Shown: piece by piece, positions 1-64,000 of the stretch | Layout: every line of letters begins with the position of its first letter | Numbering within the stretch: position 1 is the stretch's first letter | NCBI GenBank assembly: GCA_025061115.1 | Contig: JANZKC010000001.1 | Location: 672,001 to 736,000, forward strand | DNA: 64,000 bases | Source: Candidatus Culexmicrobium cathedralense | GTDB taxonomy: Archaea > Thermoproteota > Methanomethylicia > Culexarchaeales > Culexmicrobiaceae | Reading direction: 5' to 3' | Made by a program: the position numbers and the translations under genes | Notes under the pieces: generated by a model | What the model saw: only the letters and a program-made list of their open reading frames with translations | What the model was told of the DNA's origin: nothing | The model's database searches: none

Positions 1-75
1 TCGCACTACTTTAAATCCAAGCTTCCCTAAAGCCTTCAATGCCCTCCGAGGAGATACAGGATGTATGCGCGACAC
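1..75 (-). CDS. hicA: HicA-family toxin, N-terminus (runs off window edge)
   Basis: Manual translation from GTG at 75: MSRIHPVSPRRALKALGKLGFKVVR, typical HicA start (expected to continue QxGSH); GAGGAG RBS at 82-87 (minus). Confidence 0.75.
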   Translation of the reverse strand, partial: MSRIHPVSPRRALKALGKLGFKVVR

Positions 76-103
76 ATCAATCTCCTCACATTATTCATCC
101 ATG

Positions 104-1171
104 CTAATTTAAATGCCCCCTAAGGTTTGAAAAGTCAGAAAATAGTTGAGGCAATAGCTTTCTTTTTGCAGCGGGAGTTAACTTGTAAACCCAGCGAGGA
201 GGCATTGAAGATCTTTTCCCTGCTCTACGCCTATATGGCCAATAATCAATTAAAACAATACCCTTCTTTATAAGCTCTGTTAAAACTTCATTAAATGACC
301 TTTTACCATCAAATTCTCTTTTAACTTTATCATCTTCATATTCAACTACAGCTCTAAATTCAAGGCCATATCCTTTACTAAGCCATTTAAGAAAAGCCAT
401 AAAGTCAGATCGCTCTGACCCAGTTAAATAGCTAGAAACAAAATAATCTCCTTTTAAGAAGGAATTTTTGAATATGGGATATGCATAATCTGCACCCACT
501 ATCATTTCATGATAATAAGCCCTACTACTATAGAGATCAATGAAGACTAAGCCCATCCTAATAAGTCTCTCAATTAAATCTGACACATCATTCCTATCAA
601 GCATTATTCTCAACGTACGGGCAAAGCCGTTAGGTACAATATATCTTGTAAAGCCATGCTCTGAAAAGGGGTCACTAACAAAATATTGTGAAAGTAGCCA
701 AACTGCCTTTTTTACCTCTAAACACTCGTCTTCCAATTTCTCTTTTATATCTTCCTCAAACTTATCATAAACTCCATACATAAGGAGCCCATCTTTAACA
801 ATATCTCTAAGAAAAAGCCCATCAGAATATCCACTTAAACGTGGATCCACACCCATATCGCTCAATAAAGAATTAAGTCTGTCAACTATCTCAGTAGCTC
901 TTCCAGGATAAATTGTCTCCAGATTTCTTAGAATGTATCTTTCATTAAGTAAATCAGCCTTAAGATAAAGACAGAGCAACGCCTCCCAATCATCAGACTT
1001 GTAAAGAGAATGTATCAAATCTTCAATAGCCTTGGGTAAAACAGGTTCATTAAGTACTCTGCGAATTACTTCCCTAAAAATTTGAGCCCAATTAATATCC
1101 CTTCTCTCCTTCATTCTTTTCAAAAGCTCCTTAGGCAATCTAAAGGTGAACGTAGCAGACATACATATCAC
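104..1171 (-). CDS. Hypothetical protein, N-terminal ribbon-helix-helix domain fused to a large region with winged-helix-like segments
   Basis: N-terminus TFTFRLPKELLKRMKERRDINWAQIFREVI is RHH/antitoxin-like; LIERLIRMGLVF and VLTELIKKGIVL...YKLTPAAK resemble wHTH ends. Start may be ATG at 1162. Confidence 0.6.
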   Translation of the reverse strand: MICMSATFTFRLPKELLKRMKERRDINWAQIFREVIRRVLNEPVLPKAIEDLIHSLYKSDDWEALLCLYLKADLLNERYILRNLETIYPGRATEIVDRLNSLLSDMGVDPRLSGYSDGLFLRDIVKDGLLMYGVYDKFEEDIKEKLEDECLEVKKAVWLLSQYFVSDPFSEHGFTRYIVPNGFARTLRIMLDRNDVSDLIERLIRMGLVFIDLYSSRAYYHEMIVGADYAYPIFKNSFLKGDYFVSSYLTGSERSDFMAFLKWLSKGYGLEFRAVVEYEDDKVKREFDGKRSFNEVLTELIKKGIVLIDYWPYRRRAGKRSSMPPRWVYKLTPAAKRKLLPQLFSDFSNLRGHLN

Positions 1172-1210
1172 TACATGTATTTACATGTAAGACAACTATA
1201 AACCTTTCGC
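1162..1210 (-). promoter_or_regulatory. BRE/TATA promoter with TACATGTA operator repeats
   Basis: Palindromic TACATGTA at 1172 and 1182, degenerate TACATATC at 1162 (10-bp period); minus-strand GCGAAAGG-TTTATA at ~1197-1210. Confidence 0.6.
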
Positions 1211-1296
1211 TTAAAATATTGAATAAGCCGTGAATTAAATTCAAAATACTCATCAAACGCAAAGGTATAGTCTATAAGAGGGCACTCAGCAACACA

Positions 1297-2985
1297 CTAT
1301 GCCAACAACATAAAGAGGGGAGCTGGAATTGCTATAAAATCTTTATTTCTATAAAATTCCATACCTGCATAGACCAGTATTCCTCTAACCTTTAGCTGTT
1401 TACTTAATCGAACAAGTTTCTTTATATGATCACTATCAACTTTATTACCGGAATAGACTTCTATTGGAATAAGTCTTCCCTTAACATCTATTAGAAAATC
1501 TATTTCTCTACCAGGCTTCGACTTAAAATAGAACATTTTCCTTTTCAATAATCTAATATCCTGAATAATCTCTAAGGAAAAAATCATGTGAGCAATATTG
1601 CTTGCAACAACCATCTCTACAATAACGCCTCTCCACTCACTCAATCTACTCAAGACCAGAGAATATGGATCGCTACTTCCAGCACTTATAGCCTTGAAAG
1701 CATAGAACATCAGGGGATCCCAAAAGTAGAATTTTCTAGGACTCCTCAAAGGAGATTTACGCTTGCTAAAATCCTTTAATTTTCCTACTTCAATTAAAAC
1801 AAAGGCGTCTACAAGGTAATTCAAATATTGTCTGACTGTATTATGTGAAATTCCAAGCTTATTAGCCAATTTATTATCACTAATTTCCTTAACTGGAACG
1901 GCTTCAAAGGGTCCTCTTGGAGCCTCCAAAAGTTGATAGAGAATATCATATAGTGTATTTTCATTTAACCTCCACTTCATTGCATCCTTCACTGCAAGAT
2001 CTACAAAATCCAAATAAACACTAGGATGTATCCTCCCAAGAGTTAAGAACTGTCGAACTGCAAGAGGAAAACCTCCAGTTAGAAGGTAATCTTCAAAGTA
2101 TGCATAAAGCTCATTTAAGTAAGTTTCAGCCATCTCTAAAAAAGGCGGTATTCCACCATCCAGCCTAGTAAGCTCATTAAAGGCATCCAATCGCCTCTCA
2201 ACCTTCAAAAACTCTTTACTAATAAATAAACTTCTAATATCACGCTTACCAGCCAACATTTCCCTATAATATGCATATTCAGAAAACTTCATTGGAAGGA
2301 GTAATTTATCATTACCCCCCTCCAACATCACACCTTTCCTTAAGCCAAGAGTCTCAGCACCCTTCCTAACATCTAAGCTATGACTCCCAGTAACCAGCAA
2401 TTTAACATGGTTCCTAGTTAGAAGGCCAGAATCATATAAATCCTTAACAGCAAGTTGCCAATTCTTCAAACTACTAACCTCATCAAGAAAGATAAAAGTA
2501 TCACCAGGGCGATCCCTCCGCCTAATAATGAAATCTCGAATCACGTTAGCCAAGCCATTAACCCCACCCAATCCAGCCCTATCACAACGTATATAAGCTA
2601 TCTTCAAAGGATCAATTCGATTTAACAAAAGCTCTCTAATCAAAAGCTTAATCAAAGTAGTCTTTCCCACACGCCTAGGACCCCTCAAACTTACAAGAAC
2701 ATATTTCCCCTCAGCCTCAAGAAAATTCTTCCTTAAAAGATAGAGAAGACGCGGCGTCCAAATCTCACTAATCCTCAAAACCTTACCCGGACTCTTAAGC
2801 TCACTAATATGAGGATCACGCTCACCCATCACCTCAGTCAACGGAATCCTCAAACGCCTCACAATATCATCTCTAGAAAGACTCTCCGCCTCAACAGTTT
2901 TCATTAAATCCTCTAGAAGGCTTAGGAAATCAGGCCTCCACCACCAATTATCTTCAACTAGAAATGAGATTGACAAGTTTATCAT
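1297..2985 (-). CDS. AAA+ ATPase (AAA_14/DUF4143 type) with HTH and C-terminal nuclease-like domain
   Basis: Walker A GPRRVGKT, Walker B FIFLDE, VTGS, YLLTGGFP, HTH NKLANKLGISHNTVRQYL, C-terminal EIDFL...IPIEV. Confidence 0.85.
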   Translation of the reverse strand: MINLSISFLVEDNWWWRPDFLSLLEDLMKTVEAESLSRDDIVRRLRIPLTEVMGERDPHISELKSPGKVLRISEIWTPRLLYLLRKNFLEAEGKYVLVSLRGPRRVGKTTLIKLLIRELLLNRIDPLKIAYIRCDRAGLGGVNGLANVIRDFIIRRRDRPGDTFIFLDEVSSLKNWQLAVKDLYDSGLLTRNHVKLLVTGSHSLDVRKGAETLGLRKGVMLEGGNDKLLLPMKFSEYAYYREMLAGKRDIRSLFISKEFLKVERRLDAFNELTRLDGGIPPFLEMAETYLNELYAYFEDYLLTGGFPLAVRQFLTLGRIHPSVYLDFVDLAVKDAMKWRLNENTLYDILYQLLEAPRGPFEAVPVKEISDNKLANKLGISHNTVRQYLNYLVDAFVLIEVGKLKDFSKRKSPLRSPRKFYFWDPLMFYAFKAISAGSSDPYSLVLSRLSEWRGVIVEMVVASNIAHMIFSLEIIQDIRLLKRKMFYFKSKPGREIDFLIDVKGRLIPIEVYSGNKVDSDHIKKLVRLSKQLKVRGILVYAGMEFYRNKDFIAIPAPLFMLLA

Positions 2986-3013
2986 CCAATCTTGTCAATA
3001 AACTGACAAGATA
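2974..3013. repeat. 40-bp direct repeat copy 1, with palindromic core ATCTTGTCA-N6-TGACAAGAT
   Basis: 36/40 identical to 5824-5863; overlaps the ATPase start codon and abuts its TATA box. Confidence 0.85.
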
Positions 3014-3304
3014 TATAAATCTTACTCAACAACTCACAATTACAACACCACAAACCAAGCCAGTTTATCAATAAGCTCTTCCAATAGCTTATCAACTCTC
3101 TCAACCATCTCTTTAATATCTCTAAGCCCCCTCAAAAGCTCTAACAAACATAAGTAAAACACCGTCAATCAAGCATATATAGCTCAAACTTTTGAAACAA
3201 TCTGAAAGATTAAAATAAAAAATAAAATATTATATCTCAAATGAAATCATTATTCACAAGAAAAAGAATGCCAAAATATAAAAATAAATTAATAATTAAA
3301 TTTT

Positions 3305-3988
3305 ATGGGACTAAATATGAGCTCAGGAGCACGCCATGTAGTTATAGAGATGATTTCAGATAAACTTGGCTTTCCCTTCAATGAAGAAGAACTTTCTCCT
3401 AAAACTCGCAGGCAAATTGGAATAACATCCAAAAAAGTAGAGGAACTGACACATTTATTAGAGTTAAAAACTTCTTATGAAAGTAATTCGACGTCCTACT
3501 TCCTATACAGTTTCATAGCTGGGTTTTTCGGAGCAATACTCCTAATACCAGCGGCCTACAATCCACCCGAGCTTTCTTACCCTTTTACTATAATGAGCTG
3601 GCCATGCTTAGGAGCCTCATTCATTCTCTTTTGGAAAGCAATTGCAGACCATAATAGATCGAATGAAATTAAATCTAAGATCAATGCCCTAGAGGACACA
3701 ATCCTTGAAGAAGTCTCACATTTAGCTGATCTAGTTAACGCTGAAATCTCACTACTATACGAGTCTCGTATAAGGCCTACAATTAGACATGTCAGCATAG
3801 ATTTTGCAAAGATAATGGAGGTCGCCAAAAATCTAGGAATAACGCTTGAGACCATCGAATGCCCACATTGCGGCGGATCCCTAAAGCTACCGAAAACAGG
3901 CGACTACCTTAAATGCCCGTATTGCGGCAAAACAATAAAAGTCATAGATGTCTTTGATAAATTAAAAGAAATTTTAAGCAGCATCTGA
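3305..3988 (+). CDS. Two-TM membrane protein with C-terminal zinc ribbon
   Basis: Two hydrophobic segments, coiled coil, CPHCGG...CPYCG. Confidence 0.75.
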   Translation: MGLNMSSGARHVVIEMISDKLGFPFNEEELSPKTRRQIGITSKKVEELTHLLELKTSYESNSTSYFLYSFIAGFFGAILLIPAAYNPPELSYPFTIMSWPCLGASFILFWKAIADHNRSNEIKSKINALEDTILEEVSHLADLVNAEISLLYESRIRPTIRHVSIDFAKIMEVAKNLGITLETIECPHCGGSLKLPKTGDYLKCPYCGKTIKVIDVFDKLKEILSSI

Positions 3989-4051
3989 ACGTTCGATCGA
4001 TAATAAAACATTGCAATCTCAAAATAGCAAGAAACACTTGGAAGATCAAAA

Positions 4052-4264
4052 ATGACCTACGGTAAAGCAATAATTAGATATAAAGGAGCACACCCCATAC
4101 TCTTCACATTCACAGCACTATCCGCAGGAATAGGAGCAATACGAGGATATAAAACAAAAGGTATTACAGGTGCGATAATAGAAGGCGCCTTAGGAGGAAT
4201 AGTTGGAGCCATCCTTGGCGGCATACTAGAAACACTACCAAAAGCAGTAGTTATTAAATACTAA
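4052..4264 (+). CDS. Small glycine-zipper membrane protein
   Basis: GAIIEGALGGIVGAILGG GxxxG repeats. Confidence 0.55.
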   Translation: MTYGKAIIRYKGAHPILFTFTALSAGIGAIRGYKTKGITGAIIEGALGGIVGAILGGILETLPKAVVIKY

Positions 4265-4525
4265 GAAAACTCTATAAACTGTAAAAATTAAAATAGCATC
4301 GAAGATTTACCACAGTCAATTACGTGGAATAGTAAAAGAGGGTGATTGGGAGAATGAGCTAAATAGGCTTAATGAATTCTTAGTTAAGATAGCTAAAGTG
4401 ACGCAGAAGCGAGGTATGTCTAGAAAGCTTCACATAATATGACTATTGCTTGACTTAACTGGATAATTTAACGAACTTAACTTATATAACGCATTGCTAC
4501 ACTACTACATATAGGTGTAATTGAC

Positions 4526-4840
4526 ATGGAAGCAATTTCACAGCACTTCCTACTAAGATATATGACAAGTACTCTAGGTGAAAGAAAGACGTTCGACAGG
4601 TCATATGTAGTTGATAGTGCACGAGGCACTACTGACACCTTACACTTCACTCAAATATCACTAGATGAAGAGGCAGGAGCGCTATATATAAAGCTGAAAA
4701 ATGGAAAAATAGCAAAAACATTGGAAAGTGAAGATCTAATGCTAATAGACTTAGATGATGAAGGCAAAGTTATTGGAATAGAAGTTTTAACAAGCAATAA
4801 AGAAATATTGAGAGCACTATCAAGAACTCTTAGGCCATAA
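4526..4840 (+). CDS. DUF2283-family protein (putative antitoxin)
   Basis: DEEAGALYIKL...IDLDDEGKVIGIEVL signature. Confidence 0.75.
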   Translation: MEAISQHFLLRYMTSTLGERKTFDRSYVVDSARGTTDTLHFTQISLDEEAGALYIKLKNGKIAKTLESEDLMLIDLDDEGKVIGIEVLTSNKEILRALSRTLRP

Positions 4841-5113
4841 AGTTATAAGCTTGAAACAACGAGCAGTCTTTTCTAAAACAACCTTCAACACCACCTTCTC
4901 ACTAACTTCAATTATGGCGTGATATCTAGGACCTTCAACACCCTTATGCTTAACATCTTCAACAAGCTTACCTTGACTAAGCTGGGACTTTAAAACTTCA
5001 AGAAGATCTTCAAAGTTTAAGTATTGGGAAATATAACGATTTTCAAACCTGTAAATGAAATGATCAGTCCACTGCAAAGTTTCACAAGTCATCGGATCAT
5101 CCTTACTTAGCAA
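4820..5113 (-). CDS. DUF4258-like / RelE-BrnT-fold putative RNase toxin
   Basis: WTDHFIYRFENRYI start and LKVVLE...KLITLWP end fit this family. Confidence 0.55.
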   Translation of the reverse strand: MLSKDDPMTCETLQWTDHFIYRFENRYISQYLNFEDLLEVLKSQLSQGKLVEDVKHKGVEGPRYHAIIEVSEKVVLKVVLEKTARCFKLITLWPKSS

Positions 5114-5618
5114 TCTTTACCAGTACGAGTGGAGACCAGCGAACATTGTACACTGGGTTGCCGTCATTGTCCCGATATTCAAGAGTTCTACTCACAATGG
5201 TTGGCTCTATCTCAACAATTACCCTATACTTTAAGCCATCACTCCCAAAATACAAAACTTCTTCAACAGCCTTTTCAGCTTCAACTATATCGACAAACTC
5301 CCATATCTCCAAGTTTTTCAAATGCTCACCGCCTCTTGGAACAGGCTTATTTGAAACTCTCACCCGCAACTCCCTTGGAGCAGAAGCCGCTATAACAACA
5401 TTAAAACCCACACCCAACGACAAACCTGTGGGCGACTTCTCCAACTCATCTATCTTCGTAATAGTAACTCTGACAGTCAATACAGACTTATCGGACAAGA
5501 CAACATAACCAGGCTTGTTCCTTAAAACTTCAAACTTAGCAATATTGCTCAAAACATTCACCACTGAAATAATCGAAGAGAATACATATATAAAGTAAGC
5601 GAACAAAAGCTCTAACAT
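5103..5618 (-). CDS. Hypothetical protein
   Basis: 171-aa ORF overlapping the start of the next gene; no family recognised; true start may be internal. Confidence 0.6.
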   Translation of the reverse strand: MLELLFAYFIYVFSSIISVVNVLSNIAKFEVLRNKPGYVVLSDKSVLTVRVTITKIDELEKSPTGLSLGVGFNVVIAASAPRELRVRVSNKPVPRGGEHLKNLEIWEFVDIVEAEKAVEEVLYFGSDGLKYRVIVEIEPTIVSRTLEYRDNDGNPVYNVRWSPLVLVKIAK

Positions 5619-5823
5619 CTAAATAAACAAACATAAATTGTATCTTAGGTTAATATCCAGCGAAATAAACCGAAAGCAATCACTAAGCATCACCACTTCA
5701 AACCGTCACTTCAATTATGACCGATATAAAATGAAGTTAGGGTTACGCATTAATTACCGTTCTAAAGAACATGCTGTACAAAGAGAATATAGTTTCAATA
5801 AGGCGAAAGAACTGAACCACCCT

Positions 5824-5863
5824 CAAGTTTAACATCAAATTTTGTCAATAAACTTACAAGATA
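5824..5863. repeat. 40-bp direct repeat copy 2
   Basis: 36/40 identical to 2974-3013, exactly 2850 bp downstream. Confidence 0.85.
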
Positions 5864-6040
5864 AAGTTACTGATATATCCACGCAAAATCAAGGCTCAAC
5901 GCTATTATAAGTCAAAGCCTGTAATAACCAGTACTTAAGAAACAATTATCAAAGAGTGCCCAGCGATATACTCGTAGAGTATAGTGAAAACCTCTGTAAA
6001 GAAGCCCACCTGAATTCAGCCTACAAGCCGGTGAGGCTGC

Positions 6041-7050
6041 TTGAAAAAGAAAGCTGCTGTAATCGGCTTAGATGGGCTGTCGTGGAATTATCTTGACAAG
6101 CTCATCAACAATGGCATTATGCCCTATACGAAAACACTTCTAAACAAGGCATTCAAGACGGAGCTGGAGTGCATACCGCCAGTCACACTACCATCTTGGA
6201 CGAGCATAATGACTGGAGTAAATCCAGGCAAGCACGGAATTTTCGGCTTCTTCACATACGATAAATCAACTTGGAAGCAGATCTTAACATCAGCCTATCA
6301 CGTAGAATACCCTAGAATTCACGAAATGCTTTCAATGAACGGTGCAAAGAGCATAATCTTCAACCCAATGCCCGACTACCCCATCATACCCGCAAGAAAC
6401 ACAATACAAATAAGCAACCTATTCTTCACACCGAAACCCGTCTCCTACCCAGCTGAAGCCTACAAGAAATTCTTTGGAGAAGAAAACCCTAAGGAGGTCA
6501 AGAAAGATGCGACGTGCAACTACTTGAACAAATACATACACGTTATCGAGCTGCATGAAGAGGCTGTCGATAAAGCCATAAATGAAGACCACACCCTCCT
6601 ATGGATTAACCTAAACATCCCCGACAGCCTATTCCACAGATGCCCAAAATAATAGAAACCGACGAACTACTCCCAAGCGAGAGAAGAATATTCAGAGAAG
6701 TAGACAAGCTAATCAAATCACTAAGAGAAACCCACGAAAACCTAGTCATAGTCTCCGACCACGGCTACGCAACATACAACAAGCTAATATCCGTCAACGA
6801 CATCCTCATAAAACACAAACTAGCAAACGCAACCAAAATAAACAAAATAAGCGAGATAAGCGACTACAAAAAACCTAAAAGACATGCAAAGCCAAAGTCC
6901 ACTAAGATAATAGATGTCAACCCAAAAATTTACAGTCTAATCAGAAAACTACACCTATCACGCATCACCCGCTCAACCCTAAACATAATCTCCACAATAG
7001 TAGGACGAAAAATAAGGGTCAAAACGTCAAGATGGGTACGAGGTGTGTAA
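6041..7050 (+). pseudogene. Alkaline phosphatase superfamily phosphodiesterase, frameshifted (~6645) and 3'-truncated
   Basis: VIGLDG, PPVTLPSWTSIMTGVNPGKHGIFGF in first ORF; IVSDHGY in second frame. Confidence 0.8.
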
Positions 7051-7444
7051 AGTGAGAGTTCTTATTTGCCACCGTAGTCTAAATAGTGCAGGTGGCGGTG
7101 AGAGGGTAGCGCTTCACATCATTAAGTTAGCTCAGGACATGGGCTTCGACGTCGAGCTAGCAACGACTGAGCCAACAGATTGGGATCACGTTCAGAACAT
7201 CATAGGGATTCAGCTTGATAGGATCCCTAAGGAGCATAGCTTACTGCCATTTAGGTTGAGGGCCTTCGGGATCTACCAGCGCTTCCTAACTGGGGTTCAC
7301 GCTAGCAGGCTTAGAAGGAGGTCCAACTTGACAGTTAATACTCACGGGGATGTCATGGCGCTTCCAGCAGACATGACCTACCTCCACTTCCCCGTCTTAG
7401 CTTACTGGAGGAGGGGGGAGCTTAAGCTATACAGCTCCTTCTAG
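7043..7444 (+). pseudogene. GT4 (ALG11-like) glycosyltransferase, N-terminal fragment
   Basis: GGGERVA and YLHFP motifs; stops at 133 aa without the catalytic C-terminal domain. Confidence 0.75.
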
Positions 7445-7541
7445 ACTTATAGGCTCCTTAACATGACATGTAGCATGAACGCTATAACCATGTTCACTTA
7501 CCTAACGCTGCAATTCAATCCTATTAACAAACTCACAATTT

Positions 7542-7967
7542 TCACTTGCATTTCTGAATTAATTCCCCTAAATCTACCACCTTTACCAGTTTTTCAGCCT
7601 TTTCCCTAAGTTTTCTATCCTCTGTTACCAGTATTAAGTTATTCTTTTGAGCCAAGACTATGTATGAGGCATCATAAGTAGTTATCCCCAGCTCTAAGGC
7701 TTTTACTAAAACATCAGCTTCGCATGGATGGACATCTAGTATTTCCAAATATTCCAATGCACTTTTAAACACCTCTATAAATTCCATAGCTTCTTCATAA
7801 GTCAAATTCTTAGTTAAATATGCTTCCTTCCATATAGCGTTTAAAACTTCATAAATCGCCAATTGCTGAGTATAACTACCATAAATAAGAGCCACACGCT
7901 TAAGCTTTAACACATAAACCAAGGAAGATGCATCAAACAAGTATTTATCAGCCAATCTTGAAATCAC
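7542..7967 (-). CDS. vapC: VapC PIN-domain toxin
   Basis: YLFDAS, YEVLNAIWK, ITTYDASYI, LVTED. Confidence 0.9.
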   Translation of the reverse strand: MISRLADKYLFDASSLVYVLKLKRVALIYGSYTQQLAIYEVLNAIWKEAYLTKNLTYEEAMEFIEVFKSALEYLEILDVHPCEADVLVKALELGITTYDASYIVLAQKNNLILVTEDRKLREKAEKLVKVVDLGELIQKCK

Positions 7968-8203
7968 CTACCCCTATCCTCCCTAATACTATCAACAATC
8001 CTATGAATGTCAATCTTATCTAGAACCCTCGCCATCTCATCAAGCCTCCTACGCAGTTCATCCAATTCACGCTTCCTAACCTCCTCCTCCAATGCCCTCC
8101 TCAAAACTTCTGAAATCCTTATCCCCAGCCTCTCAGCCCTCTCCTTCAATTCCCTCCTCACCTTAGTTGAAATAGTAACATACCTACCCATAATTACCAC
8201 CAT
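7964..8203 (-). CDS. vapB: VapB antitoxin (RHH)
   Basis: YVTISTKVRRELKERAERLGIRISEVLRRALEEE; overlaps vapC. Confidence 0.85.
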   Translation of the reverse strand: MVVIMGRYVTISTKVRRELKERAERLGIRISEVLRRALEEEVRKRELDELRRRLDEMARVLDKIDIHRIVDSIREDRGR

Positions 8204-8233
8204 AAAAGTAGTAAATAAAAGTAGTAAATAAAA
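8202..8233. promoter_or_regulatory. 13-bp tandem repeat, probable vapBC operator
   Basis: ATAAAAGTAGTAA twice plus ATAAAA immediately upstream of vapB. Confidence 0.55.
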
Positions 8234-8412
8234 CTTTCACCAAAATACCAAATCAACAATCATACAAGCAGCCATAAACTCGCCTACCCATCTCCACAAA
8301 AACCAATAAAAGGTAACAAAATGAAAATCATAGTTGATGACTTAAAAAACAACTCATACCCATAATAATCACCATACAGGCAATATTAGCGGTTATTCTA
8401 TCGTTAAGTGCA

Positions 8413-9198
8413 TTGAATGTTAAGCATTACCAGAAGATATACAGAACAACTGTTAAAGTTGCATTCAGAATAAAGTACGACTTCACCATATCGATAATAG
8501 CGTTAGCATTACTCACTGCAATCTACTTAGCTTGGAAAAGAGAATTTCACGTGCTACTTTTAACAGCTTTGATATCGATTTTAGCCTACTTCATGAGAAG
8601 CTTTAGAGATTCAGTGATAGTAGCAACATTAATGCTCTCGGCATTCACAGCAGTAAGAATGAAGAAGAATGAAGACTGCGCATTCTGGGCATTAGCTTTT
8701 TGGACTAGCTTGGAGATGGTTACATTATTGCACTGGGGAATATTAAAGCCAATGTTGAATGTGGATGTACTTCAGACTTTAGCCAACTTCGAGCACAAAA
8801 TTTTCAGCGTAACAGCAATCCTAACACTCCCAACTCCACTAACCATACTGTTCATGTGGATTCTAAAGCCAATAGCAAAACAGTACGTACAGTCAATAAA
8901 AGATGTTGTTCAGCTAATTAGAGGAGAAACTGAAGAGCAGGTAAGAAGTTCAGCCCCACTAAAAATTGGCTGGATGCCGATACTCGCAGTCGCGGCAATA
9001 TTTTCGATAGTGACGGCAATCTACCCATACTGCTTGAGCAATGCTACAACAGTAAAGCACATGCCTCTTTTAATACATTCAATCCTAACAGTATCAGCAT
9101 TCATTCTGGTTTTGAAGGCAGTTGGAGATAAGGAGTGGGCCACCCTCTCAGCCCAACTAACAGCAGGAATCATGACGGTATCAGACATGTACGCTTAA
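8413..9198 (+). CDS. Polytopic membrane protein, probably a degraded fragment
   Basis: Multiple hydrophobic helices; N-terminal coding appears to start in another frame near 8321. Confidence 0.5.
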   Translation: MNVKHYQKIYRTTVKVAFRIKYDFTISIIALALLTAIYLAWKREFHVLLLTALISILAYFMRSFRDSVIVATLMLSAFTAVRMKKNEDCAFWALAFWTSLEMVTLLHWGILKPMLNVDVLQTLANFEHKIFSVTAILTLPTPLTILFMWILKPIAKQYVQSIKDVVQLIRGETEEQVRSSAPLKIGWMPILAVAAIFSIVTAIYPYCLSNATTVKHMPLLIHSILTVSAFILVLKAVGDKEWATLSAQLTAGIMTVSDMYA

Positions 9199-9359
9199 AA
9201 TACTGGCAAACACTTTTAATGTAATATCTTAACTAGAGAAGATAGACTAAATATGAAGAAAATAGTTCAATAGTACCTTATTATTGTCAAATATTTATAA
9301 TTATTAAAATAGTTAACCTTAAGTATTTGTTTTCAAAAATATCATGGTGTTACTAAATC

Positions 9360-10175
9360 ATGAGAAGATTGAGACATCTATATACACTAAAAGTTCCTGA
9401 AAAAACGTTAGAAATCAATGTCTCACATGAGCTACTTACGTCAATAAGATATAGATTAAATGCTAGGAGAAGTTATGTATATGGATTTTCTATGAGGCAA
9501 GAAGCCACTGCAGGACTTGATGTGACCATAAATGTGCCTCAATTTAGGATTATATTGGGTTTGCAGTTTAAGGCACCTCGCTCTAAAAAATTTATTCTAT
9601 ATTATTTCCGCATAGCTGATAAGGCTAGAAGGGGATGTAGTTCTTTAACCTATAGTGATAAAATCCGTCATAAATGTTTAAATCAGCACATCGCCATGCT
9701 AATATCAGCAATAGCATTAAAAATAGCTTACCGCTATGATCCGCCACCAATATTCTATGCACTTCCATTAATCTATGACGCTCAAGAACTCGAAACAAAT
9801 GCAACAAACCTACTCGATAGAACAAAGTTCATAAATATAACAGCTTTTCCTCCAATGACATTTATAGACTGCCAAACACACGAGATAACAATAAATGAGA
9901 GAACAGGTAAAACACTAGTACACTCAACTTCAACTGAAATAAAAGCAATTAACGCAAAAGAGCTCATAGAAATACTTAGAAAGCTTTTAGAAGAACATGA
10001 AACCATTAAGAAGCAAAAAACAATCATAATACCAATAAAAGAACTTAAGAAAAATCTAGAAGAGCAAATACTAGAAAAACTACCAAAAGAAAAACAAGAA
10101 TATGCTGAAAAAACTATTGACGAAATATTAAAAACAAACTATAAATTCCGCATACCAATAATAGTCATACCATAA
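9360..10175 (+). CDS. Putative PD-(D/E)xK restriction-endonuclease-like protein
   Basis: QEATAGLDVTI...LGLQFKAP resembles an E..G.D...QxK nuclease core. Confidence 0.5.
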   Translation: MRRLRHLYTLKVPEKTLEINVSHELLTSIRYRLNARRSYVYGFSMRQEATAGLDVTINVPQFRIILGLQFKAPRSKKFILYYFRIADKARRGCSSLTYSDKIRHKCLNQHIAMLISAIALKIAYRYDPPPIFYALPLIYDAQELETNATNLLDRTKFINITAFPPMTFIDCQTHEITINERTGKTLVHSTSTEIKAINAKELIEILRKLLEEHETIKKQKTIIIPIKELKKNLEEQILEKLPKEKQEYAEKTIDEILKTNYKFRIPIIVIP

Positions 10176-10500
10176 ACTACAACTCTAACCTTAATTTCAT
10201 TCTACATTTAAAACCACATTCCAAACTACACTGTCACAACCATAATCCTCTCCCTACTAGGCCAACCACTACCAAAATCAAGAGACAAAGTCATGTACGT
10301 GGAAAAGCTGTTTACTAAAGGATTTCCGGAAAAAGAGTACCTAACCATTTGGTTAGGTAGAAGGAAAATATTGAGGATAACCAGCGCTAAGGCATCCAAA
10401 GCACCCTAGCCTATTACCCACAATACCTGATATACCTAAACCTACACAAAAGAGCATGAACTTCGCCGAACACATTTATTCAAAAATCATGACAACCTAA

Positions 10501-10803
10501 GTGAAGAATGTAACAGCACATCATGCGGCGACGAAAATGAAGCTAAAAGTAGACATACACATTCACACAGCATACTCAGATGGAACAGGAACGATAAGAG
10601 AGATATTAGTTGCAGCTAAAAAAGCAGGGTTAGATGCAATAGCCATAACAGACCACAATACGTCTAAAGGCTACTTCACAACTAGAAGAATAGCTGACGA
10701 CTTGATAGTTATACCAGGATTTGAGGCAACCACAAATGCTGAACATGTAATTGTGCTAGGAATTGTAAAGAAGAGCAGCCGCAGAATAATGCTGCCGTAT
10801 TAG
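10501..10803 (+). pseudogene. PHP-domain phosphoesterase, N-terminal fragment
   Basis: DIHIHTAYSDG, AITDHN, IPGFE; truncated at ~100 aa. Confidence 0.8.
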
Positions 10804-10824
10804 AATTTAATTAGGAAGTTGAGG

Positions 10825-11411
10825 AGCTGGAAGGAGGAAGCTGGAGATTTGATAAGATTAGTGTTCGCATTACTCTTACCGGTGAACATGGCCCTATTCT
10901 TTTTCCCGAACTCGTATTGAGGCTAATAAACCCGGAATACCGAGCGGCAGTCAATCCTTTAAGAATATATTCTAGCAAACATGGTCTTATTAATGGTGGG
11001 TCTAATAGCAACATACATCTATGCATCAGGTAATTACAGGTACACCTTACTGATAAACACTCGGTAAGTACAACTAGGGTAGCACTTTACACCATACTTA
11101 CACCCACATACGGGGCAACAGGTGCTGCAACAGCACATCTAGCAGGGACGCTTACAGCAATGACGCTAATAGTGTCTAAGACCCATGGAGTGAAAGTACC
11201 TTGGAATAGGATGATCTTATCGCTAGTCATAGCAGTATTCTTATGCATAACGTTAAAACACTTGGTCGGAGAATCAGCCCTAGCTACAATCATAGCATTA
11301 ATAGTATACTTGTTACTAGTGTACCTAGTACAAATAGCGTTAAAGCTCTTGAGGAAAACAGAGCTAGCAAGGCTATTAGGAATGCTTGGGTTCATAGCTA
11401 GGGTAAGATAG
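10825..11411 (+). pseudogene. Oligosaccharide flippase (Wzx/MOP), C-terminal relic with frameshifts
   Basis: Across frames: DLIRLVFALLLPVNMALFFFPELVLRLINPEY ... LYTILTPTYGATGAATAHLAG ... TM helices. Left boundary approximate. Confidence 0.65.
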
Positions 11412-11416
11412 GTAGG

Positions 11417-11433
11417 TGAGACCCTTGGAAAAA
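11417..11433 (+). repeat. 17-bp direct repeat, left of TA module
   Basis: TGAGACCCTTGGAAAAA, 15/17 identical to 12145-12161. Confidence 0.6.
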
Positions 11434-11502
11434 CTCATGCTATTACCAACTAATTTATCAAAGCTAGATACAATAGGTATGTAGGGAAGAGGTAGTAGAG
11501 TT

Positions 11503-11702
11503 ATGGCTAGAGCTATCCGTGCTAAGTATGAGAACGGTGTTTTGAAACCATTAGAGAAGCTAGATCTTGAGGAGGGAGAGGAGGTTATCGTTAGGGTTGA
11601 GAAAAAATAGCGTATGGTCTTGTAGAGCTCGTAGAGGAGCTTAGGAAGGAAGCTCCTAAGGTTGATAACCCAGTCGAGGTTCTTGAGGAGATGAGGAAGT
11701 GA
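11503..11702 (+). pseudogene. DUF104/AF2212-like antitoxin, frameshifted near A-run at 11602-11607
   Basis: MARAIRAKYENGVLKPLEKLDLEEGEEVIVRVEKK*, then YGLVELVEELRKEAPKVDNPVEVLEEMRK* in another frame, overlapping the toxin start (GTGA). Confidence 0.8.
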
Positions 11703-12147
11703 TTATTGTTGATGCGAGCATCTTGATGGACGCGCTATTTAGTGGAAATCTCGAGAGATACGAGAGAGCAATGAACTTCCTCAAATGCATAGAAGGTTTA
11801 CCACTCTATGCGCCAAGGATAATCGAGGTAGAGCTTATAGCCGTAGCACGTAAGCTTGGCTACAAAGCGGAACGTGAAAACTGCTTCGCTTAACGAGGAA
11901 AATCAATCTATTGAAAGAGGAAGAAAACTTTAACCTAGCTCTATATGTAGCTGATAGAATCCACCCTAGAGCCATCGATGCCTACTACATAGCTACCGCA
12001 ATACTAACCAAGAGCATCATAATAGCTAACGATAAACTACTTGTTAGAAACTCCAGACAAGCCGGAACAGAGGCTTACTACCTAACAGAGGAACACGATA
12101 CAGTTATGAAGAAAGTAGAAGAACTAAGGCGACATCAAGGATCATGA
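11699..12147 (+). pseudogene. vapC: VapC PIN toxin split into two ORFs
   Basis: MIIVDAS..., then RAIDAYYIATA...IIAND in the second ORF. Confidence 0.8.
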
Positions 12148-12161
12148 GACCCTCTGAAAAA
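12145..12161 (+). repeat. 17-bp direct repeat, right of TA module
   Basis: TGAGACCCTCTGAAAAA; its TGA is the vapC stop codon. Confidence 0.6.
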
Positions 12162-12299
12162 TACCGATGAGTATTCCGCGGCTCAAAACCTAGCACTGAA
12201 ACCTAGCCGTGTAAGATACAGAGACGCTACCACAAAGATTGAGGTTACCGATGAACTGAGGCATTTGCTCGATAAGATGAAATTCCTTAGATGTGATGA

Positions 12300-12830
12300 A
12301 GAGGCCTTCAGACCTCTTCGTATTCTCAATACAGCTACTATCAATGCTGAGCATATACATCTTCACGTATATAGCGAGCGAAGCCATCTCCGCGGGGACA
12401 CTCTACATATCGATGATGATAGCTTGGCGATACTAGCAATACCGAGCCCACTCCTAAATGCAGCACTGCCCATAGGAGCACGGAGAAACGTAGATCCATT
12501 CAGCGATAGCCTCAGGATAGGGCTAGCACCAGCGACACTGATCATAGTAGCCGTAGTAGCGGGCGCTAAGAGCGCTTCTTCAAGCAGCAAGCCTGGGGCT
12601 CATAGATGGGGCAAATGTGTTGAGAAGCCTACTACTATCCTTAACACCGCTAGCAGTTCTAACCGCTACGGTAACAAAACTAAACAAAGAAAGGAGGACA
12701 AGCATGCTCGTAGCGATGGGCGCACTACTACTATCCCTACTAGCAGCGTTAATGATACCACTAACAAAGCTCTTCAAAACCGAAGGAGCAGCCCTAGCAT
12801 TCCTCACAGCAAACACCACACTATAAGACA
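12300..12830 (+). pseudogene. Second degraded flippase-like fragment
   Basis: SDSLRIGLA..., MLRSLLLSLTPLAVL...LMIPLTKLFKTEGAALAFL resemble Wzx C-terminal helices; several frameshifts; boundaries approximate. Confidence 0.5.
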
Positions 12831-12838
12831 CCGCCCCC

Positions 12839-15800
12839 TTAACTACGAACAAGAACCCTCCCAACATACTTCCTCAAAGCTAAAGCCCATCTATCACCCC
12901 TAGACCTACGCCAGTCCCACACTAAGTAAAAGATGCATAAAGCAAAAGTAGTAGCAGAAATCTTAAGACCAAGCTCAAACCAGTCCTGAGGAACATACCT
13001 GATAACAATAGTGAGGTCACCGGTCTCATTAATCCAGAAGCCGTTGATAACACCGTAGACAGGGATAGACCTAACCCCCTCAAGAAGCTCACCGTCCCTA
13101 TAGACCATAGCCTCCCATAGAGGATCATAAGCCTCAGCAAAAACAAGCATAAACGGCTTCTTAGCAATAACCTTAACCTTCCACATTGTTGGGTCTATAC
13201 GCTCATAGCGAATTACCTTAGCAAGCTCTTCTTTAACTTTGAAGAGATCTTCAATTGTTGTTCTAGAGGTGGGTGATTCAACGGAGTAAATCCATATAAC
13301 ATCGAGATACAGAGATTTCTTAGAAGCTTCCACACGAATTGTATGGTTACCTTTCTCAAGGTGTATAGGCCCTATATAGTGGAAGTCGATAGCGTTTGAG
13401 GATACCTCATAGCTCTTCTCATCTATGACAACTTTTGCATCTCCTCTCAGCTTTATGGCTACCATGTAATAGCCATCTTTAACAACTTCGAAGCTCTGCC
13501 ATGCATAGCCTCCAGGTTCTATAGATAGTGCTTCGCCGTTGCTAGCGTTGATATTCTTAACAATCTTAGCTTCTGCTCTAAACATATCTGACTCAGCTTC
13601 GAAGATGTAGATGACTGTTTTGTTCTCTAAGAGCCTCTCAAACTCCTTAACAAGCTTGCTGTATTCATCAACAGGTATCAGAACAAACACATTGAAAGCG
13701 TTAAAGCCCTCAACATTCTCTAGCATCAGCACATGTCTACCAGCTTCGAGCTTAAACGTACCCAGGTCTCTCCACACAAACCTATTCAGCTGGCTAATAG
13801 TGCTGATCTCGGCGATAAGCCTACCATCGAGATAGACCCTTATAGCACCACCCTTCTGATTTTCAAAGTAACGAGCAAAGAGTTTGTACTTGCCCGATCT
13901 AGACACATCGAAAGGCATGTCCAGAGTAACACGCCTAACATTTTTTGTGACATCATAGACCTTAACATAGTCAATCATAATGATATTAGGCAAAGGCTTA
14001 ACCGTTAAATGACCATGCCAAATCTGAAGCTGAACATAACGAACCCTACTACTGCTAGGAACATAGTTAAACACGACCTCCTTCCAATCAAAAGTACCAT
14101 CACCAACATTCTTAACGTGCTCAACATCAATTTTTTTCTTGTTAGAATCAAACTCAGCGATCTTAATATGGATCTTATGAGCGTTAACACCGCGAATCTT
14201 AACAACAAATTGATAGGCATGCTGAGGATCAACCAGTATCAATGGTGTGTTAATAGTCTTCCAACCCCAAGTAGAATTGTAAAGTTCGACTTCGAGAATA
14301 CCATCGACGCAAATTAACTTTTGTAATGCATTAAACTGTTTAGATGGTGTATTCTCTATCCACGGAAGACAGTCATCTTGTGAGTTGTATTCCCAAGACT
14401 TAATGAGATCCCTATTAGAGAGCTTGAGATTTGATGGAATATTATGTTTAGCCCGTGTAAAGGCTAAACCATAGCCGTAATCAAAGTCCCAAGCCCATTC
14501 ATTAATGCCTAATTTTTTCAGAGTACTTTGAAAGCTGTAACTCGACGTGGAATAGCCATAACTCCACATTCTTTCAGGTGTCACAATCCTCTTAACAAAA
14601 GCAGCAGGTTGTATTACTATTTTCTTGTCTAGCTTTGCCAAGATAAGAGGTACTATAGAACTATTACCTACTATAATAGTGTGATCAAAAATATGATGAA
14701 AGTCTTTAATACTTTTTATATCTAAGCTATTTAGAAAGATTATAGAAACTCTAACATTTGATTCACTAGTATATATAACGTTTACTAAAGAAGCATAGGC
14801 TGGTAGGCCACCTACAACTATGCTCGTAGTATTGGGAATGAAAATACGTTGAAACACGTTCTGTATTTGGAAAACGGTTAAATACTCTCCTTCGTAAATA
14901 ACCTTTAGGGTTCTATCGTTTCTAAGTTTATTAACGATGGATTTTATATACAAATTCGTGTAATTAATCTTTTCTTCATATTCGTTCCATGTTAAATCAT
15001 AGTGGATAATCAAGTACTTGATATTTAAGGGTCCGAAAATATTACCCCACCTAAGGTCTTTGTAACCGTCTAAAGGTCGGTAAAATGGTCTCCAACCAAT
15101 AGGATTATAATAATCGAAGAAGTAGAATTTTGTGTACAAGTATGTTGGTAGGGATGAGGATTTTAGATCGAATCTACCTGTTGGTGGACCACTATAAGGG
15201 GAAGAACCGTTTATCCAAACAGCTTTTCTACCCCCGAAGATGGGCAACCATAAAGCATGAAAGAAAGGATTTTCAGCTTTGATTAATTTGTTTACATATG
15301 TGTAATCTTTTGGTACTGTTGTAGGACTCCAATAACAATTTAGATTACCCGTTAGTAAAGGCCAGCTTGAGACCAGCGCAGAAAATAAGATTATAAAACA
15401 TAATATTCCCAGCACTATTTGCATTATTTTCTTTTTATTTTTACCGTTATATATTTTTTCGTATACTAACACAATTAAAGATGCAAGAAGTACCTCATAG
15501 TATAAAGGTAGAAACATAGCATTATGATAGCTTTGTCTAATTAACCTTCCAAGAGAAGGAAAGTTTCCCATCAGATTTATCAAATAATTTGAAAGTGGAG
15601 CCTCCTTAAGCATTGATAAATACAGAGTTATTGGGATAAGTACTGGAAAACTGATAATTACCCATGAACTCGGTCTCATCATCCTAATTATTGAATTCAT
15701 AAAGATTATGGAAGACAATGCTAGGATAGTAATGGAAAGGGACAGAAATGGTCTTTTGTCAGATGGAGGATAAGGATTGGAGAAATGAGAACCAAGGTAA

Positions 15801-16624
15801 TTCGTGAAGAATAATGAGAACGCATTTATTGGTCTTTCACCAGATATATTACTGACAGTAAAGGCTTGAATGACTGTTGGTTGGTTGGTAAGACTTGTAA
15901 GTAGTAGTGGAAGATACACGGGCAATAGCATACTTCCAAGAAATGCCGTTGTCATTAATAACCTTTTTACAACGATTTTTACCTTTCTGTTAAAGATGAT
16001 ATAAAAGATTGCGAGAAGAGATGCTGGAAGGAGAAACTTAAATATATACCGTGAAGTTTCAACCAATGAGAAAAATATTGCAAATACAAAAGAGTAACGA
16101 AGATATCTTTTATCTTCTAAAATCTTTATCCACAAGTAGAATAACAGAGGCGATAAAGCGTATTGCCACCGTAATACTAAGTTTCTGCTTCGATGAGTTA
16201 TCCAAGGATTGAAAGTATAAACTAAGGAAATTAATATGAGGAGAAAAACAATCAAAGTAGTTACCCTGTTTTTCTCCAATAAAGTTTTCTTTAAAAAATA
16301 ATAGCTAGTTAAGAAACTTACAGGATGAATGAGGATCAGAAAAAGCTTTATTGCCACCTCAAAACCCATGGCTTTAGAAAGGAAGTAGATTATGTGATAC
16401 AAATAGTATTTCGGTACATCAGCAATCGATGTTATACCTATCTGATCATCCCAAACCTGAGTAGCTTTTAGGAAGTGTTCTTCGTCGTAGACTTCTACTT
16501 GTTCAGCCAATATGGGTATACCAGGACTTAAAATAACCTTAGATCCCACAGCAAATGCGATGGTTATAGCTACGCATATCAGTATGAGTTTTTCCATCAA
16601 GTTACCATACATAAATCCTTGCAT
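12839..16624 (-). CDS. Large GT-C-type membrane glycosyltransferase (AftD/YfhO-like) with extracellular carbohydrate-binding modules
   Basis: About 10-12 N-terminal TM helices (YTFNPW, SWPLLTG), CBM-like beta domains (GDGTFDWKEV, LEAGRHVLML, FEAE), YfhO-like LVFAEAYDPLW...VINGFWI, C-terminal TM. Confidence 0.7.
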   Translation of the reverse strand: MQGFMYGNLMEKLILICVAITIAFAVGSKVILSPGIPILAEQVEVYDEEHFLKATQVWDDQIGITSIADVPKYYLYHIIYFLSKAMGFEVAIKLFLILIHPVSFLTSYYFLKKTLLEKNRVTTLIVFLLILISLVYTFNPWITHRSRNLVLRWQYALSPLLFYLWIKILEDKRYLRYSFVFAIFFSLVETSRYIFKFLLPASLLAIFYIIFNRKVKIVVKRLLMTTAFLGSMLLPVYLPLLLTSLTNQPTVIQAFTVSNISGERPINAFSLFFTNYLGSHFSNPYPPSDKRPFLSLSITILALSSIIFMNSIIRMMRPSSWVIISFPVLIPITLYLSMLKEAPLSNYLINLMGNFPSLGRLIRQSYHNAMFLPLYYEVLLASLIVLVYEKIYNGKNKKKIMQIVLGILCFIILFSALVSSWPLLTGNLNCYWSPTTVPKDYTYVNKLIKAENPFFHALWLPIFGGRKAVWINGSSPYSGPPTGRFDLKSSSLPTYLYTKFYFFDYYNPIGWRPFYRPLDGYKDLRWGNIFGPLNIKYLIIHYDLTWNEYEEKINYTNLYIKSIVNKLRNDRTLKVIYEGEYLTVFQIQNVFQRIFIPNTTSIVVGGLPAYASLVNVIYTSESNVRVSIIFLNSLDIKSIKDFHHIFDHTIIVGNSSIVPLILAKLDKKIVIQPAAFVKRIVTPERMWSYGYSTSSYSFQSTLKKLGINEWAWDFDYGYGLAFTRAKHNIPSNLKLSNRDLIKSWEYNSQDDCLPWIENTPSKQFNALQKLICVDGILEVELYNSTWGWKTINTPLILVDPQHAYQFVVKIRGVNAHKIHIKIAEFDSNKKKIDVEHVKNVGDGTFDWKEVVFNYVPSSSRVRYVQLQIWHGHLTVKPLPNIIMIDYVKVYDVTKNVRRVTLDMPFDVSRSGKYKLFARYFENQKGGAIRVYLDGRLIAEISTISQLNRFVWRDLGTFKLEAGRHVLMLENVEGFNAFNVFVLIPVDEYSKLVKEFERLLENKTVIYIFEAESDMFRAEAKIVKNINASNGEALSIEPGGYAWQSFEVVKDGYYMVAIKLRGDAKVVIDEKSYEVSSNAIDFHYIGPIHLEKGNHTIRVEASKKSLYLDVIWIYSVESPTSRTTIEDLFKVKEELAKVIRYERIDPTMWKVKVIAKKPFMLVFAEAYDPLWEAMVYRDGELLEGVRSIPVYGVINGFWINETGDLTIVIRYVPQDWFELGLKISATTFALCIFYLVWDWRRSRGDRWALALRKYVGRVLVRS

Positions 16625-16630
16625 GATAAA

Positions 16631-17692
16631 TTACCTTACCTTCCTTTTTATTATATCCAAGTACTCATATGGAGAATTAGCTCTGATTTTGACGACATCA
16701 ACCTTCCTAATTAATTTATTAAATTTCTCCTTTTCAATCGATTCTAAATCAAGCTTTTGATGATACAAGATAGCATTAATGACCAAATTTGATCTAAGGT
16801 TAAACTCATTTCTAGTCAAATTCAAAATCTCTACTAATGCGCTATTTTCATCAACCCTATCAAAGACTGATTGTTGACCGTACTCCAAAATGAATATTTT
16901 CTTCAACTTTGCTTTGGGGATTATTTTGCCTTCAAAAAGTTCCCCTAACACCTTTCTCCTTATTGGAATATAGTAGTTTAATGGTGCTATATATTTTAAT
17001 TTTGATGTTTCATGATAGAATGTTGCTGTGTACGGAACAGCATGGATGCATAGATCCCGCAAATTCACGACAGACAGATCTTCCGAAAGAAGCTTAAATC
17101 CGTCCTCTGCTAACTTCGTAACTACAAAGGATTTTCCAGTATTTGGGGGAGCCAATACAAGATATCCTTCATCTTCACTTGTAGCAAAAGCTGATGCATG
17201 TAAGGTCAGGAAATCGTTAAGTAACAACTTCAAATAGGTTACATCTCTTAGGTGAAGCCCGGGAGGTACAACGTTCTCTATTCTTAGCTTAAATAAGGAG
17301 TAGTAATGCTTATTGACATAAAGTTCTATTCTATCTTGAGAAATCTTAGTAAGCATGAACAGATCTACAAAACCTGCTTTTTTCATGTAGATGGTACTTA
17401 ACGAATTGGTATCGATTCTTCTTAAAAATACAGAGTCTGAATATCCTGTGCACTTCTCATCGTTATACTCATTAAGTAAATCGATGAAATATTTTCTGGG
17501 TCTAAAGTCAAAGAATATTTTGATACGGCAATTGGTGTATGGGAATAAGTCTTCATAAAAGAATTCTCCGAAGGAGAAGTAGTGTATTTTTGGCGTATTA
17601 GAGTGTATAGAGATAACTTCGGGTACTAACATCCTTTGGTACTTAAAATTGAAGTGATAGTTAGCATCTTTAACCTTGTTCACGTTTTTCAT
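16631..17692 (-). CDS. HPr kinase-related P-loop kinase
   Basis: LHASAF...LAPPNTGKS...LLSEDL = HprK/PEPCK-type His, Walker A and acidic pair. Confidence 0.7.
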   Translation of the reverse strand: MKNVNKVKDANYHFNFKYQRMLVPEVISIHSNTPKIHYFSFGEFFYEDLFPYTNCRIKIFFDFRPRKYFIDLLNEYNDEKCTGYSDSVFLRRIDTNSLSTIYMKKAGFVDLFMLTKISQDRIELYVNKHYYSLFKLRIENVVPPGLHLRDVTYLKLLLNDFLTLHASAFATSEDEGYLVLAPPNTGKSFVVTKLAEDGFKLLSEDLSVVNLRDLCIHAVPYTATFYHETSKLKYIAPLNYYIPIRRKVLGELFEGKIIPKAKLKKIFILEYGQQSVFDRVDENSALVEILNLTRNEFNLRSNLVINAILYHQKLDLESIEKEKFNKLIRKVDVVKIRANSPYEYLDIIKRKVR

Positions 17693-17698
17693 AACTAA

Positions 17699-18200
17699 TC
17701 ACCTACTTAGATTAGCTTCCGCTTGATGTTCTATGTTTCCCGAATCTACTAATATCCCTGTTCCACGATCCTCTTTCCCTAATTTAAACCAGGTTGTGGC
17801 ATATCCCAGACCCGGAGCGAGATATTCTAATATTTTCAATACTATGACTCCTATTGCTAGATATGGTTTTCTCCAAAACCGTTTATTTAGTAGGAATATC
17901 TTGAATCTATAGATTGGATCAACTTGTTTCTTAACGTATTCTTCATATAAACTTTTGTACTTGTTTATGTAGAACCTGGCCGTCTTACCAAAGTAATGTT
18001 TCTTCTTAAGCCACTTTAATAGCGAAAAATCCTCTTCGTGATGCAGTATACATGAGTTTATTCTTGCCCTTACGTTATAACCCATCTTCTCTATTTTGTA
18101 TGGTAGTGTTGCTTCTTCGTAGAATACTACGTCCTCATCGAACCCTCCTACTTTCAATGCTACATCCCTCCTGAAGAATCCCGGCGATTCTATTACAGCT
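17699..18200 (-). pseudogene. GT2 glycosyltransferase, C-terminal fragment (paralog of the adjacent GT2)
   Basis: ESPGFFRRDVALKVGGFDE...EE; N-terminal domain missing. Confidence 0.7.
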
Positions 18201-18293
18201 TTATATGAAGACTCCTTATGACGCTACCAAGACCATCTTTAGCTGTATCTTTACCCAACAATCACTACTATATAATGTACTCATGTTTAGATC

Positions 18294-19133
18294 TTAACTT
18301 CTTGTATAAGGATGGGTTTTCAATGCTAAAAGCATTCCCATGGAGACTGCTGTGGCTTGCAGTGTCTTGAACATTGGTACGAGAAATAGCCCGGGCAACC
18401 ATTTTCGTCCGAAATATGCTATGTATTCTCTTTTAAAGAACGATGGTCTTACTGGTGTGATGTGTGCTATGTTCGGATTCTTCCTTACGTAATACTTTAT
18501 GTTCGAGCCATAGTATATGCTTTTTATTATGAACTCTCTCACGCTTTTCGGTTCGCCTATATGTATTTCGAAGCTATGTCTCGTTCTAGCAATTTTGGCT
18601 CCTACTTTAATTAGTCTTTGATGTAGGTCGTAGTCTTCGTTGGCGTAAAGCCTTGTGTCGAAACCTCCTACCTTAGTAAAGAGGCTTTTCCTCATGAATC
18701 TAGCAGCCTCGTATACACCACTGCCATAGTATGACAGTCTTTCGTAGAATCTCACCTTTGCTATGAGGCTAGGTTTAGGATAACTAATATTCAGAACAAT
18801 TACCGCGTCATAGCCTCGTTTCATCAGCTGAACACATTCTTCTACTACTCTTGGGTGAAGAACGAAATCCGAATCGATAAAATACACAAATTCCCCTCTT
18901 GCTTTAAGTGCTCCATAATTCTTTTGGGCTGATCTCTCTGGGCCTTTAATATAGACCTTTGCCCTATATTTTTCCGCAATCTCTACTGTTCGATCCTTAC
19001 TAAAGTTATCCACTACGATAACCTCTATGTTTCTGTATGTCTGCCTCTTTATCGATTCTAGGCATAGTGGTAGTGTTTTCTCAGAGTTGTACGTAGGTAT
19101 TATTACCGATACTAAAGGTGCCTCACTAAGCAT
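18294..19133 (-). CDS. Glycosyltransferase family 2
   Basis: VSVIIPTYN, VVDNFSKD, FIDSD, GGFD...ED. Confidence 0.92.
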   Translation of the reverse strand: MLSEAPLVSVIIPTYNSEKTLPLCLESIKRQTYRNIEVIVVDNFSKDRTVEIAEKYRAKVYIKGPERSAQKNYGALKARGEFVYFIDSDFVLHPRVVEECVQLMKRGYDAVIVLNISYPKPSLIAKVRFYERLSYYGSGVYEAARFMRKSLFTKVGGFDTRLYANEDYDLHQRLIKVGAKIARTRHSFEIHIGEPKSVREFIIKSIYYGSNIKYYVRKNPNIAHITPVRPSFFKREYIAYFGRKWLPGLFLVPMFKTLQATAVSMGMLLALKTHPYTRS

Positions 19134-20055
19134 AGATTTTCTTTCGACTTAAATCTTTACGTAACTTATTTATTTTGTACCTTATCCTTATTCTTGTAAG
19201 ATCTTCATGCTTATATTTATACCTTCTTTTAGACTTGATAACAAACCAAGGAACTTCTACTAAAGCGGGTATGTAAACTCCTGTGGGATGCCCATATATT
19301 GGAAAAATTCCTAATGCTTTTTCTCCACATGCATTTCCATGATCAGAAGTTACGACGGTTACCCCATCTAGTTTGTTTAGTAAGTACCTAATATAGGGTA
19401 AGACTAGCCTTAGGTTGCTTTCATAGGCCATCATGACTACTTTTCTACCATACTTTAATGCGACCTCTACAAAAGAGCCTTTAACTCTATATTCTCCTAT
19501 AAAGGGGGAGTGAGGTTGCATATAATGTACTATGAGCCTTTTTTCTGGATAAAGAGCTTTGATTTCTAGTGCTACTTTAGTTACTGGTTCTGGGGGGACG
19601 GTGCCTAATTCATAATCCCAGTAATCACGCCATACATCAATTACTTTATAAAATACACCCTTTAGCATTATACTAACATAGGGGTTGGCTGTTACGTAAA
19701 TGGTATCCATAAATTTCTTACCCGAGAAGTTTTCCTTTAAAAATTCTGTTGTAGAACTTCCTCTTGACATTACCTTTCTAAGCTCTCCCTTTATACCTAA
19801 GTGATTCACGTACTTCTCGAATATGTCATAGCGGCAAGCATCAAGTATTATTAGGTTATCCCACTCCTGCTTCATTATGTATAAGCCTTGATTTTTCTTA
19901 TGTTTGTAGAGGATCGAGAGGATATGGTTTTCGAATTGGAAGTAGTACCATGTCCAATCTTTCCAGTGGGCTTTAAGTTGTGAGAGGTAATATTTTAATT
20001 TACTAATGCCTCTCTTTCTAGGTGCTTCAAATATATCCCAAATATCTCTTGACAT
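19126..20055 (-). CDS. Alkaline phosphatase/sulfatase-superfamily protein
   Basis: IILDACRYD, HYMQPHSPF, VTSDHG. Confidence 0.8.
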   Translation of the reverse strand: MSRDIWDIFEAPRKRGISKLKYYLSQLKAHWKDWTWYYFQFENHILSILYKHKKNQGLYIMKQEWDNLIILDACRYDIFEKYVNHLGIKGELRKVMSRGSSTTEFLKENFSGKKFMDTIYVTANPYVSIMLKGVFYKVIDVWRDYWDYELGTVPPEPVTKVALEIKALYPEKRLIVHYMQPHSPFIGEYRVKGSFVEVALKYGRKVVMMAYESNLRLVLPYIRYLLNKLDGVTVVTSDHGNACGEKALGIFPIYGHPTGVYIPALVEVPWFVIKSKRRYKYKHEDLTRIRIRYKINKLRKDLSRKKIYA

Positions 20056-20069
20056 ACTCTATGGCTCCC

Positions 20070-21000
20070 TTAAGAGAGCTCTAGATAGTATTTTCTCGAA
20101 TTCCTCTGTGCTTTTGTCCCATGAGAATTGTTTTTGTCATTTTTCGCAAAAAGTATTTTAAGATCTTTATCTTTCAACTTGCCTATTGATGCGCATGCAT
20201 AGATTATAGTTCTTAAGAACTTTAACCTTGTCAATCCCTCTACTCTTACGCGTGGTTTGGTGTGTTTTGTGATAAGTGGAGGATGATAACAATATACCTT
20301 AAAACCAGCAGTCTTAAGTTTCTTGGCGATGTCATTTATATCTCCGTGCTTCAGATGAATTTCGCCGACTATTGCCTCTATGCACCTCAGATTATTGATA
20401 TTAATGCTGTTAAAAAACCTCAAATTCCGCACCCTCTATATCTATTTTAAGTAATACAGCGTCACCCTGCCTTACATGCTCTTTAAGAATTTTGTCTAGG
20501 GTTATAGTCGGGACTTCGTAGTATTTTGAAGAGGTTTTACTCACTATAGTGGCAGCTCCACTATGAGAAGCTTCATATATCTTGACTGTACCGCTGTTCT
20601 TGCCGACGAGGGCTGCGTTTATTGGGACTATGTTAGAAGCATTGTTCATGAGGATGTTGATTTCGAGAAGCCTATAGTTTACTGGGTGAGGCTCTATAGC
20701 GATTACCTTCCTAGCGTATGTTGATGCTACTAGGAAGTAGAGACCTACGTGGGCTCTAGCATAGATAACCACTTTATCTTTAAGGTTGCTTAGCTCGAAC
20801 CCCAGTAGGTATTCGTATTCTCTGCTAAGCAATATGTCTTTAATACTCCCCCAGTATTCATCGTCGGGGACGTAAGCTTTGAAAGACCTATTCCCTACCT
20901 TGAATTTTACCTTAATCACATTACCTTTAACGCCGAGAACTTTATTGATAAACCTATAGACAAGCTTGTAGGCACTATCAACCATTCGTAATGCTCTCAA
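20070..21000 (-). pseudogene. FkbM-family methyltransferase, frameshifted (~20420)
   Basis: AIEPHP, KIDIEGAE; SAM motif degenerate (YARAHVG); IVGEIH continues in another frame. Confidence 0.8.
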
Positions 21001-22081
21001 TAACCTTTATGAACCTCTCTGCTGATTTGTCCCAGTTGAATTGTTTTGCCCAGTTTAAGGCGTTCTCTGCTAGTCTTCTCCATAGTTCTTGATCCTCTGT
21101 CAGCATTATCATCGCCTTCGCCATCGCTTTTATGTTTCCGTATGGTACTAGTATGCCTGTTTTCATGTGTTTTATTGAGTCTCTTAGCCCAGGTACGTTA
21201 TACCCTATCGCTGGTGTTCCGTGGGCGTTAGCTTCTAGTACTGTTAATCCGTAGCCTTCTTTTTTAGATGTATGTATGAGTGCCCATGCCTGCTGCATTA
21301 ATTCTGCTTTTGTTTTTTCGCTAACTTCACCTAGGATTTCTATGTTTTTGAGTTTTAGTTTTTTGGCTATTTCTCTTAGGGTTTCTGTTCCTTTTCCTGC
21401 TATGATTAGTTTTGTGTTTGGTATTTGTTTTGATGCTAGGAGGAAGGCTGTGATTGCGTGGTGTGGTTGTTTGTATTTTTTGTATCTTGAGAACCATAAT
21501 ATTATTGGTTGTGAGGCTTTGTGCTTTATTGTGTTTGGGTTGTGGTCTATTGCGTTTGGTACTATGTGGATTTTTTGTGGTTTGGCACCTAGTTTGATTA
21601 GTTCTTGTTTTGTGCTGTTTGAGACTGCTATTAGGTGTGTGTTTGGTAGTGTTGTGTAGAGTTTGGGCATGATTGTTTCTAGTGTGTAGGCTATTATTGC
21701 CTTATATGGTGGAAGTTCTTGGAGGTATATGTCTCGGTTTAGGTGGTGTACTATTGCTATTATTGGCGTGATTTTGTTTGGTCGTAGGATTGGTGTGAGG
21801 AGGGGGATCTTGCTTGTGTCTTCTATTATGATGTTTGCCCAGTTTTTGTAGGTTTTGAGTATTTTGGGCATATGTAGGATGTAGTTGTCGTGGTTTCCTA
21901 TTCTTTGGATTGTGTAGCCGTCTATTGTTTCTTTGTGTTTTAGTTTTGGGTGCCAGCTTGTTACTGCGTGTATTTTGTGTCCTTTTTGTGCTAGTCTTTT
22001 GCAGATTTGGTGCATGTAGACTTCTGCTCCTCCTGACCATGGGTGTTTTATGTCTCTCCATTGTAGCCAGAGTATGTTCAA
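20978..22081 (-). CDS. Glycosyltransferase family 4
   Basis: GGAEVY, IAVS, VPNA, EGYGLTVLEA. Confidence 0.92.
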   Translation of the reverse strand: MNILWLQWRDIKHPWSGGAEVYMHQICKRLAQKGHKIHAVTSWHPKLKHKETIDGYTIQRIGNHDNYILHMPKILKTYKNWANIIIEDTSKIPLLTPILRPNKITPIIAIVHHLNRDIYLQELPPYKAIIAYTLETIMPKLYTTLPNTHLIAVSNSTKQELIKLGAKPQKIHIVPNAIDHNPNTIKHKASQPIILWFSRYKKYKQPHHAITAFLLASKQIPNTKLIIAGKGTETLREIAKKLKLKNIEILGEVSEKTKAELMQQAWALIHTSKKEGYGLTVLEANAHGTPAIGYNVPGLRDSIKHMKTGILVPYGNIKAMAKAMIMLTEDQELWRRLAENALNWAKQFNWDKSAERFIKVIESITNG

Positions 22082-22090
22082 GGTTTTTGT

Positions 22091-22798
22091 CTACCTTTTG
22101 AGTGTTAGTTTTGTTAGGTGTTTTATGTAGTGGGCTATCTCCTTCATGCTTAGTTTGCTTTTTCCTTTTGTTCTTGGTTTGAATGTGTATGGTATTTCTG
22201 CTATTTTCTTTGGTTTTGTTTTGGCTACTATTTCTAGGAGGATTTTGTAGCCTGTTGGGTTTAGTTCTATGCCTTGAAGTAGTTCTTTTTTGAGTGTGAA
22301 GTATCCGCTCATGGGGTCTTTTATTTTTCTTGTTTGTGGCAGGAATAGGTGCGCTAGGGCTATTGCTCCTTTTGATATTATTTTTCTTTTTAGGCTCCAG
22401 CCTTCTATTTTTCCGCCTTTTGTGTATCTTGAGGCTATGGCTATGTCGTTTCCTTTGAGCATTGCTTGGTGGAGTTTTGGTAGTAGTTCTGGTGGGTGTT
22501 GTAGGTCTGCGTCCATTACTGCTATTATGTCGCCTTCTGCGTGTTTTATTCCGGTTAGGATTGCTGTTGCTAGTCCCATTTTTGCGAATCTATGTATGAC
22601 TTTTATGTTTCCGTATTGTTTTGCGAGTTGTTCTGCTAGTTGTCCTGTTCCGTCTGGGCTGTTGTCGTCTACGATTATTATTTCGTGGTCTTGATTGTTC
22701 ATGGCTGTTTCTATTCTTTGTATGAGTTGTGGTAGGTTTTCTCGTTCGTTGTATGTTGGTATTATTATTGATATTTCTGGTGTATGGTTTTTGTTCAT
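22091..22798 (-). CDS. Dolichol/polyprenol-phosphate mannosyltransferase (DPM1-like GT2)
   Basis: IIPTYNE, VDDNSPDGT, MDADLQHPPE, DPMSGYF, R..GKSK. Confidence 0.9.
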   Translation of the reverse strand: MNKNHTPEISIIIPTYNERENLPQLIQRIETAMNNQDHEIIIVDDNSPDGTGQLAEQLAKQYGNIKVIHRFAKMGLATAILTGIKHAEGDIIAVMDADLQHPPELLPKLHQAMLKGNDIAIASRYTKGGKIEGWSLKRKIISKGAIALAHLFLPQTRKIKDPMSGYFTLKKELLQGIELNPTGYKILLEIVAKTKPKKIAEIPYTFKPRTKGKSKLSMKEIAHYIKHLTKLTLKR

Positions 22799-23235
22799 GT
22801 TGTTTGTTTTTTGTTTTTGTTTGTGTGGTTTTGTTGTTGTGTTAGTTGTTTTAGTTTGTTGATTATTTGTTTGTTTCCTGCGAGTATTTTTCCGTGTGTG
22901 ATTATTTCTTTGATGATTTTTCTTTTTTGTTTTGCCATTTTTGTGATTTCTTGTGTTGTGTATACTATGAGTTGTATGTCTATGGGTAGTGTTGGGTCTA
23001 TGTATTCTGTTATTCTGTCTATTGGTCTTTTTGGTACGTTGTCTGAGATTATGATTATGTCTGCGTCGGAGTAGGCTGTGTAGTCTCCTCTTGCTAGGGA
23101 TCTGATGAGTATTATGGTTTTGGCTTTCTTTTCTTTGATGTGTTTTTCTGCGTATTCTTTTAGTTTTTTGATTGTTTTTTGGTAGTTTAGTTTAAATGAT
23201 TTTATTTTTGTAGTATTTAATGATTTTTTCTTCAT
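22795..23235 (-). CDS. Minimal nucleotidyltransferase (MNT) antitoxin, possibly inactive
   Basis: LIRSLARGDY..SDAD; the canonical GS glycine is replaced by R. Confidence 0.8.
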   Translation of the reverse strand: MKKKSLNTTKIKSFKLNYQKTIKKLKEYAEKHIKEKKAKTIILIRSLARGDYTAYSDADIIIISDNVPKRPIDRITEYIDPTLPIDIQLIVYTTQEITKMAKQKRKIIKEIITHGKILAGNKQIINKLKQLTQQQNHTNKNKKQTT

Positions 23236-23268
23236 GTTCTATTGCTCTTTTTGCGTCTTCTTCTGGGT
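23192..23268 (-). pseudogene. HEPN toxin, C-terminal remnant
   Basis: Manual translation PEEDAKRAIEHEEKIIKYYKNKII*, typical last HEPN helix, overlapping the MNT 5' end. Confidence 0.6.
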
Positions 23269-23270
23269 TA

Positions 23271-23624
23271 TTACATCTGGCATATTGGTGGTGTGTTTAG
23301 GTGTGAGAACCCCAAGTATAGTATATAATTCACGTCTTTTAACCAGGACTTAGCCTTCACATAACCGAGTGCGAGCGCCTGCTCTACACGCCTCTTAATA
23401 ATCTCAAGTCCAATCATAAATGCCCTAATTTTGAGCGTGAGTTTTGAGCTTATCTTATCGAATATCTTTAGGAGTACTTCCCTTAGGGTTTGGCTTTTTA
23501 CTAGGCTTACTATCCTAGCGGATATGGTTAGGATTGCCCTTTCATCGGGATGGAGCTTGAAGAATTTCCCAGTCCTCAATGCCATCCTATACGCGGTGCG
23601 AATAGTTTTCTGTGTTATGTCCAT
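23271..23624 (-). CDS. Conserved hypothetical basic protein (paralog of 27603-27974)
   Basis: Shared ALR.G.(W/F).KL...E(R/K)A and WL.D..YI.(Y/W)LG motifs. Confidence 0.7.
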   Translation of the reverse strand: MDITQKTIRTAYRMALRTGKFFKLHPDERAILTISARIVSLVKSQTLREVLLKIFDKISSKLTLKIRAFMIGLEIIKRRVEQALALGYVKAKSWLKDVNYILYLGFSHLNTPPICQM

Positions 23625-23719
23625 CCATGTTTGTATGAGGCTCCATCCCGACTAATGTGTAGTGTTCGAAGCTTTGTTTTTGAGTGTTATGTGCTAGTTT
23701 TGTGGTGGGCTCCCCGTGC

Positions 23720-24001
23720 TTAGCTCCGTCGTGGCTTTTCGTGCTTACGCTTTCGTTCTTCTCGTATAAAGTAGGCTAGCTGGAGTAGTACTCCTGCTAC
23801 TAGATTATAATAGGCGTATTCGGCTAGCTTGTTGGCCGTGAGCTCGTTTCCTAGTGCTAGGTAGGCGGCCGCGGTGATGAGTAGTATCATGAATGTTATT
23901 ATGAATGGTGCTCCCCAATTTTCTAGGAAGTAGGTTAGGTCTAATTTGTAGATTCTTTTGCTACTTAGTTTTATTTTTATGATTAGTTTTCTTTTGCTCA
24001 T
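23720..24001 (-). CDS. Small two-TM membrane protein
   Basis: NWGAPFII...ANKLAEYAYYNLVAGVLLQL. Confidence 0.7.
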   Translation of the reverse strand: MSKRKLIIKIKLSSKRIYKLDLTYFLENWGAPFIITFMILLITAAAYLALGNELTANKLAEYAYYNLVAGVLLQLAYFIREERKRKHEKPRRS

Positions 24002-24010
24002 TTGACTTTT

Positions 24011-24949
24011 TTACTTTGTGTGATGTATGTATTTTAGTTTATTTATTGTTTGCCTTAATCCTTCTTTTAGTGTTGTTTTTGCTTTGAAGCCTAGTTCTTG
24101 TTGTGCTTTGGTTGTGTCTGCGTGGCTGTGTTTTATGTCTCCTTCTCTTGGTTTTGTATATATGATTGGTGAGTTGGTTTTTGTTAGTTGTTTTATTTGT
24201 TGTGCTAGTTGGTTTATTGTTGTTGGTTTTCCTGTTGCTATGTTGTAGGTTCCATTTCGTTTTGCTTCTAATGCTGCAATGAATGCTCTTGCTGCATCTT
24301 TTACGTATATGAAGTCTCGTGTTTGTTTTCCGTCTCCGTAGATTGTTAGTGGCTTCCCGGCGAGTGCGTTGTTTATGAATTTTGTTATTACTCCTGCGTA
24401 TTGGTTGTGGGTTTGTCTTGGTCCGTATGCGTTGAATATTCTTAGTGTTGTTGTGGTTATGTTGTGGAGGTGGTTGTATGTTTTTAGGTAGTTTTCTGCT
24501 GCTATTTTTGTTGCTGCGTATGGTGATAGTGGGTTTGGTGGGTGGCTTTCTTTTATTGGGAGTTCTTTTGGCTCGCCGTATACTGCTGCTGATGATGCGA
24601 ATATTATTTGTTTGACTTTGTTTTTGGCTGCTGTTTTTAGTAGTTTTAGTGTTCCTGTTGCGTTTACTTGGTGGTAGAGTAGTGGTTTCTTAATTGATTC
24701 TTCTACGCTTATTAGTGCGGCTAGGTGCATTACTGCGTCTGCGTTTTTTAGTGCTTTGTTGAGTGTTTTTGTGTTGCGTATGTCTCCTTTGATGAAGGTT
24801 ATTTTGTTTTTCTTGATGTGGTGGGCTATGTTTTCTAGTTTGCCTGTGGTTAGGTTGTCGAGGACTGTTACTTCATGACCTTTTTCTACTAGTGCGTCGA
24901 TTAGGTGGCTTCCGATGAATCCTGCTCCGCCGGTGACTATAATCTTCAT
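24011..24949 (-). CDS. NAD-dependent nucleotide-sugar epimerase (UDP-glucose 4-epimerase family)
   Basis: TGGAGFIG, SSAAVYG, YAATK, FNAYGPRQ, RDFIYV. Confidence 0.93.
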   Translation of the reverse strand: MKIIVTGGAGFIGSHLIDALVEKGHEVTVLDNLTTGKLENIAHHIKKNKITFIKGDIRNTKTLNKALKNADAVMHLAALISVEESIKKPLLYHQVNATGTLKLLKTAAKNKVKQIIFASSAAVYGEPKELPIKESHPPNPLSPYAATKIAAENYLKTYNHLHNITTTTLRIFNAYGPRQTHNQYAGVITKFINNALAGKPLTIYGDGKQTRDFIYVKDAARAFIAALEAKRNGTYNIATGKPTTINQLAQQIKQLTKTNSPIIYTKPREGDIKHSHADTTKAQQELGFKAKTTLKEGLRQTINKLKYIHHTK

Positions 24950-25037
24950 TTTAATTTGGTATTGATCTGCTTTTCATGGTTATCTTCTTCATTGGGATTT
25001 GTTTATTTGTTGTGAGGATTTTGTTGTTGCTGGTGGT

Positions 25038-25535
25038 TTAGGGATCTTTTATTATTTTTATGAATTGGTTTAGTGTTTGGGATTGTTGTTGTGCGGTTTT
25101 TAGGTTTATGTTGTTTGTTAGTGTTTTTGCTGTTTTTAGGGATTTTACGTATTGTTTTCCTTTTCTTCTTAGTATGTTGTTTAGGTATGATTCTGGGTTT
25201 TCAAGGTTTTCTGGGTTTGGTATTCCCATTCCTGCTAGGATCCATGATTCTATCGATCTCTTAATTATAATTGTATGGATGTTTGTGTGATTTATGTTTT
25301 TGATGACTTTTGATAGGTTTTTCTTTATGGTTTTTTCGGGGTGTTTGTGGAGGTCTTTTAGTATTATTATTTTTGAGTATGGTTTTCTTGTTAGTGCTGC
25401 TTTGATTAGTCGTATGGCTTTATTTGGTCTATTTCCTCTCATTAGTAGAATTTTTGCTTTTACGTTTAGTTTTTCCGTGATTTTTTGGATGACGCCTTTA
25501 TCGCTTGGGCCTTCTACGAGTATGAGGATTGACAT
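25038..25535 (-). CDS. TOPRIM-fold protein (DUF4276-like)
   Basis: ILVEGPSD, IILKDLH, SIESWIL. Confidence 0.7.
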   Translation of the reverse strand: MSILILVEGPSDKGVIQKITEKLNVKAKILLMRGNRPNKAIRLIKAALTRKPYSKIIILKDLHKHPEKTIKKNLSKVIKNINHTNIHTIIIKRSIESWILAGMGIPNPENLENPESYLNNILRRKGKQYVKSLKTAKTLTNNINLKTAQQQSQTLNQFIKIIKDP

Positions 25536-25537
25536 TG

Positions 25538-26686
25538 TTATTCGGCTTTTGGTATTCCGCCGATTAGACCTGAGTACCAGGCTTCTCCGAGGGTTCCGCC
25601 TTCTTCGAGCAGCTTCTTTACAGCGTGTATTTCCTCCATGCTTTCGAGCTTCTTAATAATTGTGGCTGTATTTGGCTTTTCAACTATGTAGACTTCTTCG
25701 GGTTTTACATGGTCCAGTAAGTATGGTGAGTGTGTGGTGATTATTACTTGGCATGGTGCTTTGCGGGTTAGATCGATTAGTGTTTCTAGGAGATGTGGGT
25801 GTATGCAGTTTTCGGGTTCCTCAAAAACAGCTAAACTTGGCTGTGAATACAGGGCTGTTATGTAGGCAAGCATTCTGAGAGTTCCATCAGAAATATTTGC
25901 AGGTCTTAATGGTTCGGATAGGCCTTTAACGCGTAGCCATAACTCAACAGATGTGCCTTCAATATGAGGAATAATCTCCTCAACTTCGGGTATGAAGCTT
26001 CGAAATGCATCTTCAATAGATGTGAAAGCTCTTCTATTCTCAAGATATAAGTGTAGAAGTATGCGGGCAAGATTATTTCCATAATAACCTAGAAAAGTGG
26101 GAGCTTCAATACTTGATCGACCCCGTATCTTCTCAGGAGAAAAGGAATGCACAGTGATATTACGTAGTAGACGAGCTAATTCATGTAATTCATTAACAGC
26201 ACTTAATGGTAAAAAGGACAATAAGCTTCTAAACAACCGTCTATTGTTGAAAAATGGAATATGTTGAGATGGAGGAGTTGCCTTCTCCATTTTCCCTTGA
26301 ACTGTGAGGAAAATACTTTTTGGGGGCATGGAATATGTGCCTTCTTGTTCGAGGGCTATTTCATCATTAATCCACGCTTTTTCGATGTACCCGTTGGCTG
26401 TGAGTGTTAATGTGTATTTGATGTTGCGGTTTTCTATTGTAGCTTCTATTTCTAACTCTGTCTTGGCTGCTTCGTCGAATCCGTATGCGAGGTCTTTGAA
26501 GCTTCGGTAGCCTGATAGTATGGGGAAACCGTTTTTTGCGTGGTTTTTGATGAGTTGTAATGCTTTGGCAATATTGCTTTTGCCGCTAGCGTTTGGTCCT
26601 ACTAGTATGTTTAGTTTGCCTAGTTTCATTTCTGCGTTTTTGAGGCTTAGGAAGTTTTTGATGTGTATTTTGGTTATTGATGGCAT
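25538..26686 (-). CDS. ABC-type ATPase (AAA_21/SMC-like)
   Basis: IKNFLS, GPNASGKSN, signature ISDGT, Walker B FEEPENCIHP, H-loop ITTHSP. Confidence 0.9.
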   Translation of the reverse strand: MPSITKIHIKNFLSLKNAEMKLGKLNILVGPNASGKSNIAKALQLIKNHAKNGFPILSGYRSFKDLAYGFDEAAKTELEIEATIENRNIKYTLTLTANGYIEKAWINDEIALEQEGTYSMPPKSIFLTVQGKMEKATPPSQHIPFFNNRRLFRSLLSFLPLSAVNELHELARLLRNITVHSFSPEKIRGRSSIEAPTFLGYYGNNLARILLHLYLENRRAFTSIEDAFRSFIPEVEEIIPHIEGTSVELWLRVKGLSEPLRPANISDGTLRMLAYITALYSQPSLAVFEEPENCIHPHLLETLIDLTRKAPCQVIITTHSPYLLDHVKPEEVYIVEKPNTATIIKKLESMEEIHAVKKLLEEGGTLGEAWYSGLIGGIPKAE

Positions 26687-26797
26687 TATTTGTTTATTTG
26701 ACGTTTTTAAATATAATGTTATCTCTATTTTCTGGGAGGAATTTCTTGTTCTTTTGAAGTTTGGGTTGTCTTGTTGGATTGTTTTTTGGTGTTTTGG

Positions 26798-27203
26798 TTA
26801 TAGCCATATTCTTGTTATTTCTTTGATTTTGTCGTATTCTTTGTCTTCTGATGCTATTTTGGTTATGTTGTTTGTTGTTATTGTTGCGATGTGGAGGGCG
26901 TCTGAGGGGTTGATGTTGTGTGTTTTGAGTATTTCTGCGGCTTTTTGGTATTCTTTTTCGTTGAGGGGTAGGATTTCTATGTATGGGAGTACTATGGATT
27001 CAATGAATTCTATGGTGATGTTGTATGGGGCGTTGTATCTTTTCTTAGAGATGTAGAGGAGTTCGTCTAGGACTAGTACGTCCGTGTATGCTTTTGTAGC
27101 TTAGTAGTAAGTCTAGGTAGAAGTTTTCGTATATTTTTCTCCATTCTGGGGTTTTTATGGTGTTTAGGTATATTAGTAGGTTTGAGTCTATGAAGATTTT
27201 CAT
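26798..27203 (-). pseudogene. vapC: VapC PIN toxin with a 1-nt frameshift (~27100)
   Basis: MKIFIDSNLLIY..., then YTDVLVLDELLY...PSDALHIAT...IASEDKEYDKIKEITRIWL*; 406 nt; ATGA overlap with the antitoxin. Confidence 0.8.
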
Positions 27204-27466
27204 TGTTCGAATTCCTTTTCTAGGTAGGTTTTAGCTTGCTCGCCGGGTTTGGGCTCTATTGAGTTTGGTATGTTTTTTATTCGGTTTAGGTGTTTCTTTA
27301 ATGCGGTGCTTAGTTTTTCTTTGTCGATTTTTCTTACTGGTTTGAGGAGGATTCCGTCTTTGATTTCTACTGTTACTTCGTCTCCTTCGTTGATGCCGAC
27401 TGCGTCTCTGATGGCTTTTGGTATGATGATGTATCCTTTTTTGCCGACTTTTAGCTTTAGAGTCAA
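27200..27466 (-). CDS. AbrB/MazE-type antitoxin
   Basis: KVGKKGYIIIPKAIRDAVGINEGD. Confidence 0.9.
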   Translation of the reverse strand: MTLKLKVGKKGYIIIPKAIRDAVGINEGDEVTVEIKDGILLKPVRKIDKEKLSTALKKHLNRIKNIPNSIEPKPGEQAKTYLEKEFEQ

Positions 27467-27602
27467 ACTTGGTCTGCCTCGAGCTAGACTTGGCTAACCT
27501 CTCATTTAAGTATTGCTGTGGCGTGTTTCTTGTTTGTTGTTGGTTGGAGTTGTGGTTTTGAGTATGTTGGAGGGTGTTGTGTGGGTGGGTTTGTTTAGTT
27601 TG

Positions 27603-27974
27603 TTATGGGGGGTTGGGGGTTAGGCGGTATATTCCTTCGGTTAGTCCTAGCCAGAATATGTATGTGGGGTCTTGGAGCCATTTTTTGAGTTGGGGGCACC
27701 ATTTGAAGGCTCCGCTTTTCTTAAATTGGGTGAGTATGTGGCGGGCTCTTTCGAGTCCCGCCTTTACTATTTTGAGGGTGGGGGTTAGGATGAGTTTATT
27801 CATTATTTCTGTTAGGTGTGAGATTACGTCTGGGTTTATTATTTTTCTTTTGATTTTTGCGTAGGTTAGGGCTGCTCGGTAGAATGCTTTTTCTAGTTTG
27901 GATAGTTTTTTCCAGTTTCCGTTTCTTAAGCCTTTTTTCAGGGTGTTTGCGAGCTCAGTGTAGTAGATGGGCAT
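27603..27974 (-). CDS. Conserved hypothetical basic protein (paralog of 23271-23624)
   Basis: GLRNGNWKKLSKLEKAFY...WLQDPTYIFWLG. Confidence 0.7.
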   Translation of the reverse strand: MPIYYTELANTLKKGLRNGNWKKLSKLEKAFYRAALTYAKIKRKIINPDVISHLTEIMNKLILTPTLKIVKAGLERARHILTQFKKSGAFKWCPQLKKWLQDPTYIFWLGLTEGIYRLTPNPP

Positions 27975-28157
27975 ATTTTACCCTCTAATTATTATTAGTA
28001 TGTTTGTTGATTTAAAAGGGATTGGGTTGCATGATTTTATTAGTCAATGATTTTGCTGTTCGTATTTATGTTTCAGTTTTTATAATTGTGTTTGCTTGTT
28101 TTTTCTGTTTTTGTGTGTTATTATTGTGTGGTTGAGGTTTTGTTATAAAGAAGGTTG

Positions 28158-28499
28158 TTATTGTTTTGTTTCTTCTTTTGTTTTGGTTTCTTTCTTTTCT
28201 TCTTTGGGTTTTTCTTCTTTGGTTTCTTCCTCTTTTGTTTCTTCTTCTAGTTTTTTGAGTTCTTCTTCTATTTCTTTTTCTATTTCTTCTATTGGTTTTG
28301 GTGGTGGTGTTGTTGCTAGGGTGTATCCTATCCAGGCTATTATTGTGAGTACTCCTCCTACTGCTATTAGGGCTGTGAGCTTCATTACGATGAGGTCTAG
28401 TCCTGGCCAGGTTGGGAAGAATAGTAGCCATATGTATATGATTATTCCTATTATTGATCCTGCGAGTAGGCCTGCTCCTATTATGGCGTCTTTTTGCAT
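28158..28499 (-). CDS. Two-TM membrane protein with acidic KEE-repeat tail
   Basis: WIGYTLATTPPPKPIEEIEKEIEEE followed by KEE repeats; GGAGG RBS. Confidence 0.8.
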   Translation of the reverse strand: MQKDAIIGAGLLAGSIIGIIIYIWLLFFPTWPGLDLIVMKLTALIAVGGVLTIIAWIGYTLATTPPPKPIEEIEKEIEEELKKLEEETKEEETKEEKPKEEKKETKTKEETKQ

Positions 28500-28589
28500 T
28501 TTTGTTCCTCCTTGATTTCGTTTTTTAGTTATTGTTGTTTTGTTATAAAACGTTTACTGGTTTGTTTTGTTGTTTGTTATTTTAAGTGG

Positions 28590-29921
28590 TTATTTTGGTT
28601 TGTGTTGAATTGTTTTTAGGTAGTATATTGCTGCTAGTGTTGCTGCTATTGCTATTACTGTTATGGTTATGATTATGGTTGTTGTTGGTGTGATTTCTGG
28701 TGGGGGTGGTTGTTTTACTGTTATTGTTATTGTGTTTGATGTTGTGTTGTCTGCTTTTGCTTGTATTTGGTATGTTCCTTTTTGTTGGAATGTTATTGTG
28801 AATGTTGTTTTTCCGTTTGGTTGGGTTGTTTTTGTTTGGGTTGGTGTGTTGTTTATGTATAGGGTTATTGGGGTGTTTTTCATGGGTGTTCCGTATTGGC
28901 TTATTGCTATTGCTGTGATTGTTATTGTTTGTTCTGTTTGGATTTCTAGTTTGTCTGCTCCTAGCATTAGTATTGTTACTTTTGGCGGGGGCAGTTTGAC
29001 TGTGATTGTTATGGTGTTGGATGTGTAGTTGTTTGTTTTGGCGTAGATGGTGTAGTTTCCTTGTGTGTAGAGGGTTATGGTGAAGGTTGTTTGTCCTTGG
29101 TTGTTGGTTGTTTTGGTTTGGTGTGGTGCGTTTTGGATGTATAGGGTTGTTTGGATGTTTGGTTGTGGGTTTCCGTTTTGGTCTGTTATTGTGGCTGTTA
29201 TGTTGATTGGTTCGGCTGGCTTTGCGATTGTTTTGTCGGCTTCTATTTTTATTGTGAGGATTTTTGGTGGTGGGGGTGGCTTGGTTACCGTGATCGTTAT
29301 TGTGTTTGATTTTATTGTGTCTGCCTGCGCGTATATGGTGTAGTTTCCTTCTATTTTGAATGTTATTTGGAAGGTTGCTTTTCCGGCTGTGTTTGTTTTT
29401 GTGGTTGTGTTTAGCTGTTGGTTGATGATTAGTTGGACTGTTACGTTTGGCATTGGCTTGTAGGTTTGGTCTAGTACTTGGGCTGTGAATGTTATTGTTT
29501 GTCCGGTTTTTATTGTTGTTGTGTTTGCTTGTAGGTTTATTTTTGTTATTTTTGGTGGTTGGGGTGGTGGGGGTGGTTTTGTTGTTATTGTGATTGTGCG
29601 GGTTGCTGTTGTTTTGGTTGTTACGTCTTTTGCGTATAGGGTGTATGTGCCTGTTGTCCAGTCGGTTGATGTTTTGAGTTTGATTGTTAGTTTGCCTTCG
29701 TTGTCTGTTGTGGCTTCCCATACCCATATTGGTCCTGTTGGGCTGTTTAGTTGGAGCATTACGTGTCCGTTTGGTGTTGCTCCTGTGATTGTTATGGTTA
29801 TGGTTTCTTCTAGGTAGTAGGTTGACTTGTCGGTTGTGAGTGTGAATGTTGTTTGGGCTTGTAGGGGGTTTAGGATTAGGGTTAGAATTATGAGGAGTGG
29901 GATTGCGTGTTTATTTTTCAC
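28590..29921 (-). CDS. Cell-surface protein with tandem Ig-like (Big_1-type) domains
   Basis: Signal peptide, about four beta-rich domains (ITxTA...DQ.G.P...T...G...F.IT...G.Y.I.A) separated by poly-Pro linkers, C-terminal TM anchor. Confidence 0.85.
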   Translation of the reverse strand: MKNKHAIPLLIILTLILNPLQAQTTFTLTTDKSTYYLEETITITITGATPNGHVMLQLNSPTGPIWVWEATTDNEGKLTIKLKTSTDWTTGTYTLYAKDVTTKTTATRTITITTKPPPPPQPPKITKINLQANTTTIKTGQTITFTAQVLDQTYKPMPNVTVQLIINQQLNTTTKTNTAGKATFQITFKIEGNYTIYAQADTIKSNTITITVTKPPPPPKILTIKIEADKTIAKPAEPINITATITDQNGNPQPNIQTTLYIQNAPHQTKTTNNQGQTTFTITLYTQGNYTIYAKTNNYTSNTITITVKLPPPKVTILMLGADKLEIQTEQTITITAIAISQYGTPMKNTPITLYINNTPTQTKTTQPNGKTTFTITFQQKGTYQIQAKADNTTSNTITITVKQPPPPEITPTTTIIITITVIAIAATLAAIYYLKTIQHKPK

Positions 29922-30040
29922 AATTTCACCGCATCAATTATATTTGAAGTTTTTTGGTTTGCGTGTTTTTATTAATGATGTTTCAGTGCTTTAAAATTTT
30001 TGGTATTTTAATTATAGCTTCATTGAATTTCTGCGCATAT

Positions 30041-31426
30041 TTATGGGTGGTATGCTTTTTTGCCGCTTATTGATATGTATATTGTTTTGTTTGGTATTTT
30101 TGCTTGGGTGTGTAGGTTTCTTGCGTCTATGATTATTGTTGGTTTTTTGGCGTTTGCGACTAGGTCTTTTAGGTTTAGGTTTTTGTATTGGTTGTGGTCG
30201 GTTGCTATTATGATTGCGTCTGCGTTGTGGGTTGCGTTTTGGAGTGTTGTTAGTGGTATGTTGAGTTTGTTTAGTGTTGGGTTGCTTTTTACGTGTGGGT
30301 CGTGGACTGCTATGGTTGCTCCTTTTGTTTTGAGTATTTTTGCTATTTCTATTGCTGGTGATAGTCTTGTATCCGAAACATTACCTCTGAATGCTGCTCC
30401 TAGGATGGCTATTTTTGTTTTTTCTATGGGTTTTCTGAGTTTTTTGAGTTCTTGGGTTAGTAGGTTGACTGTGTAGGTTGGCATGTTTTTGTTTATTTGT
30501 CTGGCTGTTTTGGTTAGTGGGGTTTGGATGCCTAGTTTTTTGGCTGTGTTGATTATGTATTGGGGGTAGATTGGTATGCATGCTCCTCCTACTCCGCATC
30601 CTGGTATGTGGAGGTGGCAGTATGGTTGGCTGTTGCTTGCTTTTCTTATTTCCATGAAGTCTAGGTTTAGGGCTGCGCATAGTTTTGCTAGTTCGTTTGC
30701 TAGTGCGATGTTTACGTCTCGGTAGACTCCTTCGAATAGTTTTGCTAGTTCTGCTGCTGTTGGGCTGCTTAGGGTTATTACTCCTTTTTTGGCGATGCAT
30801 TCGTATAGGGCTGCTGCAGCCTTAGCGCTTTTGGGGCCGATTCCGCCTATTATTTTGGGGTAGTTTTCTTCGATGTCTTGGAGTGCTCTTCCTACCATTA
30901 TTCTTTCTGGGCTGAATGCTAGTCCGAATTGTTGTTCAGCTTTTAGTCCGCTTTGCTGTTCTAGGATTGGTTTTGCAAGTTCTTCTGTTGTTTTGGGTGG
31001 TACGCTGGATTCGATTATTACTAGGTCTCCTTCTTTTAGGCCTTGGGCTATTGCTGTTAGTGCTGATTTTAGTGCTGATAGATCTGCTTCTCCTTCGGGG
31101 GTGGTTAGGGTTGGTACGGTTATTAGTTTGACGTTGGATTGTTTGGATGCTTCTGCTCCATCGGTTGTTGCTTTGAACCTTTCTTTTTCAATGTATTCTA
31201 AGAGAATTGGTTTGATTTGGGGTTCGTCTGTGAATTGGAAGTTTTTTGAGTTTAATGCGTTTACCCAGTCTTGTCGTATGTCTACTCCTATTACTTTTGC
31301 TCCTGCTCTTAGCCATGCTGCTGCTAGTGGTAGGCCGACTCTTCCTAGGCCGTAGATCGATGCCACGATTCTTCCGCTTTTTAGGTTTTGCTTTAATTGA
31401 TTGGGGGTTAGTTTTAGGAGGTTCAT
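30041..31426 (-). CDS. Nucleotide-sugar dehydrogenase (UDP-HexNAc 6-dehydrogenase, WecC/WbpA family)
   Basis: GLGRVG, ESSVPP, FSPER, KLFE..YRDVNIALANE, GVGGACIP, D.R.SP. Confidence 0.9.
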   Translation of the reverse strand: MNLLKLTPNQLKQNLKSGRIVASIYGLGRVGLPLAAAWLRAGAKVIGVDIRQDWVNALNSKNFQFTDEPQIKPILLEYIEKERFKATTDGAEASKQSNVKLITVPTLTTPEGEADLSALKSALTAIAQGLKEGDLVIIESSVPPKTTEELAKPILEQQSGLKAEQQFGLAFSPERIMVGRALQDIEENYPKIIGGIGPKSAKAAAALYECIAKKGVITLSSPTAAELAKLFEGVYRDVNIALANELAKLCAALNLDFMEIRKASNSQPYCHLHIPGCGVGGACIPIYPQYIINTAKKLGIQTPLTKTARQINKNMPTYTVNLLTQELKKLRKPIEKTKIAILGAAFRGNVSDTRLSPAIEIAKILKTKGATIAVHDPHVKSNPTLNKLNIPLTTLQNATHNADAIIIATDHNQYKNLNLKDLVANAKKPTIIIDARNLHTQAKIPNKTIYISISGKKAYHP

Positions 31427-31652
31427 GGGGTCACCTATTAACTTTTTTTATCGTAAAACGAGTTAAAAATTGAGTTATTTAAGTGTTGCGCCATGAAAAA
31501 CTTGTGAATTTACTTGGATGCCACCATGAATTGCCGGGGAGCTTTGATATTAAGTGAGTTAAGATTCATTGATTCTGCTTAAATTGCATTTCTTGCGGCA
31601 TGTCATTAAACTATATAATTTTGGTGTATTCATGTAATTTTGCGCCGGTGAA

Positions 31653-32534
31653 ATGATGCGTTGGATGCTTAAGCCGGTTCTCATTGTTGGTTTCGGCCCG
31701 TTATGTGTTTCCTTGACTGGTAAGTTGGCTGAGAATGGCGCTTACATTTATCTTTGGAATCCTTTTGGTGGGGATTTTAGTTTTAGTGCGCCTAACGTTC
31801 ATGTTGTTGAGAAGGATGTTTCAAGTGTTTCTGGTCGGGAGTCGTTTTTGAAGAGGCCTACTTCAATATTCATAGCTCTTCCTGGCAGCGTGTTGGGCGA
31901 TTTGAATTTGCTTGAGGAGGTTTTGGGTAAGGTTTTGGGTGCTGCAAGTGATAGGAAGACTAGGTTTGTTGTTGCATTTCACTTTAATGGTGGGAGCCTC
32001 GATCTTCAAGCGGTGAGGGAGGCATTTGAGTTTTGCAGGAATAGCGATTGTAAGTATGGGTTTAACCTCGTTTTTAGGGAGGTTTATGGGCCGGGGGTTA
32101 AGGAGGGCTTCGTCTATAATGTGTTGAGGAAGTTTAAGGAGAATAGCATGGAGCTGCAGCTTAATGTTGATCCGGCTGAGGTTAGGGACTTCATGTATAT
32201 TGAGGATGCGGTTGCAGCTCTCTTAAAGTCGTGTGAGAAGGTTGATTCGTGGAGGCTTCAGGCAGTATCTGGATATGAAGCGAAGCTTATTCATGTGGTT
32301 AGGGGTTTAACTGCCCTTCTCGGCCTCGAAGGAATATGCAGCATCCGATTTTCGAGGAGGAAGTCGAGGAAGGTTGGGGAGGAGCTTGGCGGGGAGATTG
32401 AAGCTGCAGATTGGTTTAAGCCTAAGGTTAAGTTGCTTAATGGGTTGAAGTGGACTATTGACTGGTTTGAAGCTGAGTATGGACCAATACTGGTTTGCCC
32501 AAATAATAATCATTTGTATTTGGCTTTAAGTTAG
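31653..32534 (+). CDS. Degenerate NAD-dependent epimerase/SDR-like protein
   Basis: EVYGPG, RDFMYIEDAV, W.PKV.L..GL..TIDWF retained; GxxGxxG and YxxxK eroded. Confidence 0.65.
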   Translation: MMRWMLKPVLIVGFGPLCVSLTGKLAENGAYIYLWNPFGGDFSFSAPNVHVVEKDVSSVSGRESFLKRPTSIFIALPGSVLGDLNLLEEVLGKVLGAASDRKTRFVVAFHFNGGSLDLQAVREAFEFCRNSDCKYGFNLVFREVYGPGVKEGFVYNVLRKFKENSMELQLNVDPAEVRDFMYIEDAVAALLKSCEKVDSWRLQAVSGYEAKLIHVVRGLTALLGLEGICSIRFSRRKSRKVGEELGGEIEAADWFKPKVKLLNGLKWTIDWFEAEYGPILVCPNNNHLYLALS

Positions 32535-34045
32535 GATAGGCGCGCCATTTTCTTTAGCTCGTTAATTGCATCTTTAAATAGCCTTCTAACCTCTCCGTCT
32601 AGGATTGCTATTAATGTGAAGTATATTGCTGCGCCTATGGCTACCCCCATTATCGCCAGCTTGAAGGCTTCAACAAAAACCTTGCATTCGACCTGCCCAA
32701 TTCCCAGAAGCCATAAAACTGCAAGCATCACTAGGGATGAGGCAGTGTACTTCATGATGCTCGTTAGTGGAAGTTTGAAGTCGATTTCCCTGCTCAGCTT
32801 AAACGCGTAGATGAGCATGGTTAATGCGTCGAAAACCGCCTTAACTCCAATCCACATGAAAACTATGGTTATTGGGTCGCTCACCGAGGTCGACGTGATG
32901 TAGAGTACGAGCCCCAGTGCTGCCAGGTAGGCTATGCGAGTTATGAGGCGTATGGATGGGACGTAGAAGAGCTTGCTCTTAATGTAGTCCTTGAATGAAA
33001 CGTTTTCGAATAGCTCAATTCTCTCTATTCCTGCTAGGCTGCCTGCGAATAGGTTGGTTAAGCTTAAGAGTAGAGCTTGAATTGCAGCTACTGAAAGTGC
33101 GCTTGCTGAGGCGATGTAGGCGGGCTTTAGGAGTGAGAGGAAGACCTTCGACATTGCGATTGTTCCAGCCGCCATTGGAATTGCGAACATCAGCATGAAG
33201 CTCATGGCAACTTCAATGTCCCTGCCAGTTCCGCCGCTTAGGAGCTTGGGGTACAGGGCGCTGGTTAATGCGTTCGAGTAGAGTATAACTGCAATAACTG
33301 TTTGGACGGCTTTCATGTGGGCTGCTGGAACTGAACCTATTAGGTAGGTTATCAGCATCACGTCAGCAGTGTTCATGTATGCTGGTAAGAGCCCATATGC
33401 GGGAAGCCACCAAAGCTTAATCCACTTCTTAGCCATTTCCGGGTTGAAGCTTCCCTTCAAATCCTCCCGAAGATATAATGCGAGGAAAAGGACGTAGGCG
33501 TACTTGGCGGCTATGAAGGCAAGCATTGCTCCTGGGAGGCCCATTCTCCACTGAACGACGAGGAAGTAGCCTGCAATTAGCTTGGAGGTTTCAAGTATTA
33601 GCTGCCCATACCCATATGCTTGAGGGGCGACGCCGCTTGCTAAAGCTACTAGGGTTGAGGTGAAGTATTCAGCGGGAATTTGAAGTGCAACTAGCATAAT
33701 TATAAACTGTAGATATTCGTATTCGCTTGCAGGATACATCACGTATGGAGAGGCAGCTGAATACACGAGCAGGGAGACGATCATGACTATCGAGTTAACT
33801 ATTAATCCGGTTTTACCAACTCTGAATCCCCTGCCGGCATATCTTGTGAGCCAGTAGTTGGTCATGGCTGCAGGAATAACCAGGTATTGGACTACGACTC
33901 CAATGTAGTACCATAAGCCGAATTCGGCTTCGGGAAGCCTCCTCGAAGTCATGGTTACGAACATCATTCCGGTGAAGACGCTGATCAAGTTTGAAGCGAA
34001 GTTGACCAGACCTGCATATCTCAGTCGAATCTCTCTTTTCCTCAT
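32531..34045 (-). CDS. Oligosaccharide flippase / polysaccharide biosynthesis membrane protein
   Basis: About 14 TM helices, MOP-like ALYPKLL motif, glycan locus context. Confidence 0.75.
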   Translation of the reverse strand: MRKREIRLRYAGLVNFASNLISVFTGMMFVTMTSRRLPEAEFGLWYYIGVVVQYLVIPAAMTNYWLTRYAGRGFRVGKTGLIVNSIVMIVSLLVYSAASPYVMYPASEYEYLQFIIMLVALQIPAEYFTSTLVALASGVAPQAYGYGQLILETSKLIAGYFLVVQWRMGLPGAMLAFIAAKYAYVLFLALYLREDLKGSFNPEMAKKWIKLWWLPAYGLLPAYMNTADVMLITYLIGSVPAAHMKAVQTVIAVILYSNALTSALYPKLLSGGTGRDIEVAMSFMLMFAIPMAAGTIAMSKVFLSLLKPAYIASASALSVAAIQALLLSLTNLFAGSLAGIERIELFENVSFKDYIKSKLFYVPSIRLITRIAYLAALGLVLYITSTSVSDPITIVFMWIGVKAVFDALTMLIYAFKLSREIDFKLPLTSIMKYTASSLVMLAVLWLLGIGQVECKVFVEAFKLAIMGVAIGAAIYFTLIAILDGEVRRLFKDAINELKKMARLS

Positions 34046-34124
34046 CGAGGCATCCCAACTTGCAAATCACTAGCGCTAAATTTTTAGTGTAAGATAAATT
34101 TAATGCTTAATACCTGCTGAGCTG

Positions 34125-35141
34125 GTGTTGAGGTTGGAGCTGCTGCTCAACTTAGTGATTGCACTTGCAGCCTCATTTGCAGCTACGTTCATAGCCATGC
34201 CATTGTTAATGAAGTTCCTCCGGGAAAGAGGCATAGTCGGCATTGACGTTCATAAGCCGAGCAGGCCTGAAGTCCCTGAAATGGGCGGCATAGGAATAGT
34301 TTTTGGGTTGTTCATTGGAGTACTCGCCTCAATGTGGGTGGGTAGCTGGGCTAAGTACTTGGCCTTCCTAACTACAGTTGCATTCACAGCCCTCATTGGA
34401 TTGATAGATGATTTGTATACGCTTAGAGCTAAGGTTAAGACTGCACTTACAGTTTTGGCCTTCGCTCCCCTCCTAATTTTCTCAATGATGTTTCCAAGTC
34501 AAATTGTGCTGGGCAGGCCTGAGCTTCCATTCATTGGGAGGCTTAGGCTCACAATAGTTTACTGGCTTCTATTGCCCTTTGCAATTGCAGTTCCAGCTAA
34601 TGCGGTTAACATGATGGACACTTATAATGGGGTTATGTCGGGCTCCTGCGCGATGGCTTCACTTTCACTGCTCATAGCCTGCGCGATTTTGGGGAGGGTT
34701 GAAGCGGCATTGATGTCTGCAGCTCTACTTGGAGCTCTATTGGCATTCTACTGGTATAATAGGTATCCGGCGAGGGTGTTTGCGGGGGATGTTGGAAGCC
34801 TATCTGTTGGAGCTGCAATTGGAGCAATTGCAGTTATAGGGAGAGTTGAAGTGGTGAGCATAACGGTTCTCATGCCATTCATCATGAATGCATTTCACTC
34901 CCTAACAAGTTTGGGAGGCCTCTTGGAGAGGAGGGAAATTAAGGAGAGGCCTGTAATTGTTGGGGAAGGCGGAGTTTTACGGGCCAACTTAAATAAGGGT
35001 GCGCCCGCAACCCTAGCTAACCTACTTCTCCGCAAGGGGCCGGCAACCGAAATTGAGTTGGTGAGGGCATACCACGTGCTGGCTGCAACAGCAAGCATTC
35101 TCGGAGTATTAACGGCGCTGCTCATGGGGGTTAGAATGTGA
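34125..35141 (+). CDS. aglH: UDP-GlcNAc:dolichyl-phosphate GlcNAc-1-phosphotransferase (MraY/GPT family)
   Basis: GIDVHKP...PEMGG, GLIDD, NAVNMMD..NG, NRYPARVFAGDVGS. Confidence 0.88.
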   Translation: MLRLELLLNLVIALAASFAATFIAMPLLMKFLRERGIVGIDVHKPSRPEVPEMGGIGIVFGLFIGVLASMWVGSWAKYLAFLTTVAFTALIGLIDDLYTLRAKVKTALTVLAFAPLLIFSMMFPSQIVLGRPELPFIGRLRLTIVYWLLLPFAIAVPANAVNMMDTYNGVMSGSCAMASLSLLIACAILGRVEAALMSAALLGALLAFYWYNRYPARVFAGDVGSLSVGAAIGAIAVIGRVEVVSITVLMPFIMNAFHSLTSLGGLLERREIKERPVIVGEGGVLRANLNKGAPATLANLLLRKGPATEIELVRAYHVLAATASILGVLTALLMGVRM

Positions 35142-35389
35142 ATGCATTTCGGAGGAGCTTCGAGCTGACGCTAATCATGATAGTGGTTTGGCTTAGCATG
35201 CTACTTGTATTCATAATTATAGATCGGGTTGTAGTTCCAATCTCAATTCCAAAGCCAAACTACGTGTTCAGGCTTTTGGAAGCAGTCATTAAGCTGGCTG
35301 CAGCTGGAGCAATTGCACTTGCATGGCTTGGAATGTGGAGCTACTTGGTCAAAATTTATAGGAGGAAAGCTAAGCCTAGTGGAGAGTGA
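35138..35389 (+). CDS. Small two-TM membrane protein
   Basis: GTGA overlap with aglH; two hydrophobic helices. Confidence 0.65.
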   Translation: MNAFRRSFELTLIMIVVWLSMLLVFIIIDRVVVPISIPKPNYVFRLLEAVIKLAAAGAIALAWLGMWSYLVKIYRRKAKPSGE

Positions 35390-36188
35390 ACTTCTCGCCT
35401 GAAGCCCACCTCTTCTCGAAGGCGTCGAGAAATACGCAGATTAACCCCCTATTCTCCGTGTAGTGGGGCCTGTAGAGAACCGGCCTCCAATAATGCTCCT
35501 CCTCCTCGGCGGCCCAAATTAGGAATATTAACTTAGACCTATCGGCAATAACACCTCTAGTCGGATACCACTTTTCAGGTGCAACTTTAACTTCAGCCCC
35601 CATCCTAACGAGCCTTTCAGCTCTCCTTCTAGCCTCGGGGGTTGATGTGCACATTAAAACTCTAACCTTCACTCCGCGCTTAATTGCATCCCTAATTTCC
35701 CTCTCAACCTTGGGGAACCACGAGAACAGCTCGGTGAATATTAGGACTTCCTCCCTAGCCATGCTAATGATCTCCATAGTTCTAACTTCCATTTCATAGA
35801 GGTCTGCAAGCGGCTCCAGCAGCTCCTCAGGCTTAATTCTCAACCTATTTCTCCAATATATTTCCTCGAGCTCCCCCTCCATTTCGCTGAAGATCTCCTT
35901 CATTCGCTTAAGCTCCTCACTTAAAATCGACTCCCTATACTTCACGTACTGCTCGAAGGCTTTCTTAGGCGCAATGGCTTCAAACCTCCTAGGCCTTCCA
36001 GGGAGGATTTTCACGAAGCCCTTCTCGGCGAGAAGCTCAAGTATCCCATAAACTCTTGGAAGCGGAACTTTAGAGTAGCTGCTGACCTCCTCTGCTGTTA
36101 GCTCAGCCCTATCAAGCAGCGCTATGTAGGCCTTAGCCTCATACTCGGTTAGCCCCAAGCTTTTAAGTTTACTTATAAGCTCGGTCAT
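35376..36188 (-). CDS. TrmB-family transcriptional regulator
   Basis: LGLTEYEAKAYIALL, VPLPRVYGILELLAEKGFV, C-terminal PLD-like effector domain. Confidence 0.9.
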   Translation of the reverse strand: MTELISKLKSLGLTEYEAKAYIALLDRAELTAEEVSSYSKVPLPRVYGILELLAEKGFVKILPGRPRRFEAIAPKKAFEQYVKYRESILSEELKRMKEIFSEMEGELEEIYWRNRLRIKPEELLEPLADLYEMEVRTMEIISMAREEVLIFTELFSWFPKVEREIRDAIKRGVKVRVLMCTSTPEARRRAERLVRMGAEVKVAPEKWYPTRGVIADRSKLIFLIWAAEEEEHYWRPVLYRPHYTENRGLICVFLDAFEKRWASGEKFTLH

Positions 36189-36255
36189 CGGTTAAAGGTT
36201 TGAAGAAAACTTATATATTTTATATTTCACCGAGTTTATAGAAAAACCAGTTAAT

Positions 36256-37323
36256 TTGGTGCTCCCAATGATCATGTGGCTTGATGCATTGACGCCGAAG
36301 CAAGCGCAGTTAATGATGGCGGTCAAAGCCGAGCTCGAGGAGGAAGGGTGGAAGGCGATCATAACGACTAGGAGGCACGACTACACTCTAGACATATTCA
36401 AGCTTAAAGGTGAGGAGCCAATTGTTGTTGGAGAGTATGGCGGGGAGAGGCTGGAGGGCAAGTTGGAAGCAAGCTTGAAGAGGAGCTTAAAGCTTCTTGA
36501 AGCCATTGCAGCCCTCCCCGAAAAGCCCAAGCTTCACATTTCACTTTCATCTCCAGAGGCTGTGAGGGTCGCATTTGGACTCAAGATTCCAATAATTCTA
36601 TTCAATGACACACCCCACTCAATATTCGTGAATAGGCTTACGCTTCCACTGGCAGTTAAAGTCGTAGTTCCGGAGGCAATACCCAAGAGGGCGTTCTCCT
36701 ACGCCGTCCCTGAAAGTAGGATTGCCCACTACCATGGAGTGGATGAAGTGGCGTGGATTAGGAATTTCAAGCCAAACCCCGCCGTCCTAGATGAGCTCGG
36801 GTTGAGCATGGACGACGACATAGTCGTGGTTAGGAGCGAGGAGGCTAAGGCTTCATACTACCCGAAGTTGAAGGTCCCCCCAACAATCAAGCTTATAGGT
36901 GAACTAATCAAGCTGGAGGACGTCAAGATAGTTTACTTCACGAGGTATTGGGATCAGAAGAGAGCTGCTCTGAAGATGTTCCCCAACCTAATTATTCCAG
37001 AAAGAGCTGTGGATGGGCCAAGCCTAATCGCCTACTCAAAATTGGTGGTTACTGGCGGAGGAACCATGGCTAGGGAGGGAGCCCTGCTTGGAGTTCCATC
37101 AATATCCGTGTTTCCCGCAATGCTGCATGTAAACGAGTGGCTTAGGGATAAGGGGTACCCAATATGGTGGCTTAGGAGGGTTGATGAGGCGATTGATCAA
37201 GCCTTGAGGATTTTGAGGGATCCTGACAAGTTTAGGATTGACACTCGCAAAATGCTCTTGGAGCTTGAAAGCCCAGCTGAAGCTTTAATTAGAGTTTTGG
37301 AGGAGGTGAAGGTTCTTGGATAA
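36256..37323 (+). CDS. DUF354 GT-B fold protein
   Basis: WLDALTPKQ, SPEAVRVAFGL, TGGGTMAREGALLGVP. Confidence 0.85.
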   Translation: MVLPMIMWLDALTPKQAQLMMAVKAELEEEGWKAIITTRRHDYTLDIFKLKGEEPIVVGEYGGERLEGKLEASLKRSLKLLEAIAALPEKPKLHISLSSPEAVRVAFGLKIPIILFNDTPHSIFVNRLTLPLAVKVVVPEAIPKRAFSYAVPESRIAHYHGVDEVAWIRNFKPNPAVLDELGLSMDDDIVVVRSEEAKASYYPKLKVPPTIKLIGELIKLEDVKIVYFTRYWDQKRAALKMFPNLIIPERAVDGPSLIAYSKLVVTGGGTMAREGALLGVPSISVFPAMLHVNEWLRDKGYPIWWLRRVDEAIDQALRILRDPDKFRIDTRKMLLELESPAEALIRVLEEVKVLG

Positions 37324-38269
37324 AGTTAGGGTTGCAGTTATTGGATGCGGCTTTTGGGGGAGAAATCACCTAAGAGTTTTCAGTGAAATTCCAAGTGCGG
37401 AGCTGGTAGCAGCTGCAGATATAGATCCTGAAAGGGCAAGATTCGCTGAGGAGAGGTATGGCGTCAAAGCATACTTGAAGTTTGAGGAAATGCTTGAAAG
37501 GGAGGGGATTGATGCAGTAACCATATGCACTCCATCAATAACCCACACTGAAGTTGCTTTAAAGTGCATTGAAGCCGGCGTCCACGTCCTAGTTGAAAAG
37601 CCGATGACGACGAGCGTTGAGGATGGAGTTAAATTAATTGAGGCGGCAAGGGAGAGAGGCATTCACTTACTGGTTGGGCATATTGAGAGATTTAATCCAG
37701 GAGTGCAGAGGGTTAAGGGCTACATTGATGAGGGGAAGGTTGGGCAAGTTGTTCTCATTTCATCGAAAAGGGTTTCTCGATGGCCGATTAGAATTGGCGA
37801 TGTAGGAGTTGTGAAGGATTTAGCAATCCACGATGTGGACATCGTTAGGTTTCTCACGGGGAAGGACCCAGTTGAAGTATATGCGATTGCAGGCAGCATT
37901 CAGCACAAGTATGAGGATTATGCAAGCATAGTTTTGAGGTTTCAGGGACTACCAGTTGCATTTATTGAAGCTAACTGGCTTACACCCAGGAAGTTGAGGA
38001 AGCTAACGGTGACTGGAAGTGAGGGGGTAATATCCTTGGACTACTTGTCTCAGGAGACGACCATCATGAACTCCCACGGGATCTTCATTCCCATAACTCC
38101 ATGGGAGGAGCCGCTGAAGAAGGAGCTCACCCACTTCGTAAATGTGGTTTTGGGATTGGAGAAGCCGCTGATAAGCGGCTTGGATGGATTGATGGCAGTC
38201 TACATATGCGAAATGGCTCTCAAATCAGCTTCAACAGGCTCCCCAATAAGGTTGAAAGCGCCAATTTAG
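37316..38269 (+). CDS. Gfo/Idh/MocA oxidoreductase (UDP-GlcNAc(A) 3-dehydrogenase-like)
   Basis: GCGFWG, VEKP, GHIERFNP, DLAIHD, NWLTP.K.R. Confidence 0.88.
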   Translation: MDKVRVAVIGCGFWGRNHLRVFSEIPSAELVAAADIDPERARFAEERYGVKAYLKFEEMLEREGIDAVTICTPSITHTEVALKCIEAGVHVLVEKPMTTSVEDGVKLIEAARERGIHLLVGHIERFNPGVQRVKGYIDEGKVGQVVLISSKRVSRWPIRIGDVGVVKDLAIHDVDIVRFLTGKDPVEVYAIAGSIQHKYEDYASIVLRFQGLPVAFIEANWLTPRKLRKLTVTGSEGVISLDYLSQETTIMNSHGIFIPITPWEEPLKKELTHFVNVVLGLEKPLISGLDGLMAVYICEMALKSASTGSPIRLKAPI

Positions 38270-38280
38270 GGGGAGGCCCA

Positions 38281-39498
38281 TTGAAGGGGGTTGTTCTGGC
38301 GGCAGGATTGGGAAGCAGGCTTAACCCACTAACGGCAACGCGGCCAAAGCACCTACTCCCACTGGCTGGAAGGCCAATACTGGAGCACGTGATAATGGCG
38401 CTTAAGGAGGCAGGAGTGGAGGAAATTGGAGTTGTTGTCCACTACTTCAAGGAGAAGATCATGAAGATCCTTGGAGGCGGAGAGAATTACGGCGTCAAGC
38501 TAACCTACATCGACCAGGGAAGCGCGAGGGGGACTGCCCACGCAATAATGGCTGCGGAAAAGTACGTTGGAGATGAAAGGTTCATCGTCGCATATGGAGA
38601 TGTGACCGCCAGGGCCAGCATCATAAAGCAGGCCTTGAAGCTCCACGATGCGGCGGGGGTAGCAGCAACAATGATTTCAGTTGAGGTTGAGGACCCATGG
38701 AATTACGGCGTGCTCTCAATCGATCAAGATGGATTTCTAATCAAGGTTGTTGAAAAGCCTAGGAAGGGGGAGGAGCCAAGCAACCTGATAAACGCTGGAA
38801 TATACGTCTTGGAGGGAGGGAAGGTCTTCAAGCTCATAGGTCAAACTCCCGTATCGCCCAGAGGGGAAATCGAATTCACCGACACCCTGCAGCTACTAGT
38901 CAATAGGGGGGAAAGAGTTGCGGTTCTAAGGACTAGTCGAGAATGGTGGTTTGACATTGGAAGGCCCTGGGACCTACTGGATGCAAACAGGGCAATGCTA
39001 AGGGAGCTTGCTGAAAGCGAGGGGTGGAAGGGCGGAGTTAAGGTTGACGCTTCCGCTAAGCTGGAGAAAGGCGTTAAATTGCTGCCTCCAGTAGTAATTG
39101 GAGGAAAATGCACAATTAAGGAGGGAAGCGTAATAGGCCCATACACGGTCATATGCGATGAAGTGGAAGTGGGAGTTAAGAGCAGAATTGAGAATAGCGT
39201 AATCCTAGGTGGAACCATCATAGAGAATAGCTGTAAGATATCCCACAGCATCATTGGAGGAAACTGCATAATTGAAAGTGAAGTGGAGTTTCAAAGCAAA
39301 AACCCCGATGGGTCAAACGTGTACATGACAATTAAGGGAGTTAGGGTGAATAGTGGAAGAAAAATATTGGGCTCAGTTGTGGGCGACCTCTCCTTCGTTG
39401 GAAGGGGGGCCATCATAGCCCCCGGCACGTCGATTTTTCCGAGGTCGGTTGTGCCGAGGAGGAGATTGGTTCTCGGCGACGTGAGCTACTCGCCTTGA
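38281..39498 (+). CDS. glmU: Bifunctional sugar-1-phosphate nucleotidylyltransferase/acetyltransferase (archaeal GlmU-like)
   Basis: LAAGLGSRL.P.T..RPK, VEKP, RGEIEFTD, hexapeptide repeats; likely start TTG 38281 after GGAGG. Confidence 0.82.
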   Translation: MKGVVLAAGLGSRLNPLTATRPKHLLPLAGRPILEHVIMALKEAGVEEIGVVVHYFKEKIMKILGGGENYGVKLTYIDQGSARGTAHAIMAAEKYVGDERFIVAYGDVTARASIIKQALKLHDAAGVAATMISVEVEDPWNYGVLSIDQDGFLIKVVEKPRKGEEPSNLINAGIYVLEGGKVFKLIGQTPVSPRGEIEFTDTLQLLVNRGERVAVLRTSREWWFDIGRPWDLLDANRAMLRELAESEGWKGGVKVDASAKLEKGVKLLPPVVIGGKCTIKEGSVIGPYTVICDEVEVGVKSRIENSVILGGTIIENSCKISHSIIGGNCIIESEVEFQSKNPDGSNVYMTIKGVRVNSGRKILGSVVGDLSFVGRGAIIAPGTSIFPRSVVPRRRLVLGDVSYSP

Positions 39499-40400
39499 CG
39501 CCTACTCTCCTCCAAAAGCGCTTTATAGTGCTCCCATTGCATGTCCACGAACTCTTGAAGCTTCTCAACATCCTCATCGCTCATCTTCGCGAATCTACCT
39601 TGAAGCTTCAAGTACTCCCTAATCGGCTTCCTCCTAGCCTTATCAATTAGCGCTGCGCTAGGCCCAGTCAACCTGAATACTCCATTCTCAATTTCATATA
39701 GAGCCCACATTCCAGTTAGAACTGCAAGCCTTCCAACCTCAACGGTCTTCTCGCTTGGAAACCTCCAGCCTGGAGGGCATGGAGCTAATAGGTGAATGTA
39801 CTTGGTGCCCCTATACTTGGCTGCCTTCCTAACCTTAGCAATGAAGTCAAGCGGGTAGGCTACGCATGCAGTTGCAATGTATGGCAAGTTGTGGGCCGCC
39901 ATGATCATTGGAACATCCTTCTTGAACTCCTTCTTGCCAGTCCAAGTGGTAGTTGTCCACGCTCCATATGGAGTGGCTCCACTCCTCTGAATTCCAGTGT
40001 TCATGTAAGCCTCATTATCGTAGCAAATGTAGATTATGTTGTCACCCCTCTCAGCAGCTCCACTCAAAGCCTGAATACCAATGTCGGCCGTTCCACCATC
40101 GCCGGCCCAGACAACCACGTGAACGTCCTTCTCGCCCTTAACCTCCAATCCAGCAGCAACTCCAGAAGCCGTAGCCGCCGAAGCCGCGAAGGCTATGTTT
40201 AGCACTGGAAAGTTGGCTGCAGTTTTGGGGAAAGCTCCCTGAATGATCGTTGAGCAGCATGCAGGCACAACCAAAATTAGCTTTCCGCCCAAGGCTTTTC
40301 CAAGCATTCTCAATCCAAGTGAAGCTGGGCATCCAGGGCAGGAGGCATTTCCAGCTAAAAGGTACTCCTCAACAGGCAAGTCCTTAACTGTAATTCTCAT
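39486..40400 (-). CDS. porB: 2-oxoacid (pyruvate/ketoisovalerate):ferredoxin oxidoreductase beta subunit
   Basis: CPGC, GDGGTADIG, DNEAYMNTGIQRS, PCP.GW. Confidence 0.92.
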   Translation of the reverse strand: MRITVKDLPVEEYLLAGNASCPGCPASLGLRMLGKALGGKLILVVPACCSTIIQGAFPKTAANFPVLNIAFAASAATASGVAAGLEVKGEKDVHVVVWAGDGGTADIGIQALSGAAERGDNIIYICYDNEAYMNTGIQRSGATPYGAWTTTTWTGKKEFKKDVPMIMAAHNLPYIATACVAYPLDFIAKVRKAAKYRGTKYIHLLAPCPPGWRFPSEKTVEVGRLAVLTGMWALYEIENGVFRLTGPSAALIDKARRKPIREYLKLQGRFAKMSDEDVEKLQEFVDMQWEHYKALLEESRRQGE

Positions 40401-41590
40401 GGAATCACCTCCCTCTTCAAGTTAATCCATATTGGAGGCTGCTCTCCAAGCCCCTTCTCGATGATTTCGTAGAGCTTCTTGCCGACCGAAATGAAATCTT
40501 TGACTGTGACGTCCCTACCTCCAAGTCCAGCAATGAAGTTTTGGGCAGTAACTTTAAGCCCCTGCAGGGCGGACTTAATCTCGCCATGCAGAATGCCGCT
40601 ATAGCCATAGCTGTAATTCCTATCCACAATTGCAACTGCCTTGAATCCACTGCAAATGCTCCTCAGCTCCTCAGTTGGAAATGGCCTGATGGTCCTCATT
40701 TTTATGGCGCCAATCCGGTAGCCTTCATCCCTCAGAATGTCAACTGCATCCTTAGCATCTCCAGCCGAAGACCCCATGGTAATTATGGCTGCATCAGCAT
40801 CGCTGCACCGATACGCTTCAACTAGGCTGTCATAGTACCTTCCAGTCATTTTCCCATACTCTTTACCAGCTTCAACAATCACCTTCTTAGCCCTCTCCAT
40901 GGCCATAGCTATCTGATAGCGAAACTCCATCAGCCAGTCGGGGTAGGTCAGGTTTCCATGGGTAACTGGATTTGAGGGATCGAGAACGTATGGCAGCTTT
41001 CTAGCTCCTGGAGGAGGCAGGTAGTTGTCGACTTCAGACTGCTCAGGCATGATAACTGGAGCAGCAGTGTGGGATAGGATGAAGGCATCTAGAGTTACCA
41101 TTGCAGGCTGAAGAACCCTCTCATCCTCGGAAATCCTGAAGGCTTGAATCGTCAAGTCAAATGCTTCCTGATTATCCTCAGCGAAGAATATTATCCAGCC
41201 GCAGTCCCTATGGGCTAAAACGTCATTGTGCTCGGTCCAAATGGACCATGGAGGCCCAATGGCCCTGGTGACGATTGCCATCACCATTGGGTACCTGCCC
41301 ATCCCAGCCCACCAAACCATCTCGGACATGTATAGTAGGCCTTGGGATGCAGTTGCAGTGAAAACCCTAGCTCCAGTAGCCGAAGCCCCTATGCATGCAG
41401 CCATGGCGCTGTGCTCGCTCTCAACCCTAATGTACTTTGCATTCAGCTCTCCAGATTCAACAAACTGAGCCAACTTCTCAACAATCGTCGTCTGAGGCGT
41501 TATTGGGTAGGCGGCTATTACTTGAGCTCTAGAAAGCTTGACGGCATGAGCCACCGCATAATTTCCAGTTAAAACCTTACTTACAACCAT
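40397..41590 (-). CDS. porA: 2-oxoacid:ferredoxin oxidoreductase alpha subunit
   Basis: AYPITPQT, ESEHSA, TATASQGL, RPFP, GLGGRD. Confidence 0.93.
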   Translation of the reverse strand: MVVSKVLTGNYAVAHAVKLSRAQVIAAYPITPQTTIVEKLAQFVESGELNAKYIRVESEHSAMAACIGASATGARVFTATASQGLLYMSEMVWWAGMGRYPMVMAIVTRAIGPPWSIWTEHNDVLAHRDCGWIIFFAEDNQEAFDLTIQAFRISEDERVLQPAMVTLDAFILSHTAAPVIMPEQSEVDNYLPPPGARKLPYVLDPSNPVTHGNLTYPDWLMEFRYQIAMAMERAKKVIVEAGKEYGKMTGRYYDSLVEAYRCSDADAAIITMGSSAGDAKDAVDILRDEGYRIGAIKMRTIRPFPTEELRSICSGFKAVAIVDRNYSYGYSGILHGEIKSALQGLKVTAQNFIAGLGGRDVTVKDFISVGKKLYEIIEKGLGEQPPIWINLKREVIP

Positions 41591-41594
41591 ACCT

Positions 41595-41882
41595 TCACTC
41601 CTCCAAAACCATTTCTATAGCTTTAGCTGGACACTCATTAGCGCAAACCCCACAGCCCTTACAGTAGTCATAGTCGACCTCAACGCTCATCAAGTCCTCC
41701 CCAACCCTCTTAATAGCGCCCTCAGGGCAGTAGAGCCAGCATAAAAGGCAGTGGCGGCACTTAGACTGATCAATTACAGGCTTAAATGACCTCCAAATTC
41801 CAGTTAACCCTACAGCTCCCCTCGTGGGCTTGGAAAGTGGGGTTAAGGGTAACTTTTCAATACTCAAACCTAACCCTCCCAA
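41595..41882 (-). CDS. porD: 2-oxoacid:ferredoxin oxidoreductase delta subunit
   Basis: TG.WR, C..C..CW.YCPE, DYDYCKGCGVCANECP. Confidence 0.92.
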   Translation of the reverse strand: MGGLGLSIEKLPLTPLSKPTRGAVGLTGIWRSFKPVIDQSKCRHCLLCWLYCPEGAIKRVGEDLMSVEVDYDYCKGCGVCANECPAKAIEMVLEE

Positions 41883-42436
41883 ATAACAATTGAATCGTAA
41901 GCTAATTTGGCGGCTTCAGCATTCAACTCTCCAAGCTTACCTGACCAAGCACTGGTAATCGCCTTGACAACGGAGTCTATTGAGACTATGCCGGTGGCCT
42001 TAGCTACTGCTCCAACCATGGCAGTGTTAACTGCTGGGAAGCCTGCAAAGTAGAGTCCAAGTTTAACTGCAATTCCAGTTGCATCCACAGTTCCAACTTT
42101 AAAGCCCTTGTAGCCGAGCTCCTCAGGCCTCCTCTTATCATTGACTATTAGGATGCCGCCCTTCTTCAATCCGTGGAGAACGTCAACTACACCGAATATC
42201 TTGGGGTCAAACACTACGACAACGTCAGGCTCATAGATTTGACTGTGCCTCCTAATGGGCTCGCTGGAAATCCTGGAAAACGCTTGAACAGGAGCACCTC
42301 TACGCTCAGCGCCAAACATTGGGATGCTCTGTCCCCACTTGCCCTCAATGAAGGCTGCTTCAACAAGAAGCCTAGACGCTGTAACTACTCCCTGACCGCC
42401 TCTACCATGAAATCTAACTTCGAAAAGCCGCAACAA
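41870..42436 (-). CDS. porG: 2-oxoacid:ferredoxin oxidoreductase gamma subunit
   Basis: HGRGGQG, FGAERRGAPV, NTAMVGA. Confidence 0.92.
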   Translation of the reverse strand: MLRLFEVRFHGRGGQGVVTASRLLVEAAFIEGKWGQSIPMFGAERRGAPVQAFSRISSEPIRRHSQIYEPDVVVVFDPKIFGVVDVLHGLKKGGILIVNDKRRPEELGYKGFKVGTVDATGIAVKLGLYFAGFPAVNTAMVGAVAKATGIVSIDSVVKAITSAWSGKLGELNAEAAKLAYDSIVIWEG

Positions 42437-42662
42437 ATAGTATCATTCCCCGAGCCACCCTATTTAGACAAACACCTAAAAATTTTACGATAAAAGATTA
42501 AAATCAATAGACAAAGCAACGTAATATAATATATCAGCGCTCAACAAGCACCAACCCAAACCAGCCGCACCACCCGACAATAAACCTAAACAGACCAGCA
42601 GTAATATAAATACGAAAAAACTTATCCGAAAAGGCAACAAATACTAGTCAGGTGACAGTCGA

Positions 42663-42740
42663 GCGGCGGTCGTCTAGCCTGGACTAGGACGTGGGCCTTC
42701 CACGCCCAGGACCCGGGTTCGAATCCCGGCCGCCGCACCA
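42663..42740 (+). tRNA. tRNA-Gly(TCC)
   Basis: GCGGCGG/CCGCCGC acceptor stem, TGGGC-CT TCC AC-GCCCA anticodon arm, GGTTCGAATCC, encoded CCA. Confidence 0.96.
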
Positions 42741-42867
42741 CCCAATCATCAGCTCAGCTGGTGTTTGTGGATCAGCTTCTAATAGGATTGGATGTTTAAG
42801 TTATCCATTAATTTTCTTCTCATCTGAACACTTAATTCTGAAAATGCTTGATGAAGAAAATTGTCAG

Positions 42868-42914
42868 TAGTTATATAACAACCGTCAACTTTTTTAACGG
42901 TTGTTATATAACTA
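42868..42914. promoter_or_regulatory. Perfect 18-bp inverted repeat, AbiEi-type operator
   Basis: TAGTTATATAACAACCGT-N11-ACGGTTGTTATATAACTA, ending 5 bp before ATG 42920. Confidence 0.85.
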
Positions 42915-42919
42915 TTCGT

Positions 42920-43549
42920 ATGAAACTAGCGACTAGGTACCTGCTCTCGGAGTATGGGGGCAGGGTTGTAACTAGAATTGAGCTCGTTGACCTGTGCGAG
43001 AGATTTAGGATAGACCTTGATTATTTCATAAACCATGCTATTAGGTATGGTTACGTGGTCAGGATACTCAGAGGCTTATATTACGTTAAGACTGTTGAGG
43101 AGTTCAAGCTTAGGAAGAGCCTAAACCCCTTAAGAGTACTGTCCCTTGGGATGAAGAGGCTGGGGATTAAGTGGTATTTCGGTCTTTACACTGCACTGAG
43201 GCTTAGTGGTGTAACGCATGAGTACTATGATGTAACTTTCGTGATAAGCCACTCTCTCTTTAGGCCTAGGCCTATTAAAATCGCAGGAGAGAATGTAAGG
43301 TTCGTAAAAATTAAGCCCAGTTTGGTAAACTTCGGCCTTGTCAAGAGAAAAGAGTTAGTATACTCAGACCTTGAGAAAACCCTGCTGGACTTCCTGTACC
43401 TGTCTAAGTATGGCAGGATAACGCGTAGAGAGGCTCTAGACGTACTTAGAGAGTATTCGGAGAGAGCTAGCAGGGAGAAGCTTGCCAAATATGTTATTCA
43501 CTACCCCAAAACCATCAAGGAGGTTCTAGTTGATGAAGGGATTCTCTGA
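42920..43549 (+). CDS. AbiEi-like type IV antitoxin / transcriptional regulator
   Basis: GYVVRILRGLY wHTH, YFGLYTAL..G, YSDLEKTLLDFLY; start reassigned downstream of the operator. Confidence 0.8.
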   Translation: MKLATRYLLSEYGGRVVTRIELVDLCERFRIDLDYFINHAIRYGYVVRILRGLYYVKTVEEFKLRKSLNPLRVLSLGMKRLGIKWYFGLYTALRLSGVTHEYYDVTFVISHSLFRPRPIKIAGENVRFVKIKPSLVNFGLVKRKELVYSDLEKTLLDFLYLSKYGRITRREALDVLREYSERASREKLAKYVIHYPKTIKEVLVDEGIL

Positions 43550-44447
43550 GTTCATTCAGTTCATAATAGAGAAAACAGGGCTTAACAAACCCTTGTTAGT
43601 GGAGAAAGATGTGTTACTACACTTACTGCTTTACAAGCTCTCCCAGGACGAGAAGTTCGGAAGCGAATACTTGTTTAAGGGAGGCTCGTGCCTTGTGAAG
43701 TGCTACTTCGGCTACTATAGGTTCAGCGTAGATCTAGACTTCACATACTCGCATCAAGAAAGGTGGGAAGGCCTCTCTAAGTCCGAGAGAAGGAGAGAGC
43801 TGGTCTCTGAGGCTGAGCAACTAGCTCGACTGTTAAAAGAAGCCTCCAGCGGCTTAGGTTTTGAATTTATTGCAGATATTAGGAATAGGAGGTTCGTGGA
43901 GTTCGGTAGTGGGTCTAGGCTTGTCACTTACAAGCTATATCATAGAGGAGAGTTATTGAAAATTCAGGTTAATCTGGCTGAAGAGTTGCTCTTCAAACCT
44001 CAGAAGCGTAAGGTTAGGAACCTTCTTGAGGGTATAAGCGTCACGGACGAGGAGAAAGCATACTTCAGAGAGCTTCTGGATGAGTATAAAGCGTTTGAGT
44101 TGCAGACCTACGACTTAAGGGAGATTCTCTGTGAGAAAGTTAGAGCTGTACTTACCAGGAGAGTACAGAAGCTAAGAGACTTCTACGACCTCTACATGCT
44201 TGAGAAAGCTAAGCTGAAGGTAGAAGATTATGTAGATAAAATAGTGCGTAAGCTGAAGCCCATTCTTAGATATAAGAGATACAGGGAGAATTTCGAGAGA
44301 AACAGAGGGAAGCTTAGCGTAACTCTAGAATCAATGATGAATAGTTATGAGCTGTCCCTGTTCATAAAGCAGCCAGATCGAGAAGAGTTCAGGCAATTCC
44401 TAGACGACCTAGGCGAAAAATTGAGAGAAGTCATGAAAAGCATTTAA
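43530..44447 (+). CDS. AbiEii/DUF1814 nucleotidyltransferase toxin
   Basis: VEKD, FKGGSCL, RFSVDLDF, EKVRA, RDFYDL. Confidence 0.9.
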   Translation: MMKGFSEFIQFIIEKTGLNKPLLVEKDVLLHLLLYKLSQDEKFGSEYLFKGGSCLVKCYFGYYRFSVDLDFTYSHQERWEGLSKSERRRELVSEAEQLARLLKEASSGLGFEFIADIRNRRFVEFGSGSRLVTYKLYHRGELLKIQVNLAEELLFKPQKRKVRNLLEGISVTDEEKAYFRELLDEYKAFELQTYDLREILCEKVRAVLTRRVQKLRDFYDLYMLEKAKLKVEDYVDKIVRKLKPILRYKRYRENFERNRGKLSVTLESMMNSYELSLFIKQPDREEFRQFLDDLGEKLREVMKSI

Positions 44448-44563
44448 GTTTAGGCAGATCATACAGGCAATTGCCTATTTACATTTAGATCCCCTACTCC
44501 TCTAAGTTCTGTAGTAGTTGAGAACTCTATATCTTTGCATAAGTGAAACTTAAATTCTACTTA

Positions 44564-46996
44564 TTAGAATTCTTCGTATCCTTTTAGTGGCTCTACTTTG
44601 CAGTAGTGGGATAGTAGTTGTTTCATTATTGTTCTCATTTCTGTCATGATTAGTGCTGGTGGGAGGTCGAGTAGGTCGCATACGTCTTGCCAGCTTTTTG
44701 CCTGGAGTATTTTTGCTATTAGCATTAGTTTCTGATGTTTGGTTAGTTTGGGCCGCCTTTCTTCTATGTCGTAGAAGTAGCATTTGGCAAGCTCATGTGT
44801 TCCGTCTACTACTCCCTCTAGAGTCATGGGTCCCCATGCGTAGATTCTGAGCCTTTCGATTTGAACTTTGGTGAGGCGTGGGGTGATTTCTTCTTCGACT
44901 GGCATTCCCCATCCTTGGAGCAGTAGGTAGGCTATTTCGGTTTCTAGGTCTCTGTAGGTGTCGTGTAGTGAGTTTATTAGTCTTCGCCTGAACTCCTTGT
45001 TGGCTTCTAAGACGTATTTTGCGACTTCATCCTTTAGTGGCTTTATTACTATGACGGTGTACTCTCCGCTTATTGGGTTTCTGTCTGGGCTTATGTGGAT
45101 TGGTATGAAGCCGTTTTTGATCCAGAAGCGTAGTAGGCTTTCTGATACTCCGAATCCAGCGCCTACCCAGTCGTATCCTTTCTCCTTGGCTTCCCTGCAT
45201 ACTTCTCTTAGCATCATCGATCCTATTCCTCTGCCCATGAGTTGGATGTGGGTGGCGATTCTAACTATTCTCCATCCGACGTATTTGCCGAATTCGGTTG
45301 TTCTGAAGTGCTTGATGAATCGGTCTGGAATTATGTTTCCTTGTATTTTTGCTCCTAGTAGGAGTTCTTTGCCCACTTCTTTGGGGATGGGCCCTTCCTC
45401 GGCTAGTTCAATGCTGCAGACTATTTTGCCTGTTGGTGTTTTTAGCGCTCTTATTTCGTGGTGTGGAGCATCTGCAATCATTGCTAGGTCTTTGGGCTGA
45501 TTTCTGTAGTGGGCTAATACGTAAATGCCTATGAACTGCCTGAGCTCGTTGTCGTTTTTGAAGAATAGGTCTTCAAGGTTTAGCTTGACGTAGTTGAGCT
45601 TGAGTTCCTTAATGAACTTCAAGTCTTCTTCAGTTATGTCTGCAGGCTCAGCGTCGAGCATTAGCGTGTCGAAGAGCCACCTCTCAATTGGATCGTCCCT
45701 AGCATATCTGATGGGCTCAGTCATTTCGTACTCTACGACTTTGGTTTGCGGATCTTCCTTTAGGGCTTTGAGGAAGCGAACTGAGAATCCTCTTCCCGCA
45801 CCTTCATATCCGTGAATTGTGGATGAGAATACTAGCCGCCTAAACGCCCTCCATATGGCGTATAGCATTGGAACTGGCAGGCCGGCCGCCTCATCAACAG
45901 CTACTACGTCTGCCCTCCTGGTAACCGCGTCGAGAGGCTCCCTATACTCGATTATTATCTGCCTAGTTTCAATTCTGACGATCATGCCTCCTCTTCGGAG
46001 AACTTTAACGTTCTTGTAGCCCAGCGCTTTGAATGCTTTGAGAGCTAACTCCATTAATGGCTGAATGTTTGTTGGGCTGGGAGCGGTGACCAGCACTTTT
46101 ACTGGAATCTTCTTTAAGCTTATAGCTCTAGCTAAGGCGACAAGCCCTATGCCCACCGAGCAGGACTTGCCTCTACCCCTATCTGCAGTTATGACTACAG
46201 CGAGTCTTCCCTTGGGCCTGTCAATCAGCTTTTCGAAAAGCCTTAAAACTTCAACTTGATCTTGGGTTAAAGCTAATCTGAATATTTTAAGTGAAAATGG
46301 GCTTCTCTTGGGGAGCTTGATCTTCTTGCGCTTCAACTTAACTGAGCGCTTAACGCCTATGAGCTTGAAGGGCTTTATGAAGCAGCCTTCGTCCGAATCG
46401 TAAACTCCAATACCATCATATTCGAGGAGCTTCTTGATGAAGCGCCTAGTGAATATGTCTCTAACGGTCGAAACGGGGTATTGTATGGTTGCAAGCTCAC
46501 GCCTAAATCTCGTCACCACCCTAGGCCAAGACTTGATGGATGGAGCCAGCAGAACTATTAATCCGCCTCCACGGACAATTCCAGTCAATCTGCCCACGTC
46601 ATTTGGATTTAAGTCGTTGATCAAGTCGAGGACTGCAATATCGAAGGTCGCTCCCAGTACGGTTTCAGTCTCCTTGTAATTGATGACTTTAAGTTCAACC
46701 CTACCATCGAGCTCGTCGGCAAACTCCCCTACGAGTTGAAGCCTACTTGCAGCGTCATCGTAAAATGAGTGATAGGCATATAGCACTTCAACCCTATCTT
46801 TATGCCTTAAAATTGAATTGCAAGCTTCTACGAGCATCTCCCTCGCTGCCGTACAGAGCTTAACTTGATCATCGCCTGCGACAACTAGCATGCGCCTATG
46901 ATTAATTGCTGCGGCTTCCTCCAAAACTTGGCTCAGCGTAACTCTAGTCTTCACTGAAGCACCTCCAAAAGCAGTGGATGTCGCTGCTAATTGCAC
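44564..46996 (-). CDS. tmcA: tRNA/rRNA cytidine N4-acetyltransferase TmcA/Nat10
   Basis: TADRGRGKS, DEAA, STIHGYEGAGRGF, HYRNQP.DL, RIVRIATH...GRGIGS. Confidence 0.95.
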   Translation of the reverse strand: MQLAATSTAFGGASVKTRVTLSQVLEEAAAINHRRMLVVAGDDQVKLCTAAREMLVEACNSILRHKDRVEVLYAYHSFYDDAASRLQLVGEFADELDGRVELKVINYKETETVLGATFDIAVLDLINDLNPNDVGRLTGIVRGGGLIVLLAPSIKSWPRVVTRFRRELATIQYPVSTVRDIFTRRFIKKLLEYDGIGVYDSDEGCFIKPFKLIGVKRSVKLKRKKIKLPKRSPFSLKIFRLALTQDQVEVLRLFEKLIDRPKGRLAVVITADRGRGKSCSVGIGLVALARAISLKKIPVKVLVTAPSPTNIQPLMELALKAFKALGYKNVKVLRRGGMIVRIETRQIIIEYREPLDAVTRRADVVAVDEAAGLPVPMLYAIWRAFRRLVFSSTIHGYEGAGRGFSVRFLKALKEDPQTKVVEYEMTEPIRYARDDPIERWLFDTLMLDAEPADITEEDLKFIKELKLNYVKLNLEDLFFKNDNELRQFIGIYVLAHYRNQPKDLAMIADAPHHEIRALKTPTGKIVCSIELAEEGPIPKEVGKELLLGAKIQGNIIPDRFIKHFRTTEFGKYVGWRIVRIATHIQLMGRGIGSMMLREVCREAKEKGYDWVGAGFGVSESLLRFWIKNGFIPIHISPDRNPISGEYTVIVIKPLKDEVAKYVLEANKEFRRRLINSLHDTYRDLETEIAYLLLQGWGMPVEEEITPRLTKVQIERLRIYAWGPMTLEGVVDGTHELAKCYFYDIEERRPKLTKHQKLMLIAKILQAKSWQDVCDLLDLPPALIMTEMRTIMKQLLSHYCKVEPLKGYEEF

Positions 46997-47193
46997 GAAA
47001 AATTACGAAAACAATCTTAAATACTTGTGGCGATAACCGAGCCCAAGTAGGCATAGCCAATCAACTTAAAGTTCAAGAGGGCAGCAACAATCACCCTCAT
47101 GAAGTAGCTTGCAGAGTTTGAATCGACAATGGAAATGCTGAGCGACCAGATTAAATTAGAATTTAAGAAGTAGTACTAGTAGCATTAGGTGGC

Positions 47194-47260
47194 ATGCATT
47201 TGCCCATCATCAAAGTTACCAGCAAATACCAAGTGATAATGCCTGAAAGCATAAGGGGTT
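47194..47260 (+). pseudogene. AbrB/MazE antitoxin 5' remnant
   Basis: MHLPIIKVTSKYQVIMPESIR, then similarity is lost. Confidence 0.55.
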
Positions 47261-47264
47261 CGGG

Positions 47265-47392
47265 TTTGATGGTTTTGATGTATTTTATTGCCACCCTTCC
47301 CCATCATCGAGGCTTCCACCTCTAATAGGGCTTTCGTGGTAACCTCCAGAAGAGCCCCGCATCCGAAGGTTTAGGGTTGCAACCACATCGAT
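47265..47392 (-). mobile_element. Possible IS200/IS605- or IS607-type tnpB 3' end / right-end remnant
   Basis: DVVATLNLRMRG resembles the RuvC-III DxxAxxNL motif; followed by GC-rich hairpin-forming sequence. Ends approximate. Confidence 0.45.
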
Positions 47393-47460
47393 AAAAAGTT
47401 CTACGTCTAATTTTGCGTAAGGGCTTAATGCATAATGAACCCTAGTTAAATTGATATGAG

Positions 47461-48414
47461 ATGTCCGAGTTGATGTCGATTCTTCTTCTCGGAACTCTAT
47501 CAACGTTTTTTGCGGAGGTGTTTTCAGGTGCATCTCACTTGTGGTTTATTGATCCGTGGGGGCTTCTAGTAACTTTGCCCCTATACTTATCCCACACGCT
47601 ATTTCTATTGAATTTAGCTGTTAAAACTGGAAGGACATCGTTGAGGCAGTTATATTATTGGGGAATGCTTTTTGGGCTTTACGAGTCGTGGATTACGAAG
47701 GTTTTGTGGGCAGGGTACTTCGATGCGGAGGGCCCAATGTTTGGAACCTTCCTAGGAGTAGCTTGGGCCGAATTCCTAACTCTCGTCCTTTTCTGGCATC
47801 CAGTGATGTCCTTCATCATTCCAATTTTAACCTACGAAGTTTTAAGCGGCGATTTCCTCCCAAACCATAGGCGATACTTGAGGAAGAGCAGGAGAAAGAC
47901 GCTGCTAATATTTTTAATTCTACTTATTGGCGCAAGCCTTCAAAGCACAAACTCCAAATATGATCTGGCAACTGCATTGGGATCAATGGCTGGCAGCATA
48001 GCGATAATATGTTTAATTAATAGAATAGCCAAGGAAAAGAAGTTGAAGTCCCTGGAGCTAAGCAATAAGGGGCTAATTCTCTTAGCAGCGTACTTAACCA
48101 TGCTTTACGCATCAACATTCTTCCTATTGCTTCCGGAGAGAATACCTAGAGGCATTGTTCCATGGACGCCAATCCTATTCTGGTATGCGCTTACGCTGCT
48201 ACTGCTTAAATACTCGAAGCCAAGCTTTGAGAAGGCTGATGCGGAAGGTGAAGTTTATGGTAAGGGAGACTTCTCTAAATATATGGTGACGCTGCTAATC
48301 CTCACAGCAGTGATGTGCATTTTCCCTCCAGTAAGTCAACTAATCGCAATAACCTTCGTACTTTCAATTATAGCTTTAAGCCCAATAATACTTATTGGAA
48401 CCCTCCTTAAGTGA
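47461..48414 (+). CDS. Polytopic membrane protein of unknown function
   Basis: About 10 TM helices; FFAEV, GLYESWITKVLW, FWHP. Confidence 0.8.
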   Translation: MSELMSILLLGTLSTFFAEVFSGASHLWFIDPWGLLVTLPLYLSHTLFLLNLAVKTGRTSLRQLYYWGMLFGLYESWITKVLWAGYFDAEGPMFGTFLGVAWAEFLTLVLFWHPVMSFIIPILTYEVLSGDFLPNHRRYLRKSRRKTLLIFLILLIGASLQSTNSKYDLATALGSMAGSIAIICLINRIAKEKKLKSLELSNKGLILLAAYLTMLYASTFFLLLPERIPRGIVPWTPILFWYALTLLLLKYSKPSFEKADAEGEVYGKGDFSKYMVTLLILTAVMCIFPPVSQLIAITFVLSIIALSPIILIGTLLK

Positions 48415-48450
48415 GTGGCAATCTTAGCTTACTAAGAGTAAGAGCTAAAC

Positions 48451-48918
48451 CTAATATATGTTGAAGCTTATTTCCAGCAGCTTCTTACTCCTTCTAAATC
48501 TAATCTTCTCTATGCGTATTTCACCTATCTCTCCAGTTGTCTTCGTATGCATTTTGTTGCATGCATTTATGTTCCAATCCTCAATGATCACGATTGTAAG
48601 TCTTTTCACGTGGCTTGGTACGGGGAATAAATCGTACATTTCATCTCCAAAAATTCTTTCAGCCTCTGCCCTATCCATCTCCACGACTTTGATTGGCACG
48701 TTTTCCATCACCTTCATATTGGATAAGCGCTCAATCTCCTTTACCTCATCCATGGTGGGCTTCCTATCAAACTTCACCGTCAACCTTCCATGATTTCCCT
48801 TCACATAGGTTGAGGCCGTCCACTTTGCGCCTAGAACTTTTCTCACAGCTCCTTTAACCACATGGAGAGCCGTGTGAGTTCTAACCTCCACATCCAATTG
48901 GCTCTTCGACACGGCCAT
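48451..48918 (-). CDS. alaXS: Free-standing alanyl-tRNA editing protein AlaX-S
   Basis: HTALH and C...H zinc motifs, TTGEIG, 155 aa. Confidence 0.9.
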
Positions 48919-49009
48919 TCACCTAGGTTTAAGCTACTATTAAACTCATATGCGCTGCACTTTAAATTGGCTTTACTGCATTGAGCTATGATGAAAAGAG
49001 ATGTTAAGG

Positions 49010-49755
49010 CTAGAATGTGAATCTTCCGCCATTAATTCCCAGCGTCTGTCCAGTTATGGATCGCGATCGCTCTATGGCTGGGAAGTAGACTGCTTCAGCT
49101 ACATCTTCAGGTTTTGCAATATCCTTTAGTGGATGTAGATCTGCGACTCTTCTCCTCTTCTCAGGCGTGTCTATGAAAACTTTAACCATTTCAGTTTCAA
49201 TAAAGCTTGGCGTCACGGCGTTAACGCGTATCTTAGGAGCCAACTCAACCGCTAACCTCCTGGTTAACCCGATGACTCCAGCTTTAGATGCGCAGTAAAC
49301 TGCTGATGCAACTACATTCCCGTCTGACCAGCAATACTCGTCATGTTCACTATGCTGGCCCATGGAGCCCTCCTCAATAGGGGTAGGAAGTACTTTGTAG
49401 TTAGGAAGGCTCCAGTCAAATTAATCCTAATAACCCTCTCTCCCAATCCTCAAGCCTCGTCTCATCAATAGTTCCAAAGAATACTGCACCTGCATTATTG
49501 ACAAGCACGTTCAGGTAGGGAATTCTCCTCGAAACTTCATCGAAGCCCCTCTTAACGCTACTCTCACTAGATACGTCCATTTGGATGTAGAAGCCATTTG
49601 CACCCATCTCCTCAATGAGCTTCAACGTCTCGTCAGATGCACTCCTATTCCTATGATATGAAAAGGCGACGGTGAAATTCGACCTGGCAAATCTAAGCAC
49701 TATGGCGCGTCCAATTCCTCGATCGCCACCAGTAACAAAAACGTAATTCTAGTCA
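49010..49755 (-). pseudogene. FabG-like short-chain dehydrogenase with several frameshifts
   Basis: FVTGGDRGIG, VNNAG, YCASK, IRVNAV, ITGQ..INGG spread over different frames. Confidence 0.85.
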
Positions 49756-49983
49756 AAATCCTACTAAATAAAAAGTAGTACGTATGGAAGTTAAATGCTT
49801 GATGAAATGCTTACAGCGCGAAAACCCATAAACTTAACCCATCAACCTAATGGCATCAGCAGCTTGCCAGGAAATTGAGGTTCAAGATAGAAAAGTTTAT
49901 GAAATTAATGAGGGGACTCTAACAATAGACCGAAACCGCAGGGGTTAGGAGTAACACCATTAACGTGATTAAGTAACGCATTT

Positions 49984-50085
49984 GCCGCGGTCGTCTAGCA
50001 CGGCCAAGGATATGGGCCTCTCGAGCTCGTGTGAGCTGCGCGGGGAAAGCCCAAGACCCGGGTTCGAATCCCGGCCGCGGCACCA
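49984..50085 (+). tRNA. tRNA-Glu(CTC) with 24-nt intron at 37/38 (50024-50047)
   Basis: GCCGCGG/CCGCGGC acceptor, anticodon CTC 50020-50022, BHB-compatible intron, T-arm, CCA. Confidence 0.93.
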
Positions 50086-50106
50086 CTAAATTTTGCTGGT
50101 TTATTG

Positions 50107-51018
50107 TCATGCGCTTAGGATTATTGGCCCCTTAATGTCGATTTTGGCAATTACTATCTTGTCTCTGCGGAAGTGCTTTGTGAATGCGTTGTATACGCTT
50201 TCCAGGTTTTCTTTGGGGGTTAGTGCGTGGATTGCTTCTCCAATCATGTTTTGGGTTGCTCCTACTGCTCCCGCTTTCTCGGCTTCCTGAATTGCTTTTT
50301 TGACTCTGCCTGTCATGAACCCGGATTTGATTGCGAACTTCTTGCATTGCTTCATGAAGTTTTCCGGCGTTGGTTCCTTCATGATGTGCCGGAGCGTTTC
50401 TTTACCCAGTTTTTTGATTTGTTGGAGTTTAGCTGGGTTGCTTAGTACTTTTTTGGTTGGTATTGGCCCGTAGGCTGCTGCTATGATGTAGTAGTCATCT
50501 GTGGATATTGGTATTCTGTCTACTATTCCTATTCCTGGCGCTCCTGGTTTTACTGCTATTCTGAAGCCTCCCCCTATTATTCCCGTCACTGTTCCTAGTC
50601 CTGTTTTGCACTGGAGGTCTGCTAGATGCGCTGCTCTTGCTATTTGTAGGTATGTCATGTTTAGTTTGAGGGCCTTTGCTAGGGCGAGCGCTATGGCTAG
50701 GGCGCTTGCTCCACTTGTGCCGAATCCGCATTCTATTGGGACTTGGATCTTCTGCTTAACGACGATCCTGCATGGCTCCAGGTTGGGTGGCAACATCAAT
50801 TTTACCAGCTTGCCTAATATGCATGAGTCAACTTTGACGTTGTTGATGTAGTTTTCCAGGGTTGTTTTCTCGGCGTTGAAGCTTATTTCTAGGTTTACTT
50901 GGACTCCGCGACTTATCGTGAACCCGCCTCCCCACGCTCCGCACTTCAATGGGTCTTTAACGATGTGAGGGGCGAAGAAGCTTGAGATTGCCGCAGGAGA
51001 GAATGTTTCCACGTTCAT
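50107..51018 (-). CDS. pok: Pantoate kinase (GHMP family)
   Basis: P..ISSFF, PIECGFGTSGA, AH.AD....TGLGTV, GAPGIG, QNMIGEAI. Confidence 0.88.
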   Translation of the reverse strand: MNVETFSPAAISSFFAPHIVKDPLKCGAWGGGFTISRGVQVNLEISFNAEKTTLENYINNVKVDSCILGKLVKLMLPPNLEPCRIVVKQKIQVPIECGFGTSGASALAIALALAKALKLNMTYLQIARAAHLADLQCKTGLGTVTGIIGGGFRIAVKPGAPGIGIVDRIPISTDDYYIIAAAYGPIPTKKVLSNPAKLQQIKKLGKETLRHIMKEPTPENFMKQCKKFAIKSGFMTGRVKKAIQEAEKAGAVGATQNMIGEAIHALTPKENLESVYNAFTKHFRRDKIVIAKIDIKGPIILSA

Positions 51019-51122
51019 TTCACATCTAGTTAATCTCGATTTTAATTATAACTTGATTGGTAACCTATGTTGAGATGTATGGTTATAGGATGAAGTTTTG
51101 TTATTATAGTTGGCGCTGAGGG

Positions 51123-51641
51123 TTACTGGTAATTAATTCGCTGAGTTTTGTAGTTTATAGGGTCTAGATCATTTGAATGCTCCTTTTCTCGGCAGTATTT
51201 TTGATGTTCTTGCAGTTGTTGGAGCTTGTCTTTTAATTGACCTATTTTTTCTTTGAGTTGCTTTGCCTTTTGGATTATTTGTTGTGTTGGTTCCTTTAGC
51301 CGTTCTATTTGGCTATCTAGTTGTTGGAGCTGCTTTTGCAGTTCTATTATTTCTGTTCCTGTCTCGTAGAAGTGCTTTTTGAAGTCTATGAGGAGTGCGT
51401 AGCTCACATTTCTCCTTAATATTTGGGTGAGATTCTCCCTTTGCTGGATTGTTTGCTGGATGTTTTGGAGCTTATCTTCAAGTTCCTCTAGGTTTTGAAT
51501 TATTGTTGGCAGTAGATCTTTCTTTATCTTTTCTAGTAGCTGCCTCTCTCTTTTCTCTACTCTTTCTATTGATAGGTACATGTAGATGAGTATTATTAGT
51601 GCTGCTAATACTACTGCTATTGTTGATGGCTGCAAATCCAC
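51123..51641 (-). CDS. Membrane-anchored coiled-coil protein
   Basis: N-terminal TM helix, Q/E/K-rich heptads. Confidence 0.65.
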   Translation of the reverse strand: MDLQPSTIAVVLAALIILIYMYLSIERVEKRERQLLEKIKKDLLPTIIQNLEELEDKLQNIQQTIQQRENLTQILRRNVSYALLIDFKKHFYETGTEIIELQKQLQQLDSQIERLKEPTQQIIQKAKQLKEKIGQLKDKLQQLQEHQKYCREKEHSNDLDPINYKTQRINYQ

Positions 51642-51756
51642 AATTAGTCTCCCACTAATTATTTTCTCTTTTTTCTCTTTACGTTATTGTTTCATCGTTG
51701 CGCTGATTTCGGAAGGTTTTATAGGAGCGCTTGTTTGATACTATTATGGTGATTCT

Positions 51757-52419
51757 GTGGATTTAAGTGAGATTTTGGGTGAGGCTTGGAATTTTACTGT
51801 TAAGCTTACTCACGATATTGGTAATTTAATCATATTATTTGTTTTGAATTTGATTCCCATAGTCAACTTGACGTTTGTTGGTTATTGCGCTAGGATTATC
51901 AGGTTGGGAGGCTCTGTTGATAGGCCTCCGAGGATTGATAGGTACCTTGAGGCTTTTATTGATGGGCTTAAGATATTCCTTGCCGTCATCCTCTATGCTC
52001 TTATACCTCTACTTATAGTGGTGGCTGCCGCAGCCCCAGTGATAATGCATTTAGGATTCCCCATGTGGCAGGCTTTTTGGTGGTATCATGCTCGCGTGTT
52101 CTTTATTGGAGCCATGCTTTTTGGCTCGATTTTAGCTAGTTTAATTGGACTTTTCCTCTTCATCTTCGGAGCCATGGGCATTGTCCACATGATTAAGACT
52201 GGCAAATTTTTGAAGGCATTCGCAGTAACTGAAATTTTGAGCTTGATCAGTGAAGTGGGCTGGGCCAGGTATTTGGGCTGGCTGATAATCATGTACATCC
52301 TCTCCCGCGTCGTCGTCAGCTTGAATAGCATCCACTGGATCGTCTTTTCGATAGTTAGCGTCTTCTACGCCGTTTTCGTTGCGAGAAGCGCCCACTACAT
52401 TTATCCAAGCAAGCCTTAA
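51757..52419 (+). CDS. DUF4013 membrane protein
   Basis: IPIVN..FVGY..RII...PP......FIDGLK. Confidence 0.8.
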   Translation: MDLSEILGEAWNFTVKLTHDIGNLIILFVLNLIPIVNLTFVGYCARIIRLGGSVDRPPRIDRYLEAFIDGLKIFLAVILYALIPLLIVVAAAAPVIMHLGFPMWQAFWWYHARVFFIGAMLFGSILASLIGLFLFIFGAMGIVHMIKTGKFLKAFAVTEILSLISEVGWARYLGWLIIMYILSRVVVSLNSIHWIVFSIVSVFYAVFVARSAHYIYPSKP

Positions 52420-52426
52420 TTAGCTG

Positions 52427-52879
52427 GTGGCTTCAAGGGTTTATTGGAGACTAATTATGAGTTGTTTTGAGAAGGAAGCTGAGCTTATAGGTTATCGTGG
52501 CATTTACTGCCGCTTATGCGACTACTTTACTGGCAAGATTAGAAATGTGGCTAGGCGAGCTTTGGAAATGGTTGAAAAGCATGGTGAGCTGAAAATTTTC
52601 GCAGAGAAAACCGGCGCTTTCAATTATGAGGAGCTGGTTAGAGGATTAAAGTGGATGGCAACAACATTAACTCCATGCATTGGCGGCTGTAGGGTCGATG
52701 GCGGCTGGGAAGCTTGCCCAGTTCGTAAGTGCCGTATTGATAGGAAGGTTGACTTCTGCTTTGAATGCAGCGAATTTCCATGCAAAATATTGGAGGAATC
52801 CTCTCCCCGAGCCGTGGATAGGTTGATGGAGATTAAAGAGCTTGGAATAGAAAACTGGATTAAAAGGCAGTTGGCCTGA
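52427..52879 (+). CDS. DUF3795 Cys-rich protein
   Basis: GIYCRLC, CIGGCR, CPVRKC, FCFECSEFPC; start probably ATG ~52457. Confidence 0.8.
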   Translation: MASRVYWRLIMSCFEKEAELIGYRGIYCRLCDYFTGKIRNVARRALEMVEKHGELKIFAEKTGAFNYEELVRGLKWMATTLTPCIGGCRVDGGWEACPVRKCRIDRKVDFCFECSEFPCKILEESSPRAVDRLMEIKELGIENWIKRQLA

Positions 52880-52893
52880 GTCATGGTGAAATT

Positions 52894-53166
52894 ATGATTG
52901 AGTTGAGCGAAAAATTGGTTGGAGCTTGTGGAATTTACTGTGGTTGGTGCCCATACTACGTAGTTGGAACTGAAGAGTTTAAGTGTGGAGGATGCTGGTC
53001 GAGGGAGAAGTGCGAAATTAGGGATTGCGCGGCTAGCAGGGGTATTAAGATATGCACCTTCTGCTCCGAATTTCCATGCCAGAAGCTTTACGACATGTAC
53101 GGCAAGATGGCCGAGTTCTTCAATCAAATTAAGAGGGACTTTGCAGGCGGAGTTAAGAGGAAATAA
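52894..53166 (+). CDS. DUF3795 Cys-rich protein (short paralog)
   Basis: CGIYCGWC, CGGC, CEIRDC, CTFCSEFPC. Confidence 0.82.
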   Translation: MIELSEKLVGACGIYCGWCPYYVVGTEEFKCGGCWSREKCEIRDCAASRGIKICTFCSEFPCQKLYDMYGKMAEFFNQIKRDFAGGVKRK

Positions 53167-53189
53167 CGTCGGTAGTCCTTTAACCTAGC

Positions 53190-53899
53190 TTAACTTATTT
53201 TCCTGCCAAATCCAGTTTGCGAGGCGCTGTTATCGTAGACTTCATCGACGTGAAATAGGTATACTGGGCGATCCAGCCTCCTTTCAGGAGGCGTGTAGTG
53301 ATAGGTGTCGTGAACTAGATTTACGAATTTATGGTAGATGTCTCCAACGTGAATTGTTATGTGGCCTTTCAATTCATAGCTAATGCTTGGAGGCTGAAAG
53401 AATACTAGACATGCCCTCCTGCTCCTTTGAAGTATGCTCCAAGTGTGTTTTGAAGAGCTGGAAGCCTCTTGGCAAGCTCTATTGTTGCCAGCTTCTCGAA
53501 GTCTAAGCGCTTCATAGCCTCCTTCTCTTCAAGGTAGATGTGCTTTAGCAGCAGCTTCAATCCCCTCCTGGAGTGATTCTCCCTGAAAGCTCTAACTTCA
53601 GATGGACTTTCAACTGCTTTCCTGTAAATTTCATCTGAGGCTTTGAGGTGCTCTTCGAAGTCTCTCAACGCATTCTCCATGTATTCTCTCTTCAGCACGT
53701 AGCCTATTCCAACGACCTTCCCATTAACTTCAACTTCACCTTGATCATTCACTGCCGCAGTGCATAGAATTGGATTGTGCTTAGTGAATTCTATGAAGAA
53801 TCTTGGGCCTGCCTGAATTTTTCCTTCAAGAATTTCTTCGAGCAATTTTCGCCTTGAAAAGTAATTCCACTTAAGGAACTCTTCAGGTAGCTTAACCAT
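53190..53899 (-). pseudogene. Pyridoxamine-5'-phosphate-oxidase-like split-barrel protein, frameshifted (~53460)
   Basis: MVKLPEEFLKWNY..., continues as HTWSIL...FFQPPSISYELKG...VDEVYDNS in another frame; GGAGGT RBS before ATG 53899. Confidence 0.6.
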
Positions 53900-53939
53900 C
53901 CGCAAGTTTACCTCCACTAGGATGCGGACATGTGGATGC

Positions 53940-53994
53940 GGCTCAGACGGTTGATCCTTCTTCACCATTCAGTGGGACTAGGCTCTTCATCGCC
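53940..53994 (-). ncRNA. Box C/D guide sRNA (dual guide; predicted target 16S rRNA 5' region)
   Basis: GGC-G-ATGAAGA(C)-GCCTAGTCCCA-CTGA(D')-ATG-GTGAAGA(C')-AGGATCAACCGT-CTGA(D)-GCC; canonical spacing, terminal stem. Confidence 0.9.
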
Positions 53995-54066
53995 AGTAGA
54001 AATATGGAGGCAGTGGCTTAAATTGTTAGCCGAGCTGAGCGTTAAGCTTCCTTCACTCGCTTAATT

Positions 54067-54702
54067 TCAGGCACGTACCTCTTCATTAACAGCGACCATG
54101 AAGTCACTGAAACCGAGCTGAGCGCCATGGCTAGCCCTGCAAGTGCAGGGTACAGCATCCCAGCCGCGGCGAGGGGTATGAGAATCACGTTGTACGCAAA
54201 TGCCCTTCCTAATTCCAACCATCACTGCAGTTGGAGTAGCTAATCCTAAGGCGCATGGGCATGCAACCACTAGAACCGCGACCGAAGAGAGAATTGCCTT
54301 CGCGAATTCTGTACCCATCAAGCTCTAACCTGCAAATGTCGCTATTGAAATTGCTATGACTATGAAGGTGAAGTAGCCAGCCACCTTATCCACCAACTTC
54401 TGTATTGGAGGCTTGCTCGCCAAAGCCTCCTCCACTAGGCTTACTACCTGCGCTAGAAATGCGTCGCTTCCAACTCTCGTAGCTCTAATTTTCAGCACGC
54501 CCTCCCTATTGACAGCCCCTCCAACAACTTCGTCGCCAGGCTGCTTCTCAACTGGAATTGATTCTCCAGTAACCATCGACTCGTCAACCGCTGAATGCCC
54601 CTCAATAACTAATCCATCAACTGGAATCTTCTCTCCAGGCCTAACTATGACTATGCCGCCTACCTGAATCATCTCGGTTGGAAGCTCAACTCCAACACCC
54701 AA
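54067..54702 (-). pseudogene. copA: P1B-type copper ATPase with large internal deletions
   Basis: [33 protein letters not shown], then a direct jump to [22 protein letters not shown]; DKTGT and N domain absent. Confidence 0.88.
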
Positions 54703-54776
54703 TCACTACATTAACATCGTTATGTTAAAAATTGAAAGTCAGTAAGATTAAGTTTTCACCAAATAGGCCAGTTAAC

Positions 54777-55367
54777 TTAAGAGTAGAATTCAGGGCTAAT
54801 CTTCCCAACCAACGCGTACGTTAAAGCAGCCTCCCAAGCCATTTGCCTAGTCAAAAGGCTCTTGGTTAAGATTCCAATTGCTCCAATCGTCTTCTTCGTA
54901 TCCCGCATTCCAGTTATGTCGTCGATCACTGGGCCCAATTCCTCCCCCCTTAAAACCCTCTCCACAACGATGCTGGGAAGCTGCATGTACACGCTCGACC
55001 CCAAGTAGAAATAGCCATCCCTATCGACGGCAGCGCACCAGCCCGTCAGAAACCACCTGCCGAACTTCCGCGCAATTCCCCCCTCCATTCCAATTCCAAG
55101 GTCAGCCTCAACAGCCTCTAAAGCTCGAACAGCCCTATTCTTGGCTCCCCTCACAATTTCCTCCTCACCTATGGGGGTGTGAGAAACACCCGACTCAACT
55201 TTGACCGGAATGACCTCGAAGCCATTTCCATAAATTCTCTTCACGACATTTCTGGCAGCTGCAATTTTAACTGGATTTGTGGAGCCAACTGCAATCCTCA
55301 CTTCAGTCACCAAACTAAGTATCAAAGAAGTGGTCAAAACAATTACTGTCGCCCCTGCTGGCTTCAA
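54777..55367 (-). CDS. yjjX: Inosine/xanthosine triphosphatase (DUF84)
   Basis: VGSTNPVK, SGVS, GAKNRA, GMEGG, GAIGILT; true start probably near 55310. Confidence 0.88.
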   Translation of the reverse strand: MKPAGATVIVLTTSLILSLVTEVRIAVGSTNPVKIAAARNVVKRIYGNGFEVIPVKVESGVSHTPIGEEEIVRGAKNRAVRALEAVEADLGIGMEGGIARKFGRWFLTGWCAAVDRDGYFYLGSSVYMQLPSIVVERVLRGEELGPVIDDITGMRDTKKTIGAIGILTKSLLTRQMAWEAALTYALVGKISPEFYS

Positions 55368-55587
55368 CTAAAGCTGAAATCTAACGCGGCTAATCTTCCA
55401 GCTTTACATCGCATTCATGCTCAAGAGATTTTAGGAGATTAATGGCTTCTTGCAATCCGCATTTCAATTCCCTTATTTCAAGTTAACCGCTCAACTCTAC
55501 TTAATTGCAGTTATTCCCAAACTGCAAAAGCTAAGGAAATGAGCGACGGAAAACTTATTGAGCTAAATACATTTAGAAGAATGAGGA

Positions 55588-55675
55588 GCGGGGGTGGCCG
55601 AGTCAGGTCAAAGGCGCAGGGCTTAGGACCCTGTGGCGTAGGCCTGCGTGGGTTCGAATCCCACCCCCCGCACCA
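55588..55675 (+). tRNA. tRNA-Leu(TAG)
   Basis: GCGGGGG/CCCCCGC acceptor, CAGGG-CT TAG GA-CCCTG, long variable arm, CCA. Confidence 0.96.
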
Positions 55676-55736
55676 AGAAGCAGCCTATCATCCACTTATA
55701 TGGAAAAATACCACTGGTATACGGGGAGGCCTTTTA

Positions 55737-56150
55737 ATGACTTCAAGTTCAAATGAATTGGCTAAAGCCTTAAAGGAACTAACTTATGAGCAGGAGTTTT
55801 TGCTGAAAGAGTTGACGAGTTAATTAAATTAATGAGGAATAAGCCACTGAAGGGAATCGAAGAATTTGTAAGCTTCTTCATGAAGGCATTTATACCGCAC
55901 ATGGATAATGAGGAAAATACGTTTTTCCCATCGTTTCAGGTTCGCACCCTGACAAGGAAAGCCTAGTGAAAGAATTGGCGGATGAGCATGAACTCCTCTT
56001 AGAGCAGTATAAGCGAGTAAGGAAAATCTAGCGGCTGGAAAAATCGTGGAAAGTGCAAAGACAGTGGAGGACATGCTTTACGTCCTCAAAGAACATGTAG
56101 ATAAGGGGAAGCCGCTATACCAGTTGATTCTGAAGAGAATTCTAAGGTAG
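55737..56150 (+). pseudogene. Hemerythrin (HHE) domain protein with stops and frameshifts
   Basis: Fragments FIPHMDNEENTFFP, LADEHELL, LKEHVDK in different frames. Confidence 0.7.
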
Positions 56151-56339
56151 AGGAGCGAATGAGCTTAACTCCCCAAAAGAAGAGGTAGTGCTGAGGCCTG
56201 CAAACAGCTAGCTTCCACTCTACGTGCAAGTCAAGTACATAATGGAGAGCTCTGCCGACCTATCAGAGCATTCGCAGCGAATTCCATGCATCTTCCTCAC
56301 ATGAACATTAGGGAAAATGGCTTCAGCCCGCTTCTTAAT

Positions 56340-56918
56340 AAGCAGGGGGTTGAAGGCAATTGATATGGGATGCGGAGAGGGAAGGGACTCAATTTTCTTG
56401 GCGAAAATGGGATTTACGTGACGGGCATTGATTTATCCTCCTTCCGCAGTGAAGCGTGCAAAAATGAGGGCTAATAGGGAAGAGGCTCCCACTAGATTTC
56501 TTGGTGGCGGATGTTGCAGAGATTCCAGTGAGAGGTAAGGTTTACGACTTAGCGATCAACATTGCATGCCTACAAATCATAATAGATCAAAACGTTAGAG
56601 ATCAGCATTTACGTGAAGCCTATATTGTGCTGAAGAGTGGAGGCATATACTTCTCATGCAACATTGGAGTTGATAGGTCAGTGACAATTGGAGAGCTTTA
56701 CGAAAGGCTTGGGGACCTTGGTCCTAGGAAGGTGAGAGTTCGAGGGGAGGAAAGAAATTTTACTGCCTATAATAGCTGCATGGCCAAAGACTAGGGAGGA
56801 GTACTTGGAGGAAGTTGGAAGGGCAGGCTTCAACGTGCTCAAATCTTATAGGGAGAAAACCGAGCCTGTTGGCAATTGCTGGATTCTTATTGCCATGAAA
56901 AAGCGGTATTCAAACTGA
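56340..56918 (+). pseudogene. Class I SAM-dependent methyltransferase with several frameshifts
   Basis: AIDMGCGEGRDSIFLAK, VTGIDLS, FLVADV, VLKSGG. 5' boundary approximate. Confidence 0.8.
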
Positions 56919-56961
56919 GAAAATTAGTTTTGCTTATGCTGAAGCCCTGGCAATTAGCTAT

Positions 56962-57702
56962 TTAGCCTCCCTTTAGAAGTTGCTTGCGAAGACTTCCCCT
57001 ATGTATTAGGATGTAATCTTTAGCGGTTTCCCCCAATTTAGCAGCCTCATCAACGCTCAAGTGTATTCCAGGAATGCCCTTGCCCTCAGTCCATGTTGCC
57101 TCCAAAATCGCCAAGTCTGCACCGCGAACTTCCTCCATGAGGTTGTTGCAGATCCCAGTATCACCGCTGTAGACTACCCTCAACCCCTTGTAATTTATCG
57201 TGTAGCCCATAGCCGGTATGGGCGGGCCAATAGGCTCGGTTTTCGTGCTTCCCCTGTGAAGGACTTTGAAAGCCTTAACTCTTAGTGGGCCAAGTTGAAG
57301 CTCCTCTTGATCCTCAACTTCTACCAGCTTTATGCTATAGGCAAGCTTTCCCCCTCTAAACTCCATTAATGTCTCAATAAAATGTCTGGCAACCAGTGAC
57401 GGCTTGGGAGTTAAAATGGTTAAAGGCTCCACTCTACCGTAAACGTGCATGTAATCCATGAGGGAGTAGAGGCCTCCGACGTGATCGAAGTGCTCATGGG
57501 ATATCAGTATTGCCTTCAACCTATCAAATTCCTTGGAATCGCGATAGTAATCCAATAGTAGGTCCCTTAAAGCACTGCAGCCGCAGTCGAGCAGCAAGTC
57601 AAAGCCCACGCTCTCCGCAGAAATAACAACTTGAGTTGCAATAGCTGGAATTGAGAAGAGAACCTTAACAGTTAAATCGCCTTTACGCCAGGAGGGAAAC
57701 AT
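56962..57702 (-). CDS. MBL-fold hydrolase, RNase Z/BN-like
   Basis: LLDCG, ISHEHFDHVGG, YSGDT, LEAT, H, LIH. Confidence 0.85.
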   Translation of the reverse strand: MFPSWRKGDLTVKVLFSIPAIATQVVISAESVGFDLLLDCGCSALRDLLLDYYRDSKEFDRLKAILISHEHFDHVGGLYSLMDYMHVYGRVEPLTILTPKPSLVARHFIETLMEFRGGKLAYSIKLVEVEDQEELQLGPLRVKAFKVLHRGSTKTEPIGPPIPAMGYTINYKGLRVVYSGDTGICNNLMEEVRGADLAILEATWTEGKGIPGIHLSVDEAAKLGETAKDYILIHRGSLRKQLLKGG

Positions 57703-57915
57703 CGAAAGCCCCAGAAGAGTAGTGCTTTGAAATATAAAAGCATTTTACCATGATGCTGAACCCATGCTTCAGGGAAGTTGAAGCACTAGTGAAAGCGAGG
57801 AAACCTTACGCCTAGAATTTATAATGCTTCAGCTAGATTTAATATTGAGCTTATTTAATTACAGAAAATACTTTAGGATGAAAGTTGAGTTGTGTATTGA
57901 GCAAGGTGTTACTTC

Positions 57916-59187
57916 ATGAGCGAGAAGTATAAGCGGAAGTACACGTTCGGAGAAGACTATGGAACCAGCTTCTATAAGTTCGGCCCAATAACTTTAGGCG
58001 AAAAGCCTGAAGTTGTGGAGAATAGGGGGTACTTCCCGGATAAGTCTTCGATGATGTATAGGATCATGGGGGTTCCAAGGGAAGTCATTGTCGGAAAGAA
58101 GCTGCCCCTCTACTTGGAGACTAGGGAAGACTTGTCCTCAAGATTAATCTACCCCATGAGGAATGGCGTGATAGGAAAGGGCGATGAAAAGGCTTGGAGA
58201 GTCATATATGAAATAACTAGGTATGGCTTGGAGATGTTTAGGCCCATCAGCCCCGACTTTAAGGGCTTCTACGTCTGCGCATCCCTCTCATCCGTTGCGC
58301 CTAGATACATGTATGAAAAGCTATTTGACATCCACAGGAGAATCGACGAGGAGACGCGATTAGTTAAAGCTGTCACGATAATCCCTCAACCATTAGCGGT
58401 GGCCATAGCTCATAAGGCTCCCACATGCGTAGTCATTGAAAGCGGACATGGAAACACCCAGATTTGCCCCATATCAAGATATCCAGTAAGAGGAGCGATC
58501 GTCGCATTGAATAGGGGCGGAGGCGACGCCGACGCCATAACAAGCCAAATACTATACGACGCTGGCTACGGAGACATCGCCAAGGAAGAGGCAATAGTGA
58601 GGAGAGTCAAGGAGGCCATTGGAGCCATCCCCAGAAATTTGGATGAAGCCATAAGAGAGGCAAAGAGAAAACCAGAGAAGTTCAGAGTTAAGTACAAGAT
58701 CCCGGGGACGCGAATAGAAATAGACTTAGAAAAAGACTCGTGGACTAGATTCCTAATTGGAGAGTACATATTCAACCCCAATAATGAAATTTTCGAAAGC
58801 TACTTCAAGAGGGGGCTACCCAAGCCCAAAGATGTCAAGATAGGCGAAGTACTATTTAAGGGAATGATAGACTTCGGAGAGGCAGTCATAGAGGCAGTGG
58901 AAAAATGCCCAATAGAGCTTCAGCCATACCTATACGAGAGGATACTGCTATCCGGAGGAAACTTCCAGTGGAAAGTGCCGCCGAAATTCGAGGATGTAGC
59001 TGTGGATGCCCCCACCAAGATAAAGCTCCTCCTCAAGGAGAAGGGCGTCGAGGAAGTAGTTGTGGAAATGGCGCCCGACCCAAAATTCAGCGTTTGGAAG
59101 GGATGCATAGTTTACGGCTACGCCGTCCCAGAAGATTACGCCTGGTCTTGGGATAAAATGGAGGGTTGGATAAAGCTCCATGATTGA
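57916..59187 (+). CDS. cren-1: Crenactin (archaeal actin)
   Basis: KYTFGEDYGTS.YKFGPITL, YPMRNG, PQPLAVAIA, ESGHGN, ALNRGG, WTRFLIGE, ILLSGG, SVWKG..YGY match recalled Pyrobaculum crenactin motifs. Confidence 0.93.
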   Translation: MSEKYKRKYTFGEDYGTSFYKFGPITLGEKPEVVENRGYFPDKSSMMYRIMGVPREVIVGKKLPLYLETREDLSSRLIYPMRNGVIGKGDEKAWRVIYEITRYGLEMFRPISPDFKGFYVCASLSSVAPRYMYEKLFDIHRRIDEETRLVKAVTIIPQPLAVAIAHKAPTCVVIESGHGNTQICPISRYPVRGAIVALNRGGGDADAITSQILYDAGYGDIAKEEAIVRRVKEAIGAIPRNLDEAIREAKRKPEKFRVKYKIPGTRIEIDLEKDSWTRFLIGEYIFNPNNEIFESYFKRGLPKPKDVKIGEVLFKGMIDFGEAVIEAVEKCPIELQPYLYERILLSGGNFQWKVPPKFEDVAVDAPTKIKLLLKEKGVEEVVVEMAPDPKFSVWKGCIVYGYAVPEDYAWSWDKMEGWIKLHD

Positions 59188-59938
59188 AGATATCCAAGAT
59201 AAATTGAGAACCTACTTCGCATCGGAGGGATATATAGAGAACCCCATCGAAGAATTTTCTGAGCAATATAAGCCGGACATGGCGTTTAGGAGGAGCCGCG
59301 AAACCCTATTTGTGTACATCATGGACCTGAGCTCGCTAAGCAGCAAAAGCGCTCTCCTCAAGAAAATCATGAGAATGGTCGCCGCAAAAAAGCACTGCAA
59401 CCTAATCTACGCTGCAGTTCCAAAGATCATAGCAACCACTCTCGACAGCGCAGCGCTGGAGGAGCATGGAATAGGAATGCTAATCGTCGATGACGATGTC
59501 CGCGAAGTGCTGCCTGCAAAATACAATGAGATGGAGGAGAGATCAGCTGAAGTTGAGGAAGTTGCAAGGAAAATAAGCGAGCTTGAAGCAAAAATTTCAC
59601 GCCTAGAGAGAGCCATTGCAAACATGGAAGTAGCAATCTCCAGAATAGAATTTAGCCAGCCGCAGCAGAACATCATAGGCGTAATCGACAGGATAAGCGA
59701 TCTTGAAAGGGAGCTGAGCAAAGTTAGGGATGAAATTCTGCTGATAAATCGAAGGCTAAACAAACTTGAAGAAAAGGTGCTTAAAGCTCCGAAAGCCAAG
59801 AAGCCTCCTCCCCCCATAAAAGCGCCTCAAGCGAGCTTTGAAATTAAAAAGGTCGCTGAAGAACTACCTTCATTCTTCAAGGATAATCCTTGGGTGAGCA
59901 TCCTCTCCTCGAGAGGTAAAAGCGTTGAAGAAGGCTGA
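59180..59938 (+). CDS. rkd-2: Arcadin-2-like crenactin regulator
   Basis: Directly after crenactin; globular N-terminus, coiled coil, Pro linker, C-terminal DNPWVSILSSRGK similar to the arcadin-2 crenactin-binding helix (NEWVKILRSKR as recalled). Confidence 0.75.
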   Translation: MIEDIQDKLRTYFASEGYIENPIEEFSEQYKPDMAFRRSRETLFVYIMDLSSLSSKSALLKKIMRMVAAKKHCNLIYAAVPKIIATTLDSAALEEHGIGMLIVDDDVREVLPAKYNEMEERSAEVEEVARKISELEAKISRLERAIANMEVAISRIEFSQPQQNIIGVIDRISDLERELSKVRDEILLINRRLNKLEEKVLKAPKAKKPPPPIKAPQASFEIKKVAEELPSFFKDNPWVSILSSRGKSVEEG

Positions 59939-60200
59939 GCCACTTAGAGCCACTCCAATTAGGAGAATAAGCGTTGTAGTTGATCTTGAGGACCCCTTAG
60001 CGCCAGCCCTCACAATAGATGAATTTGAGAAGCTGTTTAATAGGGAGCCGGAGCCTCCAAGATATAGAATTGCCAGCATAGAAGTGCTAACCTGCCCAGA
60101 AGATAACCACGTAGTTCTAGTCACCGAATGCGCCAAGTGCCCTAGATTCATTAAGAGAGTTGAAGATGTGATTTACTGCGCAGCAAAGCGAGTTAGGTGA
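59925..60200 (+). CDS. Small Cys-containing arcade protein (probably arcadin-3)
   Basis: Third overlapping gene of the operon; CPED...ECAKCPRF...IYC; identity by synteny only. Confidence 0.55.
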   Translation: MKKAEPLRATPIRRISVVVDLEDPLAPALTIDEFEKLFNREPEPPRYRIASIEVLTCPEDNHVVLVTECAKCPRFIKRVEDVIYCAAKRVR

Positions 60201-60202
60201 CT

Positions 60203-61435
60203 TCAACTACTCATTGAAGTGAATTTGTAGGCTAGTAGAGCGTAAATTTTGGTGAAGATCTTAAGCACTTCTATCTCAACGTTTTCATTTGGGCCATGAG
60301 CATTTCCAGTCTCATGATCTCCAGGTCCAAAACCGCAAATAGTCGGTATTCCAGCCCTAATTATCAAGTAGTGGGAGTCATTTGTTCCATATGCGCCCCT
60401 AAACTGCAGGTCTTCTCCAGTAACACACCTAGTTGCCCACTTAGCGCATTCAACTATTTCATCATCTTCAGCCACTTCAGCAGGCGGACAACTAGTAATT
60501 ATTTTAGCCGAAGCCGAAAACTCCGGCTCTCCACTCTTAAGCTCTTCAAAAAGCTCATTCAACTGCTTCAGCACGCCTTCACAGCTTAATCCAGGATTAA
60601 TTCTAACGTCTAAGTGCGCAGTGCACTTATCCGGTATGACGTTCGTCTTAACGCCTCCCCGAATTATAGTTCCCGGCGATATCGTGGGCGGAGGCAAGTA
60701 CTTGTGCGGAGGGCACTTAAGCTTGAAATCCTTCAAAGCTAAAAGCAGCATCGCCATGTGAAGGACAGCATTAACTCCAGCCCAAGGCTTACTTGCGTGT
60801 GCAGCTCTACCTCTAGTTTCAACTTCAACCCAACACATCCCTCTAACCGCAGGCCTCAAGCATATCACTTTATTGAAGACCGAAGCCTCAGCTACAACTG
60901 CGCCATCAGCTCTAGCATATCCCTTCTCAACCAAATACCCAGTTCCAAGGCGGCCGCCAGCCTCCTCATCTGCAACTGCGTGAATAATTATATCACCTTT
61001 AAGTTGAACTCCAGAATCCACTATAGACTTAGCTGCACCGACAATAGCTGCAATAGCCCCCTTCATGTCAGCAGCGCCGCGACCATAAATCTTACCGCCC
61101 TCAACTACGCCTTCAAACGGGTCAAAACGCCAATTCTCCAAATCTCCGGGAGGAACAACATCTAAATGCCCATTAAATAGCACGTTTTTCCCATCGCCCT
61201 CGCCCTTCAGCACTGCAACAACATTAACCCTCCGCTCCTCCGGAACTACGTACTCAACCTTAAAGCCAAGAGCTTCAAGCTCACTGCCAAGCAAGTACGC
61301 CACATCAGACTCATTGCCAGGCGGATTAACGCTGGGAACCCTAATCAACCTTCTAGTCAAATCAACAACGTAACCTCCATTCAACTCAGCACTCTTAAGA
61401 AGAGCACCCACAATCATACTCCCAACCAAAAACAA
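60203..61435 (-). CDS. M20 metallopeptidase (ArgE/DapE family)
   Basis: FNGHLDVVP, GRGAADMKG, DEE, HAS.P..GVNA, AHGPNE. Confidence 0.92.
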   Translation of the reverse strand: MFLVGSMIVGALLKSAELNGGYVVDLTRRLIRVPSVNPPGNESDVAYLLGSELEALGFKVEYVVPEERRVNVVAVLKGEGDGKNVLFNGHLDVVPPGDLENWRFDPFEGVVEGGKIYGRGAADMKGAIAAIVGAAKSIVDSGVQLKGDIIIHAVADEEAGGRLGTGYLVEKGYARADGAVVAEASVFNKVICLRPAVRGMCWVEVETRGRAAHASKPWAGVNAVLHMAMLLLALKDFKLKCPPHKYLPPPTISPGTIIRGGVKTNVIPDKCTAHLDVRINPGLSCEGVLKQLNELFEELKSGEPEFSASAKIITSCPPAEVAEDDEIVECAKWATRCVTGEDLQFRGAYGTNDSHYLIIRAGIPTICGFGPGDHETGNAHGPNENVEIEVLKIFTKIYALLAYKFTSMSS

Positions 61436-61569
61436 TTACATTGCCAAACATATTTATCAATGACTATAACGTCCTAACATATTGTCAATTTGAGGCAACC
61501 CACCACAACTTCACAAATAGTAAAATTTATGAAAGAACGCAGCCACTCTAAGAATAGCCTAGAGAGGCA

Positions 61570-61665
61570 GCCCCCGTCGTCTAGTCCGGCCAAGGATATG
61601 GGCCTTTCGAGCTCTATCCGCGAAGAAAGCCCAAGACCCGGGTTCGAATCCCGGCGGGGGCACCA
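61570..61665 (+). tRNA. tRNA-Glu(TTC) with 18-nt intron at 37/38 (61610-61627)
   Basis: GCCCCCG/CGGGGGC acceptor, anticodon TTC 61606-61608, BHB helix CTTT/GAAG, CCA. Confidence 0.94.
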
Positions 61666-61864
61666 CTCCTTTCCATATGTTTGCTGGAGCTGGAATAGTT
61701 GCTGTAAGTGTGTTTATTTGGTTCATGGTGTACGGTAGTTTTAATGAAGAGTGATGAGTTATGATTGTTTGCTGAGAAATTTATTTTGAGGTGAGCGGGT
61801 GAGAAATTTATTTGTTAATTAAGTTAAGGTTTTGGTGGTTTAGATTTTAATTGGAGGTAGTGGT

Positions 61865-63130
61865 GTGGATAACTTTGCTTTGTTTTTGGAGTGCTGTAAG
61901 TGCGGAAGAGAGTTCTCCGTAGATAGTTTTGCTTTCAGGTGTTTGGATTGTAATGAGCCGTTGGAAGTGGTTTACGATTATGATTTTTTGAAGTCAGCTA
62001 TTTCCAAGGAGGTTCTGGCGAAAAGGCAGTGGAGTTTGTGGAGGTATTGGGAGCTTTTGCCAGCGAAAGCTCAAAGGAATATCGTCACGCTTGGTGAGGG
62101 AGGTACGCCGCTTATAAGGAGCACGAGGTTATCGCGTGCTCTTAGCGTTGAGGAGCTTTATTTTAAGGATGAGGGTAGGAATCCGACTGGCTCGTTTAAG
62201 GATAGGGGTTCAAGTGTTGGTGTGAGTAAGGCGTTGGAGGTTGGCGCGGGAATTGTGGGCTGCGCATCTACTGGCAACATGGCGGCTTCATTGTCGGCCT
62301 ATGCAGCTAAAGCGGGATTGAAGTGCGTGATCTTAATTCCCCATGGAACTCCTGTGGAGAAGGTTCTTCAAACACTGTATTATGAGCCGATAACTTTGGC
62401 CGTCGATCTTCCATACCCCGAGTTATATAGGATGTCCTTTGAAATGGCTAAGGAATTCAACGTCTACTTAGTGCACTCCGACAGCCCGATGAGAGTTGAG
62501 GGGCAGAAGACAGTTGCATTTGAAATTTGCGAGCAACTGGATTGGAGGGCGCCTGACATTGTTGTCGTGCCGACAAGTAGTGGAGGCAACTTCAGCGCAA
62601 TTTGGAAGGGGTTCAAGGAGTTTTACGAGCTGGACTTAATTGATAAGCTTCCAAGAATGGTCTGCGTTCAGAGCGAGGGTTGCGCGCCGATTGTAGAGGC
62701 GTTCAAGAACAGGAGCGAGCTCAAGCCCTGGCCGAAGCCGCAGACCATTGCACATTCAATATCGAATCCAAATCCGATCTTGGCAAGTGGGAGAAGAGTT
62801 TTGAAAATTTTGGATGAGTGCGAGGGGTTGGCAATTGCAGTGTCTGATGAGGAAATACTTGAGGCTCAGAAGCAGTTGGCAGTTATGGAGGGATTGTTTG
62901 TTGAGCCTGCATCTGCAGCTACAGTGGCAGGCTTGAAGAAGTTGGTGGAGAAGGGTGTAATTGATGGGGATGAGAAAGTTGTATGTGTTTTAACTGGATT
63001 TGGCTTGAAGGACACTAAAGTGATTAAGAGGCATGTTAAGGAGCCAATCAGTGTGAAATCTTGGAGTCAATTTAGAGAAATTTTGAATGCCTTGATGAAA
63101 GGTGTGAAAGCTGCACCATCAACCCGCTGA
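61865..63130 (+). CDS. thrC: Threonine synthase family PLP enzyme with N-terminal Zn ribbon
   Basis: LGEGGTPL, NPTGSFKDRG, ASTGN, EGQKT, EPASA, LTG.GLK. Confidence 0.85.
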   Translation: MDNFALFLECCKCGREFSVDSFAFRCLDCNEPLEVVYDYDFLKSAISKEVLAKRQWSLWRYWELLPAKAQRNIVTLGEGGTPLIRSTRLSRALSVEELYFKDEGRNPTGSFKDRGSSVGVSKALEVGAGIVGCASTGNMAASLSAYAAKAGLKCVILIPHGTPVEKVLQTLYYEPITLAVDLPYPELYRMSFEMAKEFNVYLVHSDSPMRVEGQKTVAFEICEQLDWRAPDIVVVPTSSGGNFSAIWKGFKEFYELDLIDKLPRMVCVQSEGCAPIVEAFKNRSELKPWPKPQTIAHSISNPNPILASGRRVLKILDECEGLAIAVSDEEILEAQKQLAVMEGLFVEPASAATVAGLKKLVEKGVIDGDEKVVCVLTGFGLKDTKVIKRHVKEPISVKSWSQFREILNALMKGVKAAPSTR

Positions 63131-63346
63131 ATCACCTATCCTCAACTAGTTAAGCTCATGAGTTTATGGTTTGAGCTCGCTTAGAGTTAAATTGCAACAA
63201 TTAATGGTGGTTGAAGCTCTGTTGCAGGGATTCATAACTTCGCTTTGCCTTCACTTCCATAAGCATGAACCACTTCTGCTTCAAATCAGGTAGATTAGCG
63301 ATAAATATTCAGGGTTCCGTCAACAACTCCAACCTAATAGGCTGAT

Positions 63347-63904
63347 TTAATTTCGATCGGCATTGCTGCTAATCGAGTTTACTATGATGTTATTGGTTTG
63401 GATATTTTGGTGATGGCTATCAGCATTATGCCTGTGACTAGAGTTAAAATTGGAGCTATGTCTGGCATTATGGGCAGGTATTGGATTAAGTGTGGTCCAT
63501 GTTCTTGTCCTGGAACATAGTCTATAAGAACTGCGACGGCGTAGGGTGATGTGCTTCTGCACCATAGGTATTGACGATGTGATTGCAAGGATGCCTGAGA
63601 TGTAGCCTGTTTTTCGCTTTTTGGGCTTGATTGAATATAGCGTTGTAGTTACTATTGAAATTGTGTAGAGCATGATTGAGGTTAACGCAATGGGGTAGTT
63701 TGTTGGGGCTTCGTTTTGGATGAGCTCTAATGCTTCTATTATTCCTAGACTGTTAGTTTTAATGACCATTATTGGCTTGGGGTTTAGATCGTAGATTCCA
63801 GTCCAGGGTAGGAGTGAAGATAGTATTAGTGAGAGGAGCAAGGTGTACTGAATGAGCTTAACTTTATGTTTTGCTAATAATTTAAAGACGTACCGGACTT
63901 TCAC
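63347..63904 (-). pseudogene. Membrane protein, apparently frameshifted near 63570
   Basis: Hydrophobic helices in the first ORF continue in the 63382-63588 frame (APILTLVTGIMLIAI). Confidence 0.5.
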
Positions 63905-64000
63905 AATTAATGATTTTCTTGCTTTAATTTTAATTTTTTGAAGCTAATCACTTATTTGTTAATTGCTTGACCTCTTAATGTGAAAAGTGCGATCTAAGTT

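Follow-up and report, generated by a model that had tools for sequence, protein, structure and literature searches.

Why should one strand of a surface-glycan locus be written almost entirely in G and T wherever it is free to vary? Such a composition suggests an unusually strong strand-specific mutation pressure, here in a hot-vent archaeon whose group is said to lack one. The locus lies in a 64,000-nt stretch of the Candidatus Culexmicrobium cathedralense genome (GCA_025061115.1, JANZKC010000001.1:672001-736000), which we call the window and number from its first letter; contig coordinates carry the prefix C1. A first-pass annotation had described an extreme asymmetry inverting across an island, and its hand counts proved exact: 58 of 60 nucleotides are G or T at 22801-22860 and all 46 at 22798-22843, while A+C accounts for 46 of 60 at 6781-6840 and 42 of 60 at 2821-2880. 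In 1-kb windows, + strand G+T was 0.57-0.81 at 20.5-31.5 kb, 0.35-0.49 at 2-13.5 kb and 0.48-0.54 at 14-20.5 kb, where the first pass had placed a largely unskewed core (about 14.3-20.9 kb). Mean G+T across the 1.98-Mb genome is 0.470 (sd 0.052; 1,946 2-kb windows), and C1:693001-704000 (window 21-32 kb; mean 0.714, peak 0.779) is the genome's longest extreme run. Five of 1,448 ORFs genome-wide lie beyond 0.95, all of them in the block described below (the set comprised greedily chosen longest ORFs of at least 150 aa, no gene finder being used). The skew is far beyond chance.

The extreme block spans 20978-31426 (10,449 bp; + strand G+T 0.714, GC 0.392), and its supported genes all lie on the minus strand. 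Pfam matches identify GT1, GT2, nucleotidyltransferase, NAD-epimerase, DUF4276 and AAA_21 genes, an AbrB-type antitoxin gene (27200-27466, PF04014), and genes for a small membrane protein, a Big_1 surface protein and a UDP-sugar dehydrogenase; a putative frameshifted PIN/VapC-like frame, read by eye, lies 3' of the antitoxin gene on the same strand (26687-27199). In the 11 Pfam-supported genes, 1,062 of 1,113 fourfold sites (95.4%) carry A or C on the coding strand (A 789, C 273, G 28, T 23), giving a GC skew of -0.81 and an AT skew of +0.94; in the right part, individual genes range over 0.45-0.80 for A, 0.18-0.49 for C and 0.00-0.07 for each of G and T. Purine and pyrimidine transitions are biased alike, with A/(A+G) 467/503 (0.928) and C/(C+T) 360/387 (0.930) at twofold sites. 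A+C in the block genes is 0.87-1.00 at fourfold sites, 0.80-0.95 at third positions and 0.57-0.76 at positions 1 and 2, and the frameshifted frame is skewed like the coding genes (G+T 0.74). Intergenic spacers are less skewed (G+T 0.65-0.80) than fourfold sites, which stand at 0.95 and above; if mutation alone were at work the two should be equal, unless these short spacers are constrained.

The bias tracks the physical strand and not the coding strand, and neutral sites are the most affected. Plus-strand gene 31653-32534, to the right of the block, has an own-strand fourfold G+T of 0.75, with A/(A+G) 5/44 and C/(C+T) 13/64 at twofold sites, and at the fourfold sites of its ortholog in L017, a metagenome relative, T is 0.74 and G 0.15. 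At the left end of the window, minus-strand genes 104-1171 and 1297-2985 have + strand fourfold G+T of 0.39 and 0.34, and their plus-strand neighbours 0.33-0.35. The orientation independence claimed in the first pass is thus borne out on both sides, and the skew persists at synonymous sites after control for coding strand, so that the objection anticipated on this point fails.

Proteins share in the shift. Taken together, Thr, Lys, Asn, Gln, Pro and His make up 0.349 of the dehydrogenase, whose distant homologs stand at 0.226 (sd 0.032), and 0.417 of the epimerase, whose distant homologs stand at 0.281 (sd 0.038), as had been surmised; among epimerase homologs the fraction follows relatedness, being 0.423, 0.39 and 0.422 at 95, 88 and 74% identity and 0.313 at 64%. 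The false antisense ORFs suspected earlier are likewise there: 46 ORFs of at least 60 aa overlap 20.0-32.6 kb, of which 22 lie on the + strand within the block, over Pfam-supported minus-strand genes, and four more are out of frame on the minus strand, the total of 26 presumed false ORFs being a count by position. Translational selection was excluded, as A/C-ending codons are not preferred by highly expressed genes: fourfold A+C is 0.50 in EF-1alpha, 0.34 in EF-2, 0.65 and 0.58 in the thermosome genes and 0.26-0.49 in minus-strand genes of the ribosomal-protein operon.

The edges of the block are sharp. On the left, the step falls inside the 3' end of the minus-strand GT1 gene (20978-21340), where third-position + strand G+T in 90-nt blocks runs 0.73, 0.63, 0.77, 0.77 and then 0.83-1.0; in gene 20410-21000, which overlaps it upstream, the values are 0.40-0.67. 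This step spans about 400 bp and is bridged without a difference by a contig from another run (X3, 19234-21383). To its left, a transitional stretch on the minus strand (12839-20977; + strand fourfold G+T 0.40-0.68, skew weak to mild) holds a 1261-aa ORF without family, a kinase-like ORF, GT2 genes and an FkbM methyltransferase gene (Pfam, NCBIfam), and from 18,001 on has no DNA match in genomes G001-G004. On the right, a decay zone (31427-34045) comprises a divergent promoter region, the epimerase-like gene 31653-32534 (+) and a flippase-like gene (32531-34045, minus strand); from the dehydrogenase to GT4, + strand fourfold G+T falls through 0.96, 0.75, 0.66 and 0.49, and in L017 through 0.96, 0.89, 0.84 and 0.76. 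The conserved glycan-locus flank that follows (34125-39498; GT4 and four more genes) is unskewed here (+ strand G+T 0.44-0.49), and no physical-strand skew was found past 34 kb.

The block is also a mosaic within. A 117-aa minus-strand ORF without family match (23271-23624) is a weakly skewed insert (fourfold A+C 0.71, third-position blocks 0.33-0.80), and the minus-strand AAA_21 ATPase gene (25538-26686) has an unskewed centre (25630-26420; third-position blocks 0.37-0.73) between ends at 0.87-0.93. The ortholog in G002 has the same pattern, and at codons 211-300 the two share an amino-acid identity of 0.8-1.0 and a third-position identity of 0.63-0.73. We read this centre, on the comparison of the two sequences, as a probable recent recombination import. 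The earlier suggestion that skew may record residence time fits the mosaic, the unskewed centre being the part most recently shared with G002.

The skew of the block is of the same type as that of the genome, both transitions being equally affected. Window positions 1-12264 (+ strand fourfold G+T 0.32-0.39 in both orientations) are the end of a domain of about 600 kb (C1:75-685 kb) in which the + strand is A+C-rich at fourfold sites in genes of either orientation (mean G+T 0.369, 458 ORFs; 25-kb bins agree). In this background the corresponding purine and pyrimidine values are 0.64 and 0.62 for plus-strand genes and 0.42 and 0.36 for minus-strand genes. Relatives' genomes have the same kind of chromosome-scale skew, and the asymmetry of the block is about six times background in log-odds, of the same keto/amino kind as the chromosome-wide skew of this archaeal family. 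Gene placement suggests that the G+T-rich strand is probably the leading strand, since 260 of 431 ORFs on contig C2 and the ribosomal-protein operon sit on it.

We found the locus, and the bias, in other lineages. Contigs of three further genomes (G003:C20, G004:C16, G002:C45) are syntenic with window 24-39 kb, and G003 and G004 share 65-81% DNA identity across the locus, compared with 73% for an ordinary region. Gene order and divergence thus indicate that the block is not foreign and belongs to an ancestral surface-glycan locus, syntenic across the family. Fourfold A+C in L017 is 0.96 for the dehydrogenase and 0.93 for Big_1. In G004:C16, nine syntenic genes of mixed orientation have + strand G+T of 0.03-0.23 over 12 kb, in one physical polarity, and a related contig of G002 is extreme too; orthologs of the flank are skewed in G004:C16 (0.04-0.23) and stand at 0.61-0.73 in G002:C45. 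These comparisons show that the bias recurs in other lineages. The first pass had named donor homologs already carrying the same bias as evidence that would count against its reading; homologs in L017, G004 and part of G002 do carry it, but these are syntenic orthologs and not donors.

At somewhat better than even confidence, we propose that the block forms the variable core of a surface-glycan gene cluster that has been inherited vertically, and that two transitions are in persistent, strand-specific excess there. These changes, C>T and A>G when the + strand is read and hence G>A and T>C on its complement, would drive every weakly constrained site to G/T on the + strand and to A/C on the minus strand, and would drag proteins along toward Thr, Lys, Asn, Gln, Pro and His; the unskewed stretches would be recent recombination imports awaiting conversion. 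We infer that the bias is mutational and still acting. A hint of present activity comes from a strain fragment (L056, 98.6% identical) whose 16 differences, polarised with L017, include seven coding-strand changes of the G>A or T>C type and four in reverse, in a sample of 11 informative transitions with an outgroup saturated at silent sites; G+T makes up about a quarter of the coding strand in this comparison. The cause may be deamination of a + strand left single-stranded unusually long or often, or G.T-mispair errors during repeated copying of the minus strand, always in the same direction. Fork direction alone would not suffice, because a fixed origin predicts an equally extreme left flank and that flank is at 0.40-0.68. 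The ribosomal-protein operon, long conserved, is only moderately skewed, and therefore long residence alone does not yield such extremes.

The alternative that survives best, although we think it unlikely, is one of history: the composition would have been acquired in another lineage or chromosomal position with a stronger or more stable bias, have arrived by recombination, inversion or transfer, and now be decaying or merely persisting. Sharp edges, including the step in GT1 and the mosaic AAA_21 gene, and isolated genes that are extreme in one or the other polarity while their neighbours are moderate (C1:286242, 312271, 343470, 360277) fit recombination, inversion or transfer as well as they fit a positional process. 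The GT1, GT2 and nucleotidyltransferase genes are extreme, yet have no DNA match in G001-G004 except one short low-complexity match; strain contigs frequently break inside the block, where gene content differs between strains; and G002 has a stronger skew genome-wide (8.4% of 119 sampled ORFs beyond 0.15 or 0.85). However, synteny of the block's right half and its flank extends across three genera, with divergence in the ordinary range, and the locus in G004 is extreme despite a weakly skewed genome (0 of 151 ORFs beyond 0.15 or 0.85 in 200 kb sampled from the six largest contigs). The window and L017 dehydrogenases are near silent-site saturation, differing at 45 of 178 shared fourfold sites, and still both stand at 0.96; the differences are almost only between A and C (35, with three transitions). 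A scan of 62 genomes of the class for G/T-only 36-mers gave at most 38 overlapping matches per genome, and among the matches listed complex G/T runs occur at one to three places per genome, which also argues against this history.

The mechanism first proposed places at the island centre either a local origin of replication, from which forks depart both ways, or a site from which ssDNA exposure spreads outward; we now regard it as improbable. Its polarity is right: the cumulative (G+T)-(A+C) minimum of the 843-kb contig lies at C1:688,890 (window 16,890), and the G+T-rich strand is probably the leading one. However, the switch point (16625-16900), at the junction of abutting ORFs 12839-16624 and 16631-17692, contains no intergenic region; no Cdc6/Orc1 gene occurs within 38 kb, the nearest match ending at C1:648,917, where the skew is unchanged; and the repeats listed, 20 direct families and 25 inverted pairs, include no distinctive set. 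The left arm does not belong to the island, because it is the last 12 kb of the 600-kb domain with the same skew. The two sides are unequal (about 0.35 left, 0.95-0.99 right), the flank directly left of the block ranges from no skew to a mild G+T excess, and the extreme part ends on the right within 3 kb, the arm being over by 34 kb.

Slightly less probable still is selection, either on strand composition, through fewer palindromes and less self-complementarity (restriction evasion, avoidance of ssDNA or RNA structure), or for surface proteins rich in Thr, Pro, Lys and Asn. The block contains 360 palindromic 4-mers, where two control stretches of the same length contain 623 and 632, and 86 palindromic 6-mers against 187 and 162, but this loss is an arithmetic consequence of the skew. 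The Big_1 surface protein is indeed Thr/Pro-rich; cytoplasmic enzymes, however, are skewed equally. The bias is strongest at silent sites and is therefore not a protein-level effect, and because opposite-strand genes yield G/U-rich mRNAs, selection does not act on any one mRNA property. The same genes are also oppositely skewed in other genera, as in the G009 dehydrogenase homolog (fourfold T 0.69).

We consider it very improbable that the asymmetry arises from transcription of one long, heavily transcribed leftward operon. Supported genes at 12.8-31.4 kb are all on the minus strand, and coding strands genome-wide are slightly A+C-rich at fourfold sites (by about 0.04-0.05), but the minus-strand genes at 12.8-21 kb are not skewed. 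Mixed-orientation loci such as G004:C16, with its single polarity, already contradict the model, and the L017 GT4 fragment is transcribed away from the block and shares its polarity. Known transcription-coupled asymmetries, moreover, enrich G+T on the coding strand, the opposite sign to that seen here. An assembly or sequencing artefact, conceivable for 25 contigs with an estimated contamination of 7.65%, is effectively refuted by intact reading frames with strong Pfam matches and by the same composition in L017, L056, G004, G002 and contigs of four other runs, which cover the region in 30, 29, 22 and 29 of 30 bins and span both edges.

Among known systems, animal mitochondria have an asymmetry attributed to deamination of the strand left single in replication. 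They share with the block the pair of transitions (C>T and A>G, on the strand that is exposed), the keto/amino outcome, A+C-rich coding strands in most genes, a shifted protein composition and a near absence of G at silent sites. Unlike the mitochondrial genome, a whole small replicon with known asymmetric replication, the block is a 10-kb piece of a 2-Mb cellular chromosome, and no gradient tied to a known origin was found at it (heavy/light-strand asymmetry is treated in a review, PMC3269012). Bacterial replication-associated asymmetry, with its G+T-rich leading strand, resembles the present case in excesses of G over C and of T over A that go together on one physical strand, in fourfold skew in both gene orientations and in chromosome-scale domains with a switch point. 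The block differs in that its fourfold skews are much larger than the usual effect, given in a passage of the SkewDB paper (PMC8941118) as 'small, typically around 2.5%', and in that its extreme part is only 10 kb long, with sharp edges and no mirror-image arm.

The closest known local analogue is bacterial GRINS, in which local, intense, positively correlated GC and TA skews likewise recode homologous proteins and are tied to recombination or gene conversion; in the block, mean absolute GC and TA skews in 150-nt windows are 0.33 and 0.51 (r 0.51). GRINS, however, are defined as duplicated regions of >500 bp and >80% identity inside one PKS, with skew that flips sign abruptly along one strand. 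The block, in an archaeal host, has internal repeats only 68-69% identical and a single polarity over 10 kb of many unrelated non-PKS genes and spacers. Strain-variable gene content, toxin-antitoxin and defence-like genes and atypical composition recall a horizontally acquired genomic island, but GC (0.39) is near that of the genome (0.41), no integrase or flanking tRNA was found, and half of the block plus the flank is syntenic across genera. PHROGs and NCBIfam searches returned no recognisable phage or plasmid function, and a search for viral relatives found none close.

A skew mosaic also occurs in the left arm. The plus-strand type I phosphodiesterase-like gene at 6041-7444 is split into three ORFs (PF01663 matches at 6041-6652 and 6640-7050) with fourfold A+C of 0.66, 0.91 and 0.45, and the A+C-rich patch at 6781-6840 falls in the middle piece, ORF 6640-7050.

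Recounting bore out the hand counts of the first-pass annotation exactly: 58 of the 60 nucleotides at 22801-22860 are G or T, a pure G/T run extends over 46 nt at 22798-22843, and the left patches at 6781-6840 and 2821-2880 hold 46/60 and 42/60 A or C, respectively. In 1-kb windows, + strand G+T rises from 0.35-0.49 (2-13.5 kb) through 0.48-0.54 (14-20.5 kb) to 0.57-0.81 (20.5-31.5 kb). The assembly comprises 1.98 Mb in 25 contigs (the window is C1:672001-736000) and its G+T averages 0.470 (sd 0.052; 1,946 2-kb windows); on this scale 21-32 kb is the longest extreme run of the genome, with a mean of 0.714 and a peak of 0.779. Spacers within the extreme block (20978-31426) also have G+T of 0.65-0.80. 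The block contains 360 palindromic 4-mers against 623 and 632 in two equal-length controls, and 86 palindromic 6-mers against 187 and 162; this shortage, to about half the control frequency, follows arithmetically from the skew itself and would also make restriction-type sites sparser.

A Pfam scan of 38 ORFs gave strong matches for the minus-strand genes of the right part: GT1 (20978-22081), GT2 (22091-22798), a nucleotidyltransferase, an NAD-epimerase (24011-24949; E 8e-76), a DUF4276 and AAA_21 ATPase pair (25038-26686), an AbrB-type antitoxin (27200-27466), a Big_1 (Ig-like) surface protein (28590-29921) and a UDP-sugar dehydrogenase (30041-31426). Coding-strand A+C in the block genes is 0.57-0.76 at codon positions 1+2, 0.80-0.95 at position 3 and 0.87-1.00 at fourfold-degenerate sites, where the pool from 11 core genes (n=1,113) consists of 789 A, 273 C, 28 G and 23 T. 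At twofold sites A/(A+G) is 467/503 and C/(C+T) is 360/387, and therefore both transitions have hit equally. Among the genome's 1,448 ORFs of at least 150 aa (greedy longest non-overlapping ORFs, not gene-finder calls), five lie at least 0.45 from 0.5 at fourfold sites, all of them within the block; at a distance of at least 0.40 there are eight, of which the block holds five. The Big_1 gene has three internal repeats of ~290 bp (28698-29570; 68-69% identical) with Thr/Pro-rich linkers, and two of the genome's three G/T-only 36-mer runs sit inside it. Read by eye, a frameshift-broken frame resembling VapC/PIN (26687-27199, minus) lies 3' of the antitoxin gene; it may represent a pseudogene or result from an error of assembly.

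The direction of the bias goes with the physical strand, not the coding strand. In the plus-strand gene adjoining the block (31653-32534), T and G make up 0.52 and 0.23 of fourfold sites, and at twofold sites A/(A+G) is 5/44 and C/(C+T) 13/64. On the left, + strand fourfold G+T is 0.39 for gene 104-1171 and 0.34 for gene 1297-2985, both on the minus strand, compared with 0.33-0.35 in plus-strand neighbours. These genes bear out the proposal that the bias is independent of gene orientation. The skew also persists at synonymous sites after control for coding strand, one of the two points on which the first-pass annotation had let its interpretation stand or fall. Physical-strand skew at synonymous sites of genes in both orientations, as expected of replication asymmetry, was found in C1, in C2 and in the block's neighbour, and twofold sites gave a concordant result. 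The observation is confirmed and its original interpretation partly supported.

The left-hand bias extends across the chromosome. Fourfold A+C is 0.636 in plus-strand and 0.454 in minus-strand genes of C1, and 0.673 and 0.401, respectively, in C2. Binned at 25 kb, + strand fourfold G+T stays at 0.24-0.49 for either gene orientation between C1:75 kb and 675 kb, with similar values along all 531 kb of C2; together, C1:75-685 kb and C2 have + strand G+T of ~0.3-0.4 over >1.1 Mb in both orientations. The left domain of C1 averages 0.369 (458 ORFs; sd 0.114, binomial sd 0.043), and the part right of C1:706 kb 0.492 (106 ORFs). The A+C-rich left arm reported earlier is thus real in composition, yet is chromosome-wide background rather than a feature of the island. 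Given these two domain means and a cumulative (G+T)-(A+C) curve for C1 with its minimum at 688,890 (window 16,890), the window sits on the border of a strongly skewed and an unskewed domain. The extreme block, of opposite sign, starts 4 kb right of this boundary, and levels run from ~0.37 on the left through 0.95-0.99 in the block to ~0.49 beyond 34 kb. An origin or terminus would combine a sign switch with mirror arms of like size; here the switch lies at 16,890 and the arms are unequal. The switch coincides with no intergenic gap, none of the genome's four Cdc6/Orc1 matches lies at a skew switch, and a repeat search of 1-36 kb gave only G/T-rich families of low complexity and weak inverted pairs, none of the listed repeats (20 families, 25 pairs) looking origin-like. 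As far as is visible, the island is not the local origin proposed, since it lacks a spacer at the switch, a nearby initiator gene and a mirror arm. The minus-strand ORF at the switch (12839-16624; 1261 aa) is unmatched in Pfam, NCBIfam and PHROGs alike.

Of the 431 ORFs of C2, 260 lie on the G+T-rich strand, as does the ribosomal-protein operon, an indirect hint from gene orientation that this may be the leading strand. Sampled 20-kb pieces (L104-L123) of the related genomes G003, G006 and G009 also have orientation-independent, contig-scale skew, and chromosome skew therefore characterises both the family and the order. A 2026 survey concludes that strand-specific mutational skews are largely absent from archaea (PMC12999951); the chromosome skew of this family is at odds with that conclusion. 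The window's genome (G000) and its relatives, skewed over hundreds of kilobases and with one locus close to saturation, offer a counter-example and a natural system for archaeal strand-specific mutation.

We compared the locus with its counterparts in related genomes. Rather than being absent or non-syntenic there, as a genomic island would be, window 24-39 kb is syntenic with contigs of three relatives (G003:C20, G004:C16 and G002:C45). In G003 (same family, other genus), C20 matches window 24-37 kb, with amino-acid identities of 64% for the epimerase, 67% for the dehydrogenase, 45% for the flippase and 67% for GT4, and also carries the small membrane protein, an epimerase-like gene and two flank genes; its skew is at background level (0.44-0.94, mostly 0.5-0.8). 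L017, a metagenome contig of 5,795 bp that is 76.6% identical to window 34594-28803, is as extreme as the block: its dehydrogenase stands at 0.96 and its Big_1 gene at 0.93, its opposite-strand gene has fourfold T of 0.74 and G of 0.15, and its flippase/GT4 fragment reaches 0.84/0.76 compared with 0.66/0.49 in the window. In G004, of the same genus as G003, + strand G+T stays at 0.03-0.23 across nine syntenic genes of mixed orientation that occupy 12 kb of C16; yet in 200 kb sampled from that genome's six largest contigs 0/151 ORFs lie beyond 0.15 or 0.85 and the mean deviation is 0.087. G002:C82 holds DUF4276/AAA_21 orthologs with values of 0.61-0.99, one plus-strand gene there having coding A+C of 0.15, and the GT4 side in G002 (C45) reaches 0.44-0.73 only. 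The glycan locus is extreme in at least three lineages. At the DNA level G003 and G004 are 65-81% identical within the locus, compared with 73% for an ordinary stretch of genome; the locus is therefore no more foreign than the remaining genome. The locus is ancestral, and its extreme skew recurs in other lineages. Window 18-24 kb may be accessory, since a DNA search of G001-G004 matched it with one short low-complexity hit only. The locus was unmatched in G001 (same genus), which is 57% complete, so that this is not evidence of absence.

A serious rival is an explanation by history, such as import of the block's composition from a more skewed donor. We scanned 62 genomes of the class for G/T-only 36-mers; 16 matches, those in G015 and G016 among them, fall outside those listed. 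Among the matches listed, complex runs occur in G000 (three, all in the block), G002, G003, G004 and G017, at 1-3 places each, and the others are homopolymers or simple repeats (including those in G007, G035 and G046). No genome carries complex runs genome-wide among these matches, which speaks against such a donor. The flagged places in relatives are 5-8-kb extreme patches (0.72-0.94 on G004:C29, 0.08-0.23 on G003:C7 and 0.04-0.30 on G002:C86) of ordinary genes in both orientations. G000 itself has lone extreme genes amid moderate neighbours, with fourfold skew of 0.87-0.95 (C1:360277-361212, C1:39873-40625, C2:458341-458847, C1:312271-313521 and C1:343470-344378). These genes have either polarity, some counter to their own domain. 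Extreme patches are thus not limited to the glycan locus and are a trait of the family.

A phage or plasmid was rejected, as the block has neither a recognisable function of that kind by Pfam, NCBIfam or PHROGs nor a close viral relative. Integrase, transposase, replication and transfer genes were absent from the 38 ORFs searched by Pfam and the 19 each by NCBIfam and PHROGs; viral contigs yielded 0 relatives of GT1 and three loci for the epimerase, at 27-29% identity. The nearest tRNA is at 42,663, so that the block is not flanked by one as islands are. Transcription-associated asymmetry, which would flip with gene orientation, fails: in the window, L017, G004:C16 and G002:C82, physical polarity is retained by genes on the opposite strand. 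Translational codon selection fails because A/C-ending codons are not common to highly expressed genes (fourfold A+C of 0.50 for EF-1alpha, 0.34 for EF-2, 0.65 and 0.58 for thermosome genes and 0.26-0.49 for minus-strand genes of the ribosomal-protein operon). Composition intrinsic to the genes is excluded by dehydrogenase homologs in G006-G009, which are T-rich at fourfold sites (0.46-0.69), and by the M24 peptidase, with coding A+C of 0.94 in G004 vs coding G+T of 0.74 in G002. These orthologous M24 aminopeptidase genes (2413-3531 of L161, from G004:C29, and 444-1577 of L162, from G002:C86) are recoded in opposite directions, and their amino-acid swaps of K/N/I/T against R/G/V/A match the direction of recoding.

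Comparison with related sequences bears on whether the pressure still acts. In the dehydrogenase, 45 of the 178 fourfold sites shared by the window and L017 differ, 35 of them A/C and three transitions. In the less skewed flippase, 65/188 shared fourfold sites are identical, and silent sites are therefore near saturation; both lineages nevertheless keep 0.96 in the dehydrogenase, as a decaying relic would not. A strain fragment 98.6% identical to the window (L056) has 16 differences, which, polarised with L017, include seven coding-strand changes of G>A or T>C and four in reverse, a small sample with a distant outgroup, on a strand where G+T is only about a quarter of bases. Contigs of four other runs cover the region in 30, 29, 22 and 29 of 30 bins and span both edges; they hold 585 differing places, and many of their breaks fall inside the block, in line with a strain-variable locus, the gaps over the block in three of them (X3-X5) not being evidence of absence. 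Unpolarised differences between X2 and the window are A>G 98, C>T 90, G>A 79, T>C 115, G>T 43 and T>G 48, with others at 3-15.

The skew is also mosaic. The left block edge is a step within the 3' end of GT1, where third-position + strand G+T is 0.63-0.77 and then 0.83-1.0; in the upstream gene overlapping GT1 it is 0.40-0.67. Weakly skewed stretches within the block are ORF 23271-23624 and the centre of AAA_21 (0.37-0.73 vs 0.87-0.93 at its ends), which is likewise unskewed in the G002 ortholog. Between the window and G002, AAA_21 codons 211-300 have amino-acid identity of 0.8-1.0 and third-position identity of 0.63-0.73; as this is well above the expectation for saturated unskewed sites, we read the AAA_21 centre as a recently exchanged segment, probably still unconverted. 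No paralog able to donate it was found in G000. The idea that skew records residence time is favoured in this part, the unconverted centre shared with G002. The DUF4276 and AAA_21 pair, which looks like a defence module, has 81% DNA identity to an other-genus module at 2689-4339 of L136 (from G002:C82).

Protein composition has moved with the DNA, as the first-pass annotation had claimed. The T+K+N+Q+P+H fraction of the epimerase is 0.417, and that of its homologs is 0.423, 0.39 and 0.422 at 95, 88 and 74% identity, 0.35 and 0.33 at 69% and 0.313 at 64%, the mean for homologs ranked 11-120 being 0.281 (sd 0.038). For the dehydrogenase it is 0.349 in the 99%-identical top match P0001 and 0.319 at 79%, against a background of 0.226 (sd 0.032). 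The shift tracks relatedness to the query. The block enzymes keep intact family signatures, and the block is a measure of how far mutation pressure can move functioning enzymes, here from ~0.23-0.28 to 0.35-0.42.

From the sequence, the net change is C>T with A>G when read along the + strand, equivalent to G>A with T>C along the minus strand. Two established routes leave this signature. In one, C and A are hydrolytically deaminated while their strand is kept single; deamination is the accepted account of mitochondrial and leading/lagging strand asymmetries. The block behaves like asymmetry of this replication or mitochondrial type, yet lacks the mirror arm of an origin. The second route is G.T mispairs from lower-fidelity copying of one strand. 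Either would require a standing asymmetry in the handling of the block's two strands. The computed twofold log-odds is ~2.6 in the block vs ~0.45 in the background, and background replication alone is therefore insufficient. The block adjoins the chromosome skew switch and all of its genes are head-on; either may be relevant.

GRINS, the locally skewed repeats of bacterial PKS genes, are defined by mean absolute GC and TA skews >0.15 that are correlated, and keto/enol tautomer mispairing has been raised for them (PMC8256042). The block resembles them in skew (0.33 for GC and 0.51 for TA, r 0.51; 344 windows of 150 nt) and in a link to recombination. It differs in that duplication (>500 bp, >80% DNA identity within the same cluster) is lacking, a whole-genome blastn search with 20-35 kb as query giving only the Big_1 internal repeats (68-69%) and one 125-nt low-complexity match, and in that its genes by Pfam are not PKS/NRPS but glycosyltransferase, sugar-nucleotide, toxin-antitoxin/defence and Ig-like surface protein genes. 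A literature search found no archaeal locus of this kind described, which is not proof that none is in print.

That the family possesses a locus-targeted, strand-specific 'recoding', a multi-gene, single-polarity counterpart of GRINS, is a reading that we consider rather unlikely. Were it true, one-strand exposure or error-prone synthesis in one direction would turn one strand to a two-letter alphabet in the surface-glycan cluster, as in a small number of other patches, the process being programmed or habitual; the encoded surface and glycan-building proteins would be remodelled continuously, and the degree of conversion would be a clock of a gene's residence at the locus.

Graded conversion of imported segments could date the arrival of genes in a hypervariable surface locus. 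For intense local skews such as bacterial GRINS, a second, independent case with simpler geometry may make the mechanism tractable. A practical consequence is that such regions produce false ORFs by the dozen, and that orthologs of like skew have an inflated DNA identity.

Elsewhere in the window, a type I phosphodiesterase-like gene (6041-7444) is broken into three ORFs with fourfold A+C of 0.66, 0.91 and 0.45, and is a broken gene carrying mosaic skew. Rfam matched four tRNAs only, the fourth of which (49984-50082) was missed by ARAGORN; it and the 96-nt tRNA-Glu (61570-61665) are long enough to contain introns, which are usual in archaeal tRNAs.

Follow-up and report, generated by a model that had tools for sequence, protein, structure and literature searches.

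Introduction

Replication-associated strand skew in bacteria and some archaea flips at the origin and forms lasting steps over hundreds of kilobases. In mitochondria, strand-displacement replication leaves a near-saturating A+C versus G+T asymmetry at fourfold sites, graded by the time spent single-stranded and discontinuous at a priming site associated with tRNA genes (i.e., the light-strand origin, inside a tRNA cluster), which is the model for priming by tDNA hairpins.

The flanks of eukaryotic tRNA genes show transcription-associated mutagenesis that is stronger 5' than 3', which Thornlow et al. (2018; PMC6130373) attribute to the non-template strand being exposed and to the formation of hybrids; there, the effect reaches ~20 to 40 bases to either side and appears in divergence and SNP density. 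Archaeal TATA/TBP promoters of Pyrococcus furiosus are active in both directions, in vivo as well as in vitro, from one TATA box with an antisense start ~50 nt upstream, and head-to-tail neighbors are transcribed in antisense (PMC6640164). Archaeal mutational skews are described as generally weak in the cited part of PMC12999951, which makes no mention of tRNA genes.

Here we analyze a 64,000-nucleotide stretch of the Candidatus Culexmicrobium cathedralense genome (the window), in which silent positions change from A+C-rich to G+T-rich across tRNA genes. The bias fades over ~1 kb, and it has not been described before. As at eukaryotic tRNA loci, the flanks are foci of raised deamination-type mutation with a stronger 5' side; unlike there, the footprint is a two-sided shift of equilibrium composition over ~1 kb, brings third positions to as much as 90 to 100% G/T, affects protein genes whichever way they point, and is limited to a single archaeal order. 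The P. furiosus promoters would supply the outward antisense transcription needed for a similar cause, although the cited sections of PMC6640164 report transcripts, not mutation or composition, and concern promoters other than those of tRNA genes in another lineage. As at a replication origin, the G+T excess lies on the strand running 5' to 3' away from the flip and is strongest at third positions, and this genome has a 600-kb domain of such a kind; unlike origin flips, those reported here occur by the dozen, decay in ~1 kb, and respect the ends of transcription units. While the 16-kb mitochondrial genome has a single gradient that runs the length of the replicon on one strand, we find many two-sided, kilobase-scale dipoles on a 2-Mb chromosome. 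Composition breaks beside tRNA genes also recall tRNA-targeted integrative elements and genomic islands, and this genome holds two inserts of that kind; unlike those elements, the tRNA genes of the window were found with neither an att repeat nor an integrase, and their skewed flanks are conserved housekeeping genes.

Results

Strand bias around the tRNA genes of the window

Third-position keto skew is given as k3 (coding-strand value; the sign is reversed on the + strand for minus-strand genes) and as D, the skew right of a site minus that left of it, which is independent of the strand read and positive for the polarity of a replication origin. Gap-edge D was counted at third codon positions over 600 bp on each side, starting from the edges of the flanking genes; the gene caller was home-made, a caveat on all gap- and gene-based D values. 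Four tRNA genes were confirmed in the range studied, all on the + strand (ARAGORN, Rfam); tRNA-Glu(CTC) was missed by default ARAGORN and recovered with ARAGORN -i. All seven base counts made by hand in the first-pass annotation were reproduced exactly on recount.

The tRNA-Gly(TCC) gene (42663..42740; ARAGORN; Rfam, 59 bits) is preceded by an intergenic region (42437..42662) that holds an A+C tract (51/60 at 42541-42600; keto skew, -0.44 at 42401-42600). Only 0.03% of all 60-nt segments of the genome (step 10) reach A+C counts of at least 51. The left flank carries minus-strand genes for the delta and gamma subunits of pyruvate:ferredoxin oxidoreductase (41595..42436; Pfam Fer4, POR), whose coding k3 values are positive (+0.19 and +0.07), so that the + strand is negative, with third positions mildly A+C-rich. 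On the right, a plus-strand AbiE-type toxin-antitoxin pair of low skew (42848..44447; Pfam AbiEii; + strand k3, +0.15 and +0.03) separates the tRNA gene from tmcA, the minus-strand gene for tRNA cytidine acetyltransferase (44564..46996; Pfam). In tmcA, third positions on the + strand are G+T-rich over the tRNA-proximal 3' half and, as originally noted, the bias fades inward (coding k3 in 100-codon bins, 5' to 3': +0.12, -0.04, -0.18, -0.12, -0.30, -0.64, -0.70, and -0.62; G+T, 40/60 at 44641-44700 and 28/60 at 46561-46620). D at tRNA-Gly was +0.20, the 85th percentile of all non-tRNA gaps (600-bp flanks). The AbiE pair had been regarded as an insert; an ancestral adjacency of tRNA-Gly and the tmcA 3' end was absent from all four family or order genomes without AbiE, and a diverged AbiE pair lies at the same site only in G001, a genome of the same genus (one of five relatives' loci).

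The bias is stronger at the two intron-containing tRNA-Glu genes. The left flank of tRNA-Glu(CTC) (49984..50082; Rfam, 47.2 bits; ARAGORN -i) comprises a short-chain dehydrogenase fragment and an A+C-rich spacer (49416..49983; A+C, 25/30 at 49821-49850). To its right, the coding strands of a GHMP-kinase-like gene and a DUF948-like gene (weak match), both on the minus strand (50107..51641), are A+C-rich (k3, -0.54 and -0.41), and the + strand is therefore G+T-rich (47/60 at 50401-50460); in a 200-bp profile, this bias extends, more weakly, to ~53400 over genes of both orientations. D was +0.73 (99.3rd percentile of all non-tRNA gaps; 600-bp flanks). The sharpest flip in the range is that of tRNA-Glu(TTC) (61570..61665; ARAGORN, Rfam), with a D of +0.87 (99.6th percentile on the same scale) and a peak at C1:733450. 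An M20 peptidase gene on the minus strand (60203..61435; Pfam) turns its 5' end to this tRNA gene, and its coding G+T bias peaks there (k3 in 68-codon bins, +0.65, +0.41, +0.29, +0.29, +0.35, and 0.00). A+C reaches 46/60 upstream (61381-61440) and G+T 45/60 downstream (61681-61740); counts at least this high occur in 0.31% and 0.46% of the 60-nt segments, respectively. Beyond the tRNA gene, in a profile followed to +3.5 kb, a plus-strand PALP-family enzyme gene and subsequent genes of both orientations (61865..64000) are G+T-rich on the + strand regardless of gene strand (coding k3: PALP-family, +0.34; minus-strand genes, -0.51 and -0.41; next plus-strand gene, +0.58).

The tRNA-Leu(TAG) gene (55588..55675; ARAGORN, Rfam) was unscored in gap-edge D because the gene caller laid a weak open reading frame over it. 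With 1-kb flanks, D was +0.26 (left, -0.23; right, +0.03), a weak flip in line with the first impression that none was clear; on its left, an E1-E2 ATPase fragment and an NTPase gene (54325..55367, minus strand; coding k3, +0.16 and +0.24) leave the + strand moderately A+C-rich. The window also contains a low-GC glycosylation island with extreme skew.

Association with tRNA genes across the genome

The flip in strand bias at tRNA genes is confirmed as real and genome-wide, far beyond chance. In this genome (G000), mean D was +0.274 in tRNA-containing gaps and positive in 24 of 34, while D in non-tRNA gaps grew from +0.004 at 1 to 50 bp to +0.122 at ≥300 bp. The excess of tRNA gaps over gaps matched for length and orientation was +0.172 (p = 0.0012). 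Sharp flips were upward in 24 cases and downward in 9, and tRNA genes stood at 8 of the 24 sharpest flips. An all-site analysis without gene calls gave positive values at 36 of 44 tRNA sites (mean, +0.154 versus +0.039; SD, 0.115), and resampling gave p ≤ 5e-5; the association thus holds against random intergenic sites. The direction of neighboring genes failed as an explanation: background-corrected values were +0.138 beside tRNAs for genes pointing away (other gaps, -0.005) and +0.258 for genes pointing toward them (other gaps, +0.057).

The tRNA-centered skew is two-sided and decays with distance (decay length, ~665 bp), fourfold sites giving +0.23, +0.19, +0.08, +0.06, +0.04, and +0.02 at growing distance. 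Within 250 bp, skew was strongest at third codon positions (+0.234; first, +0.099; second, +0.072), and the synonymous codons of housekeeping genes are therefore altered over ~1 kb, as first proposed. Background was regained within 1 to 3 kb of tRNAs, even in arms with 17 tRNAs, and there was no lasting step. In strongly skewed domains (n = 36), the side opposing the background shifted by +0.123 (p = 0.001) and the other side by -0.063 (p = 0.12). On the strand running 5' to 3' away from the tRNA, T is raised, A and C are lowered, and G is slightly raised, a spectrum that fits the suggested damage to exposed single strands. Domain-scale third-position keto skew is ~-0.25 across 600 kb regardless of gene strand (i.e., replichore-like). 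At both scales, non-coding sites show 40 to 60% of the third-position skew, which, together with the ranking of codon positions, indicates one mutational process.

As proposed in the first-pass annotation, tRNA loci are foci, but they are not the only ones: D grows with gap length without any tRNA, and 47 of the 58 foci with D ≥ 0.45 sit >600 bp from any tRNA, 13 of these 47 between convergent genes. In non-tRNA genes of ≥1,200 bp, 3' ends facing long gaps went from -0.075 to -0.224 (n = 28, p = 0.003) and, in another set, from -0.033 to -0.162 (n = 25, p = 0.002), while 5' ends were weakly skewed (+0.027) and genes inside operons were flat (n = 85, p = 0.65).

Conservation among relatives

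In G006, a relative from another family, D was positive in 29 of 35 tRNA gaps (excess, +0.221; p = 0.0002). In G000 and G006 alike, skew was greater upstream of tRNAs than downstream. In two outgroup genomes run through the same pipeline, neither a tRNA effect nor strand skew of the 600-kb type was present; the local effect is seen only in genomes with strong replichore-like skew.

Orthologues of tmcA carry opposite extreme skews depending on which end faces the tRNA. At a tRNA-proximal 3' end, k3 is -0.70 and -0.76 (G000 and G001); at a tRNA-proximal 5' end, it is +0.98 and +1.00 in the congeners G003, where the adjacent tRNA was read by eye, and G004, whose contig begins at tmcA and for which adjacency is assumed from G003. 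Skew sign tracks where the sequence lies relative to the tRNA rather than which gene it is. TiaS (coding k3, -0.72 over 1.4 kb) has negative coding skew in all eight genomes and lies upstream of tRNA(CAT) in seven of them. The M20 peptidase gene adjoins tRNA-Glu in three of five genomes, with the same adjacency and gradient in G009 and G010. The effect is retained in orthologous contexts at 57 to 65% protein identity. Skew domains differ among related genomes. The footprint is a real, lineage-specific mutational one and not a product of chance, amino-acid content, or foreign DNA.

Discussion

Our best reading, which we hold tentatively, is heat damage to a strand bared by untranslated transcription outward from tRNA promoters and transcription-unit ends. 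In this thermophilic order, the strand that is more often single-stranded loses A and C and gains T and some G, in keeping with heat-driven deamination and depurination. The process acts at two scales, i.e., replichore-like (600 kb) and local (tRNA genes and, to a lesser degree, all long intergenic gaps), and at the latter the damaged strand is the one running 5' to 3' away from the gap, with a decay of ~0.7 kb. Strong, intrinsically two-directional archaeal promoters, such as those of tRNA genes, would fire antisense transcripts upstream, and read-through would extend beyond tRNA and gene ends. These ribosome-free outward transcripts may form RNA:DNA hybrids that shield the template strand and leave the other strand bare at high temperature. 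Few other untranslated units are transcribed as strongly as tRNA genes, which would account for their prominence.

Transcription is favored over forks by the entry of skew into genes at 3' ends, its weakness at 5' ends, and its flatness in operons, as well as by the harder-hit genes pointing toward tRNAs, the stronger upstream side, and the absence of a lasting step. Alternatively, the upstream excess could reflect inserted DNA being turned over on the downstream side of tRNAs. Against transcription, no focus lies at the RNase P RNA or SRP RNA gene, saturating antisense transcription across an essential gene such as TiaS would be costly, and the one-sided shift in skewed domains suits a replication-coupled model slightly better; the 13 convergent-gene foci require either read-through or promoters that escaped annotation. 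The ribosomal-protein operon (C4:34-40 kb) has no coding-strand skew and the upstream flank of the rRNA operon just +0.17/+0.11, so strong transcription is insufficient alone, and the "untranslated" clause is an assumption.

Local starts of DNA synthesis at tRNA genes and other AT-rich gaps are a serious rival, although a rather unlikely one. RNA:DNA hybrids, recombination, or tDNA hairpins on the exposed strand could prime them, and either short outward forks would expose the away-pointing strand or priming at tRNAs would shorten the exposure of the toward-pointing strand. Such starts agree with the origin-type polarity and the preponderance of upward flips, the sawtooth profile (a sharp rise, then a gradual return), the restriction to genomes with strong replichore-like skew, the base spectrum and non-coding/third-position ratio shared with the large-scale skew, and the shift on the background-opposing side. 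In G006, the large-scale skew ramps gradually across a tRNA-rich zone (270 to 420 kb), and the best orc1/cdc6 gene of G000 lies within a tRNA cluster with a local flip; related work concerns the gradient of mitochondria (PMC8565317, PMC4182315) and non-canonical modes of initiation (PMC5333043). However, the rapid return to background and the entry mainly from 3' ends, to which forks should be blind, speak against the replication initiation originally suggested, as does local skew (up to 0.9 to 1.0) far above the domain level (0.25). Two of the three orc1/cdc6 genes have no flip, which leaves even replication uncalibrated here as a reading of the large-scale skew.

Selection on RNA rather than mutation, with G-poor, A/C-rich transcript ends aiding factor-dependent termination or composition limiting harmful antisense pairing close to tRNA genes and the ends of transcription units, would account for the general focus on gene 3' ends facing long gaps, for its absence in operons, and for third positions being more skewed than non-coding sites. 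We consider it improbable, since tmcA changes sign with its position relative to the tRNA, whole genes of 1.4 to 2.4 kb are affected, the 600-kb skew, which is independent of orientation, has the same spectrum and ranking of codon positions, and outgroups lack the effect. Chance, amino-acid composition, or an analysis artifact is refuted by the tests run. The intervals were picked by eye, the gene calls were home-made, and protein composition can mimic skew because the codons made only of A+C, or only of G+T, specify particular sets of residues; nevertheless, the signal is strongest at third positions and fourfold sites, the gene-call-free analysis and resampling agree, and the two control genomes gave nothing.

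A mosaic of foreign or rearranged DNA, in which segments of different history and skew abut at tRNA genes used as integration or rearrangement sites, is highly improbable. It draws on the glycosylation island, the AbiE pair adjoining tRNA-Gly, the varying skew domains, and inserts at two tRNAs outside the window, recognized by duplication of the tRNA 3' end (C4:3915-17262 and C4:57452-61963). Random joins predict equal polarities, in contrast to those observed in G000 and G006, and would explain neither the gradients inside single housekeeping genes nor the adjacencies and skew signs kept across families. The four tRNAs of the window have no att duplicate at E ≤ 1e-3, and tRNA-Gly has no repeat of ≥12 nt in 42761-45200. 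Inserted DNA, including the integration hotspots of the first-pass annotation, was rejected as the cause: the strongest foci are flanked by housekeeping genes of conserved synteny, and DNA just inside the att-marked inserts lacks the expected polarity, with skew of ~0 beside tRNA-Met and of opposite sign beside the C4:57350 tRNA. In these inserts, the skewed DNA lies at, near, or beyond the far att copy.

Strand composition switches at tRNA genes

The genome of Candidatus Culexmicrobium cathedralense (1.98-Mb assembly in 25 contigs; 41% G+C) carries intron-bearing tRNA genes and a crenactin gene, and on the basis of the G+C content of its 16S rRNA (65.7%) and tRNAs (68%), we take the organism to be a (hyper)thermophile. 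Keto skew, i.e., (G+T-A-C)/N, was determined at the third codon positions (k3) of 2067 genes predicted with a simple codon-usage caller (86.5% of the genome covered). Sites were scored by D, the k3 of the right flank minus that of the left flank, which is the same whichever strand is read and has the polarity of a replication origin when positive.

The window spans positions 672001 to 736000 of contig C1. Four plus-strand tRNA genes, namely, tRNA-Gly(TCC) (window positions 42663-42740), tRNA-Glu(CTC) (49984-50082), tRNA-Leu(TAG) (55588-55675), and tRNA-Glu(TTC) (61570-61665), lie in the part of the window where the first-pass annotation had described switches from A+C to G+T bias. All seven of its hand counts were exact on recounting (7/7); genome-wide, at least 51 A+C are present in 0.03% of 60-nt windows, at least 46 A+C in 0.31%, and at least 45 G+T in 0.46%. 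The genes flanking these tRNAs have housekeeping functions (pyruvate:ferredoxin oxidoreductase [PFOR] subunits, tRNA cytidine acetyltransferase [TmcA], a GHMP-kinase-like protein, an M20 peptidase, and a PALP enzyme), and their plus-strand k3 switches sign at the tRNAs regardless of gene strand. On the right side of tRNA-Glu(CTC), coding k3 is -0.54 and -0.41 in two minus-strand genes; beside tRNA-Glu(TTC), it is +0.33 in a minus-strand gene on the left and +0.34 (plus strand), -0.51 and -0.41 (minus strand), and +0.58 (plus strand) in genes on the right. Since the sign ignores gene orientation, the polarity belongs to the DNA strand and not to the coding strand.

The proposed association of skew switches with tRNAs holds genome-wide. 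Among the 44 tRNA genes found by Rfam, 36 were scorable with 1-kb flanks and 27 of these had a positive D (mean, +0.232), compared with a mean of +0.044 (standard deviation [SD], 0.213) over 1074 intergenic sites. With all sites, 600-bp flanks, and no use of gene calls, 36 of the 44 tRNAs were positive (mean, +0.154; comparison, +0.039 [SD, 0.115] over 1135 sites). When neighboring tRNAs were merged into clusters, mean D was +0.429 (n = 23) versus +0.066 at 500 bp and +0.229 (n = 33) versus +0.038 at 1 kb (resampling P ≤ 5e-5 for the excess). Seven of the 24 upward flips with D ≥ 0.6 have an Rfam tRNA of the set of 44 no more than 300 bp away, and for an eighth, a long-intron tRNA-Leu(TAA) detected by ARAGORN and Rfam is at a distance of about 170 bp; by our own arithmetic, chance would account for about 0.4. 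Downward flips of equal sharpness number only 9. Splitting the flanks by gene orientation left the effect in place for genes pointing away from the tRNA (background-corrected skew of +0.138 [n = 27] versus -0.005 [n = 1557]) and for those pointing toward it (+0.258 [n = 31] versus +0.057 [n = 1382]).

At fourfold-degenerate sites read on the strand that runs 5' to 3' away from the tRNA, keto skew was +0.23 within 250 bp, +0.19 at 250 to 500 bp, +0.08 at 500 to 1000 bp, +0.06, +0.04, +0.02, and +0.02 in the bins that follow, and +0.01 at 5 to 8 kb (fitted decay length, ~665 bp; signal detectable to ~2 kb), and gradients were seen within single flanking genes. The values were +0.26, +0.25, and +0.11 upstream of tRNAs and +0.17, +0.09, and +0.03 downstream. 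The main change on the away-pointing strand between 5 to 8 kb and the nearest 250 bp was an increase in T (0.325 to 0.427) with a decrease in A (0.318 to 0.233); C decreased (0.179 to 0.154) and G increased slightly (0.178 to 0.186). This is a deamination-type pattern biased to one strand, measured as equilibrium composition and not as observed mutations. The skew was larger at third codon positions (+0.234) than at first (+0.099) and second (+0.072) positions, as expected of mutation pressure filtered by protein constraint.

Foci without tRNA genes

Intergenic gaps holding a tRNA had a mean D of +0.274 (24/34 positive). For gaps without a tRNA, mean D was +0.004 at lengths of 1 to 50 bp (n = 528), +0.032 at 50 to 150 bp (n = 459), +0.085 at 150 to 300 bp (n = 226), and +0.122 at 300 bp or more (n = 210), and no such trend was present in two outgroup controls, G022 (same class, other order) and G040 (other class). 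Among gaps of at least 200 bp, stratified by neighbor orientation, the excess at tRNA gaps was +0.172 (P = 0.0012) in the genome under study and +0.221 (P = 0.0002) in G006, a relative from another family of the same order. Thus, tRNAs are the strongest foci and not the sole ones: 58 foci had a D of ≥0.45, with 11 at tRNAs and 47 elsewhere. The latter occur in all orientation classes and in gaps with a median length of 289 bp (versus 48 bp). As a shared motif, 7-mer enrichment among them gave AT-rich words only, and an Rfam search of 16 non-tRNA peaks returned only one extra tRNA and one weak small RNA (sRNA) match.

Ordinary genes of at least 1200 bp take on the skew from 3' ends that border long gaps, with background-corrected coding k3 values of -0.075 falling to -0.224 (n = 28; P = 0.003) in one comparison and -0.033 falling to -0.162 (n = 25; P = 0.002) in another. 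The 5' ends of genes of this length were weakly affected (+0.027), and the skew was flat in operon-internal ones (n = 85; P = 0.65). The rRNA operon, RNase P RNA, and signal recognition particle (SRP) RNA were considered as foci, and none behaves as one; the 5S rRNA gene adjoins two tRNAs, and its effect is inseparable from theirs. A strict box pattern yielded only 7 C/D-box sRNA candidates (reversed-sequence control, 0), of which 5 had a D of >0.

An sR1-like match in the window (53941-53994, minus strand), below the Rfam gathering score, has no flip. Further C/D-box candidates lie on the minus strand of three other loci (L163:3930-3984, L162:2577-2632, and L011:1637-1691), and all four are below gathering (sR1-like, E = 1e-6, 4.5e-7, and 4.8e-5; sR47-like, E = 0.0013). 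In G003 (same family) and its congener G004, an sR1-like match follows immediately after the stop codon of tmcA, on the other strand. The convergent DUF2070 and HypF genes are separated by 638 bp (contig C1, 830981-831618), and this gap is a focus with a D of +0.75; it contains GC-rich, structured-looking stretches and gave no Rfam match at E ≤ 0.1.

Inserted DNA, replication origins, and large-scale skew

The first-pass annotation had named integration hotspots as alternative foci, and this part of the proposal was not upheld. DNA just inside two att-marked inserts lacks the expected polarity, and skewed DNA is found near or beyond the far att copy. Each of the elements in question (contig C4, 3915-17262 and 57452-61963) has a tRNA gene at one border and a duplicate of that gene's 3' end, 30 or 48 nt long, at the other; in a blastn search with all 44 tRNAs, these copies (C4:3915-3944 and C4:61963-62010) were the only att-like partial ones besides partial matches to tRNA-like genes outside the list, and no 3'-end direct repeat was found for the tRNAs of the window. 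No repeat of tRNA-Gly of 12 nt or longer occurs in 42761-45200. Among the 28 genes called in window 41595-63585, Pfam detected no integrase; it detected PFOR, TmcA, GHMP kinase, M20 peptidase, PALP enzyme, and crenactin, and an AbiE pair represents the only mobile-looking genes. The G+T bias had been said to resume past this pair in the 3' end of tmcA. The AbiE genes do have little skew, and no genome other than that of the same genus has them at this place, as would fit their later arrival beside tRNA-Gly; the arrangement presumed before the insertion, with tRNA-Gly directly against the tmcA 3' end, was seen in no relative.

The tRNA loci were also suggested to be two-sided foci of a strand-specific process such as replication initiation. 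The two-sided, strand-specific behavior is genome-wide, but a classical oriC is rejected, as there is no nearby orc1/cdc6 gene and no lasting skew step on both sides. The Pfam cutoff for Cdc6_C was exceeded at three sites (C4:102133-102411, C2:285981-286268, and C1:648717-648917); contig C25 had one weak match, and window 41600-62300 had none. Two of the three orc1/cdc6 genes lack any flip. The local skew returns to background within 1 to 3.5 kb and never forms a lasting step.

Skew also occurs at a larger scale. Over C1:80-685 kb, plus-strand k3 is -0.29 in plus-strand genes and -0.22 in minus-strand genes, and C2:10-510 kb is much the same; k3 is about 0 in C1:710-843 kb, C3, and C4, and the four tRNAs of the window fall in the unskewed part. 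In the large domains, the skew of noncoding DNA is about 40% of that at third positions; on the upstream side of tRNAs, it is 40 to 60%. The T/A component is dominant at both scales. The shared dominance and the similar noncoding share suggest one chemical cause at two scales.

The C1 domain skew, about -0.25 regardless of gene strand, terminates within the window at ~13000-21000, where no orc1/cdc6 gene is located; the rest of C1 is unskewed, and two of the three orc1/cdc6 genes sit within uniformly skewed DNA. In G006 (C1:123300-661499), the skew forms a gradual ramp from -0.25 to +0.25 over a tRNA-rich 150-kb zone (270 to 420 kb), followed by a sharp drop at ~533 kb and a renewed rise to +0.4 at 640 kb. 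Its orc1/cdc6 gene at ~225 kb has a tRNA 0.7 kb off and shows a short local dip only, with no domain-level flip, and that at ~485 kb lies inside uniformly positive skew.

Relatives and orthologous genes

In G006 (538 kb contiguous), 31 of the 35 tRNA clusters had a D of >0 at 1 kb, with a mean of +0.164 versus +0.046 (n = 239; P = 5e-5); the upstream side was again stronger, and a sawtooth was visible at each tRNA. In G003, 15/19 were positive. A search of genome contigs for related loci gave just four distant homologs, and these were left out of the comparisons. The same pipeline gave no tRNA effect in G022 (7/18 positive; mean, -0.013) or G040 (7/15 positive; mean, -0.001), and neither has large-scale skew (SD of per-gene k3, 0.068 and 0.059; SD of coding-strand k3 in the genome under study, 0.27). 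Since the controls were run identically, the effect is not a method artifact and is specific to this order. Among the genomes checked for repair genes, no consistent loss could account for this specificity: uracil-DNA glycosylase (UDG), endonuclease V, and RNase HII were all matched above cutoff in the genome under study, G006 gave no endonuclease V match, and G003 (92% complete) gave none for RNase HII.

Orthologous genes follow their position relative to tRNAs. The 3' end of tmcA faces a tRNA in the genome under study and in its congener G001, and coding k3 there is -0.70 and -0.76. The first 100 codons of tmcA have values of about +0.94 to +0.98 in G003 and +1.00 in G004. Across a 240-bp gap from tmcA in G003, the next gene has a value of -0.86 (i.e., D of about 1.8); this gap holds an intron-containing minus-strand tRNA gene, read by eye with its 3' end masked by N and detected by neither ARAGORN nor Rfam. 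The G004 contig begins at tmcA, and the upstream tRNA is assumed there. With the TmcA proteins 71 to 74% identical and the silent sites at opposite extremes, composition follows position relative to the tRNA. The M20 peptidase gene adjoins tRNA-Glu(TTC) also in two further relatives, G009 and G010 (59 to 61% identity), and its gradient is kept there, strongest at the tRNA-facing 5' end. The gene for TiaS (C4:17262-19037 and seven relatives, L111 to L118) is directly upstream of a co-oriented tRNA(CAT) in 7 of the 8 genomes with TiaS (12 searched), and all 8 have an A+C-rich coding strand in this gene (-0.16 to -0.72). TiaS is the agmatidine synthetase that modifies tRNA-Ile2 (CAU); the enzyme may be encoded next to its likely substrate.

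Possible causes

Keto enrichment falls on the strand pointing away from the gap, which would be the one more often single stranded. At high temperature, deamination would deplete an exposed strand of amino bases and depurination would deplete it of purines, and exposure of the away-pointing strand could result from outward forks or outward transcription. Three further processes at tRNA genes are rejected on polarity: pausing of forks, their collapse followed by break-induced restart, and resection of DNA ends. By our reasoning, each would enrich keto bases on the toward-pointing strand on at least one side (i.e., D < 0). We tentatively favor outward transcription that is not translated, because the effect respects transcription-unit ends, genes are hit harder from the antisense side than from the sense side, the upstream side of tRNAs, where antisense firing meets no terminator, shows the larger effect, and no lasting skew step is formed. 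Archaeal promoters are described as firing in both directions from one TATA box (PMC6640164), and transcription-associated mutagenesis is reported at eukaryotic tRNA flanks (PMC6130373). The known footprint of such mutagenesis at tRNA loci spans tens of bases, and the decay over ~665 bp is not so confined.

Untranslated transcription has to be set against the little effect seen at the ribosomal-protein operon and the rRNA promoter flank. It is also opposed by the skewed domains (36 clusters in the genome under study and G006), where the shift from background was +0.123 on the right (P = 0.001) and -0.063 on the left (P = 0.12), i.e., significant only on the side opposing the background; unskewed regions were symmetric (-0.097 and +0.109). 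Because of these points, local starts of DNA synthesis stay a serious rival, and the one-sided shift fits them slightly better. Synthesis would be started or primed at tRNA genes in a manner resembling the mitochondrial light-strand origin, which lies in a tRNA cluster; we regard this as rather unlikely. It is unlikely that tRNA genes together with other AT-rich intergenic foci are start or priming sites used throughout this order besides a few fixed origins, with priming by RNA:DNA hybrids or by tDNA hairpins on exposed strands. If they were, the kilobase-scale sawtooth at silent sites and the gradual 150-kb ramp would be a fossil record of the replication mode. A self-reinforcing, hybrid-prone state behind the local values that exceed the domain level is our guess.

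The first-pass annotation knew of no description of such a pattern, and tRNA-centered skew flips in prokaryotes are indeed absent from the literature searched, supplementary files and subscription-only journals aside. In a 2026 survey, mutational strand skews of archaeal chromosomes are reported as weak, and the word tRNA does not occur there (PMC12999951). The flips fall outside the classes of origin, island, and eukaryotic-type tRNA mutagenesis, since each class fails at least one defining test, and we regard them as a previously undescribed form of known strand asymmetries. Across the whole order, third-position keto skew is about 0.25 over hundreds of kilobases and reaches local values of up to 1.0, and orthologous housekeeping genes have opposite silent-site compositions set by which end faces a tRNA. 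Base composition would thus be a built-in map, at single-gene resolution, of the time that DNA spends single stranded, serving organisms known mostly from metagenomes and making antisense transcription, RNA:DNA hybrids, and replication starts in archaea testable from sequence alone. In these genomes, methods assuming stationary composition (codon usage, horizontal transfer, and phylogeny) will be misled, and origin prediction by skew will pick tRNA genes.

Other features of the window

A low-GC glycosylation island of 10.4 kb (window 20978-31426), with all genes on the minus strand, encodes GT1, GT2, and GT4 glycosyltransferases, an NAD-dependent sugar epimerase/dehydratase, UDP-glucose dehydrogenase, an Ig-like surface protein, and toxin-antitoxin proteins. 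Its plus-strand third positions have a skew of +0.74 (fourfold sites: T, 0.66; G, 0.25; A, 0.05; C, 0.03), with a sharp left edge at ~21.0 kb and a rightward decay over 31.6 to 35 kb. Defense- or toxin-antitoxin-type genes at 1297-2985, 7542-8203, 25038-27466, and 42848-44447 comprise AAA_14/DUF4143, a PIN gene with a small partner ORF, an AAA_21 ATPase with DUF4276, MazE, and AbiE. Downstream of the crenactin gene (Pfam Actin) lie two or three small genes in the same orientation that have no Pfam match (57916-60200). Split or truncated-looking genes at 49010-49700, 54067-54702, 6041-7050, and 10501-10803 include a short-chain dehydrogenase (two ORFs), E1-E2 ATPase fragments, a phosphodiesterase (two ORFs), and a PHP-domain fragment; two of them adjoin tRNA genes.
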